Origin: Gaiella sp.
GTDB lineage: Bacteria > Actinomycetota > Thermoleophilia > Gaiellales > Gaiellaceae
DNA length: 64,000 nucleotides
Reading direction: 5' to 3'
Assembly: GCA_046160185.1 (NCBI GenBank)
Contig: JBJXGY010000208.1
Span: forward strand, 1,843-65,842
Part shown: positions 1 through 64,000 of the stretch, piece after piece
Layout: each line of letters starts with the position of its first letter
Position numbering within the stretch: position 1 is the stretch's first letter
Notes under the pieces: model-generated
Told to the model about the DNA's origin: nothing
The model's input: the letters and a program-made list of their open reading frames with translations, nothing else
The model's database searches: none
Translations under genes and position numbers: made by a program

Positions 1-541
1 ATGTTGCCTGTTCCGGCACCGACTCGTCGGACTGGTCCGGATAGCCACCCGTGTTGGAGAGGAGCTCCCGGCACACCGAGGCCATGTGCAGCATCGACTG
101 CTCGATGTCGCCGATTCCCTCCTCGTCCATCAGGCGCTTGGCCTCCCTGGCCCAGGGCAGGTAGTTCCAGCCGTACGAGAGCACGAGATGCAGGCCCTTG
201 CGCTCGGCCAGCTCGACCAGCTCCCAGGCGTGCTCCGGCTTGACGGTGAAGGGCTTCTCGCAGAGCACGTGCGCGCCGGCCTCGAGGGCTGCCTTCGCGT
301 GCTCGTAATGCAGCCCGTGAGGGCTCCCGACGAGACAGATGTCCATGCCGGCCTCGATCACGTCGCGATAGTCCTCACTGGCCATCTCGAAGCCCCAGCT
401 GTCCCTGATCTTCCCGAGCAGCGGCCCCTTGCGACAGACGCCCACGAACTCCACGTCGGCGCGCCGCGTCGCGAAGTTTGGAAGGTGCGAGGAGACCGCC
501 CAGGAGCCTGCGCCGATCACCCCGAGTCGTAGCTTGCCCAT
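1..541 (-). CDS. Gfo/Idh/MocA family oxidoreductase (N-terminal part; gene continues past window start)
   Basis: My translation of the minus strand from ATG at 541: MGKLRLGVIGAGSWAVSSHLPNF...EKPFTVKPEHAWELVELAERKGL. It has a Rossmann GxGxxG N-terminus and the EKP motif typical of the family. It is not in the ORF track because no stop lies in the window. Confidence 0.8.
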   Translation of the reverse strand, partial: MGKLRLGVIGAGSWAVSSHLPNFATRRADVEFVGVCRKGPLLGKIRDSWGFEMASEDYRDVIEAGMDICLVGSPHGLHYEHAKAALEAGAHVLCEKPFTVKPEHAWELVELAERKGLHLVLSYGWNYLPWAREAKRLMDEEGIGDIEQSMLHMASVCRELLSNTGGYPDQSDESVPEQAT

Positions 542-560
542 CACATCTCCTTGGCTCGGA

Positions 561-1649
561 TTACAGGAACTGCACGTTCTCGTCGAGTACGACGGAGGTC
601 ACGCCGGCTAGCCCGATCTCCGCCCGCACGCGGTGCGGCCCGGCTGCCGCCGCCAGGCTCTCGAGCGTGATCGTGGCGTCCTGACCCCGGCGGATGTAAA
701 AGCCGCTCTCCGCGCCCAGCTCGGCGGCTCGCACCGCAAGCCCGGTCTCTCCGGGGCTCGGGTTCGTGAGGACGGTCGACGACGGCGGCACCGGCGCCCC
801 GTCGATCTCGAGAGCCAACGAGGACAGGTAGCGCGACGAGGTGCCTGGATTGTGCAGGACGAGGGATGCAGGCGACCCCGAGTAGCCCCTGAGGAGCAGC
901 GGCTCGGGCCATCCGAAGTCGACAAAGCGGCGTAGATCGGCGAGCGGATCCATCGGCTTGCCGGCGCGTAACGAGCGGACGCGATCTGCCAGCAACTCCG
1001 CCGCGGCCTCGAGCTGGGAGCGGCCGAACTCTGCTGAGGCCGTGAAGCGCGGGTTGCGGCCGTAGATACCGAGCTGTTGCGCGTCGACATCGTCCGAGAG
1101 ACGGTCGAGGTGGACGAGCCCGGGCTCGAGTTCGAGCATCCACGAGGTCTCTATCCGCGCGGCGTGATCGACGGTGGTCGGCTCACCGCGCTCGGGACCG
1201 GTGAGTCCCGCGGCGTTCAGCTCGAGCCAGCAGAGGGCGTATCCGGCCAGGCCAGGCGTCTCTGCCACCACTTCCGCGCAGACCCGCTTGAGGAGGTGGT
1301 TGAGGTCGAGCGGGCCGTGGCCGGTGAGGAGCACGACCACGCGGAAGCCCCATCGGGCGAGCTGGGCCACCGTCGAGGTTGCCCACGCATGCACGAGTGC
1401 GTGGTCGTAGGACAGCGTGAAGGGTAGATCGAGGCAGCCTGAGGCCACGTAGACAGGTGGCAGCACCACGCCACCCGACCGCTTCGCGGCCCGCAGGCAG
1501 AGCGCGAGCGCCTCGAACGAGTCGACCCCAGTGGGCAGGTGCTCGCCGTGGAACTCGAGCGTTCCGAGCGGCACATAGGCGATCGGCTCGCGCGCGACGA
1601 TCTCGCGGAGCTCCGCCGGATGCAGCCGCTCGTACCGGCGCTCCTTCAC
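561..1649 (-). CDS. creatininase-family amidohydrolase with an extra C-terminal domain of about 110 aa
   Basis: Motif PLGTLEFHGEHLPTGVDS resembles the creatininase-family metal site. GTG start at 1649 overlaps the upstream stop (GTGA), so the longer ORF-track N-terminus was rejected. Confidence 0.7.
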   Translation of the reverse strand: MKERRYERLHPAELREIVAREPIAYVPLGTLEFHGEHLPTGVDSFEALALCLRAAKRSGGVVLPPVYVASGCLDLPFTLSYDHALVHAWATSTVAQLARWGFRVVVLLTGHGPLDLNHLLKRVCAEVVAETPGLAGYALCWLELNAAGLTGPERGEPTTVDHAARIETSWMLELEPGLVHLDRLSDDVDAQQLGIYGRNPRFTASAEFGRSQLEAAAELLADRVRSLRAGKPMDPLADLRRFVDFGWPEPLLLRGYSGSPASLVLHNPGTSSRYLSSLALEIDGAPVPPSSTVLTNPSPGETGLAVRAAELGAESGFYIRRGQDATITLESLAAAAGPHRVRAEIGLAGVTSVVLDENVQFL

Positions 1650-2125
1650 CGCGCTGCCGGCTGGAAGAGCTCGAGCGTGACGCCGTCGTGGATGCGCAGG
1701 TAGGCCGCGCGGGCGCCACGATTGGGCCCGCCGTCGACCTCGATCGGTCCCTCGGGCACGATCGGCGTCGCCCCGCAAGCGACCGCCCGCTCCCAGGCCG
1801 CACCGGCGTCCACGACCTGGAGGCAGACGTGGACGTTGCCCGGATTGGCCGTCGCCGGAGGAACCTGTTGCCGGTCGGCAACGGCATAGTCGAGAAGCTC
1901 GAGCGTCCCGCCGCCCGGCAGGTCGAGGAAGGCCGCCTCGATGCTCACCCCCGGGTAGCCGACATGGCGACCGAGGTAGGGCCGGTCGAGCACGGTACGC
2001 CAGCGGGCGTCCACCCCGAGGAACGGCTCCCAGAAGGCGAGTGCCTCGTCGAGGCTGGCCACGCTCATCCCGACGTGGTGGACACGGTCGGCCGTCAGTG
2101 GCGGCAGCGCATCGCGCGGGCTCAT
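1646..2125 (-). CDS. VOC (glyoxalase/bleomycin-resistance/dioxygenase) family protein
   Basis: The 159-aa product from ATG 2125 (MSPRDALPPLTADRVHHVGMSVASLDEALAFW...) fits the VOC fold pattern. The long upstream extension of the ORF is antisense-type low complexity. Confidence 0.7.
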   Translation of the reverse strand: MSPRDALPPLTADRVHHVGMSVASLDEALAFWEPFLGVDARWRTVLDRPYLGRHVGYPGVSIEAAFLDLPGGGTLELLDYAVADRQQVPPATANPGNVHVCLQVVDAGAAWERAVACGATPIVPEGPIEVDGGPNRGARAAYLRIHDGVTLELFQPAAR

Positions 2126-2187
2126 CGACACCGATCGTAACCCGTACGGATCGTCGGTGGAATGCATACCGGACTCGATTGCGTGCC

Positions 2188-2217
2188 TTGACTCCCTTCG
2201 TCCAGCCACGGTAGGAT
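2188..2217 (+). promoter_or_regulatory. sigma70-like promoter of the ABC-transporter operon (TTGACT-N18-TAGGAT)
   Basis: The two hexamers were read directly at 2188-2193 and 2212-2217, 75 nt upstream of the SBP start in a divergent intergenic region. Confidence 0.5.
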
Positions 2218-2235
2218 CGCTTCCGGAATCGAATC
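2212..2235 (+). promoter_or_regulatory. promoter/operator box TAGGATCGCTTCCGGAATCGAATC (copy 1)
   Basis: 20 of 24 nt are identical to 17308-17331. It contains the imperfect palindrome CGCTTCC|GGAATCG. Confidence 0.5.
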
Positions 2236-2291
2236 CGGACCGTCCGTTCGGGCAGGCCGGGTTCTCAGCGACACTTGGAGGTGGTAACCGG

Positions 2292-3290
2292 ATGCGATCG
2301 TCCCGACGCACGCGGCTCGCCGCAGCGTTCCTCGCCGTCATCGTCGCCGTCGCCCTGGCGGCGGGGGCAACGAGCGCCGGCAACACAGCGGCCGTCGCCA
2401 AAGACCAGGCGGCCATCAAGATCGGATACATCAGCCTCGGGGAGCAGATCCCGTTCGTGGCGCTGGTGACCAAGGGCCTGCAGAAGGCCGCGAAGGCCAA
2501 CGGCGTGAAGCTGCTGGTCTGCGACTCCCAGATCGACGCACAGAAGGCGATCACCTGCGCGGCCCAGTTCAAGACACAGGGCGTGCAGGGCATCGCCAAC
2601 TTCCAGCTCGACGCCACGGCTGCTCCTCGGGTGTGCGCGGCCGGGCCAAAGGTGCCGGTCGTCTCCATCGACATCCACCAGAAGCCGTGCGAAACAGTCT
2701 TCTACGGCGCCGACAACTTCAACGCCGGCAAGCTTGCGGGCTCCGCGCTCGGCAAGTTCGCCAAGGCGAAGTGGGGCTGCAAGATCGACGCCCTGCTCTC
2801 GATCAACGCACCGACCGCAGGCAGGGTCGTGGTGCTGCGCGAGAACGGCGCGATCGCAGGCGTCAAGGCCGCATGCCCTGGCGTGCAGGTGATCAAGGTC
2901 GTCAGCAAGGCGACGACCGACTCCACGATCCAGCCGTTCACGGACACGCTGGCCCGTCTTCCCGGCAAATCCCGCCTGCTGGTGACCGCCACCAACGACG
3001 ACCAGACGATCGGCGCGATCAAGGCCGCGCAGGCCGTGGGCCGGCTCGGTGACATCTACACAGGCAGCCAGGGCGCCGACCCGACGTCGTGGCCGTATCT
3101 CTGCGGCAAGACACCGTTCAAGAACTGGATCGCCGACGTCGCGTACTTCCCGGAGCGCTACGGGGACACGGTGATCCCGCTCCTGCTGTCCCTGATCGAC
3201 GGTCAGAAGAAGCCGAAAGAGGTGTTCGTCAACCACCGCGTGGTCACACCCGCCAACCTGAAGACGGTCTACCCGAAGGCCTGCAAGTAG
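2292..3290 (+). CDS. sugar ABC transporter substrate-binding protein (PBP1/RbsB-like)
   Basis: Signal-peptide-like N-terminus MRSSRRTRLAAAFLAVIVAVALAAG, GGAGG RBS at 2277-2281, and periplasmic-binding-protein-like sequence. It is followed by the ATPase and permease genes. Confidence 0.85.
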   Translation: MRSSRRTRLAAAFLAVIVAVALAAGATSAGNTAAVAKDQAAIKIGYISLGEQIPFVALVTKGLQKAAKANGVKLLVCDSQIDAQKAITCAAQFKTQGVQGIANFQLDATAAPRVCAAGPKVPVVSIDIHQKPCETVFYGADNFNAGKLAGSALGKFAKAKWGCKIDALLSINAPTAGRVVVLRENGAIAGVKAACPGVQVIKVVSKATTDSTIQPFTDTLARLPGKSRLLVTATNDDQTIGAIKAAQAVGRLGDIYTGSQGADPTSWPYLCGKTPFKNWIADVAYFPERYGDTVIPLLLSLIDGQKKPKEVFVNHRVVTPANLKTVYPKACK

Positions 3291-3312
3291 CGCACGGACA
3301 ACCCAGACGCCC

Positions 3313-4806
3313 GTGACCACCCTCCTCAGCGCACGAGGCGTCCGGAAGTCCTTCGGTGGTGTCGAGGTCCTGCACGGTGTGGACCTCGACGCCGCCGAAG
3401 GATCGATCCTCGCGCTCCTCGGCGAGAACGGGGCCGGAAAGTCGACGCTCGTGAAGATCCTCTCCGGCGACTACCAGCCGGACGACGCGGAGATCGAGAT
3501 CGGCGGCCGGAGCTACGACCACCTCACGCCGATCACCGCCCGCAGCGCCGGGGTGCGGATGATCTACCAGGAGTTCCAGGACGCCCCTCCGCTGACGGTG
3601 GCCGAGAACATCTCGCTCGGCCGTCTGCCCGCGCGGCGCGGCATCGTCGACTGGCGTGCAGTGCGTCAGCGCGCCCAGGACACCCTCGCGCAGATGGGTG
3701 TCCCGCTCGACCCGAAAGCCCAGGTCGGCACCCTCGGCGTCGGCGAGCGCCAGGTGGTGGAGATCGCCCGGGCGCTCTCGGACGACGCACGCGTGCTGAT
3801 CCTCGACGAGCCGAGCGCTGCGCTCTCGCAACAGGAGGTGGACCGGCTTTTCGAGTTCCTGCGCCGGCTGCGCGACCAGGGCGCCGCGATCGTCTACATC
3901 ACCCACCGGCTCGACGAGGTGCACGCCATCTCCGATCGTGTCCAGGTGCTGCGCGACGGTTCGGTCGCCGCCGTCGGCAAGACCGCCGACTTCGACCGCA
4001 AGGCCCTCGTGGAGGCGATGATCGGCCGCTCGGGGGCGGTTGTCGCGCGGCCCGAGCCACGGACCTGGAAGCTCGGGGCGCACCCCGTGCTCGAGTTCGA
4101 AGAGGCCAGCTCGGACCCGGTGTTCGAGAGCGTATCCCTCGACGTTTTGCCCGGCGAGATCGTCGCCCTCTACGGCAAGCTCGGCTCCGGCTCGATGGAG
4201 GTGGCGGAGGCTGCGTTCGGGCTGCGACGCCTGGTGGCGGGCGAGCTCCGCGTGGCCGGCAAGCCTTTTCCGGCACGTGGGCCTGCACGTGCGATCGGCC
4301 GCGGCGTGGGCTTCGTGCCGGCCGACCGCAAACGCGAGGCGATCTTCGCCGTGCGCCCGGTGGCGGAGAACGTTGCCGCCCCCTCCTGGAGACGGTTGGC
4401 CCGCTGGGGCACCTTCCTGACGACGCGGCCGGAAGCGCGCGCCTACCGCCGCTGGCACGACGAGCTGTCGATCCGCTCACGCAACGATCCGGCCCAGCCG
4501 ATCAGCACGCTGTCGGGCGGCAACCAGCAAAAGGCTGTGCTCGCACGCTGGCTCGAGCGAGGCACGCCGCTGCTCGTCCTGGTCGAGCCGACACGGGGCG
4601 TGGACGTCGGCGCGCGCGCCGAGCTCTACCGGTCGATGCGGGAGCTCGCCGCGAGCGGGATGGGCATGCTCGTCTGCACGTCGGACTACGAGGAAGTCGT
4701 GCAGGTCGCAGACCGAGCCGCAGTCATGGCGCGCGGCCGGCTGGTCGCGAGGCTCGACGGCGACGAGATCACCACGGAGCGACTCCTTACCGAAGCAGGA
4801 GGCTGA
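3313..4806 (+). CDS. sugar ABC transporter ATP-binding protein (tandem ABC domains, RbsA/MglA-like)
   Basis: Walker A GENGAGKST, signature LSGGNQQK and Walker B ILDEPS, with a duplicated-domain architecture of 497 aa. Confidence 0.9.
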   Translation: MTTLLSARGVRKSFGGVEVLHGVDLDAAEGSILALLGENGAGKSTLVKILSGDYQPDDAEIEIGGRSYDHLTPITARSAGVRMIYQEFQDAPPLTVAENISLGRLPARRGIVDWRAVRQRAQDTLAQMGVPLDPKAQVGTLGVGERQVVEIARALSDDARVLILDEPSAALSQQEVDRLFEFLRRLRDQGAAIVYITHRLDEVHAISDRVQVLRDGSVAAVGKTADFDRKALVEAMIGRSGAVVARPEPRTWKLGAHPVLEFEEASSDPVFESVSLDVLPGEIVALYGKLGSGSMEVAEAAFGLRRLVAGELRVAGKPFPARGPARAIGRGVGFVPADRKREAIFAVRPVAENVAAPSWRRLARWGTFLTTRPEARAYRRWHDELSIRSRNDPAQPISTLSGGNQQKAVLARWLERGTPLLVLVEPTRGVDVGARAELYRSMRELAASGMGMLVCTSDYEEVVQVADRAAVMARGRLVARLDGDEITTERLLTEAGG

Positions 4807-4813
4807 CGAGCAC

Positions 4814-5830
4814 ATGACGCACACGGAGAGCATGGAAACGGACACCCCAGGTCGCGGCGGCGCACCGCCGCCCGCGCGCGGGAAGCGAATCCGCCGCATC
4901 CTCGTCGACCTGCCCGAGTGGGGTGTGCTCGCCGTGGTGCTCGCCGTTCTGGTCGGCGTCTTCTGGGCCACGTCACCGTTCTTCATGCGCTGGGACAACC
5001 TCCGCAACGTGCTGATCGCGGTGGCCACGGTCGGCATCCTCGCGTGTGCGACGACGATGCTGCTGGTCGCAGGGCAGTTCGACCTCTCCGTGGGGGCCGG
5101 GGCAGCGCTCGTGGCGACCATGTTCGCGTGGACGTACAGCTCGGGCACGGGGCTGGCCCTCGCCGTACTCGTCGGGGTCGGAACCGGCCTCGGCATCGGG
5201 CTCGTCAACGGCGTGCTCGTCACCGTCGCCGGCATCAACGCCCTGATCACGACGATCGCCACGCTCGCGATCATGCGCAACTTCGCCTACATCATCGGCG
5301 ACGGACAGGCGATCCAGATCAACGGCTTCACCACGCTCGGTCTCAGCCGCCCCCTCTTCGAGATTCCGTGGATGGTGTGGATCTTCGCCGCCATTGCGAT
5401 CCTCACCTGGCTGGCCATGCGCTACACGGTGTACGGCCGCTCCCTCTACGCGATCGGGTCGAACCCGTTCGCGGCCCGCCTCGCCGGTATTCGCGTCCCG
5501 CGCGTCCTGTTCATCGGCTTCATCATCTCCGGCGCTGCGATGGCACTCTCCGGGCTGATCATCGCCTCGCAAACGGGGCAGGGAACCGGAAACGCCGCCA
5601 TCGGCCTCGAGCTGTCCGCGATCACCGCGGTCGTCCTCGGTGGCGCAAGCCTGGCCGGGGGTCGCGGTTCGGTCGTGGGGACGATCCTGGGGGTGCTGAT
5701 CATCGGCGTCATCAACAACGGCCTGACCCTGCTCAACATCATCTCGTACTGGCAAGAGGTGATCCGCGGGCTGCTGCTGGTCGCCGCGGTCGGCTTCGAT
5801 CAGCTGCGGCTGAGGCTCGGTGACAGGTAG
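4814..5830 (+). CDS. sugar ABC transporter permease (RbsC-like)
   Basis: Multi-TM protein with the typical branched-chain/ribose permease C-terminal region (GGASLAGGRGSVVGTILGVLIIGVINNGL). Confidence 0.88.
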   Translation: MTHTESMETDTPGRGGAPPPARGKRIRRILVDLPEWGVLAVVLAVLVGVFWATSPFFMRWDNLRNVLIAVATVGILACATTMLLVAGQFDLSVGAGAALVATMFAWTYSSGTGLALAVLVGVGTGLGIGLVNGVLVTVAGINALITTIATLAIMRNFAYIIGDGQAIQINGFTTLGLSRPLFEIPWMVWIFAAIAILTWLAMRYTVYGRSLYAIGSNPFAARLAGIRVPRVLFIGFIISGAAMALSGLIIASQTGQGTGNAAIGLELSAITAVVLGGASLAGGRGSVVGTILGVLIIGVINNGLTLLNIISYWQEVIRGLLLVAAVGFDQLRLRLGDR

Positions 5831-6596
5831 CGGAGAGCGGGTGGGCGACCCCCTCGACTTCTCGGGTCGCCGCGCCCTCGTCACCGGCGCGGGCGGCGGC
5901 ATCGGTGGCGCAGTCGTCGAACTGCTGCTGGAGCGCGGCGCGGCGGTGCTCGGCACGGATCTCTCGCCGGCGGGTCTGGAGGCGGCTCGCGCGCGCGGCG
6001 CGGAGGTCGTCAGCGCAGACCTCGGCGACGCCGCCGGGCGCGAGACGGTCGCCGCAGCGGCCGGCAGCATCGACCACGTCGTCGTCGCCCACGGGATCGT
6101 GCGGCCGAAGCCCATCGCCGAGACCGGTGAGGACGACTGGGACGCGATCGTCGGGATCAACGCCAAGGCGACCTACTTTCTCCTGCAACGCCTCGCCCCC
6201 GCGATCGCCGACGGCGGCTCGGTCGTCACGCTGTCCTCGGTCTCCGCACGCAGCGCCGCCTCGCAGGAGCAGTCGGTGTACTGCGCCTCCAAGGCGGCCG
6301 TGAGCTCGATCACCCGTAGCTTCGCGTACCTGCTTGCGCCGCGCGGCGTCCGTGTCAACGCCGTGCTGCCGGGCATCATCGACACGGCGATGCAGGAGAG
6401 CTTCCTGGCGGCGGCAGCGACGGCGCGCGGGTCGACGCCCGCGGAGCTGCACGCCACCCGTCTCGGACAGGTGCCGCTCGGGCGCACGTCCTCGCCGCGG
6501 GAATGTGCCGAGACCGTCGTGTGGTTGCTCTCACCGGCCGCGGGGTACCTCACGGGGCAGCAGATCGCCCCGGACGGTGGCCTCACGATGACCTGA
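5820..6596 (+). CDS. SDR family oxidoreductase
   Basis: TGAGGGIG cofactor motif and YCASKAA catalytic motif. It overlaps the permease 3' end. Confidence 0.85.
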   Translation: MTGSGERVGDPLDFSGRRALVTGAGGGIGGAVVELLLERGAAVLGTDLSPAGLEAARARGAEVVSADLGDAAGRETVAAAAGSIDHVVVAHGIVRPKPIAETGEDDWDAIVGINAKATYFLLQRLAPAIADGGSVVTLSSVSARSAASQEQSVYCASKAAVSSITRSFAYLLAPRGVRVNAVLPGIIDTAMQESFLAAAATARGSTPAELHATRLGQVPLGRTSSPRECAETVVWLLSPAAGYLTGQQIAPDGGLTMT

Positions 6597-6605
6597 GGCG
6601 CCGTT

Positions 6606-8084
6606 TTGCGACCCCGTGTCCTCGTCGGCGGCTTCTCCATGGAGGCGAACACGTTCGCCGCCGGTGAGACGTCGCTGGCCGATCTGCAGGCGCAGGTCTT
6701 CGGTGTCGGGCCACAGGTCCACCGCGAATTCATGGGACCGGACAGCGAGCTGGGAGGGGCCTGGAGTGCGCTGGAGGACGCCGGGTTCGAGCCGGTGCCG
6801 TCGCTGGCCGCCTGGTGCGGGCCGGGCAGCCCGCTTGCCGCCGGCGTCGTCGCCGAGCTCGTGCGGCTGGTGCTCGCGCCCGTGGACGATTCGATCGTCG
6901 GCGCCTACCTGATGCTGCACGGCTCGTGCGTGGCGCGCGACGAGCACGACCCCGAGGGTGTGCTCCTGGGCGCGCTGCGAGACCGGCTCGGACCCGGATG
7001 CCCCATCGTCGCAAGCCTCGACTGCCATGCCAACCTGACCGAGCGCATGACCGCCGCGGCGGACGCCTTCAGCGCGTACCGGACGTGCCCCCACGTGGAC
7101 ACCCGCCGCACCGGCGAGCAGGCCGGGCGGCTGCTCGCCGCCACCCTCTACGGACGGGTGCGCCCCGTGACCGCCGTCGCCTCCCGGCCCATGATCACGC
7201 CGCCTCAGCTCCACGACTCCAGCCGTGACCCGTTCCGCGCCCTGATGGCGCTCAACGACGCCGTCGAGGCCGAGGGGGCGCTGGCTTCGTGCCTGCTTCC
7301 CGTGCAGCCGTGGATCGACGTGCCCGGGCTGTCGTGGAAGGCCGTCGTCACGGCGGACGGAGACCGGGCGGCGGCGGAGCGGTGGGCCGAGCGGTTGATG
7401 GACGAAGCCTGGCGGCAGCGCCGTGCCTTTCTCGAGGGGCACCGGCCACCCGTCGGTGAGGCATTGCGGGAGGCGCTCGAGGGCCCACCACCGATCATGC
7501 TCGGCGACGCGGGCGACGCCACGAACGGCGGCGCCGTCGGCGACTCGACTGAGCTCCTGCGCGCGGCGCTGGCGGGCGGTGGCGCGCCCGTCCTGCTCTC
7601 CGTCCGGTCTGCCTCCGCCGCTGCCGCGGCCTGGGCGGCCGGCGAGGGAGCGAACGTGGACGTGGTGCTCGGCGACGGGCCGGCCGGAGCCTACAACGAG
7701 AAGGTCGTGGTACCCGCCACCGTTGGCGGGCTCTTCGACGGCGACGTCGTGTACACCCACCCGGTCAACGCCGGGTACCGGGCAGCAACCGGCCCCACCG
7801 CCGTCCTGCAAGGGCCCGGCGGCCTGCAGATCGTGGTGCACTCCCGGAGCGTCGGGGTGATCGACCCGGCGCTCTACCTGGCGGCCGGTGCCGATCTCGG
7901 CAGGGCAGCCGTGATCCAGGCGAAGTCGCACGTGACCTTCAAGTCGGGTTTCGCCCACCTCACCGACCGCAGCGTCGTGGCGGACACCGGCGGACCGACG
8001 ACCGGCGATCTCGGACGGCTCGACTTCCGGCTGCGCCCGGTCCCGCTGTTCCCGTTCGAGGACGACGTGACGGCGACCGAGTGA
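6606..8084 (+). CDS. M81 family metallopeptidase (MlrC/microcystinase C-like)
   Basis: The N-terminus RVLVGGFSMEANTF and the HGSCVARDEHDPEG motif resemble MlrC-family proteins. Length is 492 aa. Confidence 0.65.
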   Translation: MRPRVLVGGFSMEANTFAAGETSLADLQAQVFGVGPQVHREFMGPDSELGGAWSALEDAGFEPVPSLAAWCGPGSPLAAGVVAELVRLVLAPVDDSIVGAYLMLHGSCVARDEHDPEGVLLGALRDRLGPGCPIVASLDCHANLTERMTAAADAFSAYRTCPHVDTRRTGEQAGRLLAATLYGRVRPVTAVASRPMITPPQLHDSSRDPFRALMALNDAVEAEGALASCLLPVQPWIDVPGLSWKAVVTADGDRAAAERWAERLMDEAWRQRRAFLEGHRPPVGEALREALEGPPPIMLGDAGDATNGGAVGDSTELLRAALAGGGAPVLLSVRSASAAAAAWAAGEGANVDVVLGDGPAGAYNEKVVVPATVGGLFDGDVVYTHPVNAGYRAATGPTAVLQGPGGLQIVVHSRSVGVIDPALYLAAGADLGRAAVIQAKSHVTFKSGFAHLTDRSVVADTGGPTTGDLGRLDFRLRPVPLFPFEDDVTATE

Positions 8085-9388
8085 GCGGTCTCGATGCTCG
8101 ACCCCGTGCACCTGTCTCGTTGCAGGACCTGCGGGACGTGGATCCGTATCCGGCGTACGAGGAGATGCGCCTGGTCGGGCCGGTGGTATGGGACGAGGGA
8201 ATGGCCGCGTGGCTCGTCCTCTCGCACGACGGCTGCACCTTCGTGGAACGGCGCGAGGATCTGTTCGAAGAGCCGACGGGCGCGCTTCTCGGGGCCGCGG
8301 CAATCGTCGGTCGAAGGGACATCCGCTCACTCGTCGGTACCCCTCACCGGGCTCTGCACAGCGGTATCTCACGCGCCTGGCGGCCCGACCCGATCACCCC
8401 GCTCGCCCTCTCCGCCGTCAGGCCGCTCGTGGCGGAACGGCTCGGCGGCCTCGCCGGGCAGGGTGGATTCGAGCTGTACGACGACTTCGCGCGACTGCTG
8501 CCCATCGCTGTCATCGCACGCGTTCTCGGTCTGCCCGACCACGATCTCGAGACGCTCGACCGCGCCAAGGCGTGGATGGAGGCGGTCCTGGCCTGGCGCC
8601 ATTCCTACGGCGAAGATGCGGAGGCCCGGGCAGCCGCAGTCGAGGCCACCAGGGAGCTGGAACCGCTCGTGCTCGACACGGTGCGCGCCAGGCGGGAACG
8701 ACCCGAGCGTGACACGATCAGCCTGCTCTGGGAGGTCGGGCCCCAGATCGCCCCGGACTGGGGCGAACAGGATGTGGTGGACAACGTCAAGTTCCTCTTC
8801 GAGGGTGGGTCGGAGACGACGGCGTTCCTGATCTGCAACGCCACGCACCACCTCCTCGACCTGCCCGACGAGGATCGCGCGAGAACCCTCGGCGACCCTG
8901 CCCGGTTCGCGCGCTTCCTCGAGGAGGTGCTGCGGCACTCAACCGTGGTGCACCTGCGCGCCCGACGGGCGACCCGCGACGTCGATCTCGCGGGGGTGCG
9001 CATCGCGGCCGGAGAGCGGGTCATCGCCGTCAACGCCGCAGCCAACCACGATCCCGACCGGTGGGAGCGACCCGCCGAGCTCGACCCCGACCGGCCGCGA
9101 CTGTGGGGTCATCTCGCGTTCAACGTCGGGCCGCGCCACTGCTCCGGCGCGCACCTGGCCAGGATGGAGGCGACCGAGGCGCTCTTCGGGCTGTGGCGAG
9201 CCTTCCCCGGCCTCGCTCGCCTCGACGACGCCTCCGAGACGGTGCCGCTGGGCTTCGTCTCCCGGGCGTGGCGGCCGATCACCCTGGCCCACGCGCCGGT
9301 CGCGGCCGCCGAGGCGGCTCGTCGGGTCCTGGACGGGCCGGCGTGGGCGGGCTCGGTGCCGTCGGCACCCGAGGGCGACGACGGTTGA
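8081..9388 (+). CDS. cytochrome P450
   Basis: Heme-binding loop FNVGPRHCSG and I-helix EGGSETT. GTGA overlap with the preceding gene. Confidence 0.9.
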   Translation: MSGLDARPRAPVSLQDLRDVDPYPAYEEMRLVGPVVWDEGMAAWLVLSHDGCTFVERREDLFEEPTGALLGAAAIVGRRDIRSLVGTPHRALHSGISRAWRPDPITPLALSAVRPLVAERLGGLAGQGGFELYDDFARLLPIAVIARVLGLPDHDLETLDRAKAWMEAVLAWRHSYGEDAEARAAAVEATRELEPLVLDTVRARRERPERDTISLLWEVGPQIAPDWGEQDVVDNVKFLFEGGSETTAFLICNATHHLLDLPDEDRARTLGDPARFARFLEEVLRHSTVVHLRARRATRDVDLAGVRIAAGERVIAVNAAANHDPDRWERPAELDPDRPRLWGHLAFNVGPRHCSGAHLARMEATEALFGLWRAFPGLARLDDASETVPLGFVSRAWRPITLAHAPVAAAEAARRVLDGPAWAGSVPSAPEGDDG

Positions 9389-9406
9389 CCGCAGATGGTT
9401 CCGGGG

Positions 9407-10261
9407 TCAGCCCGCGCGAGGGGCGAACCGCCGGAGCCAGGCGACTCCGTCGCGCACCAGCTCGCGCTCGTCGCTCCCCGGCGCCAGCTGCGCCACCTCC
9501 ACGCACACCGGGCCCGAGAAGCCGACAGCGGCGAGCTCGGTCAGCACCCCGTCCAGCGGGATCACGCCCGTCCCGAAGGCGACCGAGCAGGGCCCGGCGA
9601 CCGGATCGGTGGTCGCGGTGGGAGCCTCGATGTCCTTGAGATGGACGATCAGCGTGCGGGCAGCGAGCCGCCGTGTGCCCGCGAGCACGTCGTCGCCGAG
9701 CCGCAGGAGATTGGCCGTGTCGAGGCAGACGCCGAGCTCGGGACGGCCCGTCGCATCGAGCAGCTGCTCCAGCTCTGCGGCCGTGAGATCGCCGTGGTTC
9801 TCGACCGCGAGCTGGAGCCCGTGCTCGCCCGCGCGCCGCGCCGCCAGCGCCAGCGGCTCCAGCGTCCGCTCGATCTGGACCGCCACCGGCTCCACCCCAC
9901 GCAGTGACGGGCCGGCAACGACGATGCGCAGCAGGGCGACGCCGGCAGCTGCAGCCGCGTCGATCCAGCCGAGCAGGTCGGGGAGCGCCTCGGGTCGTGC
10001 TCCGAAGCAGAGACCGTTGGGCGCACCCCAGCTGAGGCAGAGCTCCATCGGCGCAGCGGCGGCCACCAGCGAGCCGAGGTCGGCGAGGTCGGACGCCGTC
10101 AGATAGCACGTCTCGAGCGCGACGACGTCCACGCCGAGCGGCTGTACCTCGGCGAGCACGGCCCGCCCACCGTCTCCCAGCCGTTCGCCCGGGTCGCTCT
10201 CCCCGCTGCGCAGCTCACCCAGCAGACGGTGGTACGAGTAGCTGTCGACGCCGATCCGCAT
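9407..10261 (-). CDS. sugar phosphate isomerase/epimerase (xylose isomerase-like TIM barrel)
   Basis: The 284-aa product from ATG 10261 (MRIGVDSYSYHRL...LAVENHGDLT...IVHLKD) fits the AP-endonuclease-2/xylose-isomerase-like TIM barrel pattern. Confidence 0.75.
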   Translation of the reverse strand: MRIGVDSYSYHRLLGELRSGESDPGERLGDGGRAVLAEVQPLGVDVVALETCYLTASDLADLGSLVAAAAPMELCLSWGAPNGLCFGARPEALPDLLGWIDAAAAAGVALLRIVVAGPSLRGVEPVAVQIERTLEPLALAARRAGEHGLQLAVENHGDLTAAELEQLLDATGRPELGVCLDTANLLRLGDDVLAGTRRLAARTLIVHLKDIEAPTATTDPVAGPCSVAFGTGVIPLDGVLTELAAVGFSGPVCVEVAQLAPGSDERELVRDGVAWLRRFAPRAG

Positions 10262-10262
10262 C

Positions 10263-11024
10263 GTGGTAAAGTCGGCCCGGCACACCGCTGGAATCGTAGC
10301 TGGAAAGGATTTCCACTTGAAGCTCGACGGACTCGAGGGCCGTGTCGCGCTCGTCACTGGCGCCTCGCGCGGTATCGGGCGCTGCATCGCCGAGACGCTT
10401 CGCGAGCAGGGCGTACGTGTGGCCGCCGGCGATCTCGCCGCACCCGACATCGACGGCGTGCTCGGCCTCGCCATGGACGTCCGCTCCGAGGACAGCGTCG
10501 ACCAGGGTTTTGCGAGCGTCGAATCGCACCTCGGGCCGGTCGACGTGCTCGTGCTCAACGCCGGGATCTACGTCGTCGAGAATCTCGAGGAGACGACCTT
10601 CGACTCCTGGCGCGAGACGATGGCGGTCAACCTCGACGGCGCATTCCTGTGCGCGAAGCGGGCGCTCCCGGGCATGCGTGACCGCGGCTACGGGAGAGTC
10701 GTCGCCGTCGGCTCGAGCGCGGGGAAGACCGGCGGCAAGAGACCTGCTGCAGCGTACGGCGCCTCCAAGGCGGGGATCATGACCCTGGCCAAGGGGCTGG
10801 CGCAGGAGTTCGGCGGGTCGGGCGTGACGGTGAACGCCGTCGCACCTGCCCTGATCGACACGGACATGATCGCTGGCCTGCCCGACCTCTCCTCGCTGAT
10901 CCCCGTGGGGCGGGTTGGGCAACCCCAGGACGTCGCCGATCTGATTGCCTTCCTGGCCTCCGGACATGCCGGATACATCACAGGCGAGGTCGTCGACGTC
11001 AACGGCGGCTTCCTGATCGACTGA
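10263..11024 (+). CDS. SDR family oxidoreductase (FabG-like); true start probably TTG at 10317
   Basis: TGASRGIG and YGASKAG motifs. A start at 10263 would leave only 1 nt to the divergent gene. TTG 10317 is preceded by GGAAAGGA. Confidence 0.85.
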   Translation: MVKSARHTAGIVAGKDFHLKLDGLEGRVALVTGASRGIGRCIAETLREQGVRVAAGDLAAPDIDGVLGLAMDVRSEDSVDQGFASVESHLGPVDVLVLNAGIYVVENLEETTFDSWRETMAVNLDGAFLCAKRALPGMRDRGYGRVVAVGSSAGKTGGKRPAAAYGASKAGIMTLAKGLAQEFGGSGVTVNAVAPALIDTDMIAGLPDLSSLIPVGRVGQPQDVADLIAFLASGHAGYITGEVVDVNGGFLID

Positions 11025-11032
11025 GGAGGACG

Positions 11033-12040
11033 ATGACGACTGTCGCGACATCCGGACGTGTCGAGTTGACGATGAGCGAGGCGCTGAACCGTGCCATCGC
11101 GGAGGCCCTCGAGCGCGACGAGCCGATCATGCACCTCGGGCAGGACATCGGACCGTACGGCGGGACGTTCGGCGTGACCCGAGGACTCTGGGAGCGCTTC
11201 GGCGACGACGTCGTGCGTGACGGCCCCCTGTGCGAGTCGTCGACCGTCGGCTTCGCCATCGGTCTTGCGATCAGCGGCGTCCGCGCGATCGTGGAGATCG
11301 AGTTCTTCGACTTCATCGGCGTCGCCATGGATCAGGTCTTCAACCAGGCGGCCAAGCTGCACTACTTCTCAGGCGGGCGGCTCAAGGTGCCGCTCGTCAT
11401 CCGCACCCCCATCGTCTCCCGGCTCGGCACCGGCCCTCAGCACTCGCAGAGCCTGGAGGCGTGGTTCATGCACATCCCCGGGATCAAGATCGCCATGCCC
11501 TCGAACGCGGCCGACGCCTACGGGCTGATGCGGACTGCGCTGCGCGACGAGAACCCCGTGCTCTTCGTCGAGAACGTGCGACTCTACGGCCGCCGCGGCG
11601 AGGTCGACCTGGACGCCCCACCGATCTCGTTCGGGAGCGCTCGCATCGCCCGCGAGGGCAGCGACGTCACGATCGTCGCCCTCTCCAACATGGTCGACGA
11701 GGCGCTGGCCGCGGCCGAGACACTCGATGAGCGTGGGATCTCGGCCGAGGTGATCGATCCCCGCACGATCGCGCCGCTCGACCTCGAGACGATCCTCGGC
11801 TCGCTGCGCAAGACGATGCGCCTCGTGATCACGCACGACGCGCACAAGACGGGCGGCTTCGGTGCCGAGCTGGCCGCGCTCTGCTGGGAGCACGCGTTCG
11901 ACTATCTCGACGCGCCGGTGGAGCGGGTGTGCGGCCTCGATGTGCCGATTCCCTCGGGCAAGGAGCTCGAGGAGGTCTACCCGACCGCGGAGGGCATCGT
12001 GGCCGCCGCCGAACGCGCGTGCCGGGGAGATCGCCGGTGA
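11033..12040 (+). CDS. 2-oxoacid (pyruvate/acetoin-type) dehydrogenase E1 component beta subunit
   Basis: Typical transketolase-like E1beta sequence (GQDIGPYGGTFGVTRGL...ESSTVGFAIGLA...). Confidence 0.88.
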   Translation: MTTVATSGRVELTMSEALNRAIAEALERDEPIMHLGQDIGPYGGTFGVTRGLWERFGDDVVRDGPLCESSTVGFAIGLAISGVRAIVEIEFFDFIGVAMDQVFNQAAKLHYFSGGRLKVPLVIRTPIVSRLGTGPQHSQSLEAWFMHIPGIKIAMPSNAADAYGLMRTALRDENPVLFVENVRLYGRRGEVDLDAPPISFGSARIAREGSDVTIVALSNMVDEALAAAETLDERGISAEVIDPRTIAPLDLETILGSLRKTMRLVITHDAHKTGGFGAELAALCWEHAFDYLDAPVERVCGLDVPIPSGKELEEVYPTAEGIVAAAERACRGDRR

Positions 12041-13221
12041 TCCCGCTCCTCCTCGAACAGCTGTCGATCTCGATGGAAGAGGGCGTCGTCCTGCGTTGGC
12101 TCGTTCCCGACGGCGCGACCGTGAGCAAGGGCCAGGTCGTGGTGGAGGTGGAGACGGACAAGTCGACCGTCGAGGTCGAGGCCCCGGCGGACGGCGTGCT
12201 GACGATCGTCGTCCAGGAGGGGGCAACGGTGCCCGTGGACACGGAGCTGGCCCGACTGGTGCCGGACGGCGGCACGCAGGCGCCGCCGTCGTCGCCGGCC
12301 TCCACCCCCCTCGCCGGTGCGGCGGCTGCCGCGCCCGAAGGCGAGGCGCAGCGGCCGGATCCGATCGAGCCGGCGACCAACGGTCGCCGCTTCTGCTCGC
12401 CGGCGGCGCGTCGGATCGCCCGCGAGCGCGGCGTGGACATCTCGTCGGTCACGGGCTCCGGCCCGGGTGGCCGCGTGGTTGCAGCAGACGTCCGTAGCGC
12501 GGCGGCCGCCGGGCCGGCCGTGAGCCCTCCCACGGCTCCGGCCCGCGCGGCCGCCAGGACGTTTCGTGATCTCGTCGTCGCCTCCGTCAGCCACAGCTGG
12601 CAGACGGTGCCGCACATCCACATCGCCGGCGACCTCGACGCGGAGGGCCTGGCAGCCGCGAAGAGCGCGGCGGCGCCGGGCACGACGGTCACCGACCTCC
12701 TCGTCGCGGCCGTCGCCGCTGCCCTGGTCGACGTTCCCGAGCTCAACGGCGCGGTCGACGCGGAGCATCGGCCCACGGTTTCGCCACGGGTGCATCTCGC
12801 GATCGCCGTGGCAGGGCCCGAGGGCGTGGCGGCGCCGGTCATCCGGGACGCGGCAGAGCTGACCGTCGCGCAGATCGCGGCCGAGCGCGGCCGCCTCGTC
12901 GCGGCGGCTCGCAACGGTGCGCTGGAGAAGCGCGACCTGGGCGGCGCGACCTGCACGCTCTCCAACCTCGGGTCGTACCCTGTGGACTTCTTCGCGCCCG
13001 TGATCACGGCTCCACAGATCGCGCTGATCGCGACCGGCCGGATGCTCGAGCGACCGGTCGCGATCGACGGCATGCTCGGTGTCCGCCATCGAATCTGGAC
13101 GAATGCCGCCATCGACCATCGCGGCGCCGACGGGGAGGCGGGCGGACGCTTCCTGGCGGCGCTCGAGCAACGTCTCTCCGAACTCCCGGCTCGCCTGCAA
13201 AAGGAGGCCCAGCGCCCGTGA
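12037..13221 (+). CDS. dihydrolipoamide acyltransferase (E2)
   Basis: Lipoyl domain with ETDKST, peripheral-subunit-binding motif SPAARRIARERGVDISSVTGSGPGGRV, and catalytic DHRGADG. GTG 12037 overlaps the E1beta stop (GTGA). Confidence 0.88.
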   Translation: MIPLLLEQLSISMEEGVVLRWLVPDGATVSKGQVVVEVETDKSTVEVEAPADGVLTIVVQEGATVPVDTELARLVPDGGTQAPPSSPASTPLAGAAAAAPEGEAQRPDPIEPATNGRRFCSPAARRIARERGVDISSVTGSGPGGRVVAADVRSAAAAGPAVSPPTAPARAAARTFRDLVVASVSHSWQTVPHIHIAGDLDAEGLAAAKSAAAPGTTVTDLLVAAVAAALVDVPELNGAVDAEHRPTVSPRVHLAIAVAGPEGVAAPVIRDAAELTVAQIAAERGRLVAAARNGALEKRDLGGATCTLSNLGSYPVDFFAPVITAPQIALIATGRMLERPVAIDGMLGVRHRIWTNAAIDHRGADGEAGGRFLAALEQRLSELPARLQKEAQRP

Positions 13222-14237
13222 GCACGACCATTCCCGTCCCCGTCGCCGACGCCGTCCCCGGCCCGAAGCCCGACCTCTCCGACGAGGCTCTACTCGGCCT
13301 CTTCCGCACGATGTGCCGGATCCGCCGCTTCGAGGAACAGGTGGTCGACGCCTACAACCAGCGCCTCGTCCCGGGGTCGACGCACCCCTGCATCGGCCAG
13401 GAAGCGGCGAAGGCGGGCTCGATCTCGGCCATCGCGCCGGACGACCTCGTGCTGGCGACGTACCGCGGGCACGGCGAGGCGCTCGCCAAGGGTTGTGACC
13501 CGGTCTCCATGATGTCGGAGCTGATGTGCCGCTCGACCGGCATGTGCAAGGGCAAGGGCGGCTCGATGCATCTCTCCGACCCTGACCACGGCCTCGTCTC
13601 CACCAACGCGATCGTAGCCGGCCACATCCCGATCGCGGGTGGCGTTGCGCTCTCCTGCCAGAAGCGCGGCACGGGGCAGGTCGTCCTCTGTTATTTCGGA
13701 GACGGGGCTTCGTGCGAGGGCGAGTTCTTCGAGACGCTGAACATGGCCGCGCTGTGGAAGGTACCCCTCGTCTTCATCTGCGAGAACAACGGCTGGGCGA
13801 TCTCGGTCCCGGCGAGCAAGAGCCAGGCGACCCCGGACATCGCTGACCGGGCAACCGGCTTCGGGATACCGACACGCATCGTCGACGGCAACGACCCGAT
13901 CGCCGTGCGCGAGGCGGTGCTCGAGGCGGTTGCTCGTGCCCGCTCCGGCCGGGGACCGACCTTCATCGAGTGCAAGACCGTCCGCTGGGAGCGACACTCT
14001 GCGCTGTCGGCGGGCGCGGATCCCGCGGCCGGGCGCGAGGCCTGGCAGCGGGTCGACCCCATCCCCCGCTTCCGCAACGCCCTGCTCGCGTGGGGTGTCG
14101 GGGAGGAGGCCGTGCTCGACCGGATCGACGAAGAGGCGCTGGCCGAGGCTGCACATGCCCGTCGCGAGGCCGAGGCTGCCCCGTTCCCCACGCCGGGGTC
14201 GATCCACGAGGACGTGTTCGCACCGTCACCCGTGTGA
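13218..14237 (+). CDS. 2-oxoacid dehydrogenase E1 component alpha subunit (TPP-dependent)
   Basis: TPP-binding region GDGASCEGEFFETLNMAALWKVPLVFICENN. GTGA overlap with E2. Confidence 0.88.
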   Translation: MSTTIPVPVADAVPGPKPDLSDEALLGLFRTMCRIRRFEEQVVDAYNQRLVPGSTHPCIGQEAAKAGSISAIAPDDLVLATYRGHGEALAKGCDPVSMMSELMCRSTGMCKGKGGSMHLSDPDHGLVSTNAIVAGHIPIAGGVALSCQKRGTGQVVLCYFGDGASCEGEFFETLNMAALWKVPLVFICENNGWAISVPASKSQATPDIADRATGFGIPTRIVDGNDPIAVREAVLEAVARARSGRGPTFIECKTVRWERHSALSAGADPAAGREAWQRVDPIPRFRNALLAWGVGEEAVLDRIDEEALAEAAHARREAEAAPFPTPGSIHEDVFAPSPV

Positions 14238-15277
14238 TGACCCCGGGCACCGCCATGCGGGCCGTCGAGCTGCCCGGGGTCGGGGCCGACCTGCGGCTGG
14301 TGGAGCGTCCCGTGCCGGTGCCGGGACCGGGTGAGGTGCGGGTGCGCGTGCAGGCCTGCGGGGTTTGCGGCTCCGACCTCTTCCTGCAGAAGGGAGGCTT
14401 CGGCCCCCAGATCCGCATGCCCGTGATCCCGGGGCACGAGGCGGCCGGCGTGGTCGACGCGCTCGGCGAGGGAGTGGAGGGTTGGGCGCAGGGCGAGCAA
14501 GTGGCGGTCTACTACATCGACGCGCCGTCCGACTCGCGGTGGGCGCGGCTCGGCAGGCCGAACATCGGCCCGGGCGTGGTGCGGATGGGAGTCGACGTCG
14601 ACGGCGCATTCGCCGAGTACGTGGTCCGCCCGGCGGCGACGCTGATCCGCACTCCCTCCCCGATCGACCCGGCGACCCTCGCCGTGCTCACCGACGCCGT
14701 CGCCACGCCCTACCACGCGCTCGTCCGGATCGCCCGTCTGCAGCCGGGCGAAACGCTGGCCGTGTTCGGGATCGGCGGCCTGGGGTCGAACGCGGTGCAG
14801 CTCGGCAAGCTGCTCGGCGCCCGGGTGGTGGCGATCAGCCGCAGCGAGGCGAAGCTCGACCTTGCCCGCAGGCTGGGCGCCGACGAGATCGTCCAGGCCG
14901 GCGGCGACGACACCGTGGCGCGAGCCCGGGCCGCCTGCGGCGACGACGGGCCCGAGGTCGTGATCCAGTGTGTCGGCTCGGCCGCCGTCGACGAGCAGGC
15001 GATCGAGCTCGCCACCTTCGCCGGCCGCGTCGTCTTCGTCGGGTCGACACCGGACCAGTTCAGGGCGCGCGCCGTCGAGCTCTGCTGGAAGGAGTTGACG
15101 CTGCTCGGCTCACGCGGCTTCACAGCCGAGGACATCCGGGAGGTCGTCGCCCTCCAGCTGGCGGGCCGTCTGCAGACGGATCACCTGACCGCCGGCACGA
15201 GGCCGCTCGAGCAGGCGAACGAGGCCCTCGAAGACCTTCGCGCGGGCCGCGTGCTGCGAAGCGTGCTCGTGCCCTGA
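14237..15277 (+). CDS. zinc-dependent alcohol dehydrogenase (MDR family)
   Basis: GHEAAGVV zinc motif, CGVCGSD, and GIGGLG Rossmann motif. The ATG overlaps the E1alpha stop (TGATG). Confidence 0.85.
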   Translation: MTPGTAMRAVELPGVGADLRLVERPVPVPGPGEVRVRVQACGVCGSDLFLQKGGFGPQIRMPVIPGHEAAGVVDALGEGVEGWAQGEQVAVYYIDAPSDSRWARLGRPNIGPGVVRMGVDVDGAFAEYVVRPAATLIRTPSPIDPATLAVLTDAVATPYHALVRIARLQPGETLAVFGIGGLGSNAVQLGKLLGARVVAISRSEAKLDLARRLGADEIVQAGGDDTVARARAACGDDGPEVVIQCVGSAAVDEQAIELATFAGRVVFVGSTPDQFRARAVELCWKELTLLGSRGFTAEDIREVVALQLAGRLQTDHLTAGTRPLEQANEALEDLRAGRVLRSVLVP

Positions 15278-15283
15278 CGCCGG

Positions 15284-16588
15284 TCAGACGGTGACGGCCT
15301 CGACCCCCAGGAACGCCGCGACGGCAGCCACCTGCCTTGCCAGCTCACCAGGGGTGGCCGCCGAGTGGTGGTTTGCGCCCGCCCGGCACCAGCGGATCCA
15401 GGAGGCGACCGCATCGTCGCCGGAGAAGCGGAAGGCCGCGTACGGCGTGCCGACCCCGGGCCAGGCAGTGGCGGTGAAGGCGCCGGGGGCAACGATGTAG
15501 CGGTACCCGGGCTGTGGGCCGTCGAGCTCGGTGAAGCCGACGAGGGTGGCCGGTCCGGCGGGGGCCCCGAAGCACGCACATGCGCCGCAGTGCTCGTCGC
15601 CGTCGAACCAGAGGTTGCGAATGAGCGCCGGCCGCGCGCCGTCCCCGAAGGCCAGGTCGTGCTCGCCGGAGCTGGCGATCACGAGCTCGCCGGTCTCGTA
15701 GTCGAGGGACTCCAGCTCGTGGTACTGGGCCGCGGCGCCGAGCAGCTTGAGCGTGAGCATCGCCACCGCGGTGACCACGTCGCCGGCGCATGCCCAGGGG
15801 ATGCCGTTGCTCGTCTGCCGCCCCAGCGCGTAGCAGGGTGCGATGCCGACGTCGGCTCCGAAGCGGATCTCCGGGACGTGGCAGTTGATGGCGCCGGCGT
15901 CGAGCCGGTGGCGCTCGACGAGATCGTCGAGCGCCGCAGCCGCGCGCAGCGTCCGCGCCAGCGAGTCGCCCTCGACGTCCTCGGCGACAGTGAAGATCGC
16001 CCGCGCCTCGGACTCCAGCTCCCGCACGCGCGCGGGCTCGACGGCGAGATAGAGCTCCCGCAGCTCGGCCGCCTCGATGCGGACCGCGTCGATCCCGGTG
16101 GCCGTGCGCAACCGCGAGTCGTCGGCGTCCACGCAGTCGTAGCCCTGGAAGACGGGGCCGACGCGACCGATGCGCGCGCGACGCAACCGCGAGGCGGCGG
16201 CGGCGGCGCGGAGCGCGCCGGCCACGGCCTCGATCGTGAGAGGGTCGTCGACGCGGCCGACCACGAGCTCGAAGGGCCGGCCGGCGCGGACGAGCGTATT
16301 GGTGAGCATGGGCGTGCCCACGGTCGCGCCCTCGCTCGTGATCGCGCCGTGGTCGAAGTCGGCGGGCAGACGCTCTTGGCGGTGGGCCGTCCACACGACG
16401 ACCGGCAGGTCCGGCAGCGGCCGCAGCACGGCCTGCGTGTACGCCGGCATCACCGCCAGCGTCTGCAGCACGAGCGCCGCCTCGGCACGCGCAGCCTCGA
16501 GCTGCCTCGCGAGGGTCGCGCCGTCCTCGACGCTTGCCACCGTCCCGCGGGCGACGACGTCGACCGTTCCGGCCAGGGCGGACGCCAC
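15284..16588 (-). CDS. L-fucose/L-arabinose isomerase family protein (N-terminus unresolved; conserved-looking codons continue to about 16690)
   Basis: The sequence resembles sugar isomerases and the gene lies downstream of rhaM. The first canonical start (GTG 16588) removes about 31 in-frame codons (RPRVALILPYNTFWEAAVPYDL...). Confidence 0.6.
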   Translation of the reverse strand: MASALAGTVDVVARGTVASVEDGATLARQLEAARAEAALVLQTLAVMPAYTQAVLRPLPDLPVVVWTAHRQERLPADFDHGAITSEGATVGTPMLTNTLVRAGRPFELVVGRVDDPLTIEAVAGALRAAAAASRLRRARIGRVGPVFQGYDCVDADDSRLRTATGIDAVRIEAAELRELYLAVEPARVRELESEARAIFTVAEDVEGDSLARTLRAAAALDDLVERHRLDAGAINCHVPEIRFGADVGIAPCYALGRQTSNGIPWACAGDVVTAVAMLTLKLLGAAAQYHELESLDYETGELVIASSGEHDLAFGDGARPALIRNLWFDGDEHCGACACFGAPAGPATLVGFTELDGPQPGYRYIVAPGAFTATAWPGVGTPYAAFRFSGDDAVASWIRWCRAGANHHSAATPGELARQVAAVAAFLGVEAVTV

Positions 16589-16685
16589 GCGGTCGGCGAT
16601 CGCCTCGCGCTCGGCGCGCAGGTCGTAGGGGACAGCGGCCTCCCAGAACGTGTTGTACGGGAGGATCAGCGCAACGCGCGGACGC

Positions 16686-17000
16686 TCACGCGAGATGCCA
16701 CACCTCGTCAGCGCGGAAGACGTTGCCGTTCTCGTCGGTCAGCTGCACGATGAGATCCTCGAACCAGGTCGCCCAGCGGCTGCTCACGTCGGTTGCGCCG
16801 AGGCTGGCGAAGGCCGTGGCCACGTCCGGGGAAACCTCGGCGTAGGCGGTGATCGTCGTGCCGCGCCGGAAGAGCGTGTAGTTCGCGAAGCCCGCGTCCT
16901 TAATCGCCTCGACCAGCTCGGGCCAGATCTCGTCGTGTCGCTTCTTGTACTCGTCCTCGGTTCCGGGACGGATCTCGAAGGTGAAGCACAGGCGTTCCAC
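16686..17000 (-). CDS. rhaM: L-rhamnose mutarotase
   Basis: 104 aa from GTG 17000, preceded by AGGGAGG. The motifs EYKKRHDEIWPEL, ANYTLF and SRWATWF match my recollection of RhaM. Confidence 0.8.
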   Translation of the reverse strand: MERLCFTFEIRPGTEDEYKKRHDEIWPELVEAIKDAGFANYTLFRRGTTITAYAEVSPDVATAFASLGATDVSSRWATWFEDLIVQLTDENGNVFRADEVWHLA

Positions 17001-17026
17001 GGCAACCTCCCTGTTCAAAGCGGGAA

Positions 17027-17042
17027 ACGGTACCGGTACCGT
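17027..17042. promoter_or_regulatory. perfect 16-bp palindrome ACGGTACCGGTACCGT (candidate operator)
   Basis: Read directly, 27-42 nt upstream of the rhaM GTG in the 363-bp divergent intergenic region. Confidence 0.35.
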
Positions 17043-17307
17043 ACATCAGCGATCCGCCGGAGATTGGACGACATCGTCGTCACCGAGTGCTTCCCACCGC
17101 CGATTGCGGTCGTCGGAAGAGACAACAAGGAGGTGGGACGCACGGCCGCGCGGCGCTGCTGTCGGGACGGCTAACAGCGCGACGAGGAGCCGTATGCCGT
17201 GAGCCTCCCCACCGCATTCTCCCACGCTGGAGCTGCGGACCGCGTCCTCCCCGCCCCCGCCTCCGAAAAGCAGCTGTACGTCGGCTGCCAGCGCCGCGTC
17301 CAGGCGT

Positions 17308-17331
17308 TAGGATCGGTTCTGGAATCGTTTC
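17308..17331 (+). promoter_or_regulatory. promoter/operator box TAGGATCGGTTCTGGAATCGTTTC (copy 2)
   Basis: 20 of 24 nt identical to 2212-2235, including the TAGGAT -10-like hexamer. It lies 33 nt upstream of the 17364 start. Confidence 0.5.
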
Positions 17332-17363
17332 AACAGCCACCGGGCCACCAGGGAGGACACGCC

Positions 17364-18479
17364 ATGAGTGAGACGCGCATCGAGTACGTCCCGGCCCTCG
17401 GTCGGCGCACGCGGCTCGGGAGCTGGCAGGACCAGAAGATCTCGACGTATCGCAAGATCCAGGAGGCGCTGGCGGAGCGGCGCTTCGACGACGCCGCCGA
17501 ACTCGGCAACTTCTTCGTTGACGAGGCAAGGGTGTGCTTCGCCATCTACCGCCAGTGGATCCCCGATCTCAATGCCTTTCTGGCCGAGAACGGTGTGGGC
17601 GCCGACGACCTGCGAGAGGTCAACGCCGACATCACCGACAAGCTCGCCCTCCCCGACGGGCGCCCGTGGGACCCGTACAGGCAGTGGCATGACTTCACGA
17701 TGGGGGTCGAGCGATTCGTGGCGCACGTCCACCGGGAGCAGGTGGAGGAGGCGCTCGCCGAGCTCGAGGAACTGAAGGAGACGTGGCGGCGCTGCCACGA
17801 CCGCGACGTCGACCACACCTACGGCCTGATGAGCGAGATCGTCGCACGGCTCGGCGAGAGCGCGATCGGCCCGATGTGGGACAAGGTGCTCCTGCCGCTC
17901 TTCACGTGGCGCTACGAGAAGTTCGACATCGACAAGCACGCCTGGGAGAAAGGGCTCGAGGTGCTGATGATCGTGGCCTGCGAGGCGATGCGCGGCCACC
18001 TGGTCGGGCCGGAGCGCACGGGTGACTTCGAGCTGATCGAGACCGACGACCGCTACATCCTGCGCTTCGACCCGTGCGGGTCGGGAGGCCGCACGATCCG
18101 GGGCGACTGGATCGAGGAGACGCCCGCGCGCATGGAGCCACCGTACAACTGGTCGGTGTCGCAGGAGCCCCACCCGTGGAACCACAACACGAAGGGTGTC
18201 TGCCACTACTGCACGCACTGCATCCGCCTGATGGAGGAACTGCCGATCGACCGCTTCGGCTACCCGGTGCGCGTCGTCGACCCACCGGTGTACCCGGACA
18301 CGGACCGTGACCCGGCGGTGCGACAGCAGTGCCAGTGGCAGATGTTCAAGGACCCGACGAACGTGCCCGCGGAGTACTACGAGCGTGTCGGCCGCACGAA
18401 GCCGTCCGTCTTCGGCTCGAAGGCGATCGGTGCGCCGGACCTGCCGGCCTCCAAGTCGGGCATGCCCGGGGCAGGCTGA
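17364..18479 (+). CDS. hypothetical Cys-rich protein (371 aa), first gene of the hydantoinase operon
   Basis: ATG preceded by GGGAGGA, with high GC3. Cys motifs are DPCGSGG and CHYCTHC. I recognise no family. Confidence 0.7.
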   Translation: MSETRIEYVPALGRRTRLGSWQDQKISTYRKIQEALAERRFDDAAELGNFFVDEARVCFAIYRQWIPDLNAFLAENGVGADDLREVNADITDKLALPDGRPWDPYRQWHDFTMGVERFVAHVHREQVEEALAELEELKETWRRCHDRDVDHTYGLMSEIVARLGESAIGPMWDKVLLPLFTWRYEKFDIDKHAWEKGLEVLMIVACEAMRGHLVGPERTGDFELIETDDRYILRFDPCGSGGRTIRGDWIEETPARMEPPYNWSVSQEPHPWNHNTKGVCHYCTHCIRLMEELPIDRFGYPVRVVDPPVYPDTDRDPAVRQQCQWQMFKDPTNVPAEYYERVGRTKPSVFGSKAIGAPDLPASKSGMPGAG

Positions 18480-18488
18480 GGAGCGCCG

Positions 18489-19475
18489 GTGCTCGCGCAC
18501 ATCGCCGACACCGAGGCCTCGGAACGGATGGACATGTCGGGGCGCTACCGGGAGCTGGGGCTGGAGGTCAGCCTGGGCACGCGCTTCTCGACTCCGGCGG
18601 CGGAGATGGCCGCAGAGGTCGGGAGGGCCGCGATCCTGGCGGTGGCGCTCGGCCGTGCCGATGCAGCCGTGATCGCGGCGGCGCCGGAGTTGCGGCTGAT
18701 CGTCAAGTGCGGGATCGGCACCGAGAACATCGACCTGGAGGCCGCGCGGGCTCGCGGCGTCGGGGTCGTCCGCACGGCCGGCGTCAACGTGCTGGGCGCC
18801 GCCGAGTACGTGATCGCGGTGGCCTTGCAGTACAGCCGCCGGCTTGTCGAGCTTGACCGCGCCGTGCGCGCTGCGCGCTGGGTGGAGACGAGGCTGGCCT
18901 GGTCCGGCCTCGTCGGCTCCCTCACCGGCAAGACGCTCGGCATCGTCGGGCTCGGCGCGATCGGGCGCGAGGTCGCGCGCCTGGCGACAGCCCACGGGAT
19001 GCAGGTGCTGGCGGCCGACCCCTTCCTCGACGAGGCGGCCGCCGCAGCGGCCGGAGCCGTGCTCGTGCCGCTCGAGGTCCTGCTCCCGGCGTCCGACGTC
19101 GTCAGCGTCCACGTCGTGCTCGACGATTCGACGCACCACCTCGTGGGCCGGGAGCAGTTCGCGCAAATGAAGCCGACGGCGCTGTTCGTGAACGCCTCGC
19201 GGGGTGGCGTCGTCGATACTGCGGCGCTGCACGAGGCGCTCCGGACCGGCACCATTGCGCACGCCGCAATCGACGTGCTCGAGCAGGAGCCGCCGGGCGA
19301 CGATCACCCGCTGCTCGCGCTCGACAACGTGACGCTGAGCCCGCATCTCGCCGGCTGCACCGACCACGGTTTCGCAGAAATCGGCGCCAAGGCCACCGAG
19401 CTGACGCGCGCGTGGATCGCCGGCGAGGAACTGCCCTCGGCGTGCACTCTCGTCGCTCCCGGTCGACCGGCGTGA
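18489..19475 (+). CDS. D-isomer-specific 2-hydroxyacid dehydrogenase (PGDH-like)
   Basis: NAD motif GKTLGIVGLGAIGREVA and the conserved C-terminal catalytic region (NASRGGVVD...HLAG). Confidence 0.85.
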   Translation: MLAHIADTEASERMDMSGRYRELGLEVSLGTRFSTPAAEMAAEVGRAAILAVALGRADAAVIAAAPELRLIVKCGIGTENIDLEAARARGVGVVRTAGVNVLGAAEYVIAVALQYSRRLVELDRAVRAARWVETRLAWSGLVGSLTGKTLGIVGLGAIGREVARLATAHGMQVLAADPFLDEAAAAAAGAVLVPLEVLLPASDVVSVHVVLDDSTHHLVGREQFAQMKPTALFVNASRGGVVDTAALHEALRTGTIAHAAIDVLEQEPPGDDHPLLALDNVTLSPHLAGCTDHGFAEIGAKATELTRAWIAGEELPSACTLVAPGRPA

Positions 19476-20287
19476 GCGAGCCGGCGGAAGTACTCAAAGA
19501 CCTCTGGGGGCTGGACGGACGTGTTGCGCTGGTCACGGGCGCAAGCAGAGGCATCGGGCGCGCGATCTGCATCGACCTGGCCCGCCACGGCGCGGCAGTG
19601 GCCTGCGTCTCACGTGCGCCGGAGGCGACGGAGGAGACCGCGGCGGCGTGCCGCGCCACCGGAGCGAAGGCGATCGCGGTGCTGGCCGACATCCGGGATC
19701 CTGCCGCCCGGCGCGAGGCGGTGGCCTGCTGCGTGTCCAGCCTCGGCGGCCTGAATGTCCTGGTCAACAACGCCGGGATCGCCCGTTCGGGCGGCGCGGC
19801 GGCGGAGTCTGACGACGGGTGGAGCGACGTGCTGGCCACGAACCTCACCGCGCCTTTCGCCCTGACTCGGGACAGCGTCGCCCACCTCCAGCGGGGCGGC
19901 AGAGGCTCGGTCGTCCACGTCGGGTCCGTGATGGGGGAGACAACAGCGCGAGAGCTCACCGCCTATTGCGCCGCCAAGGGCGGCCTTCATCACCTTACGC
20001 GCCAGCAGGCGAACGAACTCGCTCCGCTCGGCATACGCGTGAACTGCGTCGCGCCGGGGTTCATCCGCACCGACATGTTCGAGCACGGCCATCCCGAGGC
20101 GCGGAAGCAGCACATCGCGCGCCTTCATCCCCTCGATCGCGTCGGCGAGGCAAGCGAGGTGGCGGCCGCCGTCACCTTCCTGGCCGGTGACCGGGCATCG
20201 TTCGTGACCGGAGCCTGCCTGCCCGTTGACGGGGGACTGCTCACCCAGTTCGGCTTCGATCTCCAGGCGACCGGGGCGGCCGGATGA
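19472..20287 (+). CDS. SDR family oxidoreductase
   Basis: TGASRGIG and YCAAKGG motifs. GTGA overlap with the preceding gene. Confidence 0.85.
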   Translation: MSEPAEVLKDLWGLDGRVALVTGASRGIGRAICIDLARHGAAVACVSRAPEATEETAAACRATGAKAIAVLADIRDPAARREAVACCVSSLGGLNVLVNNAGIARSGGAAAESDDGWSDVLATNLTAPFALTRDSVAHLQRGGRGSVVHVGSVMGETTARELTAYCAAKGGLHHLTRQQANELAPLGIRVNCVAPGFIRTDMFEHGHPEARKQHIARLHPLDRVGEASEVAAAVTFLAGDRASFVTGACLPVDGGLLTQFGFDLQATGAAG

Positions 20288-22329
20288 CGCAAGCCACGCG
20301 TGTCCTCGTGGGCGTCGACACCGGCGGGACGTTCACCGACCTGGTCGCACTCGACGACGGGGGGCGTCTGCTCGTCGCGAAGGTGCCGTCCACCCCGCCG
20401 GCCTTCGAGGAGGGCATCGTCGCCACACTGGCAGCGGCGGCGCTCACGGGGTCGGATGTCGAGTTCTTCGCGCACGGGACGACAGCCACCACGAACGCGA
20501 TCATCACGAAGAGCGGGGCGCGCACGGCGCTCGTCACCACGTCGGGCTTTCGGGACGTGCTCGAGCTGCGCCGTCACAACCGCGAGGATCTGTACGACAT
20601 CTACTGGGATCCCCCCGAGCCTCTCGTCCGGCGGCGGGACAGACTGGAGGTGGAGGAACGGGTCGCCTACGACGGGCAGGTGGTGACTCCGCTCGACGAG
20701 GCAGCAGCCCGGGAGGCGGCAGCGCTCCTGGCGAGGCGCGGCGTGGAGGCCGTCGCGGTGGTGTTCCTCCACAGCTACGCCAACGCAACACACGAAGAGC
20801 AGGTGCGGGAGATCCTGGCGGAGGCGCTGCCGGAGACGTACATCGTGACCTCGTCCTCCTTGCTTCCCGAGGAGCAGGAGTTCGAGCGCACGGCGACGAC
20901 CGTCGCCAACGCCTACCTCGGCCCGATCCTGCGCGGCTACGTGACACGTCTCGCTTCCGCGCTCGAGACGACCGGGTTCGCGGGCGGCCTGTTCGTGATG
21001 CATTCCGGCGGCGGTCTGATGCCGGCGGACTCGATCGCTCGCGTGCCTGCACGGACGGTGACCTCGGGGCCGGCTGCCGGGGTGATCGCGGCGGCAGGGA
21101 TCGGCGCGGCCGCGGGCCGGCGAAACCTCTTGACGATCGACGTCGGCGGTACGAGCGCAGACATCGCAACCGTCCGCGACGGGGTCGTGCGCCTGACGCG
21201 GCAGTTCAGCCCGGAGTTCGGACTCCCGATTCGCTTCCCCGCGATCGACCTGGTGACGATGGGCGCAGGGGGCGGCTCCATCGCCTGGCTCGACCCGGCC
21301 GGGTCACCCAGGGTGGGCCCCCGTAGCGCGGGTGCCGTCCCCGGGCCTGCGGCGTACGGGCGTGGTGGCACCGACGCCACGGTGACCGACGCGAACATCG
21401 TGCTCGGCCGCCTCACCCCCGGACGCGCACTCGCCGGCGGGCTCGAGCTCGCTCCCGAGCTCGCCCGGGCCGCAGTCTCGCGCTTCGGTGAACGGCTCGG
21501 TCTGGGCGTCGAAGAGGCGGCAGCCGGGATCATCCGCATCGCGAACGCGAACATGGCTCGCTGGCTGCGGGTCGTCACCGTGGAGCGCGGGCTCGACCCC
21601 CGCGAGTTCACCCTGTTCGCGTTCGGCGGCGCAGGACCGATGCATGCCGTCGATCTCGCACGCGACTTGGAGGTGCCCGAAGTGCTCGTGCCGCTCCATC
21701 CGGGCGTCACGTCGGCGCTCGGCTTGCTCTTCTCGGACGTCGTGCACGATTACTCGGCGACGCTCGTCTGCCGCGAGGATCGCCTTCTGGGCGGGTCGCT
21801 CGACGATCTTCTCGCCGGGCTCGAAGCACACGCGAGCGAGGACCTCGAGCGTGACGGGTTCGCACCTGAGGCCAGATCCGTGGCGCGTCTGCTCGACCTC
21901 CGTTTCGTGGGACAGATTCGGGCACTGACGGTGCCCCTGGACGCCCGCACGGTCGATGAGCAGTGGCCGGAGGTGCGGGCCGCCTTCCTCTTGGAGTACG
22001 AGGCGAGATACCAGTACGTTCCGGACGATCTCGCGCTCGAGGTGTGCGCGGCGAGGGTCCGCGCGAACGGGCAGATCCCCCACCCCGAGCTCGAGCAGGT
22101 CGGAGCCGCGAACGGTCCCCCGGTTCCGATCGGGGCGCGCCCGGTGTGGTTCGACGGCGGCCTCGTCGAGACCACGATCTTCGCCCGCGACGGCCTCCGG
22201 GCGAGCCAGCATCTGGTCGGGCCGGCCCTCGTGGAACAACTCGACACGACCACGGTGCTGCCACCGGGCGTGCGTGCGGAGGTCGACGTCTTCGGCAACC
22301 TCCTGATCCGCACACAGGAGGCCGTATGA
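20284..22329 (+). CDS. hydantoinase/oxoprolinase family protein, A-type subunit (HyuA-like)
   Basis: N-terminal GVDTGGTFTD (ASKHA ATPase fold), 681 aa. ATGA overlap with the preceding gene. Confidence 0.88.
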   Translation: MTQATRVLVGVDTGGTFTDLVALDDGGRLLVAKVPSTPPAFEEGIVATLAAAALTGSDVEFFAHGTTATTNAIITKSGARTALVTTSGFRDVLELRRHNREDLYDIYWDPPEPLVRRRDRLEVEERVAYDGQVVTPLDEAAAREAAALLARRGVEAVAVVFLHSYANATHEEQVREILAEALPETYIVTSSSLLPEEQEFERTATTVANAYLGPILRGYVTRLASALETTGFAGGLFVMHSGGGLMPADSIARVPARTVTSGPAAGVIAAAGIGAAAGRRNLLTIDVGGTSADIATVRDGVVRLTRQFSPEFGLPIRFPAIDLVTMGAGGGSIAWLDPAGSPRVGPRSAGAVPGPAAYGRGGTDATVTDANIVLGRLTPGRALAGGLELAPELARAAVSRFGERLGLGVEEAAAGIIRIANANMARWLRVVTVERGLDPREFTLFAFGGAGPMHAVDLARDLEVPEVLVPLHPGVTSALGLLFSDVVHDYSATLVCREDRLLGGSLDDLLAGLEAHASEDLERDGFAPEARSVARLLDLRFVGQIRALTVPLDARTVDEQWPEVRAAFLLEYEARYQYVPDDLALEVCAARVRANGQIPHPELEQVGAANGPPVPIGARPVWFDGGLVETTIFARDGLRASQHLVGPALVEQLDTTTVLPPGVRAEVDVFGNLLIRTQEAV

Positions 22330-22345
22330 GACGCTGGAGGCGGCT

Positions 22346-24136
22346 GTGAGCGCAGGGCGTAGAAGTCCACAGATCGACCCGATCACGTTCGAAGTGCTGA
22401 ACAACGCGTTCCGCTCGATCGTGGACGAGATGGGAGCACTGCTGCAGACGGTGGCGTTCTCGCTCGTCGTCAGTGAAGGCCGGGACTATTCCGGCACGAT
22501 CTGCACCGCGAGCGGCGATCTCGTCTCTTCGGGCTCGACCGATCTGCCCGCCCACCTGGGCACCATCCCCTTCACGCTCAAAGGGTTGCTCGAATGGATC
22601 GACGCCCCCGCCGCCGAGTGGTTCGAGCCCGGCGACCTGGCGATCATCAACGACGCCTACATCGGCGGGACCCACAACAACGACGTGCGAATCGTGATGC
22701 CCGTGTGGCACGACGGCGAGATCATCGCGTTCGTCCAGAACAGCGCACACTGGACGGACATCGGTGGCGGCGTCCCCGGCACCTTCGATCCCAACGCCCG
22801 CAGCTCACACGGGGAGGGGCTGATCATCCCGCCGCTCAAGCTGGTTCGCCGGGGCGAGCTGGATCGTGACCTGGTCCGCATGATCCTGCGCAACGTCCGC
22901 ATGCCCGAGCTTGCGTACGGAGACCTGCTGGCCCAGGTCGGTGCGTCGAGGCTCGGCGCCAGGCGCCTGCTCGAACTCGTCGACCGGCACGGACGCGACC
23001 TCGTCCTCGCGGAGATGCAGGCGCTGATCGCGCACTCCGAGAAGCGGTTGCGCACCGAGCTCTCGGCGCTTCCCGACGGCACGTGGTCCTGGGACGCGAA
23101 GATCGACCGGGATCCCGGCGCGGACGACGACGATCCGCGCTGGGTCTGCCTCGACCTGAGCATCGCAGGCGATCGGATGACCCTCGACTTCAGCCGCTCG
23201 AGCCCGCAGTGCAAGGGGGCGATCAACGGGCCGCGGGCCGTCCTCGGAGCCGCGGCGGTGGCGGCGTTGAAAGCCGTGTTCGCCGACGTGCCGATGAACC
23301 AGGGGCTGTTCAACGCCGTCGAGTTCGTGGCGCCGCCGGGCCTGATCGTGACGGCGGAGTATCCGGCACCGATCAGCGGCATGGCGGGCACCTGCTACCC
23401 GTCGATCATCGACTGCGTGCTCGGCTGCCTGATCCAGATCACGCCGGAGCGGTCGATGGCGGGCATGTGCGGCCTGTGCAACATCGTCTTCGGCGGCTAC
23501 GACCCGCGACCCGGGTACGAGCGTGAATTCGTCAGCTACGTGTGGCTCGAGGGCGGCTGGGGCGGCCGCCCCGCGAAGAAGGACAACCACACGGCGATGA
23601 CCCTCTTCGGCTCGAGCGCCACCAACCAGCCGGTGGAGATGCAGGAGCGGGTCTTCCCGGTGCGGTACGACTGCTACCGCTACGAGCCAGACTCCGCCGG
23701 TGCGGGCCGACATCGGGGCGGCTTCGGTGTCACGCGTCAGTGGCGCCTGACCCACGCCGATGCCGTGATCTCCGACATCGGCGACCGCGAGACCCGAGGC
23801 TCCTGGGGGTTCGCCGGCGGACAGGACAGCCTGCCGAACAGCTTCGTGTACGCACCGGGCACCGAGGAGGAGGAGTCCATCGGCATGTTCCGCACCGGCA
23901 TGCGTGTCCGCCGCGATCGGCCCATGCGCTACCACCACTCCGGGGGCGGCGGCTACGGGCCGCCGGAAGAGCGGCCGCCTGCATGGGTGCTGGACGACGT
24001 GGTCGACGGCCTCGTCTCCGTGGCGGCAGCCGAGTCGGTGTATCGGGTCGCGATCGTCGAGGCCGCCTCCGATCCCTACGGGTTCGTGCTGGACGAGACG
24101 CGGACCGCCGATCTGCGGCGGCAGGCGGCGTCGTGA
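22346..24136 (+). CDS. hydantoinase B/oxoprolinase family protein (HyuB-like)
   Basis: The N-terminus IDPITFEVLNNAFRSIVDEMG is typical of B subunits. GGAGG RBS lies upstream of GTG 22346. Confidence 0.88.
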   Translation: MSAGRRSPQIDPITFEVLNNAFRSIVDEMGALLQTVAFSLVVSEGRDYSGTICTASGDLVSSGSTDLPAHLGTIPFTLKGLLEWIDAPAAEWFEPGDLAIINDAYIGGTHNNDVRIVMPVWHDGEIIAFVQNSAHWTDIGGGVPGTFDPNARSSHGEGLIIPPLKLVRRGELDRDLVRMILRNVRMPELAYGDLLAQVGASRLGARRLLELVDRHGRDLVLAEMQALIAHSEKRLRTELSALPDGTWSWDAKIDRDPGADDDDPRWVCLDLSIAGDRMTLDFSRSSPQCKGAINGPRAVLGAAAVAALKAVFADVPMNQGLFNAVEFVAPPGLIVTAEYPAPISGMAGTCYPSIIDCVLGCLIQITPERSMAGMCGLCNIVFGGYDPRPGYEREFVSYVWLEGGWGGRPAKKDNHTAMTLFGSSATNQPVEMQERVFPVRYDCYRYEPDSAGAGRHRGGFGVTRQWRLTHADAVISDIGDRETRGSWGFAGGQDSLPNSFVYAPGTEEEESIGMFRTGMRVRRDRPMRYHHSGGGGYGPPEERPPAWVLDDVVDGLVSVAAAESVYRVAIVEAASDPYGFVLDETRTADLRRQAAS

Positions 24137-24876
24137 CCGAGGTGGCCGTGGTCACGGGCGCGGCCTCGGGGATCGGTGAGGCGGTCGCCGAGGAGCTCCT
24201 CGCCTGGGACGACACCCTGGTGCTGGTATCGCTCGACCTGGCGACTGCCTCGCGCCTGGAGGAGCGCCACGGCCACGCTCGCGTACGCTCGTTCCTCGTC
24301 GACGTCGCCGATCATGCTGCCGTCGAGACCGCGGTCGCCCGAGCAGAGGCGGACGCCGGCCGACCGACCATGCTCGTGTGCTCCGCGGGGATCCAGCTGT
24401 ACGGCGACTCGGCAACGATGCCGCGGGAGGACTTCGATCGTGTGGTGGACATCAACCTCGGAGGCGTCTTCAACGCGTGCCAGGCTGTCGGGCGGCGCAT
24501 GATCGCCGGTGGGCGCGGCTCCATCGTCAACATCTCCTCGATCTCCATGCACTTCGGCTTCCCCAAGCGCCTGCCCTACATCACCGCCAAGGGCGGCATC
24601 GGCGGACTGACGCAGGTGCTCGCCGTGGAATGGGCACCGCACGGACTACGGGTGAACGCGATCGCCCCCGGGATGATCGAGACCCCGCTGGTGCGGCAGG
24701 TGTTCGACGAGGGACTTGTCTCCCGCGAGGACGCAGCCGCCCATCACGCGCTCGGACGCGTCGGCACGCCTTCAGAGGTGGCCAAGGTCGTGCGCTTCCT
24801 GCTCTCGGAGGACGCCTCGTTCGTGACGGGCGAGATCGTGAACGTCGACGGGGGTTTCCGCCTGAAGAAGATCTGA
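24133..24876 (+). CDS. SDR family oxidoreductase
   Basis: TGAASGIG and YITAKGG motifs. GTGA overlap with HyuB. Confidence 0.85.
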   Translation: MTEVAVVTGAASGIGEAVAEELLAWDDTLVLVSLDLATASRLEERHGHARVRSFLVDVADHAAVETAVARAEADAGRPTMLVCSAGIQLYGDSATMPREDFDRVVDINLGGVFNACQAVGRRMIAGGRGSIVNISSISMHFGFPKRLPYITAKGGIGGLTQVLAVEWAPHGLRVNAIAPGMIETPLVRQVFDEGLVSREDAAAHHALGRVGTPSEVAKVVRFLLSEDASFVTGEIVNVDGGFRLKKI

Positions 24877-24893
24877 GCTGAGGGGTCGCTCCC

Positions 24894-27359
24894 CTATCTG
24901 GGCCGGTGCGAGCGGAACCAGAAGACCTGCTGGAAGGTCGGCCTGTTGGTGCCGCGCATGGTTCTCGGCAGGATGCCTGGGCTGAAGCGGATGCGCTCGG
25001 CGGTGGCGTCCGCCCGCCAGGCGCCCGGGGTTGTGCCCTGCGCCTGCTCCAGCGACGCCGCCGCGGTGTCGATCGCCCTCCACAAAGCCGCCGAGCAATC
25101 CGCGACGTTCCCTTTGCCGCAGAAGCGCGTGGTGAACGCGCCCTTGACGGGGCGGCCGAGCAGAGAGCGCAGGTCCTTGTCCAGCCACGACCACCAGCCG
25201 TCGTAGAAGGCGCTGCCGCCGGGGTTCAGCGGCTGGTTGCGTCCCACGAGCTTCGCCAGCTCGCCCGTGAGGGGTCCGAGCACGGGCTCGAACGCCGCGT
25301 CGAGGATCCCTGTCCACGACGCGTCGAGCACCGCGGCGCCCGGATCGTCGATCTTGCCGTCGAGTTCGATGTCGAGCCGGGTGGAGCCGGCCGCGACCCA
25401 GGCATCGACGAGCGCGGCCGCCGCCCTCGCCCGGCCTGTGGCGGCGGGTGAGGCCAGCCCCTGGTCGAGCACCTGCCTGATCACCGGCCAGGCCCGCACC
25501 GCACGCAGGTCCTGCGTGGCCGCGAGGTTCATGGCGCCGACCAGCGAGGCGAGCGTGTGCACCTTCCGCGTCTGCACCTGCTCCCACAGCAGGTCGACGC
25601 GCTGCACCGAGCCCCACGTCCATTCGGCGTCGGCGGCGCCGAAACCACGCGCCGGCTTGTTGTTCCAGTTGAGGATGGCGCCGCTCTTGGGATTGATCAC
25701 CTGCGGGTGCGCCTTCGCCGGCATGAAGCCCGTCCACTCGTACTCCCCCGTGCCTTTCACCGGCAGCCCGGAATCGACGGTGCTCGGCCGCACCGGGAAG
25801 CGCCCGGCCGTGGCCTGCGCGATATCGCGATCGTCGGCGTACAGCCAGTTGAAGGTCAGCTCGAACGCGGTCGCCGCCTTCACGAACTCCTGGGCGGAGC
25901 GGATCCTGTTCGTGGAGAGGTCTATGAAGAACGGCGTCGCGAGGAGCTCGCGTCCCCGTGTCGAGCGCCGCTGGCTGATCGCGACCTTCACGCCGCCGAC
26001 GGTGGCGTAACCCAGCACCGGGCCGTGCACGGTCTCGCGGTACACCAGCCGCTGCTCAGCGGTGCCGGGGGCGCCGCGCAGCGTACCGGCGTCGAACACC
26101 GTCATCTCGCGGCACTGACCCTTGTGCAGGTACTTCGTGTCGCTCCCGTCGCAGAGCGTCTCGGCGTACTGATCGACGAGGTCGCCGCTCGCAGAGGTCG
26201 CGCTCCACACGTAGTCGAGCCCGCGCCCGAGCAGCACCGCGAACGAGATGCCGGGAAAGGCCGCGCCACGCGAGGCGAACCCTCCGCCCTGGAGATCGAG
26301 CTCCATCAGGATGCCGGGGTAGTAGTGGCCGACCTGGGGCCCTGCCACGACAAGCGGGTGCTCTGTAGCCGACCGGCCCGAGGTGAGGAGCAACGCGTTC
26401 GACATCTGCATGCGTGACGTGCGCGCGCTGCCGGAGGTCGGTCCGGCCGACGTGAAGCTGCCGGCGTCGATGACCACGTTGCCGAGCTCGCTTCTGGGCC
26501 GCCCCAGGTAGGGGAAGGTGCCCTCGACGGCAACCCGCGCCTCCGGGTCGTCCCGCTGGCGGAGGTCCTCCCAGACCTGCCTGCCGCCCTCGTCGCCGAG
26601 CTGCTTCTGCAGGAGCGCGAGGAAGTTGGCGCGCCGCCATTCGTCTCCGCCGCCGGCGCCGAACACACCGCCGATCAAACCGGCGATGCCGACGACGTCC
26701 GCGCGCGTCCACGGCGCGAGCGGGAAGCCCGCCTTCTTGTAGTAGGCGTTGATCCCGGCGACGTAGGCGTCGATGATGCGGACGGCCCGCTGTCCCTCAG
26801 GACCGCTCGCTGCGAGCAGCCTGAACTGCGCGGTCAACCTCGCCTCGGTGGCTGCCGAGGGGACGAACAGCTTGCCGGAGAGCGCGGCCGCGAACGCATC
26901 GAGCCCGGGGACGTCGAGCGCGGCGATACGACCCGGGCCGCGCATCAGCTCGATCAGGAGCTGGCGATCCTGCGCGGTCACCCAGCCGGCGCCGTAGGCG
27001 ACGTCGACGTCGCGCTTCCCGGTGATGTGCGGCACCTGCCAGCGATCGCGGCGGATGACGAGGCCCGGTCGCGGCCGCTCCGTCGAGACGGCGCGCTCGT
27101 TGCCGAGCCCGAGCGTGGCGCGTTTGAAGTGCCGCTGGATCTGCGTGTCGGTGATCTTGTCGCGCAGGGGCGTAAGGCCGTCGTACAACGCGATCTGGTC
27201 GGTGGAGCTCTTGGTGAAGGCAACGCCCCCCGCCTGCCCGGGCGGCAGCACGTTCCAGGCCTGGGCGGCATGGTCGGGCGTGGCGGAGTTGACGCCGGCG
27301 GCCGCGACCGCTCCCGCGACGAGCGCGGCAACCACGGTCACCCCACGGGCCCACTTCAT
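24894..27359 (-). CDS. penicillin acylase family protein (Ntn hydrolase), secreted
   Basis: Signal-peptide-like N-terminus, 821 aa, and internal SNALLL consistent with the beta-subunit Ser nucleophile. Confidence 0.8.
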   Translation of the reverse strand: MKWARGVTVVAALVAGAVAAAGVNSATPDHAAQAWNVLPPGQAGGVAFTKSSTDQIALYDGLTPLRDKITDTQIQRHFKRATLGLGNERAVSTERPRPGLVIRRDRWQVPHITGKRDVDVAYGAGWVTAQDRQLLIELMRGPGRIAALDVPGLDAFAAALSGKLFVPSAATEARLTAQFRLLAASGPEGQRAVRIIDAYVAGINAYYKKAGFPLAPWTRADVVGIAGLIGGVFGAGGGDEWRRANFLALLQKQLGDEGGRQVWEDLRQRDDPEARVAVEGTFPYLGRPRSELGNVVIDAGSFTSAGPTSGSARTSRMQMSNALLLTSGRSATEHPLVVAGPQVGHYYPGILMELDLQGGGFASRGAAFPGISFAVLLGRGLDYVWSATSASGDLVDQYAETLCDGSDTKYLHKGQCREMTVFDAGTLRGAPGTAEQRLVYRETVHGPVLGYATVGGVKVAISQRRSTRGRELLATPFFIDLSTNRIRSAQEFVKAATAFELTFNWLYADDRDIAQATAGRFPVRPSTVDSGLPVKGTGEYEWTGFMPAKAHPQVINPKSGAILNWNNKPARGFGAADAEWTWGSVQRVDLLWEQVQTRKVHTLASLVGAMNLAATQDLRAVRAWPVIRQVLDQGLASPAATGRARAAAALVDAWVAAGSTRLDIELDGKIDDPGAAVLDASWTGILDAAFEPVLGPLTGELAKLVGRNQPLNPGGSAFYDGWWSWLDKDLRSLLGRPVKGAFTTRFCGKGNVADCSAALWRAIDTAAASLEQAQGTTPGAWRADATAERIRFSPGILPRTMRGTNRPTFQQVFWFRSHRPR

Positions 27360-27396
27360 CGCGCCGGAATACTACGGCCTCCATAGGCTGCTGGCG

Positions 27397-28047
27397 ATGG
27401 ACGTCGTTGCCGCCTTCGTCGCCACGCTCGTCTCCGCCCGACTCGCCGCCGAGCTGCTGCGCCGTAGTCGTGACACGGAGGGAGCGCAGCGGCTCGCGAG
27501 CCGACTGTGGGCCGCTTCGCTCGGGTCCTTCGCGGTCGCGTGCGGCGCTCTTGCCTGGGGCGCTGCCGCCGGCTTCGACGAGCGCGCCTTCCGCGTCTAC
27601 TACCTCGCCGGTGCGCTGTTGAGCGCACCGCTCCTGGGAGCGGGCTCGCTGGTCGCGGTGCGCGGCTGGCGGGTCGGGGGAGTCGCGGCCGCCTATGCCG
27701 GCGTGGCCGTAGGCGTTGCGGTCGCGGTGCCCCTCCACGGCACGTTCCCGGGCACCACGATCCCGGAGGCGCAGGAGCACCTGGCGCTCGTCCCCGCCCG
27801 CCTGCTCGCGATCACCGGGAACTCGGTGGGCACCGCCCTCGCAGTCGCGGTGCTGGTGCTGTCGCTGAAGCGGCGACCCGTGCGTTCCATGCTCTTGCTC
27901 GTCGGGATCGGGGTGGCCGCGGCGGGGAGCGCGCTGACGGGTCTCGGCGTGGCGGAGGCGTCGGTCTCGTTCGCCGTGGCGAGCGTGCTGCTGTATGCCG
28001 GAGCCCGCTACCCGCGAGAGAGGATCCAGAGCCCGCCCAGGGTGTAG
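27397..28047 (+). CDS. hypothetical integral membrane protein (about 6 TM)
   Basis: Hydrophobic 216-aa product from ATG 27397. The longer ORF-track N-terminus overlaps the acylase gene. Its 3' end overlaps the convergent gene by 40 nt. Confidence 0.5.
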   Translation: MDVVAAFVATLVSARLAAELLRRSRDTEGAQRLASRLWAASLGSFAVACGALAWGAAAGFDERAFRVYYLAGALLSAPLLGAGSLVAVRGWRVGGVAAAYAGVAVGVAVAVPLHGTFPGTTIPEAQEHLALVPARLLAITGNSVGTALAVAVLVLSLKRRPVRSMLLLVGIGVAAAGSALTGLGVAEASVSFAVASVLLYAGARYPRERIQSPPRV

Positions 28048-29369
28048 AGCACCATCAAAGCGAGCATCGCGTACTGCGAGCGAAGGGCATCGCTCCGGGC
28101 CGGGAAGCGTGCGATCGCCCGGTCGTGCGCGACCATCAACCCGACCATGTGCCCGAGCACGAGCGCCGACGCCTGCACGTACCAGACCAGGTTCGGTGAG
28201 AGCAGGGCGAGGTTGGGCGTGAAGTCCGCTGTGCCGAACAGATCCCAGCCGCGCCCGAGAGGATCGGAGATGTGCGTGATCGTGAACTGCCCCTGGAGCA
28301 CGAGCAGGGAGAAGTAGTGAGCGACCTCGTAGACGAAGGCGATCGGCACGAGCGAGAGCAGGAAGTCCGGCACCAGCGATCCCCCATCTCGGACGGAGCT
28401 TCCGGCCAGCCGGCACGCGGCGATGTACGAGACACCGACGAGGCCTGCAGCCACGACCAGGCCGCCGATCGCAAGCCCCATGCCGAGCAGATCGGCCAGC
28501 GTCGGGTTGACGAGGACATAAGGAGCCTGCACGTCGGCGACCAGGTCCTGCCAGGTCGTCGTGCGCGAGAAGCCGTCGAAGGCGACCGAGCCGAGCATCA
28601 CGGCCACGAAGGCCGTCGTCCCGGGCGTGCGCTCCTCGCCGGCGAGCCCGCTCGCCGGAAGTCTCAGCCGCGGCCGGCCCTCGGCGATTCGAAACGGCGA
28701 GAGCCGGGCGAAGAGCCCGAACAGCACGGCGAACGCCTCGCCGTTTGCCGTCCAGGTGTCGCGGCCGTAGGCCGCCATGCCGAGCAGGGTGATGTAGCTG
28801 TAGACGGCGATGGCGAAGGCCAGAACGCGCGGCGACGACGGGTCGTAGTACGCGAGCTCGAGCGCGACGAAGCCGAACAGCGCGGCCGCCCCCGGCCAGC
28901 GGCCGAGGCCCGCAGGGTACACGGCGAGCGGGCGCGCTCCGCGGCCCGACCGCTCCCGCACCCAGACGAAACCGTCGGCGAGCGCACGCCACGGCGAGAG
29001 CACACGCCAGACGTCGCCGAAGAGCACCGCGAGTAGCGGCACCCCGAGCCAGAACGTGACGTAGATCCAGGTCGGCGCGATGTTGGCGAGCGGGTCGTCG
29101 GTGCCGAGGAGCGCGGCCGCCCAGACGGCCACGAAGAGGACGACGGACAGCAGTTGAAGCAGCATGCGCGCAGGACGGCTGGTTGCCGCGGCGAGGGGGC
29201 GAAGAAGCGGCCGTCCCTGACCGTAGCGGGCGAGGAGCGGTTGCCTCCAGAGCGAGCCGAGCGCGGTGAACGAGGCGACGAGCACGATCCCGGCTCCCCA
29301 GTAGAAGAGCCAGGCGGGGACCGGCAGATCCTGGACGTTGCCGATCCCGTGGCCGACGAGCCCGCTCAC
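28008..29369 (-). CDS. hypothetical polytopic membrane protein (453 aa)
   Basis: About 10 hydrophobic segments. The N-terminus is GHGIGNVQDLPVPAWLFYWGAG, with conserved-looking His (EVAHYF, GHMVGLMVAHD). ATGA-coupled to the upstream gene. Confidence 0.7.
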   Translation of the reverse strand: MSGLVGHGIGNVQDLPVPAWLFYWGAGIVLVASFTALGSLWRQPLLARYGQGRPLLRPLAAATSRPARMLLQLLSVVLFVAVWAAALLGTDDPLANIAPTWIYVTFWLGVPLLAVLFGDVWRVLSPWRALADGFVWVRERSGRGARPLAVYPAGLGRWPGAAALFGFVALELAYYDPSSPRVLAFAIAVYSYITLLGMAAYGRDTWTANGEAFAVLFGLFARLSPFRIAEGRPRLRLPASGLAGEERTPGTTAFVAVMLGSVAFDGFSRTTTWQDLVADVQAPYVLVNPTLADLLGMGLAIGGLVVAAGLVGVSYIAACRLAGSSVRDGGSLVPDFLLSLVPIAFVYEVAHYFSLLVLQGQFTITHISDPLGRGWDLFGTADFTPNLALLSPNLVWYVQASALVLGHMVGLMVAHDRAIARFPARSDALRSQYAMLALMVLYTLGGLWILSRG

Positions 29370-29719
29370 GTCGTGACCGAGATCACCGCGAGGACGACGT
29401 CGGGACGGTGCATCTCGACCTCGAAGCGACCCGTGAGCCGGGCCGTGAACTGGATCACGACCTTCTTGCCTCGGAGCACTGGTTTCGTGATGTCGTAGCC
29501 GTGCAGGTGGATCGACTCGCCGACGTCCGTCGTGACGATGATGCGGACGAGCTTGCCCTTCTTGACTTTGGGGCGCTTGATGCCGCCGACGATCTTGCCC
29601 TTGGCGACGGTGATCGGGATCAGGACTGGTTTGACCTTGGCGGTGGGCGCTGCGCCGGCGAGGCTGCTCGCGAGGAGCACGAGGGTCGCACAGAGCGCGA
29701 TGAGCGTGAGACGTCGCAT
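29366..29719 (-). CDS. secreted cupredoxin-like beta-sandwich protein (117 aa)
   Basis: Signal peptide MRRLTLIALCATLVLLASSLAGA and a GGAGG RBS. The pattern KKGKLVRIIVTTDVGESIHLHGYD...GRFEVEMH resembles Cupredoxin_1/EfeO-Cup type domains, judged from memory. Confidence 0.45.
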   Translation of the reverse strand: MRRLTLIALCATLVLLASSLAGAAPTAKVKPVLIPITVAKGKIVGGIKRPKVKKGKLVRIIVTTDVGESIHLHGYDITKPVLRGKKVVIQFTARLTGRFEVEMHRPDVVLAVISVTT

Positions 29720-29768
29720 GAGTACCTCCAGAAGTGTCCGGTTTCGCGCCGTGCGGCGCGCGGCCTGG

Positions 29769-30293
29769 TCAGCGGAGGCGGGGCGGCGGTGCGCGGCCGC
29801 GAGCATGTGCGACGGCCGGCCCTCGAACGGCGTGCGCCGGAACCGGCGCGTACTGCACACAGAACGTGGCACGCCGCCGCGGTGGGCGGTTTCGCTGGAG
29901 CATCGTGCCGCTCACCAGGCGGGCGAGCGCGGCGCACAAGAGCGCGATCGGCACTTGCAGCGCGAGCCCGGCGAGAAACGCCCGATCGGTGAGCAGGAAC
30001 GGAAGCGCGTCGCCGTGCGCGAGACGCTCCGCGTGCTCCTGCACGGCGAAGGTGACGAGGCCGAGGCAGGCATACGGCCAGGGGCTTCCCGTGCCTCCCG
30101 CGCGCTGCTGGAACGCGAGCAGGACGAGCCCCGTGAGCGCGGCGATCAGCGCGATCTGCGGCACATGCTCAAGGTAGGCGTGGACCGTCCCCGGGTCGGT
30201 ACCGGTCAGCCCGTAGGCGAGCGCGTGACCGCCGAGCACGCCGGCAAGCGAGAGCGGCGCGACGAAGACCCAGGCGAGCAGGCGTCGGCTCAT
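29769..30293 (-). CDS. hypothetical membrane protein (about 4 TM)
   Basis: Hydrophobic N-terminal 130 aa with His-rich loops (HAYLEH, QEHAERLAHGD). The Arg-rich tail is doubtful. Confidence 0.5.
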   Translation of the reverse strand: MSRRLLAWVFVAPLSLAGVLGGHALAYGLTGTDPGTVHAYLEHVPQIALIAALTGLVLLAFQQRAGGTGSPWPYACLGLVTFAVQEHAERLAHGDALPFLLTDRAFLAGLALQVPIALLCAALARLVSGTMLQRNRPPRRRATFCVQYAPVPAHAVRGPAVAHARGRAPPPRLR

Positions 30294-30463
30294 CGCCTAG
30301 ATCATGCCTGCAGGCGTGGTGCTGGCTTGGAGTTCGGCACCGTTTCCCCGGCCCCGCAACACCGGAAGGTGTCTGAAGAAGTGTGTGGACACGGGTATCG
30401 AATTCGCCGCTCCGCGCGACTTTCCGGTTGGAGGCGTCCGCGTAGGTCTGTCAGAGTGCAGCC

Positions 30464-31318
30464 GTGGCGAAGCGAAAGCGAGGACCGGCTCGCATCCCGG
30501 CGACGACGACGCCTGCAACCGCGCTGCCCGACCGTCGCTCGACGGAGAGCGCGCTCTCTGCGATCGCGAGAGGAGCCGTGCATTACGCCTCGGACGAGGC
30601 GCTGTTCCACGCCCAGGACCTGATGTATGAGGCTTTCGAGGCGCGGGGCGCACGTCGTGTCGCGCTGGCTCGGGAGGCGCTCGAGATCTCGCCTGATTGC
30701 GCCGACGCCTACGTACTCCTTGCCGAGGCAGCAGCTTCGAGCGTGGAGGAGGCGCGGACGCTGCTCGAGCTTGGCGTCGCCGCCGGCGAAAGGGCGCTTG
30801 GTCCCGACCCGTTCGAGGAGGACGTCGGCCACTTCTGGGGCATCCTCGAGACCCGGCCGTACATGCGTGCCCGCGCGGCGCTCGCGGAGACGCTCTGGGC
30901 GCTCGACCTGCGAGAGGAAGCCGTCGAGCACCAGCGCGAGCTCCTGCGGCTGAACCCGAACGACAACCAGGGACTTCGCTACCGCCAGGCCGAGTGGCTG
31001 CTCTGGCTCGAGCACGACGATCAGCTCGACGAGGTCTTTGCCGCCTACGACGATGACGCTGCGGCCGCCCTCGCCTATCCGAAGGCGCTGGCCGCCTTTC
31101 GCCGGGAAGGAGACTCGGCGGCCGCGAGACGGCTGCTCCACGAAGCGCGGGAATGCAACTCTCACGTCCCCGCATACCTCTCGGGCCGGAAGCGACTGCC
31201 GAAGCGGCTGCCGGACTACGTGGGCTTCGGCGACGACAGCGAGGCCGTCGGCTATGCCGCCGGTGCGGCAGCGCTGTGGGCGAGCGTTCCCGGCGCGCTG
31301 AGCTGGCTCGAGTCCTGA
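30464..31318 (+). CDS. ST7-family (TPR-like) protein
   Basis: ISPDCADAYVLLAE and NSHVPAYL...GDDSEAVGYA...GALSWL match my recollection of eukaryotic ST7 (NPDCATAYILLAE; NPHVPKYL...GDSEAIAYA...GALNLL). Confidence 0.55.
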   Translation: MAKRKRGPARIPATTTPATALPDRRSTESALSAIARGAVHYASDEALFHAQDLMYEAFEARGARRVALAREALEISPDCADAYVLLAEAAASSVEEARTLLELGVAAGERALGPDPFEEDVGHFWGILETRPYMRARAALAETLWALDLREEAVEHQRELLRLNPNDNQGLRYRQAEWLLWLEHDDQLDEVFAAYDDDAAAALAYPKALAAFRREGDSAAARRLLHEARECNSHVPAYLSGRKRLPKRLPDYVGFGDDSEAVGYAAGAAALWASVPGALSWLES

Positions 31319-31359
31319 TCCGATCTCTTCCAGGGCATCGTCTGTAGCAGCAACAATGG

Positions 31360-32790
31360 TCATCCCCTGTCCGGATGGGACGCGAGCCGGGCCTTGAGGA
31401 GGTCGCTGACGACGCGAGCGTCTGCCTTGCCCTGCGTTTCCTTCATCACCTGGCCGACGAAAAAGCCGAGCAGCCCCTCCTTGCCGCCCCGGAACGCGGC
31501 GACCTGGCCCGGGTTGGCGTCGAGGATGGCCGCGATGATCGGCTCGAGCGCGCTGGTGTCGCTCATCGCCTCCTGCGCGAGGTACGGCGCGGCCGTGAAT
31601 CCGGGCTCGGCGAGCTTCGCGATCGCCTCGTCGAAGACCTGGCGCGGTATGCGCTCGCGGGCGCCGACGAGCGCAGCGAGCTCCGCGGGCGACACCTCAG
31701 CCGGATCGTGTCCGGCGGCGACCACCGCGTTCGCGATCACGTTCGCCGCGGCGGTCGAGTCGGCGCCCGCCTCCACCGTGGCGCGCCAGAGAGCGTCGAG
31801 CCCGCCGGTGACGAGCACCACGGCCCGCTCATGGCCGAGCGTGCCGCGGATCTCGTGAATGCGGTCGGCGGGTGCCACGGGGATCTCGGCGCCCAGCCGG
31901 TCGACCAGTTCCGGCGCCGGCTCGACCGGCACCAGATCCGGGTCGGGGAAGTAGCGATAGTCGTCGGCCTCTTCCTTGGAACGGCGCGCGGTCAGGCGGT
32001 TGTGGGCTGCGTCGTAGTCGTAGGTCTCCTGGAGCACCGCGCCGCCGGACTCCCAGACGGCAATCTGCCGCGCGACCTCGGCCTCGATGCCGCGTGCAAT
32101 GAAGGTGAACGAGTTCATGTTCTTGATCTCGCAGCGCGTGCGCAGCTCGTCGGAGCCCACCGGACGGACCGAGACGTTGGCGTCGACCCGCATCGTCCCC
32201 TTCTCCATCTCCGCGTCGGAGATGCCGAGCTCCACGATCGTCTGGCGGAGCAGCTGAAGGAAGGTCTTGGCCTCGTCCGCAGAGCGGATGTCGGGGCCGG
32301 TGACGATCTCGACGAGCGGTGTGCCGCCGCGGTTGTAGTCGACCAGCGTCGCGGAGGCGCCGCCGATGCGACCGGTCGAGCCGCCCACATGGACGTTCTT
32401 GGCAGCGTCCTCCTCGAGGTGCGCGCGGACGATGCTCACAGTGTGCTCACCGTCCTGCAAAGGAACTAACATTTTACCAGAAATGCAAGATGGCAGATCG
32501 TATTGTGATATCTGATAGCCCTTTGGCAGATCGGGGTAGAAGTAGTTCTTTCGCGCGAAGACGGCGTGCGGCGCGATCTCGCAGCCGAGCGCGAGCCCGA
32601 GCTTGATCGTCGACTCGATCGCCTGCCGGTTGATCACCGGGAGCGCACCGGGGAAGCCAAGGCAGACGGGACAGGTCAGCGTGTTCTCCCCCGCGCCGAA
32701 CGCGACCGGGCACCGGCAGAACATCTTCGTGCGCGTCTTCAGCTGGACGTGGATCTCGAGGCCGATCACCGGTTCCCAGGTGGTGGTCAT
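31360..32790 (-). CDS. gatB: Asp-tRNA(Asn)/Glu-tRNA(Gln) amidotransferase subunit B
   Basis: WEPVIGLEIHVQL, CPVCLGFPG and KNYFYPDLPKGYQISQYD motifs. ATGA overlap with gatA. Confidence 0.95.
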   Translation of the reverse strand: MTTTWEPVIGLEIHVQLKTRTKMFCRCPVAFGAGENTLTCPVCLGFPGALPVINRQAIESTIKLGLALGCEIAPHAVFARKNYFYPDLPKGYQISQYDLPSCISGKMLVPLQDGEHTVSIVRAHLEEDAAKNVHVGGSTGRIGGASATLVDYNRGGTPLVEIVTGPDIRSADEAKTFLQLLRQTIVELGISDAEMEKGTMRVDANVSVRPVGSDELRTRCEIKNMNSFTFIARGIEAEVARQIAVWESGGAVLQETYDYDAAHNRLTARRSKEEADDYRYFPDPDLVPVEPAPELVDRLGAEIPVAPADRIHEIRGTLGHERAVVLVTGGLDALWRATVEAGADSTAAANVIANAVVAAGHDPAEVSPAELAALVGARERIPRQVFDEAIAKLAEPGFTAAPYLAQEAMSDTSALEPIIAAILDANPGQVAAFRGGKEGLLGFFVGQVMKETQGKADARVVSDLLKARLASHPDRG

Positions 32791-34190
32791 CGCAGCCGCT
32801 CCGGGACCGGGTCGAAGCCGATCTGCTGCTCGAGCGCGTGCCCGATGCGGAACAGGAGGTTCTCGCCGAATTGGGGGCCGATCAGCTGCAGGCCGACCGG
32901 GAGACCCGCCGAGAGGCCGCTCGGCACGCTCAGGCCGGGCAGGCCTGCCAGGCAGCTGGGGATCGTGAGCAGATCGCACGCGTACATGGCGAGCGGGTCG
33001 GCCGCGCGGTCGCCGAGCGGGAAGGCGACGGTCGGAGCCGTGGGCGTGGCGATCACGTCGAACTGCTCGAGCACCGCCTTGTGCTCGCGGATCAGCAGCG
33101 TGCGCACCTTCTGCGCCTGGCCGTAGTAGGCGTCGTAGTAGCCGGCTGAGAGTGCGTACGTGCCCAGCATGATGCGGCGCTTCGGCTCTGCCCCGAAGCC
33201 GGCATCCCGCGTGCGCTCGACCATCTCCCTGTGCGTGGGCCCGTCCACGCGGGCGCCGTAGCGGACGCCGTCGTAGCGTGCGAGGTTGGACGACGCCTCC
33301 GCAGGCGCGACGAGGTAGTAGCAAGGCATCCCGTAGTCGTAGGAGAGCGGCAGATCGCACTCGCCCAGCGAGGCGCCGAGCGACTCGGCCAGCGTGAGCG
33401 CGGCCTCGAAGGAGGCACGGACGCCCGGTTCGATCGCGGTGAGGCCGGCCAGCTGTCTCGGCACACCGATCGTGACGCCGTCGAGTCGCTCGCCCGTGGG
33501 AAGTTCGACGGCCGGTCTCTCGACGGTGGTCGAGTCGGCGGCGTCGCGACCGGAGATGACGTCGTAGAGGATGGCGACGTCGCGCACGGTCTTCCCCACC
33601 GGGCCGATCTGGTCGAGGCTCGAGGCGAAGGCGACGATGCCGTAGCGCGACACCGTCCCGTACGTGGGCCGAAGGCCGACGTTGCCGCAGAGCGCGGACG
33701 GCTGCTTGATCGAGCCGCCCGTGTCGGAGCCGAGGCCCCAGGGCGCGAGCCCCCCCGACACCGCCGCGGCCGTGCCGCCGCCCGAGCCACCCGGGACGCG
33801 TGTCGGGTCCCACGGATTGTGCGACGGCCCGTAGGAGGAGTTCTCGGTGGAGGAGCCCATGGCGAACTCGTCGGTGTTCGTCTTCCCGATCGTGGGCAGC
33901 CCGGCCGCCTTGCAACGAGCGGCGACGGTCGAGTCGAAGACAGGCACGTAGCCCTTGAGGATCTGCGAGCCGGCCGTGGTCTCCACGCCCTTCGTGGAGA
34001 TCACGTCCTTGAGCGCGATCGGGACACCGGTGCCCTCGGCGTCAGGGCACAGGCGGAGATAGGCGTGGAGCTCGCCGTCGCGCTCGGCGGCGGCGTCGAG
34101 GTAGGCGGCGTGGAGCTCGCGCGAGGAGACCTCGCCCCTGTCGAGCAGCCCCATCGCCTGCTCGGCGGTGAGCCGTAGCGTGTCGATCAT
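32787..34190 (-). CDS. gatA: Asp-tRNA(Asn)/Glu-tRNA(Gln) amidotransferase subunit A
   Basis: Amidase signature GGSSGGSAAAV-type region (PGGSGGGTAAAVSGG) with full-length GatA-like sequence. Confidence 0.95.
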   Translation of the reverse strand: MIDTLRLTAEQAMGLLDRGEVSSRELHAAYLDAAAERDGELHAYLRLCPDAEGTGVPIALKDVISTKGVETTAGSQILKGYVPVFDSTVAARCKAAGLPTIGKTNTDEFAMGSSTENSSYGPSHNPWDPTRVPGGSGGGTAAAVSGGLAPWGLGSDTGGSIKQPSALCGNVGLRPTYGTVSRYGIVAFASSLDQIGPVGKTVRDVAILYDVISGRDAADSTTVERPAVELPTGERLDGVTIGVPRQLAGLTAIEPGVRASFEAALTLAESLGASLGECDLPLSYDYGMPCYYLVAPAEASSNLARYDGVRYGARVDGPTHREMVERTRDAGFGAEPKRRIMLGTYALSAGYYDAYYGQAQKVRTLLIREHKAVLEQFDVIATPTAPTVAFPLGDRAADPLAMYACDLLTIPSCLAGLPGLSVPSGLSAGLPVGLQLIGPQFGENLLFRIGHALEQQIGFDPVPERLR

Positions 34191-34359
34191 CAGGCGCGCC
34201 CTCCGGCGCCGGCAAGCTCGCCGCCGGTCCAGGCCCCCACCAGGGGGCGCACGGCCCCCCTACCAACACCATACGGGCCGGATGCGCGCGGCTCTGTGCC
34301 GGTTCTGTGCCGGAAATGCGGCGACGGTGCCCGGCCACGCGCGGATGACGCGCGCAGCG

Positions 34360-34656
34360 TCATGCCGTCGGCGGCACGCGGAAGAGGTCGCCGTCCCTCG
34401 CGGGCGCGTTGGCGAGGGCGTCGTCGAGCGGAAGGCTCGCATGTGGCTCGTCCTCGGCCCAGACGTTGACGAGATCGAGTGGGTGCGCCGTCGGGGGCAC
34501 GTTGGACAGGTCGAGCTCGGCCACCTTGGAGACCGCGTCGAGGATCGCCCCGAGCTCGCCTGTCAGCCGCTCGATCTCCTCGTCGGAGAGCGCGAGCCGC
34601 GCCAGCCTCGCCACGTGCTCCACCTGTTCGCGCGAGATGCTCATCTGCTCCTCCAT
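34360..34656 (-). CDS. gatC: Asp-tRNA(Asn)/Glu-tRNA(Gln) amidotransferase subunit C
   Basis: The sequence ISREQVEHVARLARLALSDEEIERLTGELGAILDAV is typical of GatC. Confidence 0.9.
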   Translation of the reverse strand: MEEQMSISREQVEHVARLARLALSDEEIERLTGELGAILDAVSKVAELDLSNVPPTAHPLDLVNVWAEDEPHASLPLDDALANAPARDGDLFRVPPTA

Positions 34657-34760
34657 CCAACCAGAACTCCGCGCCCGCCAGAGGGCCTGCGGGGGCCGTG
34701 CCGCCGCCCCCGACCGGCGCCGGTGCCCGCCGGGGCACGCAAGAAGGCCCCAGGATGCAG

Positions 34761-34786
34761 AACGGGCCTCCCGTAGGAGGCCCGTT
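34761..34786 (-). terminator. hairpin downstream of cspA (11-bp stem AACGGGCCTCC/GGAGGCCCGTT, loop CGTA)
   Basis: Perfect inverted repeat read directly, 40 nt after the cspA stop. There is no clear U-tract on the minus strand. Confidence 0.5.
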
Positions 34787-34825
34787 TGCGAAGTGTTCGG
34801 TCTTGCCCTGTCGGAGCCGAGGCTC

Positions 34826-35029
34826 TCAGGCTGCAGAGACGTTCGCGGCCTGGGCGCCCTTGGGGCCCTGAGTGACCTCGAACTGAACCTTCTGACCCTC
34901 GTTGAGGGTCTTGTACCCGTCCATGTTCAACGCCGAGTAATGGACGAAGACGTCCTCGCCGCTCTCCCGGGCGATGAAGCCGTAGCCCTTCTCATTGGAG
35001 AACCACTTGACGGTACCTACTTCGGACAC
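34826..35029 (-). CDS. cspA: cold-shock protein (CspA family)
   Basis: [15 protein letters not shown] (RNP1) and VFVHYS (RNP2), 67 aa. Confidence 0.95.
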
Positions 35030-35089
35030 AAACGCCTCCTACAAACAAAACGCCGACCTGCCGGCCGACGCGAACGACAGAACGGTGAA

Positions 35090-35119
35090 ACCGTAGCTGT
35101 TGCACAAAGCCCTGCGCAA
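35090..35119 (-). promoter_or_regulatory. candidate cspA promoter (TTGCGC-N18-TACGGT) with a leader of about 55 nt
   Basis: Hexamers read on the minus strand at 35119-35114 and 35095-35090. Confidence 0.35.
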
Positions 35120-35149
35120 CTGTCCTTTCCGGACAGGCCCCGACGCCGC

Positions 35150-36010
35150 TCAGAGCCCGCGGCGTGCGCGGGCGGCGGTCACGGTGCTGCGCAGGAGCAT
35201 GGCGATCGTCATCGGGCCCGTCCCACCCGGCATCGGGGTGAGGTGCCCGGCGACCTGGGCCACGGCCGGGTCGACATCGCCCCGGATTCCCTCGTCCGTG
35301 CGCGTGAGACCGACGTCCAGGACTGCCGCTCCGGGCTTGACCATCTCCGGGGTCACAAGACCCGGCCGACCGACCGCCGCCACGACGATGTCTGCGCGCC
35401 GCACGTGCGAAGCGAGGTCTGCGGTGCGTGAGTGGCAGATGGTGACCGTCGCGCTCTGGTGCAGCAGGAGCATCGCCATCGGCCGCCCCACGATCTCGCT
35501 GCGGCCGATGACGACCGCCTCCCGGCCCGTGATGGGAATCTCGTAGGCCTCGAGCAGCTTCATGCACCCCGCGGGCGTGGCCGGCACGTGCAGCGGCGTG
35601 CCGAGGTACAGGTTCCCCGCGTTGACCGGGTGAAAGCCGTCGACGTCCTTCACCGGATCGACCGCGTACGTCACCGCCGTCTCGTCGATGTGCGAGGGCA
35701 GGGGAAGCTGTACGAGGATGCCGTCCACGCCGTCGTCACGGTTGAGCTCGTCGATGACCCGCAGCACATCCTCCTGGCTCGTCTCGGCCGGCAGCCGGAC
35801 GTCGCGGGCCTCGATCCCCGCCTCCGTGGCGGCTTTGTGCTTGCTGGAGATGTACACGTGCGAGGCCGGGTCGTCCCCCACGAGCACGGTCGCGAGTCCG
35901 AGGTGCCCGAGCCCTCGCACCTCGCGGGCGACCTCCGCGCGCACCTCCGCCGAGAGCGCCTTGCCGTCCATCATCACCGCAGCCACGACGCGGGACTCTA
36001 CTGCGCACAC
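35150..36010 (-). CDS. folD: bifunctional methylenetetrahydrofolate dehydrogenase/cyclohydrolase
   Basis: Full-length FolD-like sequence (GRSEIVGRPMAMLL, PGGTGPMTIAMLL). The true start is probably at the MMDGKAL methionines near 35974. Confidence 0.93.
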   Translation of the reverse strand: MCAVESRVVAAVMMDGKALSAEVRAEVAREVRGLGHLGLATVLVGDDPASHVYISSKHKAATEAGIEARDVRLPAETSQEDVLRVIDELNRDDGVDGILVQLPLPSHIDETAVTYAVDPVKDVDGFHPVNAGNLYLGTPLHVPATPAGCMKLLEAYEIPITGREAVVIGRSEIVGRPMAMLLLHQSATVTICHSRTADLASHVRRADIVVAAVGRPGLVTPEMVKPGAAVLDVGLTRTDEGIRGDVDPAVAQVAGHLTPMPGGTGPMTIAMLLRSTVTAARARRGL

Positions 36011-36088
36011 CCGCGGTCTGCGCGTGCGTGCCGGACCGGCCTAAAGGGAGACGCTGTTGCAGCCGATCTCTAGGAACGAGGTTTCCGC

Positions 36089-36373
36089 ATGGTCTTCCTG
36101 AAAATCGCCATCTTCGCTGCCGCGATCGTCGCGCTCCTCGTGTTTGCGCAGCAACGCGCGTGGTTCAAGAGGATCGGCCTGACCGCGAGCTGCGAGGTCG
36201 TGCAACCGCCGTTCGGCGCCGGCGACGCCGGAGGGCAGTGGTGGTCGTGTCGCGAGGGTGTGCTGTCCGGCTACCCGAACCTCGAGCGGGACAACTGCAG
36301 GAACCGCGGCATCGTGAATCGCCACCAGGTCTGGTGGTGCCCCGTGCCGATCCAGAAGCCGACCTTCAACTAA
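36089..36373 (+). CDS. hypothetical small membrane-anchored/secreted protein with 4 Cys
   Basis: N-terminal TM MVFLKIAIFAAAIVALLVF. No family recognised. Its 3' end overlaps the convergent arginase-family gene by 8 nt. Confidence 0.45.
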   Translation: MVFLKIAIFAAAIVALLVFAQQRAWFKRIGLTASCEVVQPPFGAGDAGGQWWSCREGVLSGYPNLERDNCRNRGIVNRHQVWWCPVPIQKPTFN

Positions 36374-37349
36374 TCGCGTCTTCCCGCAGCCGGCGCACCG
36401 CCAGCCCGGTCAGGGCCTCCCGAACCACCCGCTCGGCGACGAGCGCCGTGATGTCTGCTGAGCCGATCGCGGTCGGTGCCACCTCCACCACGTCCAGGCC
36501 GACGAGATCGACGGACGACGCGACCGTCCGCACGGCCCACAGCAGGTCGGCGCTCGTCATCCCGCCGGGCTCGGGTGTGCCGGTGCCAGGGGCGAACGCC
36601 GGGTCGAGCACGTCCACGTCCACACTCAGGAAGACGGGCCCGGCGCCTACTGCCGTCATCGCCTGCTCCACCACCAGGCGGATCCCGAGCTCGCGCACGT
36701 CGTGCATAAAGAAGCTCGTGATGCCATGGTCACGCTGCCAGGCGAACTCGGCCTCGCCGGGCCAGTAGCCGCGGAGCCCGATCTGGACGTAGCGGGCTCC
36801 CGGAACGTGCCCGTCACGGACGAGCCGGTACATGGGTGTTCCGTGCGAGAACTCGACCCCGAACACCTCGGTCCCGGTGTCGGTGTGCGTGTCGAAATGG
36901 ATGAGGCCGACGGGCCCGTGGATCCGCGAAAGCGCGCGCACCTCGGGCTCGGTGATCGAGTGGTCGCCGCCGAGCACGACCGGCAGCGTCCGCGTGCCCG
37001 CCACCTCGGTCACGATCGCCTCGATCGCGGCGTGCGAGCGCACCGGGTCGGCCGGCACCACGGCGGCATCGCCGTAGTCGACGACTCGCAACGCGGCAGA
37101 CCAGTCGACTCCGGCCTCGAGGTGCGGGCCCGGCGGGCAGCTCGCCGCCCTGATTGCGCGCGGGCCGTGCCGCGTCCCTCCGATCTCGGAGACGAGATCG
37201 TCCATCGGCGCCCCGACCACGGCGACATCCACCGCGTCGAGCTCGGCCGGATCGTCCGTGTACGGCAGTCCCGAGTACGTGAGGAGCCCGGCGTAGTCGG
37301 GCTTGTCCGGCAGTCCCGCCTCCCGCCAGCGGCGCACCGGGTCGATCAC
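36366..37349 (-). CDS. arginase-family hydrolase (agmatinase-like)
   Basis: Mn-binding motifs GGDHSIT, FDTHTD and SVDVDVLDPAFAPGTGTPEPGG. Confidence 0.88.
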   Translation of the reverse strand: MIDPVRRWREAGLPDKPDYAGLLTYSGLPYTDDPAELDAVDVAVVGAPMDDLVSEIGGTRHGPRAIRAASCPPGPHLEAGVDWSAALRVVDYGDAAVVPADPVRSHAAIEAIVTEVAGTRTLPVVLGGDHSITEPEVRALSRIHGPVGLIHFDTHTDTGTEVFGVEFSHGTPMYRLVRDGHVPGARYVQIGLRGYWPGEAEFAWQRDHGITSFFMHDVRELGIRLVVEQAMTAVGAGPVFLSVDVDVLDPAFAPGTGTPEPGGMTSADLLWAVRTVASSVDLVGLDVVEVAPTAIGSADITALVAERVVREALTGLAVRRLREDAIS

Positions 37350-38065
37350 GCGAGTGCCTCGGCTACGTGCTGTCGCAGGAGCCCGACGCTCAGACCCGCC
37401 GGGCTCTCACCGAGCACCGACGTCGCGATCCTCTCGGCGTCGGCGATCACGCGCTCGCGCTCGACCTGGAGCCGTCCACGCGCCACTGTGAGGGAGGCGC
37501 GGGCATGGCTCCCCCACTCCTCGACGGACTCGACCGTGTCGGGAGGCGATGACGGTGTGCCGGCGGCAGGCACATACGGTGTCCTCGCGATGGCGTCGTG
37601 GGTGGCGTGGGCTTCGCGAACCAGCTCCGTTGACTCCGCCTCGAGCTGCTCACGGTGTCGGCCGAGCCCCGCGAGCTCCGCGTCGATGCGGGTCACCCGA
37701 GCCTTGCCGTCGTCTCGCCGCTCTCGCTCCGTGTGCTCCTGCGAGCGCGCGAGCGCGAGCTCGCGTTCGTTCGGGCGCCGCTCCCGCTCGAGCTTGTCCA
37801 GTCGTGCCGCCGCCTGTGCAAGCTCACCTTCGATCTCTGCAAGGTCGGCCTGCGCCTCCGCCATCAGCTTCACGAGCCTGTTCTGTTCCTCGGGGAGCGC
37901 AGCCAGAGCGGCCGCCGTCTCTCCTGCGCGCTCCCGGACAACCGCGACCGTGGCGAGCAGAGCGCCCACGGCTTGCAGATCGACCGCCAGCGAACCGTCG
38001 CGCTTCACCAGCTCCTCGAGCGCGTCCAGGACCTCGGAGCTACCCATCGATCGAGTATCGCGCAT
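37346..38065 (-). CDS. hypothetical coiled-coil protein
   Basis: Long Glu/Arg/Ala-rich heptad-like region. GTGA-coupled to the arginase-family gene. Confidence 0.55.
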   Translation of the reverse strand: MRDTRSMGSSEVLDALEELVKRDGSLAVDLQAVGALLATVAVVRERAGETAAALAALPEEQNRLVKLMAEAQADLAEIEGELAQAAARLDKLERERRPNERELALARSQEHTERERRDDGKARVTRIDAELAGLGRHREQLEAESTELVREAHATHDAIARTPYVPAAGTPSSPPDTVESVEEWGSHARASLTVARGRLQVERERVIADAERIATSVLGESPAGLSVGLLRQHVAEALA

Positions 38066-38141
38066 TCGACACGTGGACGGCGACTCGGCGATTCACGACG
38101 TACGGGCCGGCGTGGCACGCTGCCAGCCCGAGGGGACAGCC

Positions 38142-38474
38142 TCAGCGGTCGCCGACCACGCCCTCTGCCCGCAGGGCTTCGAGCACCGCCGTCTGGGCCG
38201 GCTGGAGATCACGCCGGCGCACGGCCGACCGCTCGAGCACCTCAGCCAGGGAGGCGTGCCGCTGCACCGAGGACGCCAGGCCCTGGGTGTAGGCGAGCCA
38301 GCCGCGAGACGTGTGTTCGACGGTCAGGAGCCGGCCGTCGTGGAAGCGGACGAGCACGGCGGCTCCCCCGATGAACGTCGCGTCGGCGGCCGGTGTGGGC
38401 GCAGGACGGCGGGCAACTTCCCGGTACCTGGTGCGGCCGAGAGCAAGGGGCGTGGCGGCGAGGAGCGAGGACAT
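38142..38474 (-). CDS. hypothetical protein (110 aa)
   Basis: ATG 38474 is preceded by GGAGG at a spacing of 5 nt. The upstream part of the 490-aa ORF is Arg/Gly-rich junk that runs through the tRNA. Confidence 0.5.
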   Translation of the reverse strand: MSSLLAATPLALGRTRYREVARRPAPTPAADATFIGGAAVLVRFHDGRLLTVEHTSRGWLAYTQGLASSVQRHASLAEVLERSAVRRRDLQPAQTAVLEALRAEGVVGDR

Positions 38475-38586
38475 CGAGACCTCCGGCGGCTGAGCGATTC
38501 GATCCCGGCGTTGCGGGACCGGGACAGAAACGTCTGTCCGCCGGATTGAGCGAGAAGAGCCGTCGAAAATACAACGGACAGCAAGA

Positions 38587-38657
38587 AGGCGACGAGCGGA
38601 TTCGAACCGCTGTGCAAGGCTTTGCAGGCCTCTGCCTAACCACTCGGCCACGTCGCC
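38587..38657 (-). tRNA. tRNA-Cys (GCA)
   Basis: Manual fold of GGCGACGTGGCCGAGTGGTTAGGCAGAGGCCTGCAAAGCCTTGCACAGCGGTTCGAATCCGCTCGTCGCCT. It gives a 7-bp acceptor stem, anticodon loop CU-GCA-AA, a TTCGAAT T-loop and U73 discriminator. CCA is not encoded. Confidence 0.9.
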
Positions 38658-38747
38658 GCGCCCGAATTCATCGTAGCCGGGCCGGAAACGAGCAGCGGCG
38701 CACACTCGAACCGGCCCTGTACAGATCCCTAACAGCGCATCGCTACC

Positions 38748-40550
38748 GTGGCGCGGATGAGCGCCCGCGTCCCGCTCCGCGCGATCTCGGCCGTGGGCGC
38801 CGCCTGCGCTGCCGCTGCGCTCGCGATCGGGTATGGCTCCGCGGATGCGCAGGGTGACGCGTGCGCCCTTCCCTCCACCGGGCCGGCGTGGATCGAGTAC
38901 GGCGAGGGCTCGGTGCCGCCCACCGTGCGGGCGGTCTTCCAGCGTCCCGGTGTCGCGGTCGCCGCCAGCGGTGCGGCGATCCCGAGGACGTACCGCGCCA
39001 AGGGGGCGGCGACCGTGTTCTTCGTGCTCAAGCTGCCGCGCTGGGCCGGGACGCCGGCGAAACCCGCCGACCCGGCCGGGATCGCCGCCGCCGCCGATCG
39101 CCTGTACGCACAGGCGGTCGCCTCGACGGGCTGTGACAGGCCGTGGATCGGGCTCAACGAGCTCTCCGGCCCCGCCGCGAAGACGCCCTGGTCGCCCACC
39201 ACGACGACCTATAGACAGAACATCCTGGGCCTGATGCAAGGCCTCGCGGCGAAGGGCGTTACGCCCGTCCTCTTCATTCACGGAACCCCCTTCGTCGCAG
39301 GCGAAGCAGCGACGTGGTGGCAGCAGGCCGCCGCCGCCGGGATCCTCGCCTACGAGTCGTACTACAAGGCGCCGAACGTCCACGGGCTGGGACGCATCCT
39401 CGGCCCGAGACGCGTGCGGCTCGGCATGCGCTCTGTGATCCGCCTCTTCACCACCGCCGGCATCCCGCGGGAGCGGCTCGGTCTCGTGCTCGGCTTCCAG
39501 GTCAAACCCGGCACCTTCGGGCGGGAGGGGCTGCAGCCCTCCCAGGCCTGGTTCCGGTTCGTGAAGTGGAACGCGCTCGCGGCCAAGCAGGTGACGAGCG
39601 AGGAGAAGCTTCACTCCGTCTGGTCGTGGGGCTGGGGCAACCTGTCGGCTCAGGCCGTCGACCCGGACAAGCCCGCAGCCGCCTGTGTCTACCTCTGGGC
39701 GCGCGACGCGTCTCTCTGCGACGGCGTCAAGGCGGCGGGGCCGGGTTTCGACCGCTCACGGGTCGAAGGGCTGATCGTGATCCCGAACGGCGTGCAATGC
39801 ATCTCGGCGGCGGGCAAGCTGGGTGCGAAGGCGATCGGTGACCTCGCCAGACTGACCGGCGACCGCAAGGTCGCGCTCGACGCGCTGTTCGCCCGGCACG
39901 CGCTGCGCAAGGCAGTGCCGCTGACCAACGCCGAGCTGGCAGCAGCGGAGCAGCAGGTGATCGCCGCCGCCTTCGCCGGATCGCGGGACGCCTACCTCGA
40001 CGCTCTCGCCCAGCGGCAGGCGTCGCCGGCGACTGCGCTCGGCATCCTCGGCGACGAGCTCCGCCGCCAGAAGCTCGCCGCGACCGCGGCCGCCACCCCG
40101 GGCCAGACGGCCCTGCTCGTGGCAGCCGACCGCACGCTCGCGGAGCTCGACACGACGACCTGCCTGCGCGACGACCTTCCCGGAATCAACAACTTCCCAC
40201 GCTCGGACCGGCGCGAGCTCGGCGTCGTCCCGCTCGCCGGCTACCTTCCGTTCCTCCGGGCCGACGCGACGCCGCCCCTCACCCCGGCCATTCCGACCGC
40301 CGCGGTGGCCAGCGGGATCGTCACGCTCGACTGGCCGGACGGGCTGGAGACCGACCTTGCGGGATACCACGTGTACCGTCTCCTGCCCACCGACCCCGCT
40401 CCGGTGCGCCTCACCCTTCAGCCCCATCCGCGGTCGCTCTTCGAGGATCCCACGCTGCAGGTCGGGCAGAGCGCGATCTACACCGTGCGGGCGATCGACA
40501 CCTCGGCCAACGAGAGCGCTCCGACACCCGACCTCCCCGTCGCGCGCTGA
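38748..40550 (+). CDS. secreted hypothetical protein with C-terminal FN3-like domain
   Basis: Signal-peptide-like N-terminus. The C-terminus VTLDWPDGLETDLAGYHVYR...YTVRAIDTSANES is FN3-like. Confidence 0.65.
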   Translation: MARMSARVPLRAISAVGAACAAAALAIGYGSADAQGDACALPSTGPAWIEYGEGSVPPTVRAVFQRPGVAVAASGAAIPRTYRAKGAATVFFVLKLPRWAGTPAKPADPAGIAAAADRLYAQAVASTGCDRPWIGLNELSGPAAKTPWSPTTTTYRQNILGLMQGLAAKGVTPVLFIHGTPFVAGEAATWWQQAAAAGILAYESYYKAPNVHGLGRILGPRRVRLGMRSVIRLFTTAGIPRERLGLVLGFQVKPGTFGREGLQPSQAWFRFVKWNALAAKQVTSEEKLHSVWSWGWGNLSAQAVDPDKPAAACVYLWARDASLCDGVKAAGPGFDRSRVEGLIVIPNGVQCISAAGKLGAKAIGDLARLTGDRKVALDALFARHALRKAVPLTNAELAAAEQQVIAAAFAGSRDAYLDALAQRQASPATALGILGDELRRQKLAATAAATPGQTALLVAADRTLAELDTTTCLRDDLPGINNFPRSDRRELGVVPLAGYLPFLRADATPPLTPAIPTAAVASGIVTLDWPDGLETDLAGYHVYRLLPTDPAPVRLTLQPHPRSLFEDPTLQVGQSAIYTVRAIDTSANESAPTPDLPVAR

Positions 40551-40579
40551 ACGTCCTCGGCTGCTTCTACCCTTCGACC

Positions 40580-40777
40580 ATGGAGCCCGTGGCGACGACC
40601 GTGGCCGATACCCCTCCTCCGGCCGCGGCGCCGACCCCGGGCAGCCACGCCGCGACCGAGCCCTGCTGGCGCTGCGGCGCCGGCATGGAGTGGCGGCACG
40701 GCACCTTCCAGTGCCCTCGCTGCAGGTTCAAGATCGGGTGCTGCGAAGGTCCCACGGCGGAGTGCCGCCCGGATTGA
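40580..40777 (+). CDS. small zinc-ribbon protein (65 aa)
   Basis: CWRC...CPRC pairs with high GC3. No family recognised. Confidence 0.45.
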   Translation: MEPVATTVADTPPPAAAPTPGSHAATEPCWRCGAGMEWRHGTFQCPRCRFKIGCCEGPTAECRPD

Positions 40778-40829
40778 GCGACACCTCCATTATGCTCTGC
40801 TAATTTGCGATTCTTCCATAATCACACAG

Positions 40830-41375
40830 ATGCCGTCCGCGATCACGATCAGGCGTGTCCTCCCCGAGGAATGGAAGCTCTGGCGGGACGTGCGGCTTCG
40901 CATGCTGCGGGACGACGCCGACTTCTTCTCCTCACGGTACGAGGATGCCGTGCGCGACCCGGACGAGCGCTGGCGCGCGTGGGTAGCCGCCACCGCAGAC
41001 GAGAGCTCGCAGAGGGCGCTGTTCTGCGCCGATCCCGGCGACGGCCCGTGGCTCGGGGTGGTCGGCGCGTTCGTCCGGGTCGATCCGTCCGAAGCGCAGC
41101 TGATCTCGATGTGGGTGTCGCCCGACGCGCGCGGGAGCGGCATCGCCAAGCGACTGATCGCGGCCGTCGGCGACTGGGCAGGTGCGCAGGGCTGCCGTGA
41201 CGTCGTGCTGTTCGTGCAGGAGGCGAACCAGCCTGCCCACCGCGTGTATCGGCAGTTAGGATTCGAGGCCACCGGCGACCGGGCGCCCATCGGCGGTGGC
41301 CGCACCGGGTTCAAACTCGTGCTGCGAGCGCCCGCCGCCCACCTCTCGTCCTTCACGACCAAGGAGACCCCATGA
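40830..41375 (+). CDS. GNAT family N-acetyltransferase
   Basis: Acetyl-CoA motif VSPDARGSGIAKRLI and C-terminal YRQLGFE. Confidence 0.85.
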   Translation: MPSAITIRRVLPEEWKLWRDVRLRMLRDDADFFSSRYEDAVRDPDERWRAWVAATADESSQRALFCADPGDGPWLGVVGAFVRVDPSEAQLISMWVSPDARGSGIAKRLIAAVGDWAGAQGCRDVVLFVQEANQPAHRVYRQLGFEATGDRAPIGGGRTGFKLVLRAPAAHLSSFTTKETP

Positions 41376-41791
41376 GCAATCGCGTCGCGATCCAGGCCGG
41401 CCGCTTCCGCTTCGGGGGTCGGTTCGAGGACGAGGCTGCACCGCGCACCACCGCGCTCTTCCGCACGATGCTGCCCTACCGCGCGAAGATCATCCAGGCT
41501 CGCTGGAGCGGCTTCGCCGCCTGGATCCCCATGGGCTACGGCAACGACCTCGCGCTGCCGCCCGAGAACGCCACGGCCGTGCCCCTGCCCGGGCAGGTAC
41601 TCATCTACCCAGGCGGGGTCTCCGAGACGGAGATCCTCTTCCCGTACGGCCCCACGGTGTTTTCGAGCGTTGCCGGTGTGCTCGCGGGCAACCACTTCCT
41701 CACGGTCGACGAGGGCACGGAGCAGTTCGCGGAGCTCGGCCGCACCGTGCAGTGGGAGGGTGCTCAGGACGTCGTCTTCGAGCTCGCCTGA
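41372..41791 (+). CDS. DUF3830-like (cyclophilin-like fold) protein
   Basis: ATGA-coupled to the GNAT gene. The sequence pattern is recalled from DUF3830-type proteins, but the family call is tentative. Confidence 0.45.
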   Translation: MSNRVAIQAGRFRFGGRFEDEAAPRTTALFRTMLPYRAKIIQARWSGFAAWIPMGYGNDLALPPENATAVPLPGQVLIYPGGVSETEILFPYGPTVFSSVAGVLAGNHFLTVDEGTEQFAELGRTVQWEGAQDVVFELA

Positions 41792-41877
41792 CCGTGATGC
41801 GGCTCGATGGCCGCGTTCGCGTTCGGTAGCCCGGAACACGTCGGATCGCGTGGGCACGCTCGTTACGATCAACGCAC

Positions 41878-44376
41878 ATGCCCGAGGGAGCACAGTCGCC
41901 GATCGTGATCCGTGCCGACGACATCGCGGCGCTGATCGCCGACCCGCGCCTCGTCTTCGAGGGGCTACCGGTGCTCCCGTATGTCGACGTGATCGGCGCC
42001 ACCGACCGCCGGCACGTGATCGCCGGCGCCGTCGAGGAGGTGCTCGGGCTCTCGGCGGCGGAGTACGAGGAAGCAACCCACGAGGAACTCCTGGCGATGG
42101 CCGTGCCGGAGGACCGCCCCACCCTCGAGTCGATGCCGGATCGTCATCGCCGGCAACTCGGTGAGCTGCTCACGATCACGTACCGCATGGTCGGCCGCTC
42201 CGGGCATACACGCTGGTTCCGCGACGTCTCACGAGCGAGCCTCGCCGAGGACGGCACGCTCGTCGTCCGCGGTGTGATGATCGACGTCACCGCCGAGAAG
42301 CAGTCCGAGCTCGCCCTCGCAGCCGCAGAGTCGCTGAGCCGCCAGGTCATCTCCAGCGCCGACGTCGGAATCGTCGTCCTCGATCTCGATCTCCGCTATC
42401 GCATCTGGAACCGCTACGTCGAGGAGCTGTCCGACCACACCGTGTCGCTCGCGCTCGGACTCACACCGGAAGAGGCATACGCACCCTCCCCTCCCCCGTT
42501 CGTCGACTACATGGGCAAGCTGCGCCGGGCGCTGGACGGTGAGGTCGTGACGATCGCCGACGCACAGCTGCATCTGCTGCCGGACGGAACGCAGCGCTAC
42601 GGCCACGTGACGGCGACGCCGCTTCGTGACGACAGCGACGCGGTGGTCGGCGTGCTCGTCCTCAACCGTGACGTCACCGCCCGCGAGCTCGCCGAGCAGA
42701 CGTTGAAGCGGCGCGATCTGATCCTCGACGCCGTCAGCCTCGTCGCGCGGCTGCTGCTGGAGCAGCGATTGGAGGACTGCGCACAACAGGTGCTGGCGCT
42801 GCTCGGGGAGGCGGTCAGCGCGAGCAGGGCCGCGATCTTCGCGTTCGAGCAGGTCGGGGGCTGGATCACGGAGCGGCAGCTGTGGGAATGGTGCGCCGAG
42901 GGGATCCCGCACGACGTGTGGGACGACTACGTCGTGGAAGGGTCGGCTCTCGAGGGGATCCACAACGAGCTCCGGGCGGGCAACGCTCTCCACGGCCCGA
43001 TCGACAGGCTGCCCGTGGCGATCCGGCCGCGGCTCCGCGAGGCGGGTGTCCGTTCGGCGGTGTTCGTCCCGATCTTCGTGGACGGCCGCCTGTGGGGAAC
43101 CCTCGATTTCGACGACTGCGTAAGCGAACGCGTCTGGAGCGCAGCCGAGATCGACGCCATGCGGACGGCCACCAGCGTCCTCGGCGCCGGTCTCGCGCGA
43201 CAACGCGCCGAGGAGGCGCTCCGCGAGAGCGAGTCGCTCCGCGGTCACTCGCAGCGCATGGAGGCCGTCGGACGCCTCGCCGGCGGGCTCGCACACGATT
43301 TCAACAACCTGCTCACGGTGATCCACGGCCACCTCGACCTGGCCCGAGCCCAGCTGCCTGCCGACAGCGAGTCGCTGGCCGACCTCGACCAGATCGCGCT
43401 CGCCGCCGACCGCGCCTCGACGCTCACGCGGCAGCTGCTCACGTTCTCCAGACGGCAGGTGATCCAGCGACGGGTCGTCGACCTCAACGCGGTGATCGGC
43501 GAGATCGATGCGATGCTCGAACAGATGCTCGACGAGCGCGTCGAGCTGCAGTTCAAGCTCACCCCGGAGCACATCCGCGTCGTCTGCGATGCCGCACAGG
43601 TGCAGCAGGTGCTCGTCAACCTCGTCGTCAACGCCGGCGACGCGATGCCAGACGGTGGGCAGATCGAGATCGAAACGGCGATCGAGGCGACGGCGCCGGG
43701 CGAGCCCCGGCGGGTGCTGCTCGCCGTCACCGACACCGGCGGCGGCATCGACGAGTCGATTCGCCCGCACATCTTCGAGCCGTTCTTCACCACCAAGCCG
43801 CGCGGCGAGGGGGTAGGGCTGGGCCTCGCCACGGTCCACGGCATCGTGACCGGCGCCGGCGGCGAGATCTCGATCGACTCGACCACGGGCTGGGGTACGA
43901 CGTTCCTCGTCCGCTTCCCCGAGGCCCAGGAGCCTGTGACGATGACGGACGACGTCGACGCGGGACACGGCGAGATCTCGCACCGCGGGACGGAGCGAGT
44001 CCTCGTCGTCGAGGACGAAGCCTCAGTGCGGTTGCTCGTGCAGACCGTGCTCGAGAAGCGTGGGTACACCGTGTTCGCCGCCTCGGACGGCATCGAGGGG
44101 CTCGGCATCGCGCGTGCTCACGGTGCCAGCCTCGATCTCGTCGTCACGGACGTGGTGATGCCGCGGATGAGCGGCCGCGAGCTCGCCGACAGGTTGCGGC
44201 GGGAGCTCCCCGACCTCCCGGTCGTGATGATGTCCGGCTACACCGACGGCGAGTTCGCGCCGCGAACCCCGCTCGATCCGTCGATCCCGTTCCTGCAGAA
44301 AGCCTTCAGTCCGGCCGAGCTGGCCCGGACGGTGCGCGAGACCCTGGACGTGGCGGCCGCGGAACGGGCCGTGTGA
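41878..44376 (+). CDS. hybrid sensor histidine kinase/response regulator (PAS/GAF-HisKA-HATPase-REC)
   Basis: H-box HDFNNLL, N-box NLVVNAGDAM, G-boxes DTGGGI and GVGLGLA, and a receiver domain VLVVEDE...VVTDVVMPRMSG. Confidence 0.9.
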   Translation: MPEGAQSPIVIRADDIAALIADPRLVFEGLPVLPYVDVIGATDRRHVIAGAVEEVLGLSAAEYEEATHEELLAMAVPEDRPTLESMPDRHRRQLGELLTITYRMVGRSGHTRWFRDVSRASLAEDGTLVVRGVMIDVTAEKQSELALAAAESLSRQVISSADVGIVVLDLDLRYRIWNRYVEELSDHTVSLALGLTPEEAYAPSPPPFVDYMGKLRRALDGEVVTIADAQLHLLPDGTQRYGHVTATPLRDDSDAVVGVLVLNRDVTARELAEQTLKRRDLILDAVSLVARLLLEQRLEDCAQQVLALLGEAVSASRAAIFAFEQVGGWITERQLWEWCAEGIPHDVWDDYVVEGSALEGIHNELRAGNALHGPIDRLPVAIRPRLREAGVRSAVFVPIFVDGRLWGTLDFDDCVSERVWSAAEIDAMRTATSVLGAGLARQRAEEALRESESLRGHSQRMEAVGRLAGGLAHDFNNLLTVIHGHLDLARAQLPADSESLADLDQIALAADRASTLTRQLLTFSRRQVIQRRVVDLNAVIGEIDAMLEQMLDERVELQFKLTPEHIRVVCDAAQVQQVLVNLVVNAGDAMPDGGQIEIETAIEATAPGEPRRVLLAVTDTGGGIDESIRPHIFEPFFTTKPRGEGVGLGLATVHGIVTGAGGEISIDSTTGWGTTFLVRFPEAQEPVTMTDDVDAGHGEISHRGTERVLVVEDEASVRLLVQTVLEKRGYTVFAASDGIEGLGIARAHGASLDLVVTDVVMPRMSGRELADRLRRELPDLPVVMMSGYTDGEFAPRTPLDPSIPFLQKAFSPAELARTVRETLDVAAAERAV

Positions 44377-45656
44377 TCCGTCTCGCGCTCTCGCAGCTCG
44401 CCTCCGGGAGGCTCACGGCGGCATCGCTGCTGGAGAGGTTCCTGGCGGAGGTCGACGCCGACGAGGAGCGCATCAAGGCGTGGGTGGCGTTCGACGCGGA
44501 GCGGGCCAGGGCACTCGCGCGCGATCTCGACGCAATCCCCGCCGGGCACCGGGGGCCGTTGCACGGGATTCCGATCGGTGTCAAGGACATCTTCGACACC
44601 CACGACCTGCCGACGGAGTACGGCTCACCCATCTATGCCGGGCACCGCCCGGCGGCCGACAGCGCAGTCGTGGCACTCGCGCGCCGGGCCGGCATGCTCC
44701 TGCTCGGCAAGCTCGTGACGACGGAGTTCGCCGCCTGGCCGCCGGGGCCGACGACGAACCCGCACGATCCTGCGCGAACCCCCGGCGGCTCCTCGTCGGG
44801 CTCGGCGGCCGCGGTGGCGGCCGGCATGGTTCCCGTCGCGTTCGCTTCGCAGACCACAGGCTCGATCATCCGCCCGGCCGCATTCTGCGGCGTCGTCGGC
44901 TACAAGCCGACGCACGGCACGCTGCCCTGCGTCGGGGTGAAGGCGATCTCCGAGAGCTTCGACACCGTCGGCGTGATGGCCGCGTGCGTGGACGATGCGG
45001 CGCTGGTGGTGGAGACGCTCGCCCGGCGGACGCTGTCGAGCGCACCCGCCCGCGCCCCGCGGATCGGCGTGTGCTTCACGCACGAATGGCCCGCCGCCCT
45101 GCCCGAGACGGTGGCGCTGTTCGAGTCGCTGCCCGGCGAGCTGCGAGCGGCCGGAGCAGAGGTTCGCGAGGTCGAGCTGCCCGCGTCGTTCGCGTCGCTC
45201 GTGGACGCCCAGAACACGGTGTGGTCGTTCGAGATCGCCCGCTGCCTGGTCGACGAGCACGCCCGCTTCGCCGACCGGATCCGCGAGCCGCTGCAGACGA
45301 TGATCGCCGACGGCGGCCGCATTCCGGTCGCTGCCTACGACGAGGCCCGCCTGCGGATCACCGGCTGCGGGACAGAGCTGCCTGCCGTGCTCGCGGACGT
45401 CGACGTCCTCCTGACCCCGGCAGCGCCGGGCGAGGCACCTCCGGTGGCCACGACGGGCGATCCGATCTTCAACCGTGCCTGGTCGGCGCTCGGCGTCCCG
45501 GTCGTCAACCTGCCGGCCGGCCGTGGCCCCACCGGCCTCCCGCTCGGCGTCCAGCTTGTCGGGCTCCGCGGCCAGGACGCGGAATTGCTTTCAGCCGCCG
45601 GCTGGGTCGAGGCGGCGTTGCTGCGGGCAGGTCCTGCGCGGTCTGCTCACGAATGA
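44373..45656 (+). CDS. amidase (amidase-signature family)
   Basis: GIPIGVKD and GGSSSGSAAAVAAG signature motifs. GTG 44373 overlaps the kinase stop (GTGA). The upstream 1.5 kb of the long ORF overlaps the kinase gene in another frame. Confidence 0.88.
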   Translation: MIRLALSQLASGRLTAASLLERFLAEVDADEERIKAWVAFDAERARALARDLDAIPAGHRGPLHGIPIGVKDIFDTHDLPTEYGSPIYAGHRPAADSAVVALARRAGMLLLGKLVTTEFAAWPPGPTTNPHDPARTPGGSSSGSAAAVAAGMVPVAFASQTTGSIIRPAAFCGVVGYKPTHGTLPCVGVKAISESFDTVGVMAACVDDAALVVETLARRTLSSAPARAPRIGVCFTHEWPAALPETVALFESLPGELRAAGAEVREVELPASFASLVDAQNTVWSFEIARCLVDEHARFADRIREPLQTMIADGGRIPVAAYDEARLRITGCGTELPAVLADVDVLLTPAAPGEAPPVATTGDPIFNRAWSALGVPVVNLPAGRGPTGLPLGVQLVGLRGQDAELLSAAGWVEAALLRAGPARSAHE

Positions 45657-45677
45657 CCGACACCCGCGTAGGAAGGC

Positions 45678-45700
45678 ACAGGATCGGCGTCCGATCCTGT
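45678..45700 (+). terminator. hairpin after the amidase gene (10-bp stem ACAGGATCGG/CCGATCCTGT, loop CGT)
   Basis: Perfect inverted repeat 22 nt after the stop. No T-tract. Confidence 0.45.
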
Positions 45701-45783
45701 CCGTGAGCCCCTCGTCGGTTGCACAATCCGGTGCGGGGAGATACGGACGAGCCGGCTGCGAAGCCGCCGTTACGATCGCGGCG

Positions 45784-46695
45784 ATGGGCGTGCTGGACGG
45801 GATCGTGGTGAAGGCCATGCCGCTGGTTCCCCGGTCGGTCGTCCGCCGCGTCTCGGCCCCGTACATCGCCGGCCCCGCGCTCGCGGACGCGATGCGCGTC
45901 GTCACTGGTTTGAACGCGGCCGGCAAGTGTGCCACCGTCGACGTGCTCGGCGAGGAGATCCGTGCGCCCGGGGAGGCGCAGGCGATCGCCGAGGCGTATC
46001 GCGAGGCGCTCGACGCGTTCGAGACGGCCGGTCTGGACGCAAACGTCAGCGTCAAGCTCACGGCGCTCGGGCTCGAGCTCGACCTGGCTCTCTGCCGTGG
46101 GCTGCTCGAGCAGGTCGTCCGCCACGCAGCGTCGCTCGGGCGCTTCGTGCGGATCGACATGGAGGACTCGCGGTTCACGGACGACACGCTGCGCCTCTAC
46201 CGGGGGCTCCGTGCCGAGGGGCTGGAGAACGTGGGGATCGTCTTTCAGGCAGCCCTGCACCGCACGCTCGACGACATTGCCGGCATCGCCGAGCTGCGGC
46301 CTTCGGTACGGCTGTGCAAGGGGATCTACGTCGAGTCGCCGAGCATCTCCTATCGTGATGCAGACGCCATCCGCAGTAGCTTCGTCGCTTGCCTGGACGC
46401 CCTGCTCGCGGCCGGGTGCCGGGTGGCCCTGGCGACGCACGACGAGTGGCTGCTTCAGCACTCCCTCGAGCACACCGCCTCGCTCCCGCTCGACGGCTAC
46501 GAGATCCAGATGCTGCTCGGGGTACGCGAGGGGCGGGCGAACGATCTGGTAGCCGCCGGCCACCGCGTCCGGATCTATGTCCCGTTCGGGCAGCGCTGGT
46601 ACGAGTACTCGCTGCGCCGCCTGCAAGAGAACCCAGCGATGGCGACGCTGATCGCAAAGGCGACGGTGGCACGTGCGCTCGGCCGCGGCGGGTAG
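45784..46695 (+). CDS. proline dehydrogenase
   Basis: Monofunctional PRODH-like sequence (VSVKLTALG, RIDMEDS, VRLCKGIY, YVPFG..WYEYSLRRLQENP). Confidence 0.85.
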   Translation: MGVLDGIVVKAMPLVPRSVVRRVSAPYIAGPALADAMRVVTGLNAAGKCATVDVLGEEIRAPGEAQAIAEAYREALDAFETAGLDANVSVKLTALGLELDLALCRGLLEQVVRHAASLGRFVRIDMEDSRFTDDTLRLYRGLRAEGLENVGIVFQAALHRTLDDIAGIAELRPSVRLCKGIYVESPSISYRDADAIRSSFVACLDALLAAGCRVALATHDEWLLQHSLEHTASLPLDGYEIQMLLGVREGRANDLVAAGHRVRIYVPFGQRWYEYSLRRLQENPAMATLIAKATVARALGRGG

Positions 46696-46717
46696 CGGTC
46701 ACGCACCGACGGAGTTC

Positions 46718-46737
46718 GGGCGGGCGGTTGCCCGCCC
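46718..46737. terminator. hairpin between convergent genes (GGGCGGGC-ggtt-GCCCGCCC)
   Basis: 8-bp perfect GC stem read directly between the stops at 46695 and 46744. Confidence 0.5.
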
Positions 46738-46743
46738 CTGCGA

Positions 46744-47412
46744 TCACCGCCGCCAGATCAGGAGCAGCCCGTCACCGACAGTGAGCAGCGCGGAGTCGAC
46801 GCGCGGATCGACGCGAACCTGCTGGGCGAAGGCGCGCAGCACACGCGCGGCGCCGTCGGCCGGCTCTTCCTCGAGCACGCTGCCGCCCCAGAGCACGTTG
46901 TCGGCCACGATCACTCCGTGTGGGGCCAGCAACGGAACCACTGCCTCGTAGTAGGACGGGTAGTCCGCTTTCCACGCGTCGATGAACACCAGGTCGAACG
47001 GACCCTCGAGCCGGTGCACGTGCTCGAGGGCGTCACCGACGACGATCTCGATCCGGTCGGCAAGCGGGCTCGCCTCGATGTGCTTGCGGGCCACGGCGGC
47101 GTGGTCAGGATTCGCCTCGATCGTGATCAGGCGGCCATCCGCGGGAAGCCGTGCCGCCATCGACAGTGCGCTGATCCCGGTGAACGTGCCGATCTCGAGC
47201 ACGCGCCGCGCGCGGCTCGCGACGACGAGCGCTTCGAGGAGCTTGACCTCGACGTACCCGCCCGCCATCTGCGGCTTCTCCATCGCGGCCTCTGTCTCGC
47301 TCCGCAGGGCCGCGACGGCGTCAGTCGGCGGGGATGTCTGCTCGATGGCGTATCGCTGTGCGGCCTGATCGACGACGCTCACGGACTCGACCCTATCTCC
47401 GTCGGGCACCAC
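46744..47412 (-). CDS. class I SAM-dependent O-methyltransferase (caffeoyl-CoA OMT-like)
   Basis: SAM motif VLEIGTFTGISAL and FIDAWKADY. Confidence 0.85.
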   Translation of the reverse strand: MVPDGDRVESVSVVDQAAQRYAIEQTSPPTDAVAALRSETEAAMEKPQMAGGYVEVKLLEALVVASRARRVLEIGTFTGISALSMAARLPADGRLITIEANPDHAAVARKHIEASPLADRIEIVVGDALEHVHRLEGPFDLVFIDAWKADYPSYYEAVVPLLAPHGVIVADNVLWGGSVLEEEPADGAARVLRAFAQQVRVDPRVDSALLTVGDGLLLIWRR

Positions 47413-47482
47413 TCGGTTCCCGCTCTGTCAAGTGCGCGAGGTGCTACGGTCGCGGCGGGCTGTGGACAGCCCGGCGCAGTCG

Positions 47483-47923
47483 TCAGTCACCACGACCTGC
47501 CGGGGCGTCCCGGTAGTACGGATACGGCGGGTGAACGTAGCCAGCGCCCCAGAAGGGCACGCTCTCGTAGTAGCCGTACGCCCCCTCCCAGTACTCGGCT
47601 TGCTCCGCGAGCTCCGGGTCGTAGCGGGGCGACGCGTGCACGCGCTGGCGGGTCGCTCCTATGCGCACGGTGTCCTCGTCGACTCCGGTGACCGCATCGA
47701 CGGGGATCAGGCGCGATTCCCCACCGATGCCGAGGAACCCGCCGCTCTCCACCTCCAGGAACCGCGCTCGCCGCTCCTCCTCGTCGATGTACAGGTCGGT
47801 TACCTTGCCGATCTCCTCACCGTCCCGGTCGACCGCCTTGTGTCCCCGTACATCCTCGGCGGGGTCGGCCACGGTGAGGCCGCTATCCCTCAACTTCATG
47901 AGCCTCGCAGTGTCCAGCGACAT
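47483..47923 (-). CDS. PRC-barrel domain protein
   Basis: VRGHKAVDRDGEEIGKVTDLYIDEEERRARFLEVESGGFLGIG...IPVDAV. ATG 47923 is preceded by GAGAGGAG. Confidence 0.75.
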   Translation of the reverse strand: MSLDTARLMKLRDSGLTVADPAEDVRGHKAVDRDGEEIGKVTDLYIDEEERRARFLEVESGGFLGIGGESRLIPVDAVTGVDEDTVRIGATRQRVHASPRYDPELAEQAEYWEGAYGYYESVPFWGAGYVHPPYPYYRDAPAGRGD

Positions 47924-47969
47924 CGTTTGCTCCTCTCTCACTGGCAAGGGCTGTCTGTCGGTGGAGACC

Positions 47970-47994
47970 TACCCGCTTTTCGCCTCGGCTACAC
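47970..47994 (-). promoter_or_regulatory. weaker SigB/F-type promoter candidate (GTGT-N16-GGGTAG)
   Basis: Read on the minus strand upstream of the PRC-barrel gene. Confidence 0.35.
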
Positions 47995-48047
47995 CTCACC
48001 GCCGCTTCACGGTACGGTGGGCAGCCCCGCGGCCCTCGCCCGGCGCT

Positions 48048-48072
48048 GTTTGGCTGTGACCCCGACGGGAGA
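48048..48072 (+). promoter_or_regulatory. SigB/F-type promoter candidate (GTTT-N15-GGGAGA)
   Basis: Ends 11 nt upstream of ATG 48084. Confidence 0.4.
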
Positions 48073-48083
48073 AGAGGTCAACG

Positions 48084-48689
48084 ATGACGACGTTCGATCC
48101 GACAAGGAGCGCCGGGGCCGCGGTAGCTGCTACAGCGAGGACGGCCGCCGGCCTGGTGGCGACTGTCGCGCTCGCCTCCCGAAACTGGAATGGCGGTCCG
48201 GGCATCGCAGCGCGAGCGGATGCGATCGGAGAACGGCTGGAAGCACTCAGCAAGGAAGACGCGGTCGCCGTCGCGATGCTGGTTTCCGTCTCGCGCAGCG
48301 ACCTGCGTGAGCCACCGGGCTCGAGCGAGGACTCTCGGCTGGCGGCCCTCGCGGCAGCTCGGCCACCATGCGAGATCGGCGAAGCTGCGCTCGAGATCGC
48401 CGACCTCGCCGACGAGACGATGGAACGCGGCGCCCGCGCCATGCGCGGGGACGCGGTGGTGGCGGGCATGCTCGCACGCGCTGCCGCCCTGGCCGCGGCA
48501 CTCATCGCGGACGAGAATCTCGCCGCCGCCGACGACGTCGACGAGGCCGAAACCGCGGCGCTTCGCGAGCGTGTCGAGTCGGTCCGCCGCGAGCTCGAGA
48601 GCCGGCCGTTTCAGCGAGGCGCGGGCGAAGGCGAGGCGCCGGCTCGTGACGCGCGGGGCGCCGGAGCGTCCCAGTGTCCAGGGCCGTGA
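48084..48689 (+). CDS. cyclodeaminase/cyclohydrolase (FTCD C-terminal-like) family protein
   Basis: All-alpha, Ala-rich sequence resembling FTCD_C proteins. The call is tentative. Confidence 0.45.
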   Translation: MTTFDPTRSAGAAVAATARTAAGLVATVALASRNWNGGPGIAARADAIGERLEALSKEDAVAVAMLVSVSRSDLREPPGSSEDSRLAALAAARPPCEIGEAALEIADLADETMERGARAMRGDAVVAGMLARAAALAAALIADENLAAADDVDEAETAALRERVESVRRELESRPFQRGAGEGEAPARDARGAGASQCPGP

Positions 48690-49530
48690 CTGGCCGGGTG
48701 TGCTGAGGGCGGCGATCCGCGAGTTCCGCGAGGACGACGTCTCGGTAACCGCACAGGCACTGGCGTACTCTCTGTTCCTCGCGATCCCCGCTCTTCTCCT
48801 CGTGCTGCTCGGCGCCTTCTCGCTGCTGGCAAGCGACGATCTGATCGACCGCCTGATCCGGCGTCTGTCAACCGTGATGCCCGTGCAGGCCGCCTCGCTG
48901 CTGCGTGACAGCCTGCGCAGGACATCCGACTCCGCGAGCGGCAGCATCGCGATGACGGCCGTGGGCGGCGCACTCGCTGTCTGGACGACCACGTCGGCCG
49001 CAGCGACGCTGATCGCAGCCCTCACGAAGGCCTACGACAGAGACGACTCTCGGGGCTTCGTACACAGACGACTCGTCGCGATCTCTCTCGTCGCCGCGCT
49101 GGTGGTCGCCGCCGGTCTGGCAGTCGGTCTTGTTGTGCTCGGGCCGCACCTGGAGCGGCTGGCCGGCTCGGCCACGGGCGCGGAGTCGGCCGTCAGCTGG
49201 ATCTGGTGGACCGCCCAGTGGCCGATCCTGGTCGTCGGGCTGGTGGCAGCCTTCTCGGTCGTGCTCCACCTCGGCCCCGACTCGGCGCACCGGGGCTGGC
49301 AGAGCGCGGTGCCCGGGGCGATCGTCGCCACTGGTGTCTGGCTGGCGGCATCGGGTGGATTTGCCGCCTACTCCGCCAACTTCGGCTCGTACGACAAGAC
49401 GTGGGGAACGCTGTCCGCAGTGGTGATCACGCTCATCTGGCTCTGGCTGACGAGCGCTGCGCTGCTCTTCGGCGCGGAGGTCAACGCCGAGGCGCAGAGA
49501 CGAAGCGCCACAGCAGAGATCCCGCAATAG
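48646..49530 (+). CDS. YihY/BrkB family membrane protein
   Basis: AQALAYSLFLAIPALLLVL and the C-terminal WLWLTSAALLFGAEVNAE are typical of the family. The start (GTG 48646) is uncertain. Confidence 0.75.
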   Translation: MTRGAPERPSVQGRDWPGVLRAAIREFREDDVSVTAQALAYSLFLAIPALLLVLLGAFSLLASDDLIDRLIRRLSTVMPVQAASLLRDSLRRTSDSASGSIAMTAVGGALAVWTTTSAAATLIAALTKAYDRDDSRGFVHRRLVAISLVAALVVAAGLAVGLVVLGPHLERLAGSATGAESAVSWIWWTAQWPILVVGLVAAFSVVLHLGPDSAHRGWQSAVPGAIVATGVWLAASGGFAAYSANFGSYDKTWGTLSAVVITLIWLWLTSAALLFGAEVNAEAQRRSATAEIPQ

Positions 49531-49643
49531 GCGAACGCCGGCGGTGCGAGTGAGCCCAGCCGGCCGTCAGGCACGTTGACGCGCTGGACATTCCGACCGG
49601 CAGGTAAGCCAAGAGACGTCGCCGTGAAGCAGGCGCGCCGGTA

Positions 49644-49901
49644 TCACCGGCAGCTCACAGGCTCGTGCCGGCAGCTCGCGAGGCTGGCCGGCCCGTGGCC
49701 TGTCCGGCGGCGGAGCCCGCTATGCCGCAAGCGGCGCCGGGTCGTCCCCGGCGGCGCAGACGACCGGCGGAAGGGCAGCAGGACACCCACTACTCGAAGC
49801 AGCGGCTCGGGATCCGGCTCCGGCAAGGGCTCCGGATCGGGGTCGGGCAGGGGGATCGGCTCGCCGGGAGGACCGGGTGGGAGAGGATCGATGTCGCGCA
49901 T
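49644..49901 (-). CDS. hypothetical acidic proline-rich protein (PLPPGPPGEPIPLPDPDPEPLPEPDPEPLL...)
   Basis: The ATG lies 8 nt downstream of a strict GTTT-N16-GGGAAC box. The Arg-rich C-terminal half makes the 3' extent doubtful. Confidence 0.4.
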   Translation of the reverse strand: MRDIDPLPPGPPGEPIPLPDPDPEPLPEPDPEPLLRVVGVLLPFRRSSAPPGTTRRRLRHSGLRRRTGHGPASLASCRHEPVSCR

Positions 49902-49909
49902 GCCCGATC

Positions 49910-49935
49910 GTTCCCCCGACGGGGCCTGCCGAAAC
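49910..49935 (-). promoter_or_regulatory. SigB/F-type promoter (GTTT-N16-GGGAAC)
   Basis: Minus strand reads tGTTTcggcaggccccgtcggGGGAACgatcgggcATG. Confidence 0.55.
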
Positions 49936-49966
49936 ATTCGGGACGGTCTGCTTGCGCCCGCCTGGA

Positions 49967-50338
49967 TCACCAGCCACGGATCCGCGGCAGGTTGCGGTAG
50001 TAGTCGCCGAGGTTCTCGAACGCGAGGTCCTCTCCCTGGAATGCCTCCTCGACGGTCGGCGCGCCCTCGAGCTCGTCCCGCAGCAGGTCGATCGCCACGA
50101 CCCGACGCTCGTGGTCGACGCTTTCGATGGCGGCTGCCGGCAACACGACATCGCGTTTGTGAAGCCAGCCTCCCGTCTCGACCACGAGATGGGCTGCTCC
50201 GACGGTCTCGTTGGCCCGGTCGACCCTGCCGATCGAGCCGTCGCGACCGACAACCTCGTATCCGGTGAGCCCTGTTGCGCTCGAGCCGCCCTCGAGCAGC
50301 CCTGCACGGAAGCTCCAGATCTCAGTCCGTACGTTCAT
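49967..50338 (-). CDS. PRC-barrel domain protein (123 aa)
   Basis: LTGYEVVGRDGSIGRVDRANE...HLVVETGGWLHKRDVVLPAAAIESVD. GGAGG RBS before ATG 50338. Confidence 0.75.
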   Translation of the reverse strand: MNVRTEIWSFRAGLLEGGSSATGLTGYEVVGRDGSIGRVDRANETVGAAHLVVETGGWLHKRDVVLPAAAIESVDHERRVVAIDLLRDELEGAPTVEEAFQGEDLAFENLGDYYRNLPRIRGW

Positions 50339-50432
50339 CCTTCCTCCTTCTGCAGTTGGCGTTGACGGCCGCCGGCCAGGTGAACAGGAACAGACCCCGC
50401 ACGCACGGAGCCGGTTTTCGATACGACGGCCG

Positions 50433-50458
50433 GTTTGAGGGGTGCCGTGATCGGGCAC
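50433..50458 (+). promoter_or_regulatory. weaker SigB/F-type promoter candidate (GTTT-N16-GGGCAC)
   Basis: Ends 9 nt upstream of ATG 50468. Confidence 0.3.
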
Positions 50459-50467
50459 CGTGGGTGT

Positions 50468-50770
50468 ATGCCCGTCCGAACGAGCGCACCTGAGCAAGAT
50501 GCTTCGCTGCCGACGCTGATCTTTGTCCGCGACGAGACATCGGGGCCGTCTCGCCGCATGGAGAGCCTGGTGGCGTGGATCCGGGTCACGCAGAAGAAAA
50601 GGCTGCGGGTGGTCGACCTGGAAGCGTCGATCAACCCCGTCGCCGTCGAACGGCTTGGCGTCACTGTTGTCCCTTCGCTCGTGCTGATCGACGATGGCGA
50701 GGTCGCGGGCAGGCTCGAGGGCAGGGTCGGCGGCAAAGAGATCGAGGCGCTCATTTCGCGGGCGCTGTAG
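50468..50770 (+). CDS. thioredoxin-fold protein with SGPS in place of CGPC
   Basis: IFVRDETSGPSRRMESLV aligns by eye to the thioredoxin FWAEWCGPCKMIAP, followed by VVPSLVLIDDGEV. Confidence 0.5.
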   Translation: MPVRTSAPEQDASLPTLIFVRDETSGPSRRMESLVAWIRVTQKKRLRVVDLEASINPVAVERLGVTVVPSLVLIDDGEVAGRLEGRVGGKEIEALISRAL

Positions 50771-50771
50771 A

Positions 50772-51185
50772 TCAGGCGCGGCTTGACGGTTCCGGTTTGG
50801 ACAGGACGTGCCGCTCGATCGGCACTCCTTCGAACTCGTCGGGAATGCGGTCGAGCTCACCGGACTCGAGCCAGCTCGCCTCCGTCTCGGGCCTGAGCAC
50901 GACGACCAGCCGGTCGGGACGGTATTCGCGGATCGCATCCTCGACAACCTGGGCCGGGGCATCGGGACGTTCCTCCGCACTGGTGATCGGCGCCGGTGCT
51001 TTCGCCGCCGTCACCTCCGCCAGTCTCGCCGCGTCCGCCCGCGGCTGGTCTTCCGCGTTCGTCAGCCACTGAAGCCTGCTCTGGGTCACGGCAGGGGCGA
51101 TCACGTGCACCTCGTCGCCAGGCGAGACGATCTCGTCCAGCTCGGTGTCGTCAGGCTCCTGGGTGAGAATCAGGACAACGCGCAT
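50772..51185 (-). CDS. hypothetical protein (137 aa)
   Basis: GGAGAAAGGAG RBS and an upstream GTTT-N17-GGGAAC box. No family recognised. Confidence 0.55.
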   Translation of the reverse strand: MRVVLILTQEPDDTELDEIVSPGDEVHVIAPAVTQSRLQWLTNAEDQPRADAARLAEVTAAKAPAPITSAEERPDAPAQVVEDAIREYRPDRLVVVLRPETEASWLESGELDRIPDEFEGVPIERHVLSKPEPSSRA

Positions 51186-51222
51186 CGGGCGGCTCCTTTC
51201 TCCACGACGGTTCCGAGCGTTC

Positions 51223-51249
51223 GGTTCCCGGGCACGGGCCTATCGAAAC
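51223..51249 (-). promoter_or_regulatory. SigB/F-type promoter (GTTT-N17-GGGAAC)
   Basis: Read on the minus strand. It sits back-to-back with the plus-strand box at 51253. Confidence 0.5.
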
Positions 51250-51252
51250 GCC

Positions 51253-51278
51253 GTTTCGGCGCATTCCCTCTCGGGTAC
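51253..51278 (+). promoter_or_regulatory. SigB/F-type promoter of the sigma-factor operon (GTTT-N16-GGGTAC)
   Basis: Read directly. It ends 10 nt upstream of ATG 51289. Confidence 0.55.
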
Positions 51279-51288
51279 CTCGCTTCCG

Positions 51289-51624
51289 ATGATGCGGGCG
51301 CCGATCCTTGCCGGAACGCTCCTCGCTGCCGAGGTTCAGGTGGACGACGGCCGGAGCCTGCCCGTGCGCGACATCATCCTCGATCGCCAGGCGCCCAGGG
51401 CGCTCGGGATCGAGGTTCAGGATCGTTCGCGCTCGATGTTCGTGCCCTGGCTCGCCCTGTCGATCACCAGCGACCGCGTGTCCGCGCTCGGGAGCACGCT
51501 GCAACCTGCGGAGCACTACGCGTTCTACCTCGAGGCAGGCAGGCGAGTCGGGCAGAAAGCGACGTCGTCGGCGCTCCGTCGCGTCACGATCGATCCTGAT
51601 GGTGCTCTCAGCCGGTTTCAGTGA
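51289..51624 (+). CDS. PRC-barrel-like hypothetical protein
   Basis: LLAAEVQVDDGRSLPVRDIILDRQAPRALGIEVQD...VPW fits the PRC-barrel pattern. GTGA-coupled to the STAS gene. Confidence 0.5.
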   Translation: MMRAPILAGTLLAAEVQVDDGRSLPVRDIILDRQAPRALGIEVQDRSRSMFVPWLALSITSDRVSALGSTLQPAEHYAFYLEAGRRVGQKATSSALRRVTIDPDGALSRFQ

Positions 51625-51926
51625 CCGCGCTGGTGGGTACAGAACACAACGTGACGACATTGGTCGCAGCAGCTCGAGAACGCGAGACCGGACCGCAGCT
51701 GTGCGCCGCGCTGGCAGCGGGAGCTCGCGACATCGTGGTCCAGCTCCAAAGTCACGACATGGACGCCGACACGCTCATGCTGCTGTACGACGCGACGAGA
51801 GCGCTGCGCGAGGTCGATGGACGCCTGATCGTCGTCGCCGACGACCCCGGCCTGCGCAGGCTGCTGGCCCTCACGCTGCTCGACCAGACGCTCGATGTCC
51901 GAGATCCGGCGAGCTTCTCCACGTGA
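51621..51926 (+). CDS. STAS-domain protein lacking the phosphorylatable Ser (MDADTL)
   Basis: Aligned by eye to the two other STAS proteins in the window. Confidence 0.55.
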   Translation: MTALVGTEHNVTTLVAAARERETGPQLCAALAAGARDIVVQLQSHDMDADTLMLLYDATRALREVDGRLIVVADDPGLRRLLALTLLDQTLDVRDPASFST

Positions 51927-52012
51927 CTTTGTCAGCTGCGACCGAGCCCAGGTCGGAGATACCCAGCTCCGTCCGCGCCGAACTCGAGCTGGTGCCACAC
52001 TAAGAGGCAGGT

Positions 52013-52771
52013 ATGAGCGTCTTGACCGAGCAGACCCTGGAATCACTGTTACGGGCTTACCGCGAGGACGGCGACATTCGCGCGCGCGACAAGGCGGTGG
52101 AGCGCCTGCTGCCGATGGTACGAGGACTGGCTGCCCGCTACGCAGGCAGAGGCGAGCCCCTGGAGGATCTGGTGCAGGTGGGGTCGATCGGTCTGATCAA
52201 GGCGTTCGACCGCTTCGACCCGGACCGCGGCGTGAACTTCTCCAGCTACGCGATCCCGACGATCATCGGCGAGATCCGGCGGTATTTCCGAGACAAGACC
52301 TGGTCGCTCCACGTGCCTCGCCCGGTCAAGGAGCTGAGCGTGCGCCTGAACAGGATCACCGAAGAGCTCACCGGCAACCTCTCACGTCCGCCCACGGTTG
52401 CCGAGCTCGCGCACGCGTCCGGAGCGAGCGAAGAGGATGTGATCGACGCGCTCGACTGCACCCTGGCCTACTCGACGCGCTCGCTCGACCTGGGCGTCGA
52501 CGGCGATGACGACGAGTCGCTCTCGGAGCTGATCGGCGGACCGGACGAGGCGTTCACGCGAGTGGAGGACACCATCGTCGTGACGGAAACCCTGGCCGGA
52601 CTGGCCGAGCGGGAACGGGAGATCGTCCGGCTCCGTTTCTACGAGGAGATGACGCAGTCTCAAATCGCTGCAGAGCTCGGCATCTCGCAGATGCATGTCT
52701 CTCGGCTTCTTCGCAAGGCGCTCGAGCAGATGCACGCCGGCCAGCAGCGGACAACGGAGGACAGATCATGA
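52013..52771 (+). CDS. RNA polymerase sigma factor, SigB/SigF/SigG subfamily
   Basis: Region 2 LEDLVQVGSIGLIKAFDRFDPDRGVNFSSYAIPTIIGEIRRYFRD and region 4 QSQIAAELGISQMHVSRLLRKAL. Confidence 0.9.
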   Translation: MSVLTEQTLESLLRAYREDGDIRARDKAVERLLPMVRGLAARYAGRGEPLEDLVQVGSIGLIKAFDRFDPDRGVNFSSYAIPTIIGEIRRYFRDKTWSLHVPRPVKELSVRLNRITEELTGNLSRPPTVAELAHASGASEEDVIDALDCTLAYSTRSLDLGVDGDDDESLSELIGGPDEAFTRVEDTIVVTETLAGLAEREREIVRLRFYEEMTQSQIAAELGISQMHVSRLLRKALEQMHAGQQRTTEDRS

Positions 52772-53265
52772 AGCACGTAGTGCAGCTGACGATGCCCGCG
52801 CGGCCTGAGTTTCTGATCCTCGCCCGCCTCGCGCTCACGGGTATCGCTCGCACGACTCCCGCCCTCGACGACGTCACTCTCGCCGACCTCAAGCTCGCGG
52901 TTACGGAAGCATGCGGCAACGCCGCCCGTCACGCGTACGACGGAGAGGCAGGGCCGGTGCACATCCAGTACACGCTGGAAGAAGGCCACATCGAGATCGT
53001 GGTCGCCGACGAGGGCACCGGCCGCGACCTCCCAGCCGACGCACCCACTGACCATCTGCTCATGCTCAAGGACGGGCTGGTCGAGTCGGGCATGGGGCTC
53101 TCGATCATCCGCGCCATCGTCGACGAGACGGAGATCGAGTCTCGGACGAACGGTCAGCAGGGGGCGGTGGTCACCATGCGGAAGCGCCTCGCTACGCCGG
53201 GGCCGGAGGATTCTCCGCGAGGGGACTCTCAGTCCTCGCTCCCAGAGCGCATGCCACCGGGATGA
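52768..53265 (+). CDS. anti-sigma factor serine kinase (RsbW/SpoIIAB-like)
   Basis: N-box TEACGNAARHA, G1 DEGTG and G2 GMGLSII. ATGA overlap with the sigma gene. Confidence 0.85.
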   Translation: MKHVVQLTMPARPEFLILARLALTGIARTTPALDDVTLADLKLAVTEACGNAARHAYDGEAGPVHIQYTLEEGHIEIVVADEGTGRDLPADAPTDHLLMLKDGLVESGMGLSIIRAIVDETEIESRTNGQQGAVVTMRKRLATPGPEDSPRGDSQSSLPERMPPG

Positions 53266-53405
53266 GCGCCGGCACCCTGGTGGCTCTCGTCGCGGCCGCC
53301 GTGTCGTTGGCGGGGATCGCACTCTGGCTCGGCCTCCTGCTGTGGGCGGCACGGGAAGACGGTCGCAGCCAGCGTGAGTACGACCGTCAAGCTGGAGGAG
53401 ACTGA
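53262..53405 (+). CDS. 47-aa single-pass membrane peptide (MSAGTLVALVAAAVSLAGIALWLGLLLWAAREDGRSQREYDRQAGGD)
   Basis: My own translation, since it is below the ORF-track cutoff. Its ATG overlaps the rsbW-like stop (ATGA), and GC3 is high. Confidence 0.5.
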   Translation: MSAGTLVALVAAAVSLAGIALWLGLLLWAAREDGRSQREYDRQAGGD

Positions 53406-53415
53406 CCCAGGAGCG

Positions 53416-53760
53416 TCAGGACGTTGCCGTGCGCGAACCGGGCTCGCTCAGCCCAGACTCTCTTAGCGGCAGAACCTGGTCGTGGGCCGTCAGCTCAAAG
53501 ATCCTCCGGGCCGGGCCGGCCGGCAGCACGACGTGGAACATCGTTCCAGCCTCGCGTGCCCGCCGGAACGCGCCGACGATCACCCCCAGGGCCGTCGAGT
53601 CGAGGAACGTGGCACCCGAGAGGTCGCACACGAGAGCGGAAGCCTCGCGTTCGGCGTGCAGCGCGACGCGCAGGTCGGGCGCGGCGAAGGCGTCGAGCTC
53701 CCCGCTCGCGACGACCGACGATCTCTCGTGTGCGCGTTCGCTGGTGACCCTGTAGCTCAT
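53416..53760 (-). CDS. STAS-domain anti-sigma-factor antagonist (RsbV-like)
   Basis: LVCDLSGATFLDSTALGVIVGA carries the conserved DS phospho-site. Confidence 0.8.
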   Translation of the reverse strand: MSYRVTSERAHERSSVVASGELDAFAAPDLRVALHAEREASALVCDLSGATFLDSTALGVIVGAFRRAREAGTMFHVVLPAGPARRIFELTAHDQVLPLRESGLSEPGSRTATS

Positions 53761-53863
53761 TCGGCGGCCGATCGCATTCCGCCTTCAAGACTGACAGGTA
53801 TGGCGGCACACCGCCGCCGCCGAGGAAACAGACCTTCGCTCGTCAAAGAACCCCCCTGAATGT

Positions 53864-53898
53864 CTCTGGCCGGATCCCCAGCTGGGATCCGGCCAGAG
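53864..53898 (-). terminator. 15-bp perfect hairpin (CTCTGGCCGGATCCC-cagct-GGGATCCGGCCAGAG)
   Basis: Base pairing checked position by position. It lies 82 nt downstream of the small membrane protein gene (53980..54198). The minus strand continues ...GGGGGGUUCUUUG. Confidence 0.5.
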
Positions 53899-53979
53899 CG
53901 GATCGCGTTCGACGCGTGCATCCCGCGCCGCTGACCGGATCCCACCGGGTTCCCGTCAGAGCCGCGGTGTGGGCTCCCG

Positions 53980-54198
53980 TCAGACCCGTGGATCGTGTTC
54001 GACACGCTCGACACGTCGCTCCGTGGTGAATCCACCCCAACTCGACCAGAACACCAGCGACAGCAGCAGCCCGACGATGCCCACGATCAGCAGGATTACG
54101 CCAATCGTCTGGACTTCGAGCCCCGACACCTCGGCGTTCACGGCCCACGTGAGGATGGCTCCGGCGGCGACTAGAATCAAGCTTGCAGAGATGCCCAT
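53980..54198 (-). CDS. small two-TM membrane protein (DUF6458-like)
   Basis: MGISASLILVAAGAILTWAV...VILLIVGIVGLLLSLVFW. Confidence 0.65.
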   Translation of the reverse strand: MGISASLILVAAGAILTWAVNAEVSGLEVQTIGVILLIVGIVGLLLSLVFWSSWGGFTTERRVERVEHDPRV

Positions 54199-54235
54199 GT
54201 CGTTCCTTTCGTTGACGTTGACCTGTGGTCAGGCT

Positions 54236-54261
54236 GTTCCCTGTTCCCACCCCGCTGAAAC
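54236..54261 (-). promoter_or_regulatory. SigB/F-type promoter (GTTT-N16-GGGAAC)
   Basis: Minus strand reads GTTTcagcggggtgggaacaGGGAAC, 37 nt upstream of ATG 54198. Confidence 0.55.
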
Positions 54262-54269
54262 GTCGACGG

Positions 54270-54296
54270 GTTTGAGAAGGTGCGCCACGTGGTAAG
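54270..54296 (+). promoter_or_regulatory. weaker SigB/F-type promoter candidate (GTTT-N17-GGTAAG)
   Basis: Ends 8 nt upstream of ATG 54305. Confidence 0.3.
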
Positions 54297-54298
54297 AA

Positions 54299-54682
54299 GT
54301 GACAATGGCCGGTGAGCCGAGCGCGGGCGTGACCGAATTCTCTGCCGACGTCGAGTGGACGGGCGATGGGGTCTTTCTGCTCACGTTGACGGGCGAGGTC
54401 GATCTCCATACCGCGCCGGAGGTACGCGAGCGCCTCACGGAGGCGAGCATGAAGAGAGCGAACCTCGCCGTGGTCGACCTCTCGAGCGTCACCTTCATCG
54501 ATTCGATGACACTCGGAGTCCTGCTCGGCGCGAACAAGCGTCTCCGCGCCTGCGGCGCCCAGTTACGCGTGGTTGTTCCGACCGACGGGGGAATCCGCAG
54601 GATCTTCGAGATCACGCTTCTCGACAAGATCTTCCTGCTCTACGAGACGCGCGCCGAGGCACTCTCGCGGGCCGAAGCGTGA
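54299..54682 (+). CDS. STAS-domain anti-sigma-factor antagonist (start GTG 54299 or ATG 54305)
   Basis: VVDLSSVTFIDSMTLGVLLGA carries the conserved DS. Confidence 0.8.
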   Translation: MTMAGEPSAGVTEFSADVEWTGDGVFLLTLTGEVDLHTAPEVRERLTEASMKRANLAVVDLSSVTFIDSMTLGVLLGANKRLRACGAQLRVVVPTDGGIRRIFEITLLDKIFLLYETRAEALSRAEA

Positions 54683-55041
54683 ACGACGTCATAGGTCTCA
54701 GCCTTTCGCATCGCGACCGCCTCACGCCGGTGGCGATGCTGGTCGCCGGCGGTCTCGGGAGCCGTGTGGATCTGGACATCGACCGGATCGACGACCTTCA
54801 GCTCGCGCTCGGCTTGGTGCTTTCGACGCTTGCCCCCGACGAGCGCGCCGAGCTCGAGTTCGAACCGGCGGAGCACGGCGTCACATGTCGCATCGGGGGA
54901 CTCGGGCCGGCCGTGCGCGAAGTGTTGCCATCACTGGAACGGCTCGTTCACCACGCTCGGCTCGAAGGGGAGCAGGCACACACGATCACGTTTCAGGTCG
55001 AGAAACGGCCTGCGCAGGGACTAGCGCCCCCCGCTGCCTGA
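54679..55041 (+). CDS. degenerate RsbW-like protein (120 aa) lacking N-box and G-box residues
   Basis: GTGA-coupled to the STAS gene. Its N-terminal 50 aa align by eye to the RsbW-like protein at 52768, with RIDDLQLAL against TLADLKLAV. The TEACGNAARH position reads GLVLSTLAPD. Confidence 0.5.
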   Translation: MNDVIGLSLSHRDRLTPVAMLVAGGLGSRVDLDIDRIDDLQLALGLVLSTLAPDERAELEFEPAEHGVTCRIGGLGPAVREVLPSLERLVHHARLEGEQAHTITFQVEKRPAQGLAPPAA

Positions 55042-55111
55042 GCCCGCCGTCCCAGCAAGATCATCGCATTGGCCATCGCCCCGGCATCTGGAGGGGGCTC
55101 GCTCGCTTTGC

Positions 55112-55137
55112 GTTTGCCCCCAGGGCGTCCCGGGAAG
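55112..55137 (+). promoter_or_regulatory. SigB/F-type promoter (GTTT-N16-GGGAAG)
   Basis: Read directly, 34 nt upstream of ATG 55172. Confidence 0.55.
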
Positions 55138-55171
55138 GCAACCAGCATCCAGGGAAACGAGGAGGCCAGCT

Positions 55172-55696
55172 ATGGCAACAGTCGAGAAGTCGATCAACGT
55201 CGCCGTTCCGGTTTCGACGGCGTACAACCAGTGGACGCAGTTCACGGAGTTTCCGTCCTTCATGGATCACGTACTCGAGGTTCAGCAGCTCGACGACCGG
55301 CATCTGCACTGGGTCGCCGAGATCGGTGGCGAGCGTCAGGAATGGGACGCGGAGATCGTGGAGCAACGGCCTGATCGCGTGATCGAATGGCGGGGGACGG
55401 GGGCCAAGCGCAACGCGGGTCGGGTCGAGTTCGCCGGCGAGAACGGAATGACGCGCGTCACGCTCCGTATGGAGTACGAGCCGGCGGGCATGAAGCAGAG
55501 AGCCGGAGCGGCCCTCGGACTCGATGCTATGGGGGTCGAGCACGACCTCGAGCGGTTCAAGGAGATGATCGAGTCGCGAGGCGGCGAGACGGGCGCCTGG
55601 CGCGGGGAGATCCACGGGGGCAAGGCGAAGCCGCCGCTGCGTGACCCACTCGCGGAGGCTGAGAGCCGCAATCCGCTGCCACCCGCCGCTCCATAG
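55172..55696 (+). CDS. SRPBCC (cyclase/dehydrase) family protein
   Basis: VEKSINVAVPVSTAYNQWTQFTEFPSFM...HWVAEIGGERQEWDAEIVEQRPDRVIEW. Confidence 0.8.
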   Translation: MATVEKSINVAVPVSTAYNQWTQFTEFPSFMDHVLEVQQLDDRHLHWVAEIGGERQEWDAEIVEQRPDRVIEWRGTGAKRNAGRVEFAGENGMTRVTLRMEYEPAGMKQRAGAALGLDAMGVEHDLERFKEMIESRGGETGAWRGEIHGGKAKPPLRDPLAEAESRNPLPPAAP

Positions 55697-55752
55697 ATGC
55701 CGAAGGCCGCCGCCGCCCGCTGCACAGCGCGGCAGGGCGGTGGCGGCGCAGG

Positions 55753-55965
55753 TCACACGCTGGTGTTCTCGAGCTGCTCCGGCCCGACCGGCGAAGGAAC
55801 GGGAGCAGGCTCCGGCACGACGACCGGGCCGGGCGCAGGACTGGGTACCGGCTCACGCTCGGGCACGATCACTGGACCAGGCGCAGGGCTAGGGGCGGGC
55901 TCAGGGTCCGGCACGTAGACCGGCCCTGGCTCCGGACGGGGGGCAGGATCAGGCTTGACGGGCAT
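55753..55965 (-). CDS. proline-rich repeat protein (70 aa)
   Basis: The ATG lies 2 nt after the SRPBCC stop. It has three 16-aa repeats (VPDPEPAPSPAPGPVI / VPEREPVPSPAPGPVV / VPEPAPVPSPVGPEQL). Confidence 0.5.
   Translation of the reverse strand: MPVKPDPAPRPEPGPVYVPDPEPAPSPAPGPVIVPEREPVPSPAPGPVVVPEPAPVPSPVGPEQLENTSV
55814..55957. repeat. three tandem imperfect 48-nt repeats (coding, Pro-rich)
   Basis: The repeat-unit marker GGCACG(A/T) recurs at 55814, 55862 and 55910. Confidence 0.7.
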
Positions 55966-55967
55966 GG

Positions 55968-56384
55968 TCACTCCAACGACTCCAGTCGTCGTTTCAGGTT
56001 CTCGAGATCCTTCTGCAACCTGCACTTGCCCAGTCGGACCGCGGTGCCGGCGCCCTCGAGAGCTCCTTCCGGGCGGAGCCGGTCGTGCACCGTCACCCGC
56101 GTGACGTTCTCGCCTTCTGAGGCGAGCTCGAACCGAGTGTCATGGGGACCGCTGCCGCGCGCGTGCCATTCGAGGCGCTCGTCGTCGTCCATGGCCACGA
56201 TCTCCGCCTCCCACTCCACGCGCCCGCCGCCGAGGTCGGCCCTCCAGTGCAGCGTCTCCCCCACCTTCCGCACCTCCTCCACGCGGTCCATCCATCGCGA
56301 GTACGCGCCGAAGTTGAGCAGGGTAAACCAGACCGACGGACGGGGAGCGCCGATCACGATGGACGCGTCGATCGTCGTGGACAC
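55968..56384 (-). CDS. SRPBCC family protein
   Basis: IDASIVIGAPRPSVWFTLLNFGAYSRWM...HWRADLGGGRVEWEAEIV. It is a paralog of the 55172 gene. Confidence 0.8.
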   Translation of the reverse strand: MSTTIDASIVIGAPRPSVWFTLLNFGAYSRWMDRVEEVRKVGETLHWRADLGGGRVEWEAEIVAMDDDERLEWHARGSGPHDTRFELASEGENVTRVTVHDRLRPEGALEGAGTAVRLGKCRLQKDLENLKRRLESLE

Positions 56385-56393
56385 GAACTACGT

Positions 56394-56419
56394 GTTCCCT
56401 GCAGCCGCTATCCGGAAAC
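56394..56419 (-). promoter_or_regulatory. SigB/F-type promoter (GTTT-N16-GGGAAC)
   Basis: Minus strand reads GTTTccggatagcggctgcaGGGAAC, ending 9 nt before GTG 56384. Confidence 0.55.
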
Positions 56420-56447
56420 ACTGTCGGTGGAAGGCGCGTCGTACGGC

Positions 56448-57332
56448 CTACTCCGGGATGCGCTCCCCGTATGCGTCACGTCTGGCCGGCCGCCGGTGGC
56501 GTCGCAAAGGCGGCCTCGCCTGTCCGGCCGCACCCTCGCTACCTGCACTCGGCGGCCCGGCAACCACCGCGGGCTCGATCGCCCGTGCGCCGTTGGCGAC
56601 CTCTCGCCTTTCCAACGTCGTCGCCGTGATGCCCTCGAGGGCGGTGAGTGTTGCGAACCCGGCGGCGAGCAGTGCCGTGTCGCATTCGGGGTCGAGCTCA
56701 TGACCTGTGTCCCTGTATTCGAGCTGCAGGTTCGTGGCGCCCCTTCGACCGACGGCGACCCGAACTGCACCGAAGCGATCGAGCCGGGCCCAGCGCAGCG
56801 CGGTCTCGGCGGCTACCTGCTCCGGAACGTTCAGGCTGAGGACGGTGGCCTTGGGGGCGTCCACCAGTAGATCGAGAGCGAGATGCACCGGCCCTGCGAT
56901 GCGTTCCCAGCGCATCGGCCATGCGACCGCCGCGCTCACGGCGAGGGCGGAGACACCGAAACTGGCGGCGGTAAGCGCGGCGCCGACCGTGCCCGAGTGC
57001 AGGATGGCATGCCCGGTGTTGGCACCTATGTTGGCACCCGAGAGAACGAGGTCGGGTTCCTCACCCAACGCCCCCCGGCATGCGACGAGGGCGGCCAACC
57101 CCGGCGGGCCGTTCAGCGTGTACGCGGCCGCGGCGCCCCCGACGTCCCGGGCGGCCGGACGCAACTCGAGCGTATCGCCACTCGCACAGCGCCAGATGGC
57201 CGCACTCGATCCACTGACGTCCTGGTCGGGAGCGATCACCGTTACCTCCCAGCCCCGCTCGACCACGACGCGGGTCAAAGCGTCCAGGCCTTCGGACTCG
57301 ATCCCGTCGTCGTTTGTGACTACGACCTTCAT
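56448..57332 (-). CDS. surE: 5'/3'-nucleotidase SurE
   Basis: MKVVVTNDDGIESEGL N-terminus and GANIGANTGHAILHSGTVGAA. Confidence 0.8.
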   Translation of the reverse strand: MKVVVTNDDGIESEGLDALTRVVVERGWEVTVIAPDQDVSGSSAAIWRCASGDTLELRPAARDVGGAAAAYTLNGPPGLAALVACRGALGEEPDLVLSGANIGANTGHAILHSGTVGAALTAASFGVSALAVSAAVAWPMRWERIAGPVHLALDLLVDAPKATVLSLNVPEQVAAETALRWARLDRFGAVRVAVGRRGATNLQLEYRDTGHELDPECDTALLAAGFATLTALEGITATTLERREVANGARAIEPAVVAGPPSAGSEGAAGQARPPLRRHRRPARRDAYGERIPE

Positions 57333-58318
57333 CCTTGATCCACCTCCAGTACGACGCGCTCCGCGAGCGCGCTGATTGCCTCGGCATGCCCGCTTCCCGA
57401 ACCGTGCCGGGTGACCGCCATCGCCCCGGCGGCGGCGCCCTGGCGAAGCACATCGGCCCAACCGTGACCCTTTGCGAGTGCGAGTCCGAACGCTCCGCTC
57501 ATCGAGTCACCTGCACCGCGGGCGTCCGCCACCTCCAGCTCCGGTGGCCGCACGACCAGGCGGCGCCCGCCCACGGCAGCCAGAAGCCCTGCCTCGCCGA
57601 GCGAGACAACCACGTTGTCCGCACCGGCGGACTGGAGTTCCGCGATCGCCCGCCAGAGCTCCTTGTCCGAAGCATCTCTCGCGCGGCCGTCTCGCGTCAG
57701 CTCCTCGGAGCTGACCTTGAGCAGGTGCACTCCCCCCTCGAGCGCCTCGGTGAGTTGCCCGGCGGAGAGGTCGGCGACCGTCTTGACATCCGAGGCCGCG
57801 AGATCGGCGGCGAGCCGCCGGTACATCCCGTCGGGCACCACGGTCGTCGACCCGTGACTGCCGGCAAAGACACAGGTTTTCGCGGCGAGAGCCTCGGCGA
57901 GCGTCAGCGAGTACAACTCGTCCGAATCGTGGCGGTTGAGCGAAGGGGGCGGCGATTCGAAGATGAGCTGTCGCTCCCCGTTGCGGCGATCCTGAACCCA
58001 GACGGGGGAGAAACCGGGTACGTCGACGGCGCGGGCCTCGATGCCCTCCTCGCCGAGCAGGAACCGAAGCACCGCGCCCGTCTCGCCGCCGAGCGGCGAG
58101 CAGAGCGCGGGCGTGCCCCCGAGCGTCACGATCATGCGCGCCATCCACACGCCCTGCCCGCCGGCATGAAGGTGAACCTCTTCGTCCCCCTCTTCGTTGC
58201 GCTCGATGGTGACGGTGAGCAGGGTGACCGGAGCGAAGACACAGACATCCGGGCCGCCCCGGGTCTCGTTCTCGCCCGTTCGCGCCGCTCCCTCGGGCGC
58301 GCTTTCGTGCTCAGTCAT
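57329..58318 (-). CDS. PfkB-family carbohydrate kinase
   Basis: C-terminal DARGAGDSMSGAF motif and ribokinase-like pattern. ATGA-coupled to surE. Confidence 0.7.
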   Translation of the reverse strand: MTEHESAPEGAARTGENETRGGPDVCVFAPVTLLTVTIERNEEGDEEVHLHAGGQGVWMARMIVTLGGTPALCSPLGGETGAVLRFLLGEEGIEARAVDVPGFSPVWVQDRRNGERQLIFESPPPSLNRHDSDELYSLTLAEALAAKTCVFAGSHGSTTVVPDGMYRRLAADLAASDVKTVADLSAGQLTEALEGGVHLLKVSSEELTRDGRARDASDKELWRAIAELQSAGADNVVVSLGEAGLLAAVGGRRLVVRPPELEVADARGAGDSMSGAFGLALAKGHGWADVLRQGAAAGAMAVTRHGSGSGHAEAISALAERVVLEVDQG

Positions 58319-58327
58319 CTAGATGTA

Positions 58328-58353
58328 CTTGCCGGAACGGCGATTTCACAAAC
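58328..58353 (-). promoter_or_regulatory. weaker SigB/F-type promoter candidate (GTTT-N16-GGCAAG)
   Basis: Ends 9 nt before ATG 58318. Confidence 0.35.
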
Positions 58354-58494
58354 CGGCGGCGGGATTATCCGCGTGCCCGAGGTCGACCTGTCCGGAGGCA
58401 CGGTGTCGCACAGGGTGGGTGGGAAGCGCGACATCGCGAAGCGGTGCAGCTCAATTGGCGGACGAGCAGCTACCCGGTGAACACGATGGACGGA

Positions 58495-58520
58495 GGAGGC
58501 GTTCGATCTCAAACGCCTCC
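58495..58520 (-). terminator. hairpin (GGAGGCGTT-cgatctca-AACGCCTCC) downstream of the PRC-barrel operon
   Basis: 9-bp perfect stem, 19 nt after the stop at 58539. Confidence 0.4.
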
Positions 58521-58538
58521 CCCCGATTGGAAGCGGGG

Positions 58539-58811
58539 CTAGCCTGGCCAGACCGGTAGCGAAGCCAGTCGCTCCGCCGCGAGATCGATCGTGACGCGAC
58601 CCGGCTCGATGCCGGTGACGGTGGCGGCGTCGACAAAACGCGCCGCCCCGTCACCCGCGAGTGCGATGCCGCTGAAGATGTCGAGCTCCTCGTCGCTGAC
58701 GATCTCCGCCACCTGGCCGAGCACGTCGCCTGCCGCTGAGACGACGATCCAGCCCTTCTCGATCGCGTACCACGACACCGGATTTCTCGGGTCACCGGCC
58801 ACGTTGCTCAC
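58539..58811 (-). CDS. PRC-barrel/DUF2171-like protein (90 aa)
   Basis: GWIVVSAAGDVLGQVAEIVSDEELDIFSGIALAGDG...VTGIEPGRVTIDL. GTG 58811 overlaps the upstream peptide's stop (GTGA). Confidence 0.6.
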   Translation of the reverse strand: MSNVAGDPRNPVSWYAIEKGWIVVSAAGDVLGQVAEIVSDEELDIFSGIALAGDGAARFVDAATVTGIEPGRVTIDLAAERLASLPVWPG

Positions 58812-58948
58812 ACCGAAGACCGGCCGCCCGCGAAGCTGAACAGGGCGACGATCACCGCGACGATGAGAATCAGGAACAGGAACTTGGATACAGCCACCCC
58901 GCCGCCGACGGCGAGAAGCACCAGAAGCAGGATCAGTAGCCAGAGCAT
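58808..58948 (-). CDS. 46-aa highly hydrophobic peptide (MLWLLILLLVLLAVGGGVAVSKFLFLILIVAVIVALFSFAGGRSSV)
   Basis: GGAGG lies 6 nt upstream of ATG 58948. It is below the ORF-track cutoff as an independent ORF. Confidence 0.55.
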   Translation of the reverse strand: MLWLLILLLVLLAVGGGVAVSKFLFLILIVAVIVALFSFAGGRSSV

Positions 58949-59177
58949 TTCGAACCTCCGATCGCAGATTGACAAGCCATCTCTTCCCCGTTTCGTGGCC
59001 TGCCAATCCCAGATGCCCTGCCATGACAGTCTGCGCCCGCCCGGTACGGACGGGAAAAGCCTCCGGGACCCTCGCACAGGCCGTGGTGCGCGCTCCTGCG
59101 CGCTCCTGTTCACGTTGCTCCGGTGGCCTCCGGGGATGTGGTGACCGGTGTAGCTCGCGGAGCGGATCGGAACGCGG

Positions 59178-59357
59178 TCAGGCCGGTGGTGTGTCCTTCC
59201 CCGCCCACCGGCTGGGCGGGTCTGACGCCGGAAACGACTGATCCGCTGTCTCGTCGACCGCGGCTTCCTCGTCCGCCTCGGCATCGGTCTCGATGTCCGC
59301 GTGCGCCGTCTGCGTTGGCCGCCGCTCGGGAGCGTCGTCTCTCGGTGACTTGCTCAT
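59178..59357 (-). CDS. 59-aa acidic protein with SFPASDPP motif
   Basis: MSKSPRDDAPERRPTQTAHADIETDAEADEEAAVDETADQSFPASDPPSRWAGKDTPPA. There is no SD, but a strict GTTT-N16-GGGAAT box ends 9 nt upstream. I recall the motif from small conserved bacterial proteins. Confidence 0.5.
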   Translation of the reverse strand: MSKSPRDDAPERRPTQTAHADIETDAEADEEAAVDETADQSFPASDPPSRWAGKDTPPA

Positions 59358-59366
59358 CCAGAGGTG

Positions 59367-59392
59367 ATTCCCGCCGGCCGTCGGCGCGAAAC
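59367..59392 (-). promoter_or_regulatory. SigB/F-type promoter (GTTT-N16-GGGAAT)
   Basis: Minus strand reads GTTTcgcgccgacggccggcGGGAATcacctctggATG, checked base by base. Confidence 0.55.
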
Positions 59393-59472
59393 CGCCCGGC
59401 GAACAGGTGCCTCCTTCGGGTGCCCAACCGTTCGGCTCGTGTGACGACGCAGTAAGCACTCCGTAAGAGGGG

Positions 59473-59497
59473 GTTGCCCCAGGGATGAACGGGGAAC
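59473..59497 (+). promoter_or_regulatory. weaker SigB/F-type promoter candidate (GTTG-N15-GGGAAC)
   Basis: Lies 56 nt upstream of ATG 59554. Confidence 0.3.
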
Positions 59498-59553
59498 ACG
59501 CACCCAACGCGATTCGCGCTGCGGATCGCACGTCACCTGACAGGAGGTGCTTG

Positions 59554-60717
59554 ATGGATACGCCAAACAGCACAACAGCGTCCCGGCGAGGACGCACGTG
59601 GACGCTGGCGGGGGTCACAGCCGCCCTCACGCTCGGTGCGGCGTTGCTGGCGCTGCTGGCACCGGTCTCCGGCAGCGCGGTGAGCCAGGCCTTGCCGGAC
59701 AACACGGCGGAGCCGCGGATCTCCGGTTCGGCCGTGGAAGGCGGACTGCTGACCACCACCAACGGGAAGTGGACCGGTGATCCGACATCGTTCGAGTACG
59801 AATGGCGGCGTTGTCCGGCGGGCGGCGGTGCGTCGGACGCCTCCAACTGCGAGCGCATCGACGGTGCCACTTCGGGGAGCTACACGCTGAGAGAGGCTGA
59901 CGTCGGCAAGCGGATGCGGGCCAGGGTCACCGCCACCAACGCTGACGGATCGGCGACGGCAACGTCCAACGCAACCGCGGCCGTGCGCTCCGCCACACCA
60001 ACCGGGGCCCCGACGAACACCGCGCTTCCCGCGGTCTCGGGCGCGCCGATCGTCGGCCGCACGGTGCGGTCGAGCGCCGGCACCTGGACGGGGCGGCAGC
60101 CGATCACGTACGCGTTCCAATGGCTGCGATGCGACCAGGGCGGTAACGACTGCGTCACTCTCGCGAATGCGACCGACGATGCGTACGTCGTGCGTGAGGG
60201 CGACGCGGGAAAGACTCTCCGTGCGCGTGTGCAGGCGTCCAACTCGGCCGGGACCGCCAGAGCGCTTTCGAAGCCGACGGCCGCCGTCACCGGTAACGGT
60301 GGCCCGGAAGGGGCGATCAGGCTGCCGAGCGGCGAGACCTCGATCCCCGCTAGCTCCGTGCCCGCCACGGAGCGATTGGTCGTAGACCGCGTCGAGTTCA
60401 CACCGTCCGTGGTCAGGTCGCGCACCGAGACAATCCAGTCGCGCATCAAGGTCAAGGACACTCGCGGCTACGTCGTGCGCGACGCGATCGTCTTCATCCG
60501 CTCGACGCCGGTCGTGACGAGCGGAGGCGACGACCGCCGGACCGGACAGGACGGGTGGATCACCTACGACCTCGAGCCGCAACGGGACTTCCCGGCACTC
60601 GATCCGAGGTACGCGGTGCAGTTCTACGTCAAGGCGTACCGCGCGGGTGATCCGGTGCTCGCAGGTGTCGCGGGCACCCGGCTCGTGCAGGTGCAGCTCG
60701 GCGGCAGCACCGACTGA
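59554..60717 (+). CDS. secreted protein with two Ig-like repeats
   Basis: GGAGG RBS and a signal/TM segment. Two repeats of about 90 aa follow the pattern G..L....G.WTG.P....Y.W.RC...G..C..I.GAT...Y.....D.GK..RARV.A.N..G. Confidence 0.7.
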   Translation: MDTPNSTTASRRGRTWTLAGVTAALTLGAALLALLAPVSGSAVSQALPDNTAEPRISGSAVEGGLLTTTNGKWTGDPTSFEYEWRRCPAGGGASDASNCERIDGATSGSYTLREADVGKRMRARVTATNADGSATATSNATAAVRSATPTGAPTNTALPAVSGAPIVGRTVRSSAGTWTGRQPITYAFQWLRCDQGGNDCVTLANATDDAYVVREGDAGKTLRARVQASNSAGTARALSKPTAAVTGNGGPEGAIRLPSGETSIPASSVPATERLVVDRVEFTPSVVRSRTETIQSRIKVKDTRGYVVRDAIVFIRSTPVVTSGGDDRRTGQDGWITYDLEPQRDFPALDPRYAVQFYVKAYRAGDPVLAGVAGTRLVQVQLGGSTD

Positions 60718-60732
60718 GCCCCAGGACGACAT

Positions 60733-60769
60733 GGCGGCCCGGCTCTCCACCGAGGGGTGCCGGGCCGCC
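60733..60769 (+). terminator. hairpin after the secreted-protein gene (11-bp stem GGCGGCCCGGC/GCCGGGCCGCC, 15-nt loop)
   Basis: Perfect inverted repeat 16 nt after the stop. Confidence 0.4.
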
Positions 60770-60803
60770 AACTGCGCCTTTCCCCACACGGTTCAACGGA
60801 CGT

Positions 60804-60829
60804 GTTTGGAGAGGGTCGGAAACGGGAAT
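60804..60829 (+). promoter_or_regulatory. SigB/F-type promoter (GTTT-N16-GGGAAT)
   Basis: Read directly, 24 nt upstream of GTG 60854. Confidence 0.55.
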
Positions 60830-60853
60830 AGAGGTCGCGGTGAGGACAGTCCT

Positions 60854-61537
60854 GTGACCGGGCCGGCTCTACCACTCTGGGAGGCGGTGGCCCGGCTGCT
60901 GTTCGTCATCCTGCTCGCCGGGCTCGTCGGGCTGGAGCGCCAGCTGCGCGATCAGGACGCGGGAATCCGCACGCACATGCTCGTCGGCCTGGGCTCGGCG
61001 CTCTTCGTGATCACCGGCAACTACGCCTGGGACGGCCTCCCGTTCGGCAACGCGGTGGGCGTCGTTCTCGATCCCTCCCGGGTGGTCGCCTACGTCGTCA
61101 CCGGGATCGGCTTCCTCGGAGCCGGCGCTATCATCAAGAGCGGCTTCAACGTGCGTGGCCTGACGACAGCGGCATCGCTCTGGGTGGTGGCCGCGGTGGG
61201 TGTCGGCGTGGGCGCGGGCGAGTACTGGCTGGGCACGGTCGCGACCGGCATCATCCTGCTCAGCCTGTGGCCGGTGCGGAAACTGTCGGCAGCGGTCGGC
61301 CTCCGCTCCACGTCCTCGCACTCACTGACGGCTGTCGTCTCCGGGGCAGACACGATCCAGAACGTGTTCGCGGTCGTGGCGGAGGCAGGCGGCGACGTGT
61401 ATTCGGCCTCAGTGACCGCCGAGGAGGACGCTCAACGGGTCGTGATCGTCTTCGGGGCAACGAAGCAGAACGCCGAGCGGGCGTTTCACGCTCTTGTCGA
61501 TGCGCCGGCCATGCGGACGGTCTCGCTGGAATCGTGA
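60854..61537 (+). CDS. MgtC/SapB family membrane protein
   Basis: LLAGLVGLERQLRDQDAGIRTHMLVGLGSALF and GIGFLGAGAIIK motifs, plus a soluble C-terminal domain. Confidence 0.8.
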   Translation: MTGPALPLWEAVARLLFVILLAGLVGLERQLRDQDAGIRTHMLVGLGSALFVITGNYAWDGLPFGNAVGVVLDPSRVVAYVVTGIGFLGAGAIIKSGFNVRGLTTAASLWVVAAVGVGVGAGEYWLGTVATGIILLSLWPVRKLSAAVGLRSTSSHSLTAVVSGADTIQNVFAVVAEAGGDVYSASVTAEEDAQRVVIVFGATKQNAERAFHALVDAPAMRTVSLES

Positions 61538-61962
61538 TGATCGGCGGTTCAGCCGCGCGAGGTACGTCGTCAGCTCACGCGGGCCCCGGACATCTCAGTC
61601 CCGAACCAGCGATGGACGTCATGCAGCGCTACGGTTGCCACCATCGCCTCGATGCGCCCGCGCCTGTCGTCCTCGGGCAACTCGAGTGCGAGTGCGATCG
61701 TGCCGGCCAGGCCCTCGACGTCGAGGGGATTACAGGGCAACGCGGCACGTAGCTACTCGGCGGCGCCGGCGAACCCGCGGAGTGCCACAACGCCGGTCCC
61801 GCCCCGGGCGCGCTGCGCGAAACAGGCGACTTGATAGCCTTGACTGTCTGTCTCGCACGGTTCGCGCCATCGGTGCGAGGTGTCGTCTGGCTACTCGGAA
61901 ACGGATGAGTCTTGGAGCGTGAGACCGGCTGGCGGGCGCGAAGACCGAAACCTCCATTTCGA

Positions 61963-64000
61963 TTGACGGCGCTGCGGGCGGCTGGGGTGTTTCTGGCGGT
62001 GGGGCTCCCCTACGCCGGCGGTTCCCAGCTCGCAAACTCGTGGTTCAACGCCGAGGGTGCCGGTGCGATGATGTTCCCCTCAGCAGGGATCACGCTCGCC
62101 GCGCTGGTGCTGCTGCCGGTTCGCTGGTGGCCCGCGGCAGTCGCGGGAGCGGGATGCGCGGAATTCGTCGTCGACCTGATACACGGGCTCACGCTCACAG
62201 CGACCGCTGGCTACACCCTTGCCAACACGGTCCAGCCTGTACTCGGTGCGACGCTGCTCCTGCTCGCCGTCGGCGAGCGGGTCGACATCAGCCGCATGCG
62301 AGACCTCGGCGCCTATCTCGCGTGTGCCGTGATCGCCGCTCCGGCGGCCGGCGGGGCGATCGGAGCCACCACGTTCGTCCTGGCCGAGTCGGGCGGCAGC
62401 TGGTTCCGCTTCGCGGGCGAGTGGTGGATCGGGGACGGCATCGGGATGTTGGTGGTCGGCATCTCCATCCTGGCGGCGGCGGCCGCCTGGAGACGGAGGG
62501 AGGGACGAGGTCGCGCCACAGAGACCGTTGTACTCGTCTCACTCGCCGTCGCGACCGCCGGGCTCGTCTTCTGGTTGGAGAATCTCCTGCTGGCCTTCGC
62601 TCCGGTCGCCCTGCTGCTGGTCATCGGTTTCCGGCTGGGGATGTACGCGGTGACCCTTTCCGGGGCCGGCATCGCGGTGGCCGCGGCGGAAGCGACTGCC
62701 GGCGGCCATACGTTCTGGGAGCAGTTGGACGTTTCACCGCAGGACGGCCTGATCTACCTCCAGCTCGTGCTGGCCTTCATCATCGTCACGCCTCTCCTGC
62801 TCACGGCCGCGCTTCGCAGCCGCGACCAGGCGGTGCGGGAACTGGCCGTGACGGCGAAACGTGCGGCGCTGATGGAGGTGTCCGCCGCGTTGTCGGCAGC
62901 GACCACGGAGGCGGGGGTCGTGAGCGCACTCGAGCAAACAGCCCTTCGCCCGTTCGGGGCCAAGATCGCGTTTCTCGCCGTCGTCGACGGCGACGACATC
63001 CGTCTCACCGGCCCCACGGTGGGCATCCTCGACGGGCTTGCGGCCTGGGAAGGCCCCTTCGGACAGGCAATCGCAGGTGCCCGGCGCGTCGAGCGTGAGT
63101 TCGAGGTCGTCGTGCAAGGCGTCGGCCTGGGGTCCTGTGCGGTGGTGCCCCTTCCGGTGCTGGCCGCCGGGCCGCGCGGGGCGGTAGGTCTCGGCTTCCG
63201 CCATCCCCACAGGCTCACGGGCGGCGAGTGGCAAAGGCTCGAGGCCCTCGCAGAGATGACGGCGCACGCGCTCGCGCGCGCCCGGCTGCTGAAGCTCGAG
63301 GGCCAGGCCAGGCGGAACGCCGAGATCCTCGAGGCGCACGCCGAGCGGCTCGCCGGCGCTCTCACGATCAACGATGTGGCGCGGGCAACGGTTGCCGAGG
63401 TGCAGGACTACGGCATCCACTCTGTCGCCTTCATCCGGTGCCGAGAGCCAGGCACTGCCGAGGTACTTGCCGTCGCGGGTCTCGAACATGGCGCGGCGGG
63501 AGACGAGGCGATCGACATCGGCACCAGTGGCTTGACCGCAGACGTTCTGCGAAGCGGCGATGCCGTGATCGTCCAGACGCGTGCAGACTACGACGAGCTC
63601 TACCCTGAACGAGCGACCAGGCGCGGGGAGCTCCCTAGCGAGGCTCTGGCCGTGATCCCGCTTCAGGGATCCGGCGGCACCGTGCTCGGAGCGCTTTACG
63701 CCGGCTCCCATCACCGGCTCTGGCTGACCGGGGAACGGACGGCCGTGCTCACGGGCCTGGCGAGGCAGGCAGGCGTCGCGCTCGAGCGCGCAACGCTTTT
63801 CGACGTCGAGCGAGAGGAGCGCGACCGCGCCGAGCGAGCCGAGATTCGCGCGAGCCGCCTCTACAGCTTCACCGACGCGGTGTCGAAGGAGACGGATCCC
63901 GAGCGCCTTCACGCCGTCCTGGCGTCCAAGTTCCGAAGCGCGACCGGCGCTGCCTGGGCAGGCGTGTTTCGCCTCGATACCGAAGGTCGGACACTGCGCC
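61963..64000 (+). CDS. membrane sensor protein: polytopic N-terminal domain (MASE1-like) plus at least two GAF-like domains; 3' end beyond window
   Basis: My own translation from TTG 61963 (alternative TTG 61912), open to the window end. About 8 hydrophobic segments are followed by repeated GAF-like modules. The output domain is not visible. Confidence 0.6.
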   Translation, partial: MTALRAAGVFLAVGLPYAGGSQLANSWFNAEGAGAMMFPSAGITLAALVLLPVRWWPAAVAGAGCAEFVVDLIHGLTLTATAGYTLANTVQPVLGATLLLLAVGERVDISRMRDLGAYLACAVIAAPAAGGAIGATTFVLAESGGSWFRFAGEWWIGDGIGMLVVGISILAAAAAWRRREGRGRATETVVLVSLAVATAGLVFWLENLLLAFAPVALLLVIGFRLGMYAVTLSGAGIAVAAAEATAGGHTFWEQLDVSPQDGLIYLQLVLAFIIVTPLLLTAALRSRDQAVRELAVTAKRAALMEVSAALSAATTEAGVVSALEQTALRPFGAKIAFLAVVDGDDIRLTGPTVGILDGLAAWEGPFGQAIAGARRVEREFEVVVQGVGLGSCAVVPLPVLAAGPRGAVGLGFRHPHRLTGGEWQRLEALAEMTAHALARARLLKLEGQARRNAEILEAHAERLAGALTINDVARATVAEVQDYGIHSVAFIRCREPGTAEVLAVAGLEHGAAGDEAIDIGTSGLTADVLRSGDAVIVQTRADYDELYPERATRRGELPSEALAVIPLQGSGGTVLGALYAGSHHRLWLTGERTAVLTGLARQAGVALERATLFDVEREERDRAERAEIRASRLYSFTDAVSKETDPERLHAVLASKFRSATGAAWAGVFRLDTEGRTLR

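Follow-up and report, generated by a model that had tools for sequence, protein, structure and literature searches.

Among the closest described systems, SigF of Mycobacterium smegmatis and M. tuberculosis, with its anti-sigma factor UsfX/RsbW and antagonists RsfA/RsfB, uses a promoter whose M. smegmatis consensus is GTTT-N14-19-GGGTA, with many GTTT-N16-GGGAA instances (PMC4694148). Many M. smegmatis sites lie 8–11 nt from the annotated start codon, and a dense SigF-dependent run, MSMEG_1766-1804, adjoins sigF. The SigB consensus of Bacillus subtilis, GTTTAA-N12-14-GGG[A/T]A[A/T], is of the same form, as are the promoters of Streptomyces coelicolor SigB and its eight paralogues, which pair GGGTAC or GGGAAC -10 boxes with a GTTT-type -35; in Streptomyces, transcription starts have been mapped 8–11 nt after the hexamer (PMC8346170).

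The window analyzed here, a 64-kb stretch of DNA, carries the same promoter form, with nine clear and about six weaker SigB/SigF-type copies in a 13-kb stretch, grouped around such a sigma gene (Table 1), much as the M. smegmatis cluster adjoins sigF. Its content overlaps the mycobacterial SigF regulon in SurE, a transglycosylase-associated protein, a carboxylate-amine ligase, RsbW/STAS genes, and trehalose/glycogen genes (PMC4694148, PMC6448022). In contrast to the mycobacterial systems, the closest named homologues place this locus in the class Thermoleophilia (Gaiellales), GGGAA outnumbers GGGTA among its -10 boxes (7 vs 2), and the system is known from sequence alone. The regulon is therefore of a known kind, here in a little-studied actinobacterial lineage: real, but ordinary.

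The strict pattern GTTT-N16/17-GGGAAB occurs seven times in the window, where 0.12 matches are expected and none of 100 dinucleotide shuffles reaches seven; the sequence-only reading had estimated fewer than 0.5 chance occurrences. Allowing either A or T at the fourth position (GTTT-N16-GGGWA) gives nine matches against 0.43 expected. All eight sites that the sequence-only reading had described as facing at least eight genes or operons are recovered in this way (the seven strict sites and 51253–51278), but its list lacked the ninth strong site, 51615–51640, upstream of the STAS-like gene, and the N17 spacer it assigned to 51249–51223 was a miscount, the spacer being N16 in all nine. A position weight matrix (PWM) built only from the sites of relatives and then applied to the window scored all nine at 17–22 bits, with nine matches at ≥16 bits against 0.2 expected. 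Judged within the 64 kb, the nine sites cluster in a 10.9-kb span (49.9–60.8 kb; scan-statistic p about 5e-6). The intergenic-versus-coding comparison suggested in the sequence-only reading, run within the window, places eight of the nine in intergenic DNA, although non-coding DNA makes up just 11% of its length (binomial p = 1.8e-7); the ninth occupies the 3' end of the first sigma-operon gene. Every strong site is oriented toward a start codon 8–38 nt downstream.

Table 1. Motif sites and regulatory or predicted target genes in the 64-kb window (scores from the PWM trained on relatives)
Feature	Position	Strand	Context	Bits
Strong, strict: GTTT-N16-GGGAAC	49910..49935	-	8 nt before ATG 49901	
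Strong, strict: GTTT-N16-GGGAAC	51224..51249	-	For hypothetical 50772-51185; AAAGGAG in leader	21.7
Strong, GGGWA: GTTT-N16-GGGTAC	51253..51278	+	Predicted sigma-operon promoter	20.6
Strong, GGGWA: GTTT-N16-GGGTAC	51615..51640	+	Internal, end of first operon gene	18.8
Strong, strict: GTTT-N16-GGGAAC	54236..54261	-	For DUF6458 small membrane protein 53980-54198; AAAGGAA in leader	
Strong, strict: GTTT-N16-GGGAAG	55112..55137	+	For SRPBCC protein 55172-55696; GAGGAGG in leader	
Strong, strict: GTTT-N16-GGGAAC	56394..56419	-	9 nt before GTG 56384 of SRPBCC 55968-56384	
Strong, strict: GTTT-N16-GGGAAT	59367..59392	-	9 nt before ATG 59357 of 59-aa ORF 59178-59357	
Strong, strict: GTTT-N16-GGGAAT	60804..60829	+	For MgtC, GTG 60854 preceded by GAGGA	
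Weak: GTGT-N16-GGGTAG	47969..47994	-	Upstream of PRC-barrel gene, ATG 47923; GAGGAG	12.1
Weakest: GTTT-N15-GGGAGA	48048..48072	+	11 nt before ATG 48084; chance range	9.2
Weak: GTTT-N16-GGGCAC	50433..50458	+	9 nt before ATG 50468, thioredoxin-like protein	13.6
Weak: GTTT-N16-TGGTAA	54270..54295	+	9 nt before ATG 54305, STAS gene	13.4
Weak: GTTT-N16-GGCAAG	58328..58353	-	9 nt before ATG 58318, pfkB-surE operon 56448-58318	11.6
Weak: GGTT-N16-GGGAAC	59472..59497	+	Upstream of Ig-like protein, ATG 59554; GGAGG	13.0
Small Pro/Asp/Glu-rich ORF	49644..49901	-	Predicted target of 49910-49935	
Conserved hypothetical, 137 aa	50772..51185	-	Divergent to sigma operon	
First sigma-operon gene, 111 aa, weakly PRC-barrel-like	51289..51624	+	ATG 10 nt after GGGTAC of 51253-51278	
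STAS-like protein of sigma operon	51621..51926	+	TIGR00377 at 1.6e-5, below cut-off	
SigB/SigF/SigG-family (group 3) sigma factor, 252 aa	52013..52771	+	Candidate reader of motif	
RsbW-like anti-sigma serine kinase	52768..53265	+	Start overlaps sigma stop codon (ATGA)	
STAS anti-sigma antagonist	53416..53760	-	Canonical FLDS phospho-Ser motif	
STAS anti-sigma antagonist	54305..54682	+	Canonical FIDS phospho-Ser motif	

This arrangement recurs in one close relative (L078, 96.5% identical) and five divergent ones (L080–L084, sigma factor 65–73% identical, the named ones Gaiellaceae). The divergent relatives carry 5–11 strict sites per 20 kb against <0.1 expected, with GGGAA and GGGTA boxes roughly even among the relatives (19 to 19). 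Of 47 sites in six genomes, 43 fall between genes (background 16%), and for 32 a gene on the same strand begins within 150 nt (background 9%). Target families that recur in relatives are the sigma operon, DUF6458, STAS, SRPBCC, thioredoxin-like, and PRC-like genes. DUF6458 orthologs in L080, L082, L083, and L084 each have a site, an SRPBCC gene in L082 has one at 183–209, and the L081 ortholog of SRPBCC 55968–56384 (followed in the window by a Pro-rich ORF, 55753–55965) has GGGAAG 9 nt before its ATG. The 137-aa hypothetical protein had no family match in profile searches and is kept in L078, L080, and L081, the L080 ortholog (56% identical) also with a site (9687–9712). For the ORF at 49644–49901, the N-terminal 52 aa are kept in L078, and in L080 the homologue's ATG lies 8 nt after a site. 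The suggestion that the motif validates ORFs of 60 aa or less is only partly supported; the 59-aa ORF has a GC3 of 0.80, and a single distant homologue was found for it.

The sites very probably act as SigB/SigF-type promoters (group 3, general stress), for which the sigma factor from the gene at 52013–52771 is the most likely reader. The sequence-only reading had reached this assignment and had matched the motif to the published consensus; both claims are supported by the GGGAA variants among the published promoters (PMC4694148, PMC8346170), the neighboring RsbW-like kinase and STAS genes, and the sigma factor itself. The latter scores 272.5 bits on TIGR02980, the curated SigB/SigF/SigG model (cut-off 234.35), Pfam finds its regions r2, r3, and r4, and among solved structures its closest relatives are S. 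aureus sigma-B (8x6g_H, 3e-53) and sigma-F (1l0o_C). In the open complex of S. aureus sigma-B (8X6G), 11 residues touch GTTT and GGG.A, and nine of them are identical here, among them all five GTTT contacts (here R231, S225, M227, Q226, and R234) and the GGG contacts R97, R100, and R110 (here R90, R93, and R103); F86 is replaced by Y79 and the pocket residue F79 by R72. By homology, region 4.2 would read the -35 GTTT, and the region 2/3 junction would read the three -10 G's as double-stranded DNA and flip out the A at hexamer position 5; position 4 would go unread, which may explain why both A and T are found there.

The local sigma factor may not be the sole reader, since SigB/F paralogues in Streptomyces cross-recognise promoters and L084 has a second sigma gene nearby. 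The sites could thus be genuine promoters of this type read mainly or additionally by a paralogous SigB/F-family factor encoded elsewhere, the local one being one of several overlapping readers. The precedent is the nine S. coelicolor homologues that cross-recognise one promoter type (PMC8346170); the second r2-r3-r4 gene of L084 is 7 kb from the first, and the visible part of this genome is 64 kb. However, both here and in five of five divergent relatives the sites gather closely around the sigma gene, each locus with a site before the sigma operon, and the DNA-contact residues of the local factor fit the motif, making this alternative unlikely.

Control of the local sigma factor would involve partner switching. 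The sigma gene is translationally coupled to the RsbW-like kinase (HATPase_c_2, 4.7e-27; RsbW and SpoIIAB models at 5e-25 to 1.5e-18, under equivalog cut-offs), which would hold the sigma factor until the unphosphorylated STAS proteins 53416–53760 and 54305–54682 (the latter 72.4 bits on TIGR00377, cut-off 53.45) release it. The STAS-like protein of the operon lacks a phosphorylatable Ser, with D-A-D in place of D-S-x, and an alignment places Ala in the phospho-Ser column there and in L082 9619–9951. The mycobacterial SigF system also has a non-phosphorylatable antagonist, RsfA. The first operon gene has only a marginal PRC match (E = 0.065) and an 84% identical counterpart in L078. The window shows no PP2C phosphatase gene; a MASE1-GAF protein, from 61912 onward, extends past the window end.

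The autoregulation implied in the sequence-only reading is consistent with the motif site found ahead of the sigma operon both here and in each of the six relatives examined. The sigma factor would drive its own operon from 51253–51278 and from the internal promoter 51615–51640, a positive feedback; the latter has counterparts in L082 (9584–9609) and L084 (9571–9596), each 9 nt ahead of the start of the STAS-like gene. This putative internal promoter before an antagonist gene resembles the sigB-dependent promoter upstream of rsbV in SigB systems. At least seven neighboring units encoding small stress-type proteins would also be driven, among them the DUF6458 membrane protein, two SRPBCC proteins, Pro-rich acidic peptides, MgtC, and the conserved hypothetical, with the PRC-barrel, thioredoxin-like, STAS, and pfkB-surE genes as probable further targets. 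The sequence shows the sites, their non-random number, placement, and orientation, their conservation in relatives, and the sigma family, whereas the transcription starts, their dependence on this sigma factor, and stress inducibility are inferred.

The SigB systems of B. subtilis, S. aureus, and Listeria have the sigma family, the boxes, and RsbV/RsbW-type partner switching in common with this locus. Unlike in Firmicutes, no stressosome genes (RsbR/S/T) were seen in the window, targets are clustered rather than scattered, and many transcripts are predicted to be leaderless, which is rare in those organisms. Here the anti-sigma gene comes after the sigma gene, and in Firmicutes SigB it comes before it; the order STAS-like, sigma, RsbW likewise departs from the mycobacterial rsbW, sigF. 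In Streptomyces the many cross-recognising paralogues are tied to differentiation, whereas one such sigma gene is found in these 64 kb.

The -10 box ends 8 nt (start 49901), 9 nt (50468, 54305, 56384, 58318, and 59357), or 10 nt (51289 and 51651) before the start codon; the seven starts named in the sequence-only reading as lacking a Shine-Dalgarno sequence have these distances, with none in between. Such short spacing fits leaderless mRNAs, and in about half of the units transcription would begin on the first base (A or G) of the start codon. An ATG or GTG 8–10 nt after the hexamer opens a high-GC3 ORF at 15 of 47 sites against a 3.5% background (p = 3.5e-11), about nine times more often across six genomes, and this statistic, together with the Streptomyces hexamer-to-start distances, supports the leaderless reading. 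Leaderless mRNAs are common in Actinobacteria (see PMC3898074, PMC4633059). The promoters could be real and the true starts lie further downstream behind short leaders, as may be suggested by GTG 51621, an alternative coupled start of the STAS-like gene upstream of the in-frame 'leaderless' GTG 51651, and by the differing length of the Pro-rich ORF in L078. This is quite unlikely, as no in-frame start precedes the short-spacing one in conserved ORFs such as SRPBCC 56384, pfkB 58318, and L081 15917, and Shine-Dalgarno sequences, absent between box and start in the short-spacing genes, are present in all long-spacing genes (starts 51185, 54198, 55172, and 60854).

The back-to-back -35 boxes at 51244–51258 form a 6-bp inverted repeat, CGAAAC-GCC-GTTTCG, which is operator-like and could suggest that the bipartite motif is a transcription-factor binding site, or part of a dispersed repeat, and no promoter. 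This palindrome is not kept in L080, where the two sites are 124 bp apart, and the sites share no similarity outside the two boxes, are covered by no repeat family, and keep a strict orientation toward genes at promoter-like distances. The boxes are also fixed while the spacers diverge freely: in L078, 80 of 80 box positions are identical against 110 of 128 spacer positions (Fisher p = 1e-4), with the boxes of 51253–51278 the same and its spacer diverged. A non-promoter origin is thus very improbable.

Chance accumulation of a G+C-rich pattern is refuted for the nine strong sites by orders of magnitude (shuffles, PWM, intergenic placement, and start-codon spacing) and has in its favor only the chance-range scores of the weak variants. 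The six weaker variants of the sequence-only reading are present, but at 9–13.6 bits, where 4–10 chance matches are expected in the window, they are not individually significant and adjacency to start codons is their sole support. No recognisable site was found in the window upstream of STAS 53416–53760 or PRC-like 49967–50338. The weakest variant precedes an FTCD_C-like gene found with BrkB/YihY, and the PRC domain of the gene starting at 47923 is matched at 3e-14. Strict sites precede the thioredoxin-like ortholog in L083 and, in L081 and L082, the orthologs of STAS 54305–54682, which is coupled to a 120-aa gene (54679–55041) in the window. SurE, encoded in the pfkB-surE operon, is among the SigF-regulon entries tabulated for M. 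smegmatis (PMC4694148).

The pattern GTTT-N16/17-GGGAA[C/G/T] occurs seven times on the two strands of the 64-kb window, where dinucleotide-preserving shuffles give an expectation of 0.12 and none of 100 shuffles reaches seven, which bears out the claim of the sequence-only reading that the strict pattern exceeds chance. Allowing A or T at position 4 of the -10 hexamer raises the count to nine against 0.43 expected in the same window, and all nine of these strong sites lie within 49910-60829 (scan-statistic p ~5e-6). The sequence-only reading had listed eight of them, each with the right coordinates, and had overlooked the ninth at 51615-51640 (+); the 17-nt spacer that it assigned at 51249 was a miscount, as all spacers are 16 nt. 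It had also proposed comparing the density of the motif in coding and intergenic DNA, and within the 64-kb window eight of the nine sites are intergenic (binomial p = 1.8e-7) on a gene map derived from a codon log-likelihood model, in which 89% of the window is coding. On a position weight matrix built from relatives only, the nine sites score 17-22 bits, while simulated sequence yields 0.2 matches at ≥16 bits. The six weaker variants (Table) exist as described, but their scores (9-13.6 bits) fall in a range where 4-10 chance matches are expected per window, so that it is by position, not by score, that they are supported. With GTTT and GGG[T/A]A boxes 16 nt apart (14-17 nt in the promoter type), an orientation toward downstream genes and a frequency above chance, the sites support the earlier reading as SigB/SigF-type promoters and match published consensus sequences (PMC4694148, PMC8346170).

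Table. Mapped genes and operons of the region, followed by the weak motif variants
Feature	Coordinates	Strand
PRC-barrel protein	47483-47923	-
FTCD_C-like protein + BrkB/YihY	48084-49530	+
Pro/Asp/Glu-rich small ORF	49644-49901	-
PRC-like protein	49967-50338	-
Thioredoxin-like protein	50468-50770	+
Conserved hypothetical protein	50772-51185	-
Operon: weakly PRC-like, STAS-like, sigma factor, RsbW-like kinase; then 47-aa membrane ORF	51289-53265	+
STAS	53416-53760	-
DUF6458	53980-54198	-
STAS + coupled 120-aa protein	54305-55041	+
SRPBCC	55172-55696	+
SRPBCC + Pro-rich repeat ORF	55753-56384	-
pfkB-surE	56448-58318	-
Small ORFs	58539-59357	-
Ig-like protein	59554-60717	+
MgtC	60854-61537	+
MASE1-GAF protein, cut by window end	61912 onward	+
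Weak variant	47969-47994	-
Weak variant	48048-48072	+
Weak variant	50433-50458	+
Weak variant	54270-54295	+
Weak variant	58328-58353	-
Weak variant	59472-59497	+

The map of the region is based on family searches and on conservation in relatives. Upstream of 50338 (-) and 53760 (-) no motif was seen, and a search of the cluster for sigma-70 consensus promoters gave none. Four open reading frames were rejected as spurious and gave way to conserved genes in a different frame or on the opposite strand: 54640-54876, which is antisense, and three long ones (49967-50980, 58808-59284 and 48078-49025).

The comparison with relatives separates the two boxes from the DNA around them. In a close relative (L078; 96.5% DNA identity to the window across the alignment), the box positions of eight sites are identical at 80 of 80, compared to 110 of 128 spacer positions (Fisher p = 1e-4), and other intergenic DNA is 95% identical. 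Five divergent relatives (L080 to L084; sigma factor 65-73% identical to that of the window) carry 8, 7, 11, 5 and 7 strict sites per ~20 kb, respectively, where <0.1 are expected. Of 47 sites in the six genomes together, 43 are intergenic (background 16%) and 32 lie within 150 nt of a predicted same-strand gene start (background 9%). A site-bearing sigma operon is present in all genomes compared. Recurring targets include DUF6458, frequently accompanied by a STAS gene and a transglycosylase-associated protein; the pair of STAS and 120-aa protein; SRPBCC; the PRC-like 123-aa protein; the thioredoxin-like protein; DUF892; CBS; and an operon of a small ORF, CorA and a GAF-SpoIIE-HATPase_c_2 protein. 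A site also occurs 450-780 nt upstream of the sigma gene in more distant loci, including Acidimicrobiales, Armatimonadota and Planctomycetales, and one Acidimicrobiales chromosome segment (L055) has eight sites in 20 kb. In L082 (8820-8845, -), L083 (9318-9343, -) and L084 (9103-9129, -), a strict site drives a divergent small ORF that begins MYIGGG, upstream of the sigma-operon region, with no counterpart seen in the window. Orthologues of the PRC-like 123-aa protein in L081 and L082 have strict sites, and none lies upstream in the window.

The putative reader of these promoters is the sigma factor at 52013-52771 (+), though a SigB/F-type paralogue encoded elsewhere in the genome may read the sites as well (PMC8346170). 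That the motif is instead a repeat element or an operator is unlikely: nothing is shared beyond the two boxes, the spacers drift, and the one small palindrome (51244-51258, CGAAAC-GCC-GTTTCG), an inverted repeat formed where the -35 boxes of two divergent promoters stand back to back, 3 bp apart, is retained in L078 but not conserved in L080, where 124 bp separate the two sites. Accumulation of the nine strong sites by chance is excluded.

The sigma factor (252 aa) has Pfam regions r2, r3 and r4 only, with region 1.1 absent, and its TIGR02980 (SigB/SigF/SigG family) score of 272.5 bits exceeds the cut-off of 234.35. It reaches no named-equivalog cut-off, with 212.9 versus 315 bits for Bacillus SigB (TIGR02941), 254.6 versus 372 for SigF (NF005514) and 193.9 versus 321 for sporulation SigF/SigG. 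Thus it is a member of the family and not an ortholog of any named factor; orthology was rejected at all equivalog and subfamily cut-offs. A protein search returned Gaiellaceae sequences (best matches 98%, 73%, then 61-71% identical), and these closer relatives came from that search; a scan of species-representative genomes found no sigma factor >52% identical. Among solved structures, S. aureus sigma-B (8x6g chain H, 3e-53) and sporulation sigma-F (1l0o chain C) come closest. In the former, the -35 bases G, T, T and T are read by R241, S235, M237 and Q236, with R244 on the backbone; R110, R100 and R97 read the first three G's of the -10 box as duplex DNA, the A at hexamer position 5 is flipped into a pocket of F79 and F86, and position 4 has no specific contact (PMC11156646). 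In a HMMER alignment, nine of the 11 contact residues are identical in the window protein (R67, R90, R93, R103, S225, Q226, M227, R231 and R234), with F86 replaced by Y79 and F79 by R72. The invariant bases of the motif (GTTT, GGG and the A at position 5) and its varying position 4 would, judged from this alignment, be exactly those that the structure predicts.

Every strong site faces one mapped unit, and the gap between the hexamer's 3' end and the start codon falls into two classes. In the long class (24-38 nt; starts 51185, 54198, 55172 and 60854), there is a clear Shine-Dalgarno sequence (AAAGGAG, AAAGGAA, GAGGAGG or GAGGA). The short class (8-10 nt) has no space for one and comprises starts 49901, 51289, 51651, 56384 and 59357 at strong sites and 50468, 54305 and 58318 at weak ones; apart from 51651, this close spacing had been noted before for each of these starts, and it was found again at each. 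At 15 of the 47 sites from the six genomes, an ATG or GTG stands 8-10 nt past the hexamer and opens a reading frame of ≥40 codons with GC3 ≥0.75 (background 3.5%, p = 3.5e-11). At S. coelicolor SigB-type promoters, S1-mapped starts lie 8-11 nt after the hexamer (PMC8346170), so the first base of the start codon in the short class, the 9th-11th nucleotide after the hexamer, coincides with the expected start of transcription; many promoters in the M. smegmatis SigF table are likewise 8-11 nt from the annotated start codon (PMC4694148). With a compatible and strongly enriched spacing, and with these published distances in agreement, it is well founded to infer that the short-spacing mRNAs would be leaderless. 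The STAS-like gene of the sigma operon could be translated from two starts, GTG 51621, which overlaps the upstream stop codon, in the long transcript and GTG 51651 in an internal one. In L082, a site also lies directly upstream of the STAS-like gene and within the preceding gene, as in the window, and in L084 a site lies directly upstream of an unannotated gene preceding sigma; in both, the start codon is 9 nt downstream.

Components of a putative partner switch surround the sigma factor. An RsbW-like anti-sigma kinase at 52768-53265 (HATPase_c_2 4.7e-27; RsbW model 4.8e-25) overlaps the sigma stop codon. The phosphorylatable Ser of the D-S-x-G/A loop is kept in the STAS proteins at 53416-53760 (FLDST) and 54305-54682 (FIDSM), while in the STAS-like protein of the operon (51621-51926, +) it is replaced by Ala (D-A-D, not D-S-x), a substitution also found in L082 (9619-9951), whose sigma factor is 68% identical. 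No PP2C (SpoIIE-type) phosphatase was found in the window, the end of which cuts the MASE1-GAF protein, and GAF-SpoIIE-HATPase_c_2 proteins adjoin the sigma operon in relatives. The 120-aa protein at 54679-55041 (+) overlaps the stop codon of the preceding STAS gene (GTGA). It is conserved behind a STAS gene in L080 and L081, L083 and L084 have matches in the equivalent position, and in an Acidimicrobiales contig (L025) it directly precedes the sigma gene. Family searches gave no match for this protein, a word-indexed search returned only its L078 counterpart, and no similarity to RsbW was seen. In L082 (4039-8766), L083 (4385-9246) and L084 (4117-9036), a site drives a small ORF that precedes a giant GAF-SpoIIE(PP2C)-HATPase_c_2 protein, with a CorA gene between the two in L082 and L084; in the window, a site drives MgtC, and the next gene is that of the MASE1-GAF protein (61912-64000, +), incomplete at the window end. 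The arrangement suggests, tentatively, that Mg2+ transport genes are connected with the switch's input phosphatase.

Read jointly, these features would make the Gaiellales SigB/F stress switch a distinct architecture of compact regulon cluster and variant partner switch, a reading that we regard as doubtful. The cluster may keep an unusually large share of the regulon together (~15 promoters within 13 kb, of which half would be leaderless). The switch may include a non-phosphorylatable (Ser to Ala) STAS-like protein expressed with sigma from an internal promoter, as well as a 120-aa protein, conserved but unannotated, whose gene is coupled to that of a canonical STAS protein. Genes for Mg2+ transport (CorA in relatives, MgtC here) may receive feedback, as may an input protein in which GAF, PP2C and kinase are fused.

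The Gaiellales and Thermoleophilia are abundant soil Actinomycetota that have barely been cultured, and a literature search on Gaiellales with anti-sigma or stress gave, among the hits listed, nothing on sigma-factor regulation in the order. A comparatively validated promoter model for the putative general-stress sigma factor of the Gaiellales/Thermoleophilia is now at hand, which makes regulon prediction possible with complete genomes, unannotated small and leaderless genes included. The known range of the GTTT/GGG[A/T]A promoter code, and probably that of leaderless stress transcripts too, now takes in a deep branch of the actinobacteria. The same promoter form, GGGAA variants included, is known from SigF of M. 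smegmatis and M. tuberculosis (PMC4694148, PMC6448022) and from SigB of B. subtilis, S. aureus and Listeria (PMC8346170, PMC11156646). M. smegmatis likewise has a dense run of SigF-dependent units adjoining sigF (MSMEG_1766-1804), and there is overlap in what the regulon contains, namely SurE, transglycosylase-associated protein, carboxylate-amine ligase, STAS and RsbW genes (PMC4694148). Conversely, the window differs from the M. smegmatis and Firmicute systems in lineage, in the gene order STAS-like, sigma, RsbW, in the Ser-less STAS-like protein of the operon and in its very high local promoter density, all of which are within known variation. No concept is changed, as mycobacterial SigF and Firmicute SigB are already known to show this motif, spacing, autoregulation and clustering; the finding has its use in modelling the regulon of an understudied class but would not surprise a specialist.

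The cluster is not a mobile island. Horizontal acquisition was rejected on the lack of tRNA, integrase or repeat borders and on the recurrence of the core genes (sigma, RsbW, STAS, DUF6458 and Trx-like) around the sigma gene in the five divergent relatives: the only tRNA in the window (Cys, 38587-38657) is 9 kb from the cluster, no flanking repeats were found, and no integrase was among the scanned products. The G+C content of the cluster, 66-69% versus ~70%, is 1-4 points under the window mean. A plasmid search returned a single 64-nt SRPBCC match, and thus the DNA is not a known plasmid. Between 48000 and 62000, G+C is 66-69% compared to 69-74% across most other window DNA, per-gene codon-model scores are lower, short genes are many and 23% of the DNA is non-coding, versus 11% overall.

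Several smaller features accompany the cluster. The Pro/Asp/Glu-rich small ORFs 49644-49901 (-) and 55753-55965 (-) are related, each lies downstream of a strong site, and their products resemble disordered acidic peptides; in the second, a 48-nt unit encoding 16 aa is repeated three times in tandem (55795-55955), and a homologue in L080 has a leaderless-type site too. Among the PRC-barrel-like small proteins, one is clear (47483-47923, E = 3e-14) and three are weak (49967-50338, 0.0013-0.023; 51289-51624, 0.065; 58539-58811, 0.19). Two small ORFs are very hydrophobic, 53262-53408 (+; 47 aa), which has a 100% identical counterpart in L078 and overlaps the stop codon of RsbW, and 58808-58948 (-; 46 aa), for which membership in the lmo0937 family was a guess that the family search did not confirm. 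A near-perfect 35-nt palindrome (CTCTGGCCGGATCCCAGCTGGGGATCCGGCCAGAG) at 53864-53898, ~80 nt downstream of the DUF6458 gene and without a T tract, may be a terminator or processing hairpin. The two STAS genes (53569-53632 and 54469-54532, arms 73% complementary) and the two SRPBCC genes (55304-55361 and 56195-56252, 79%) form inverted paralogue pairs, which points to local duplications within the cluster. Finally, a short ORF at 61570-61740 (-) matches the C-terminal 46 residues of trehalose-6-phosphate synthase (Glyco_transf_20, 2.6e-5), and since L080 and L083 have full-length otsA-type genes close to the sigma cluster, it looks like a gene remnant.
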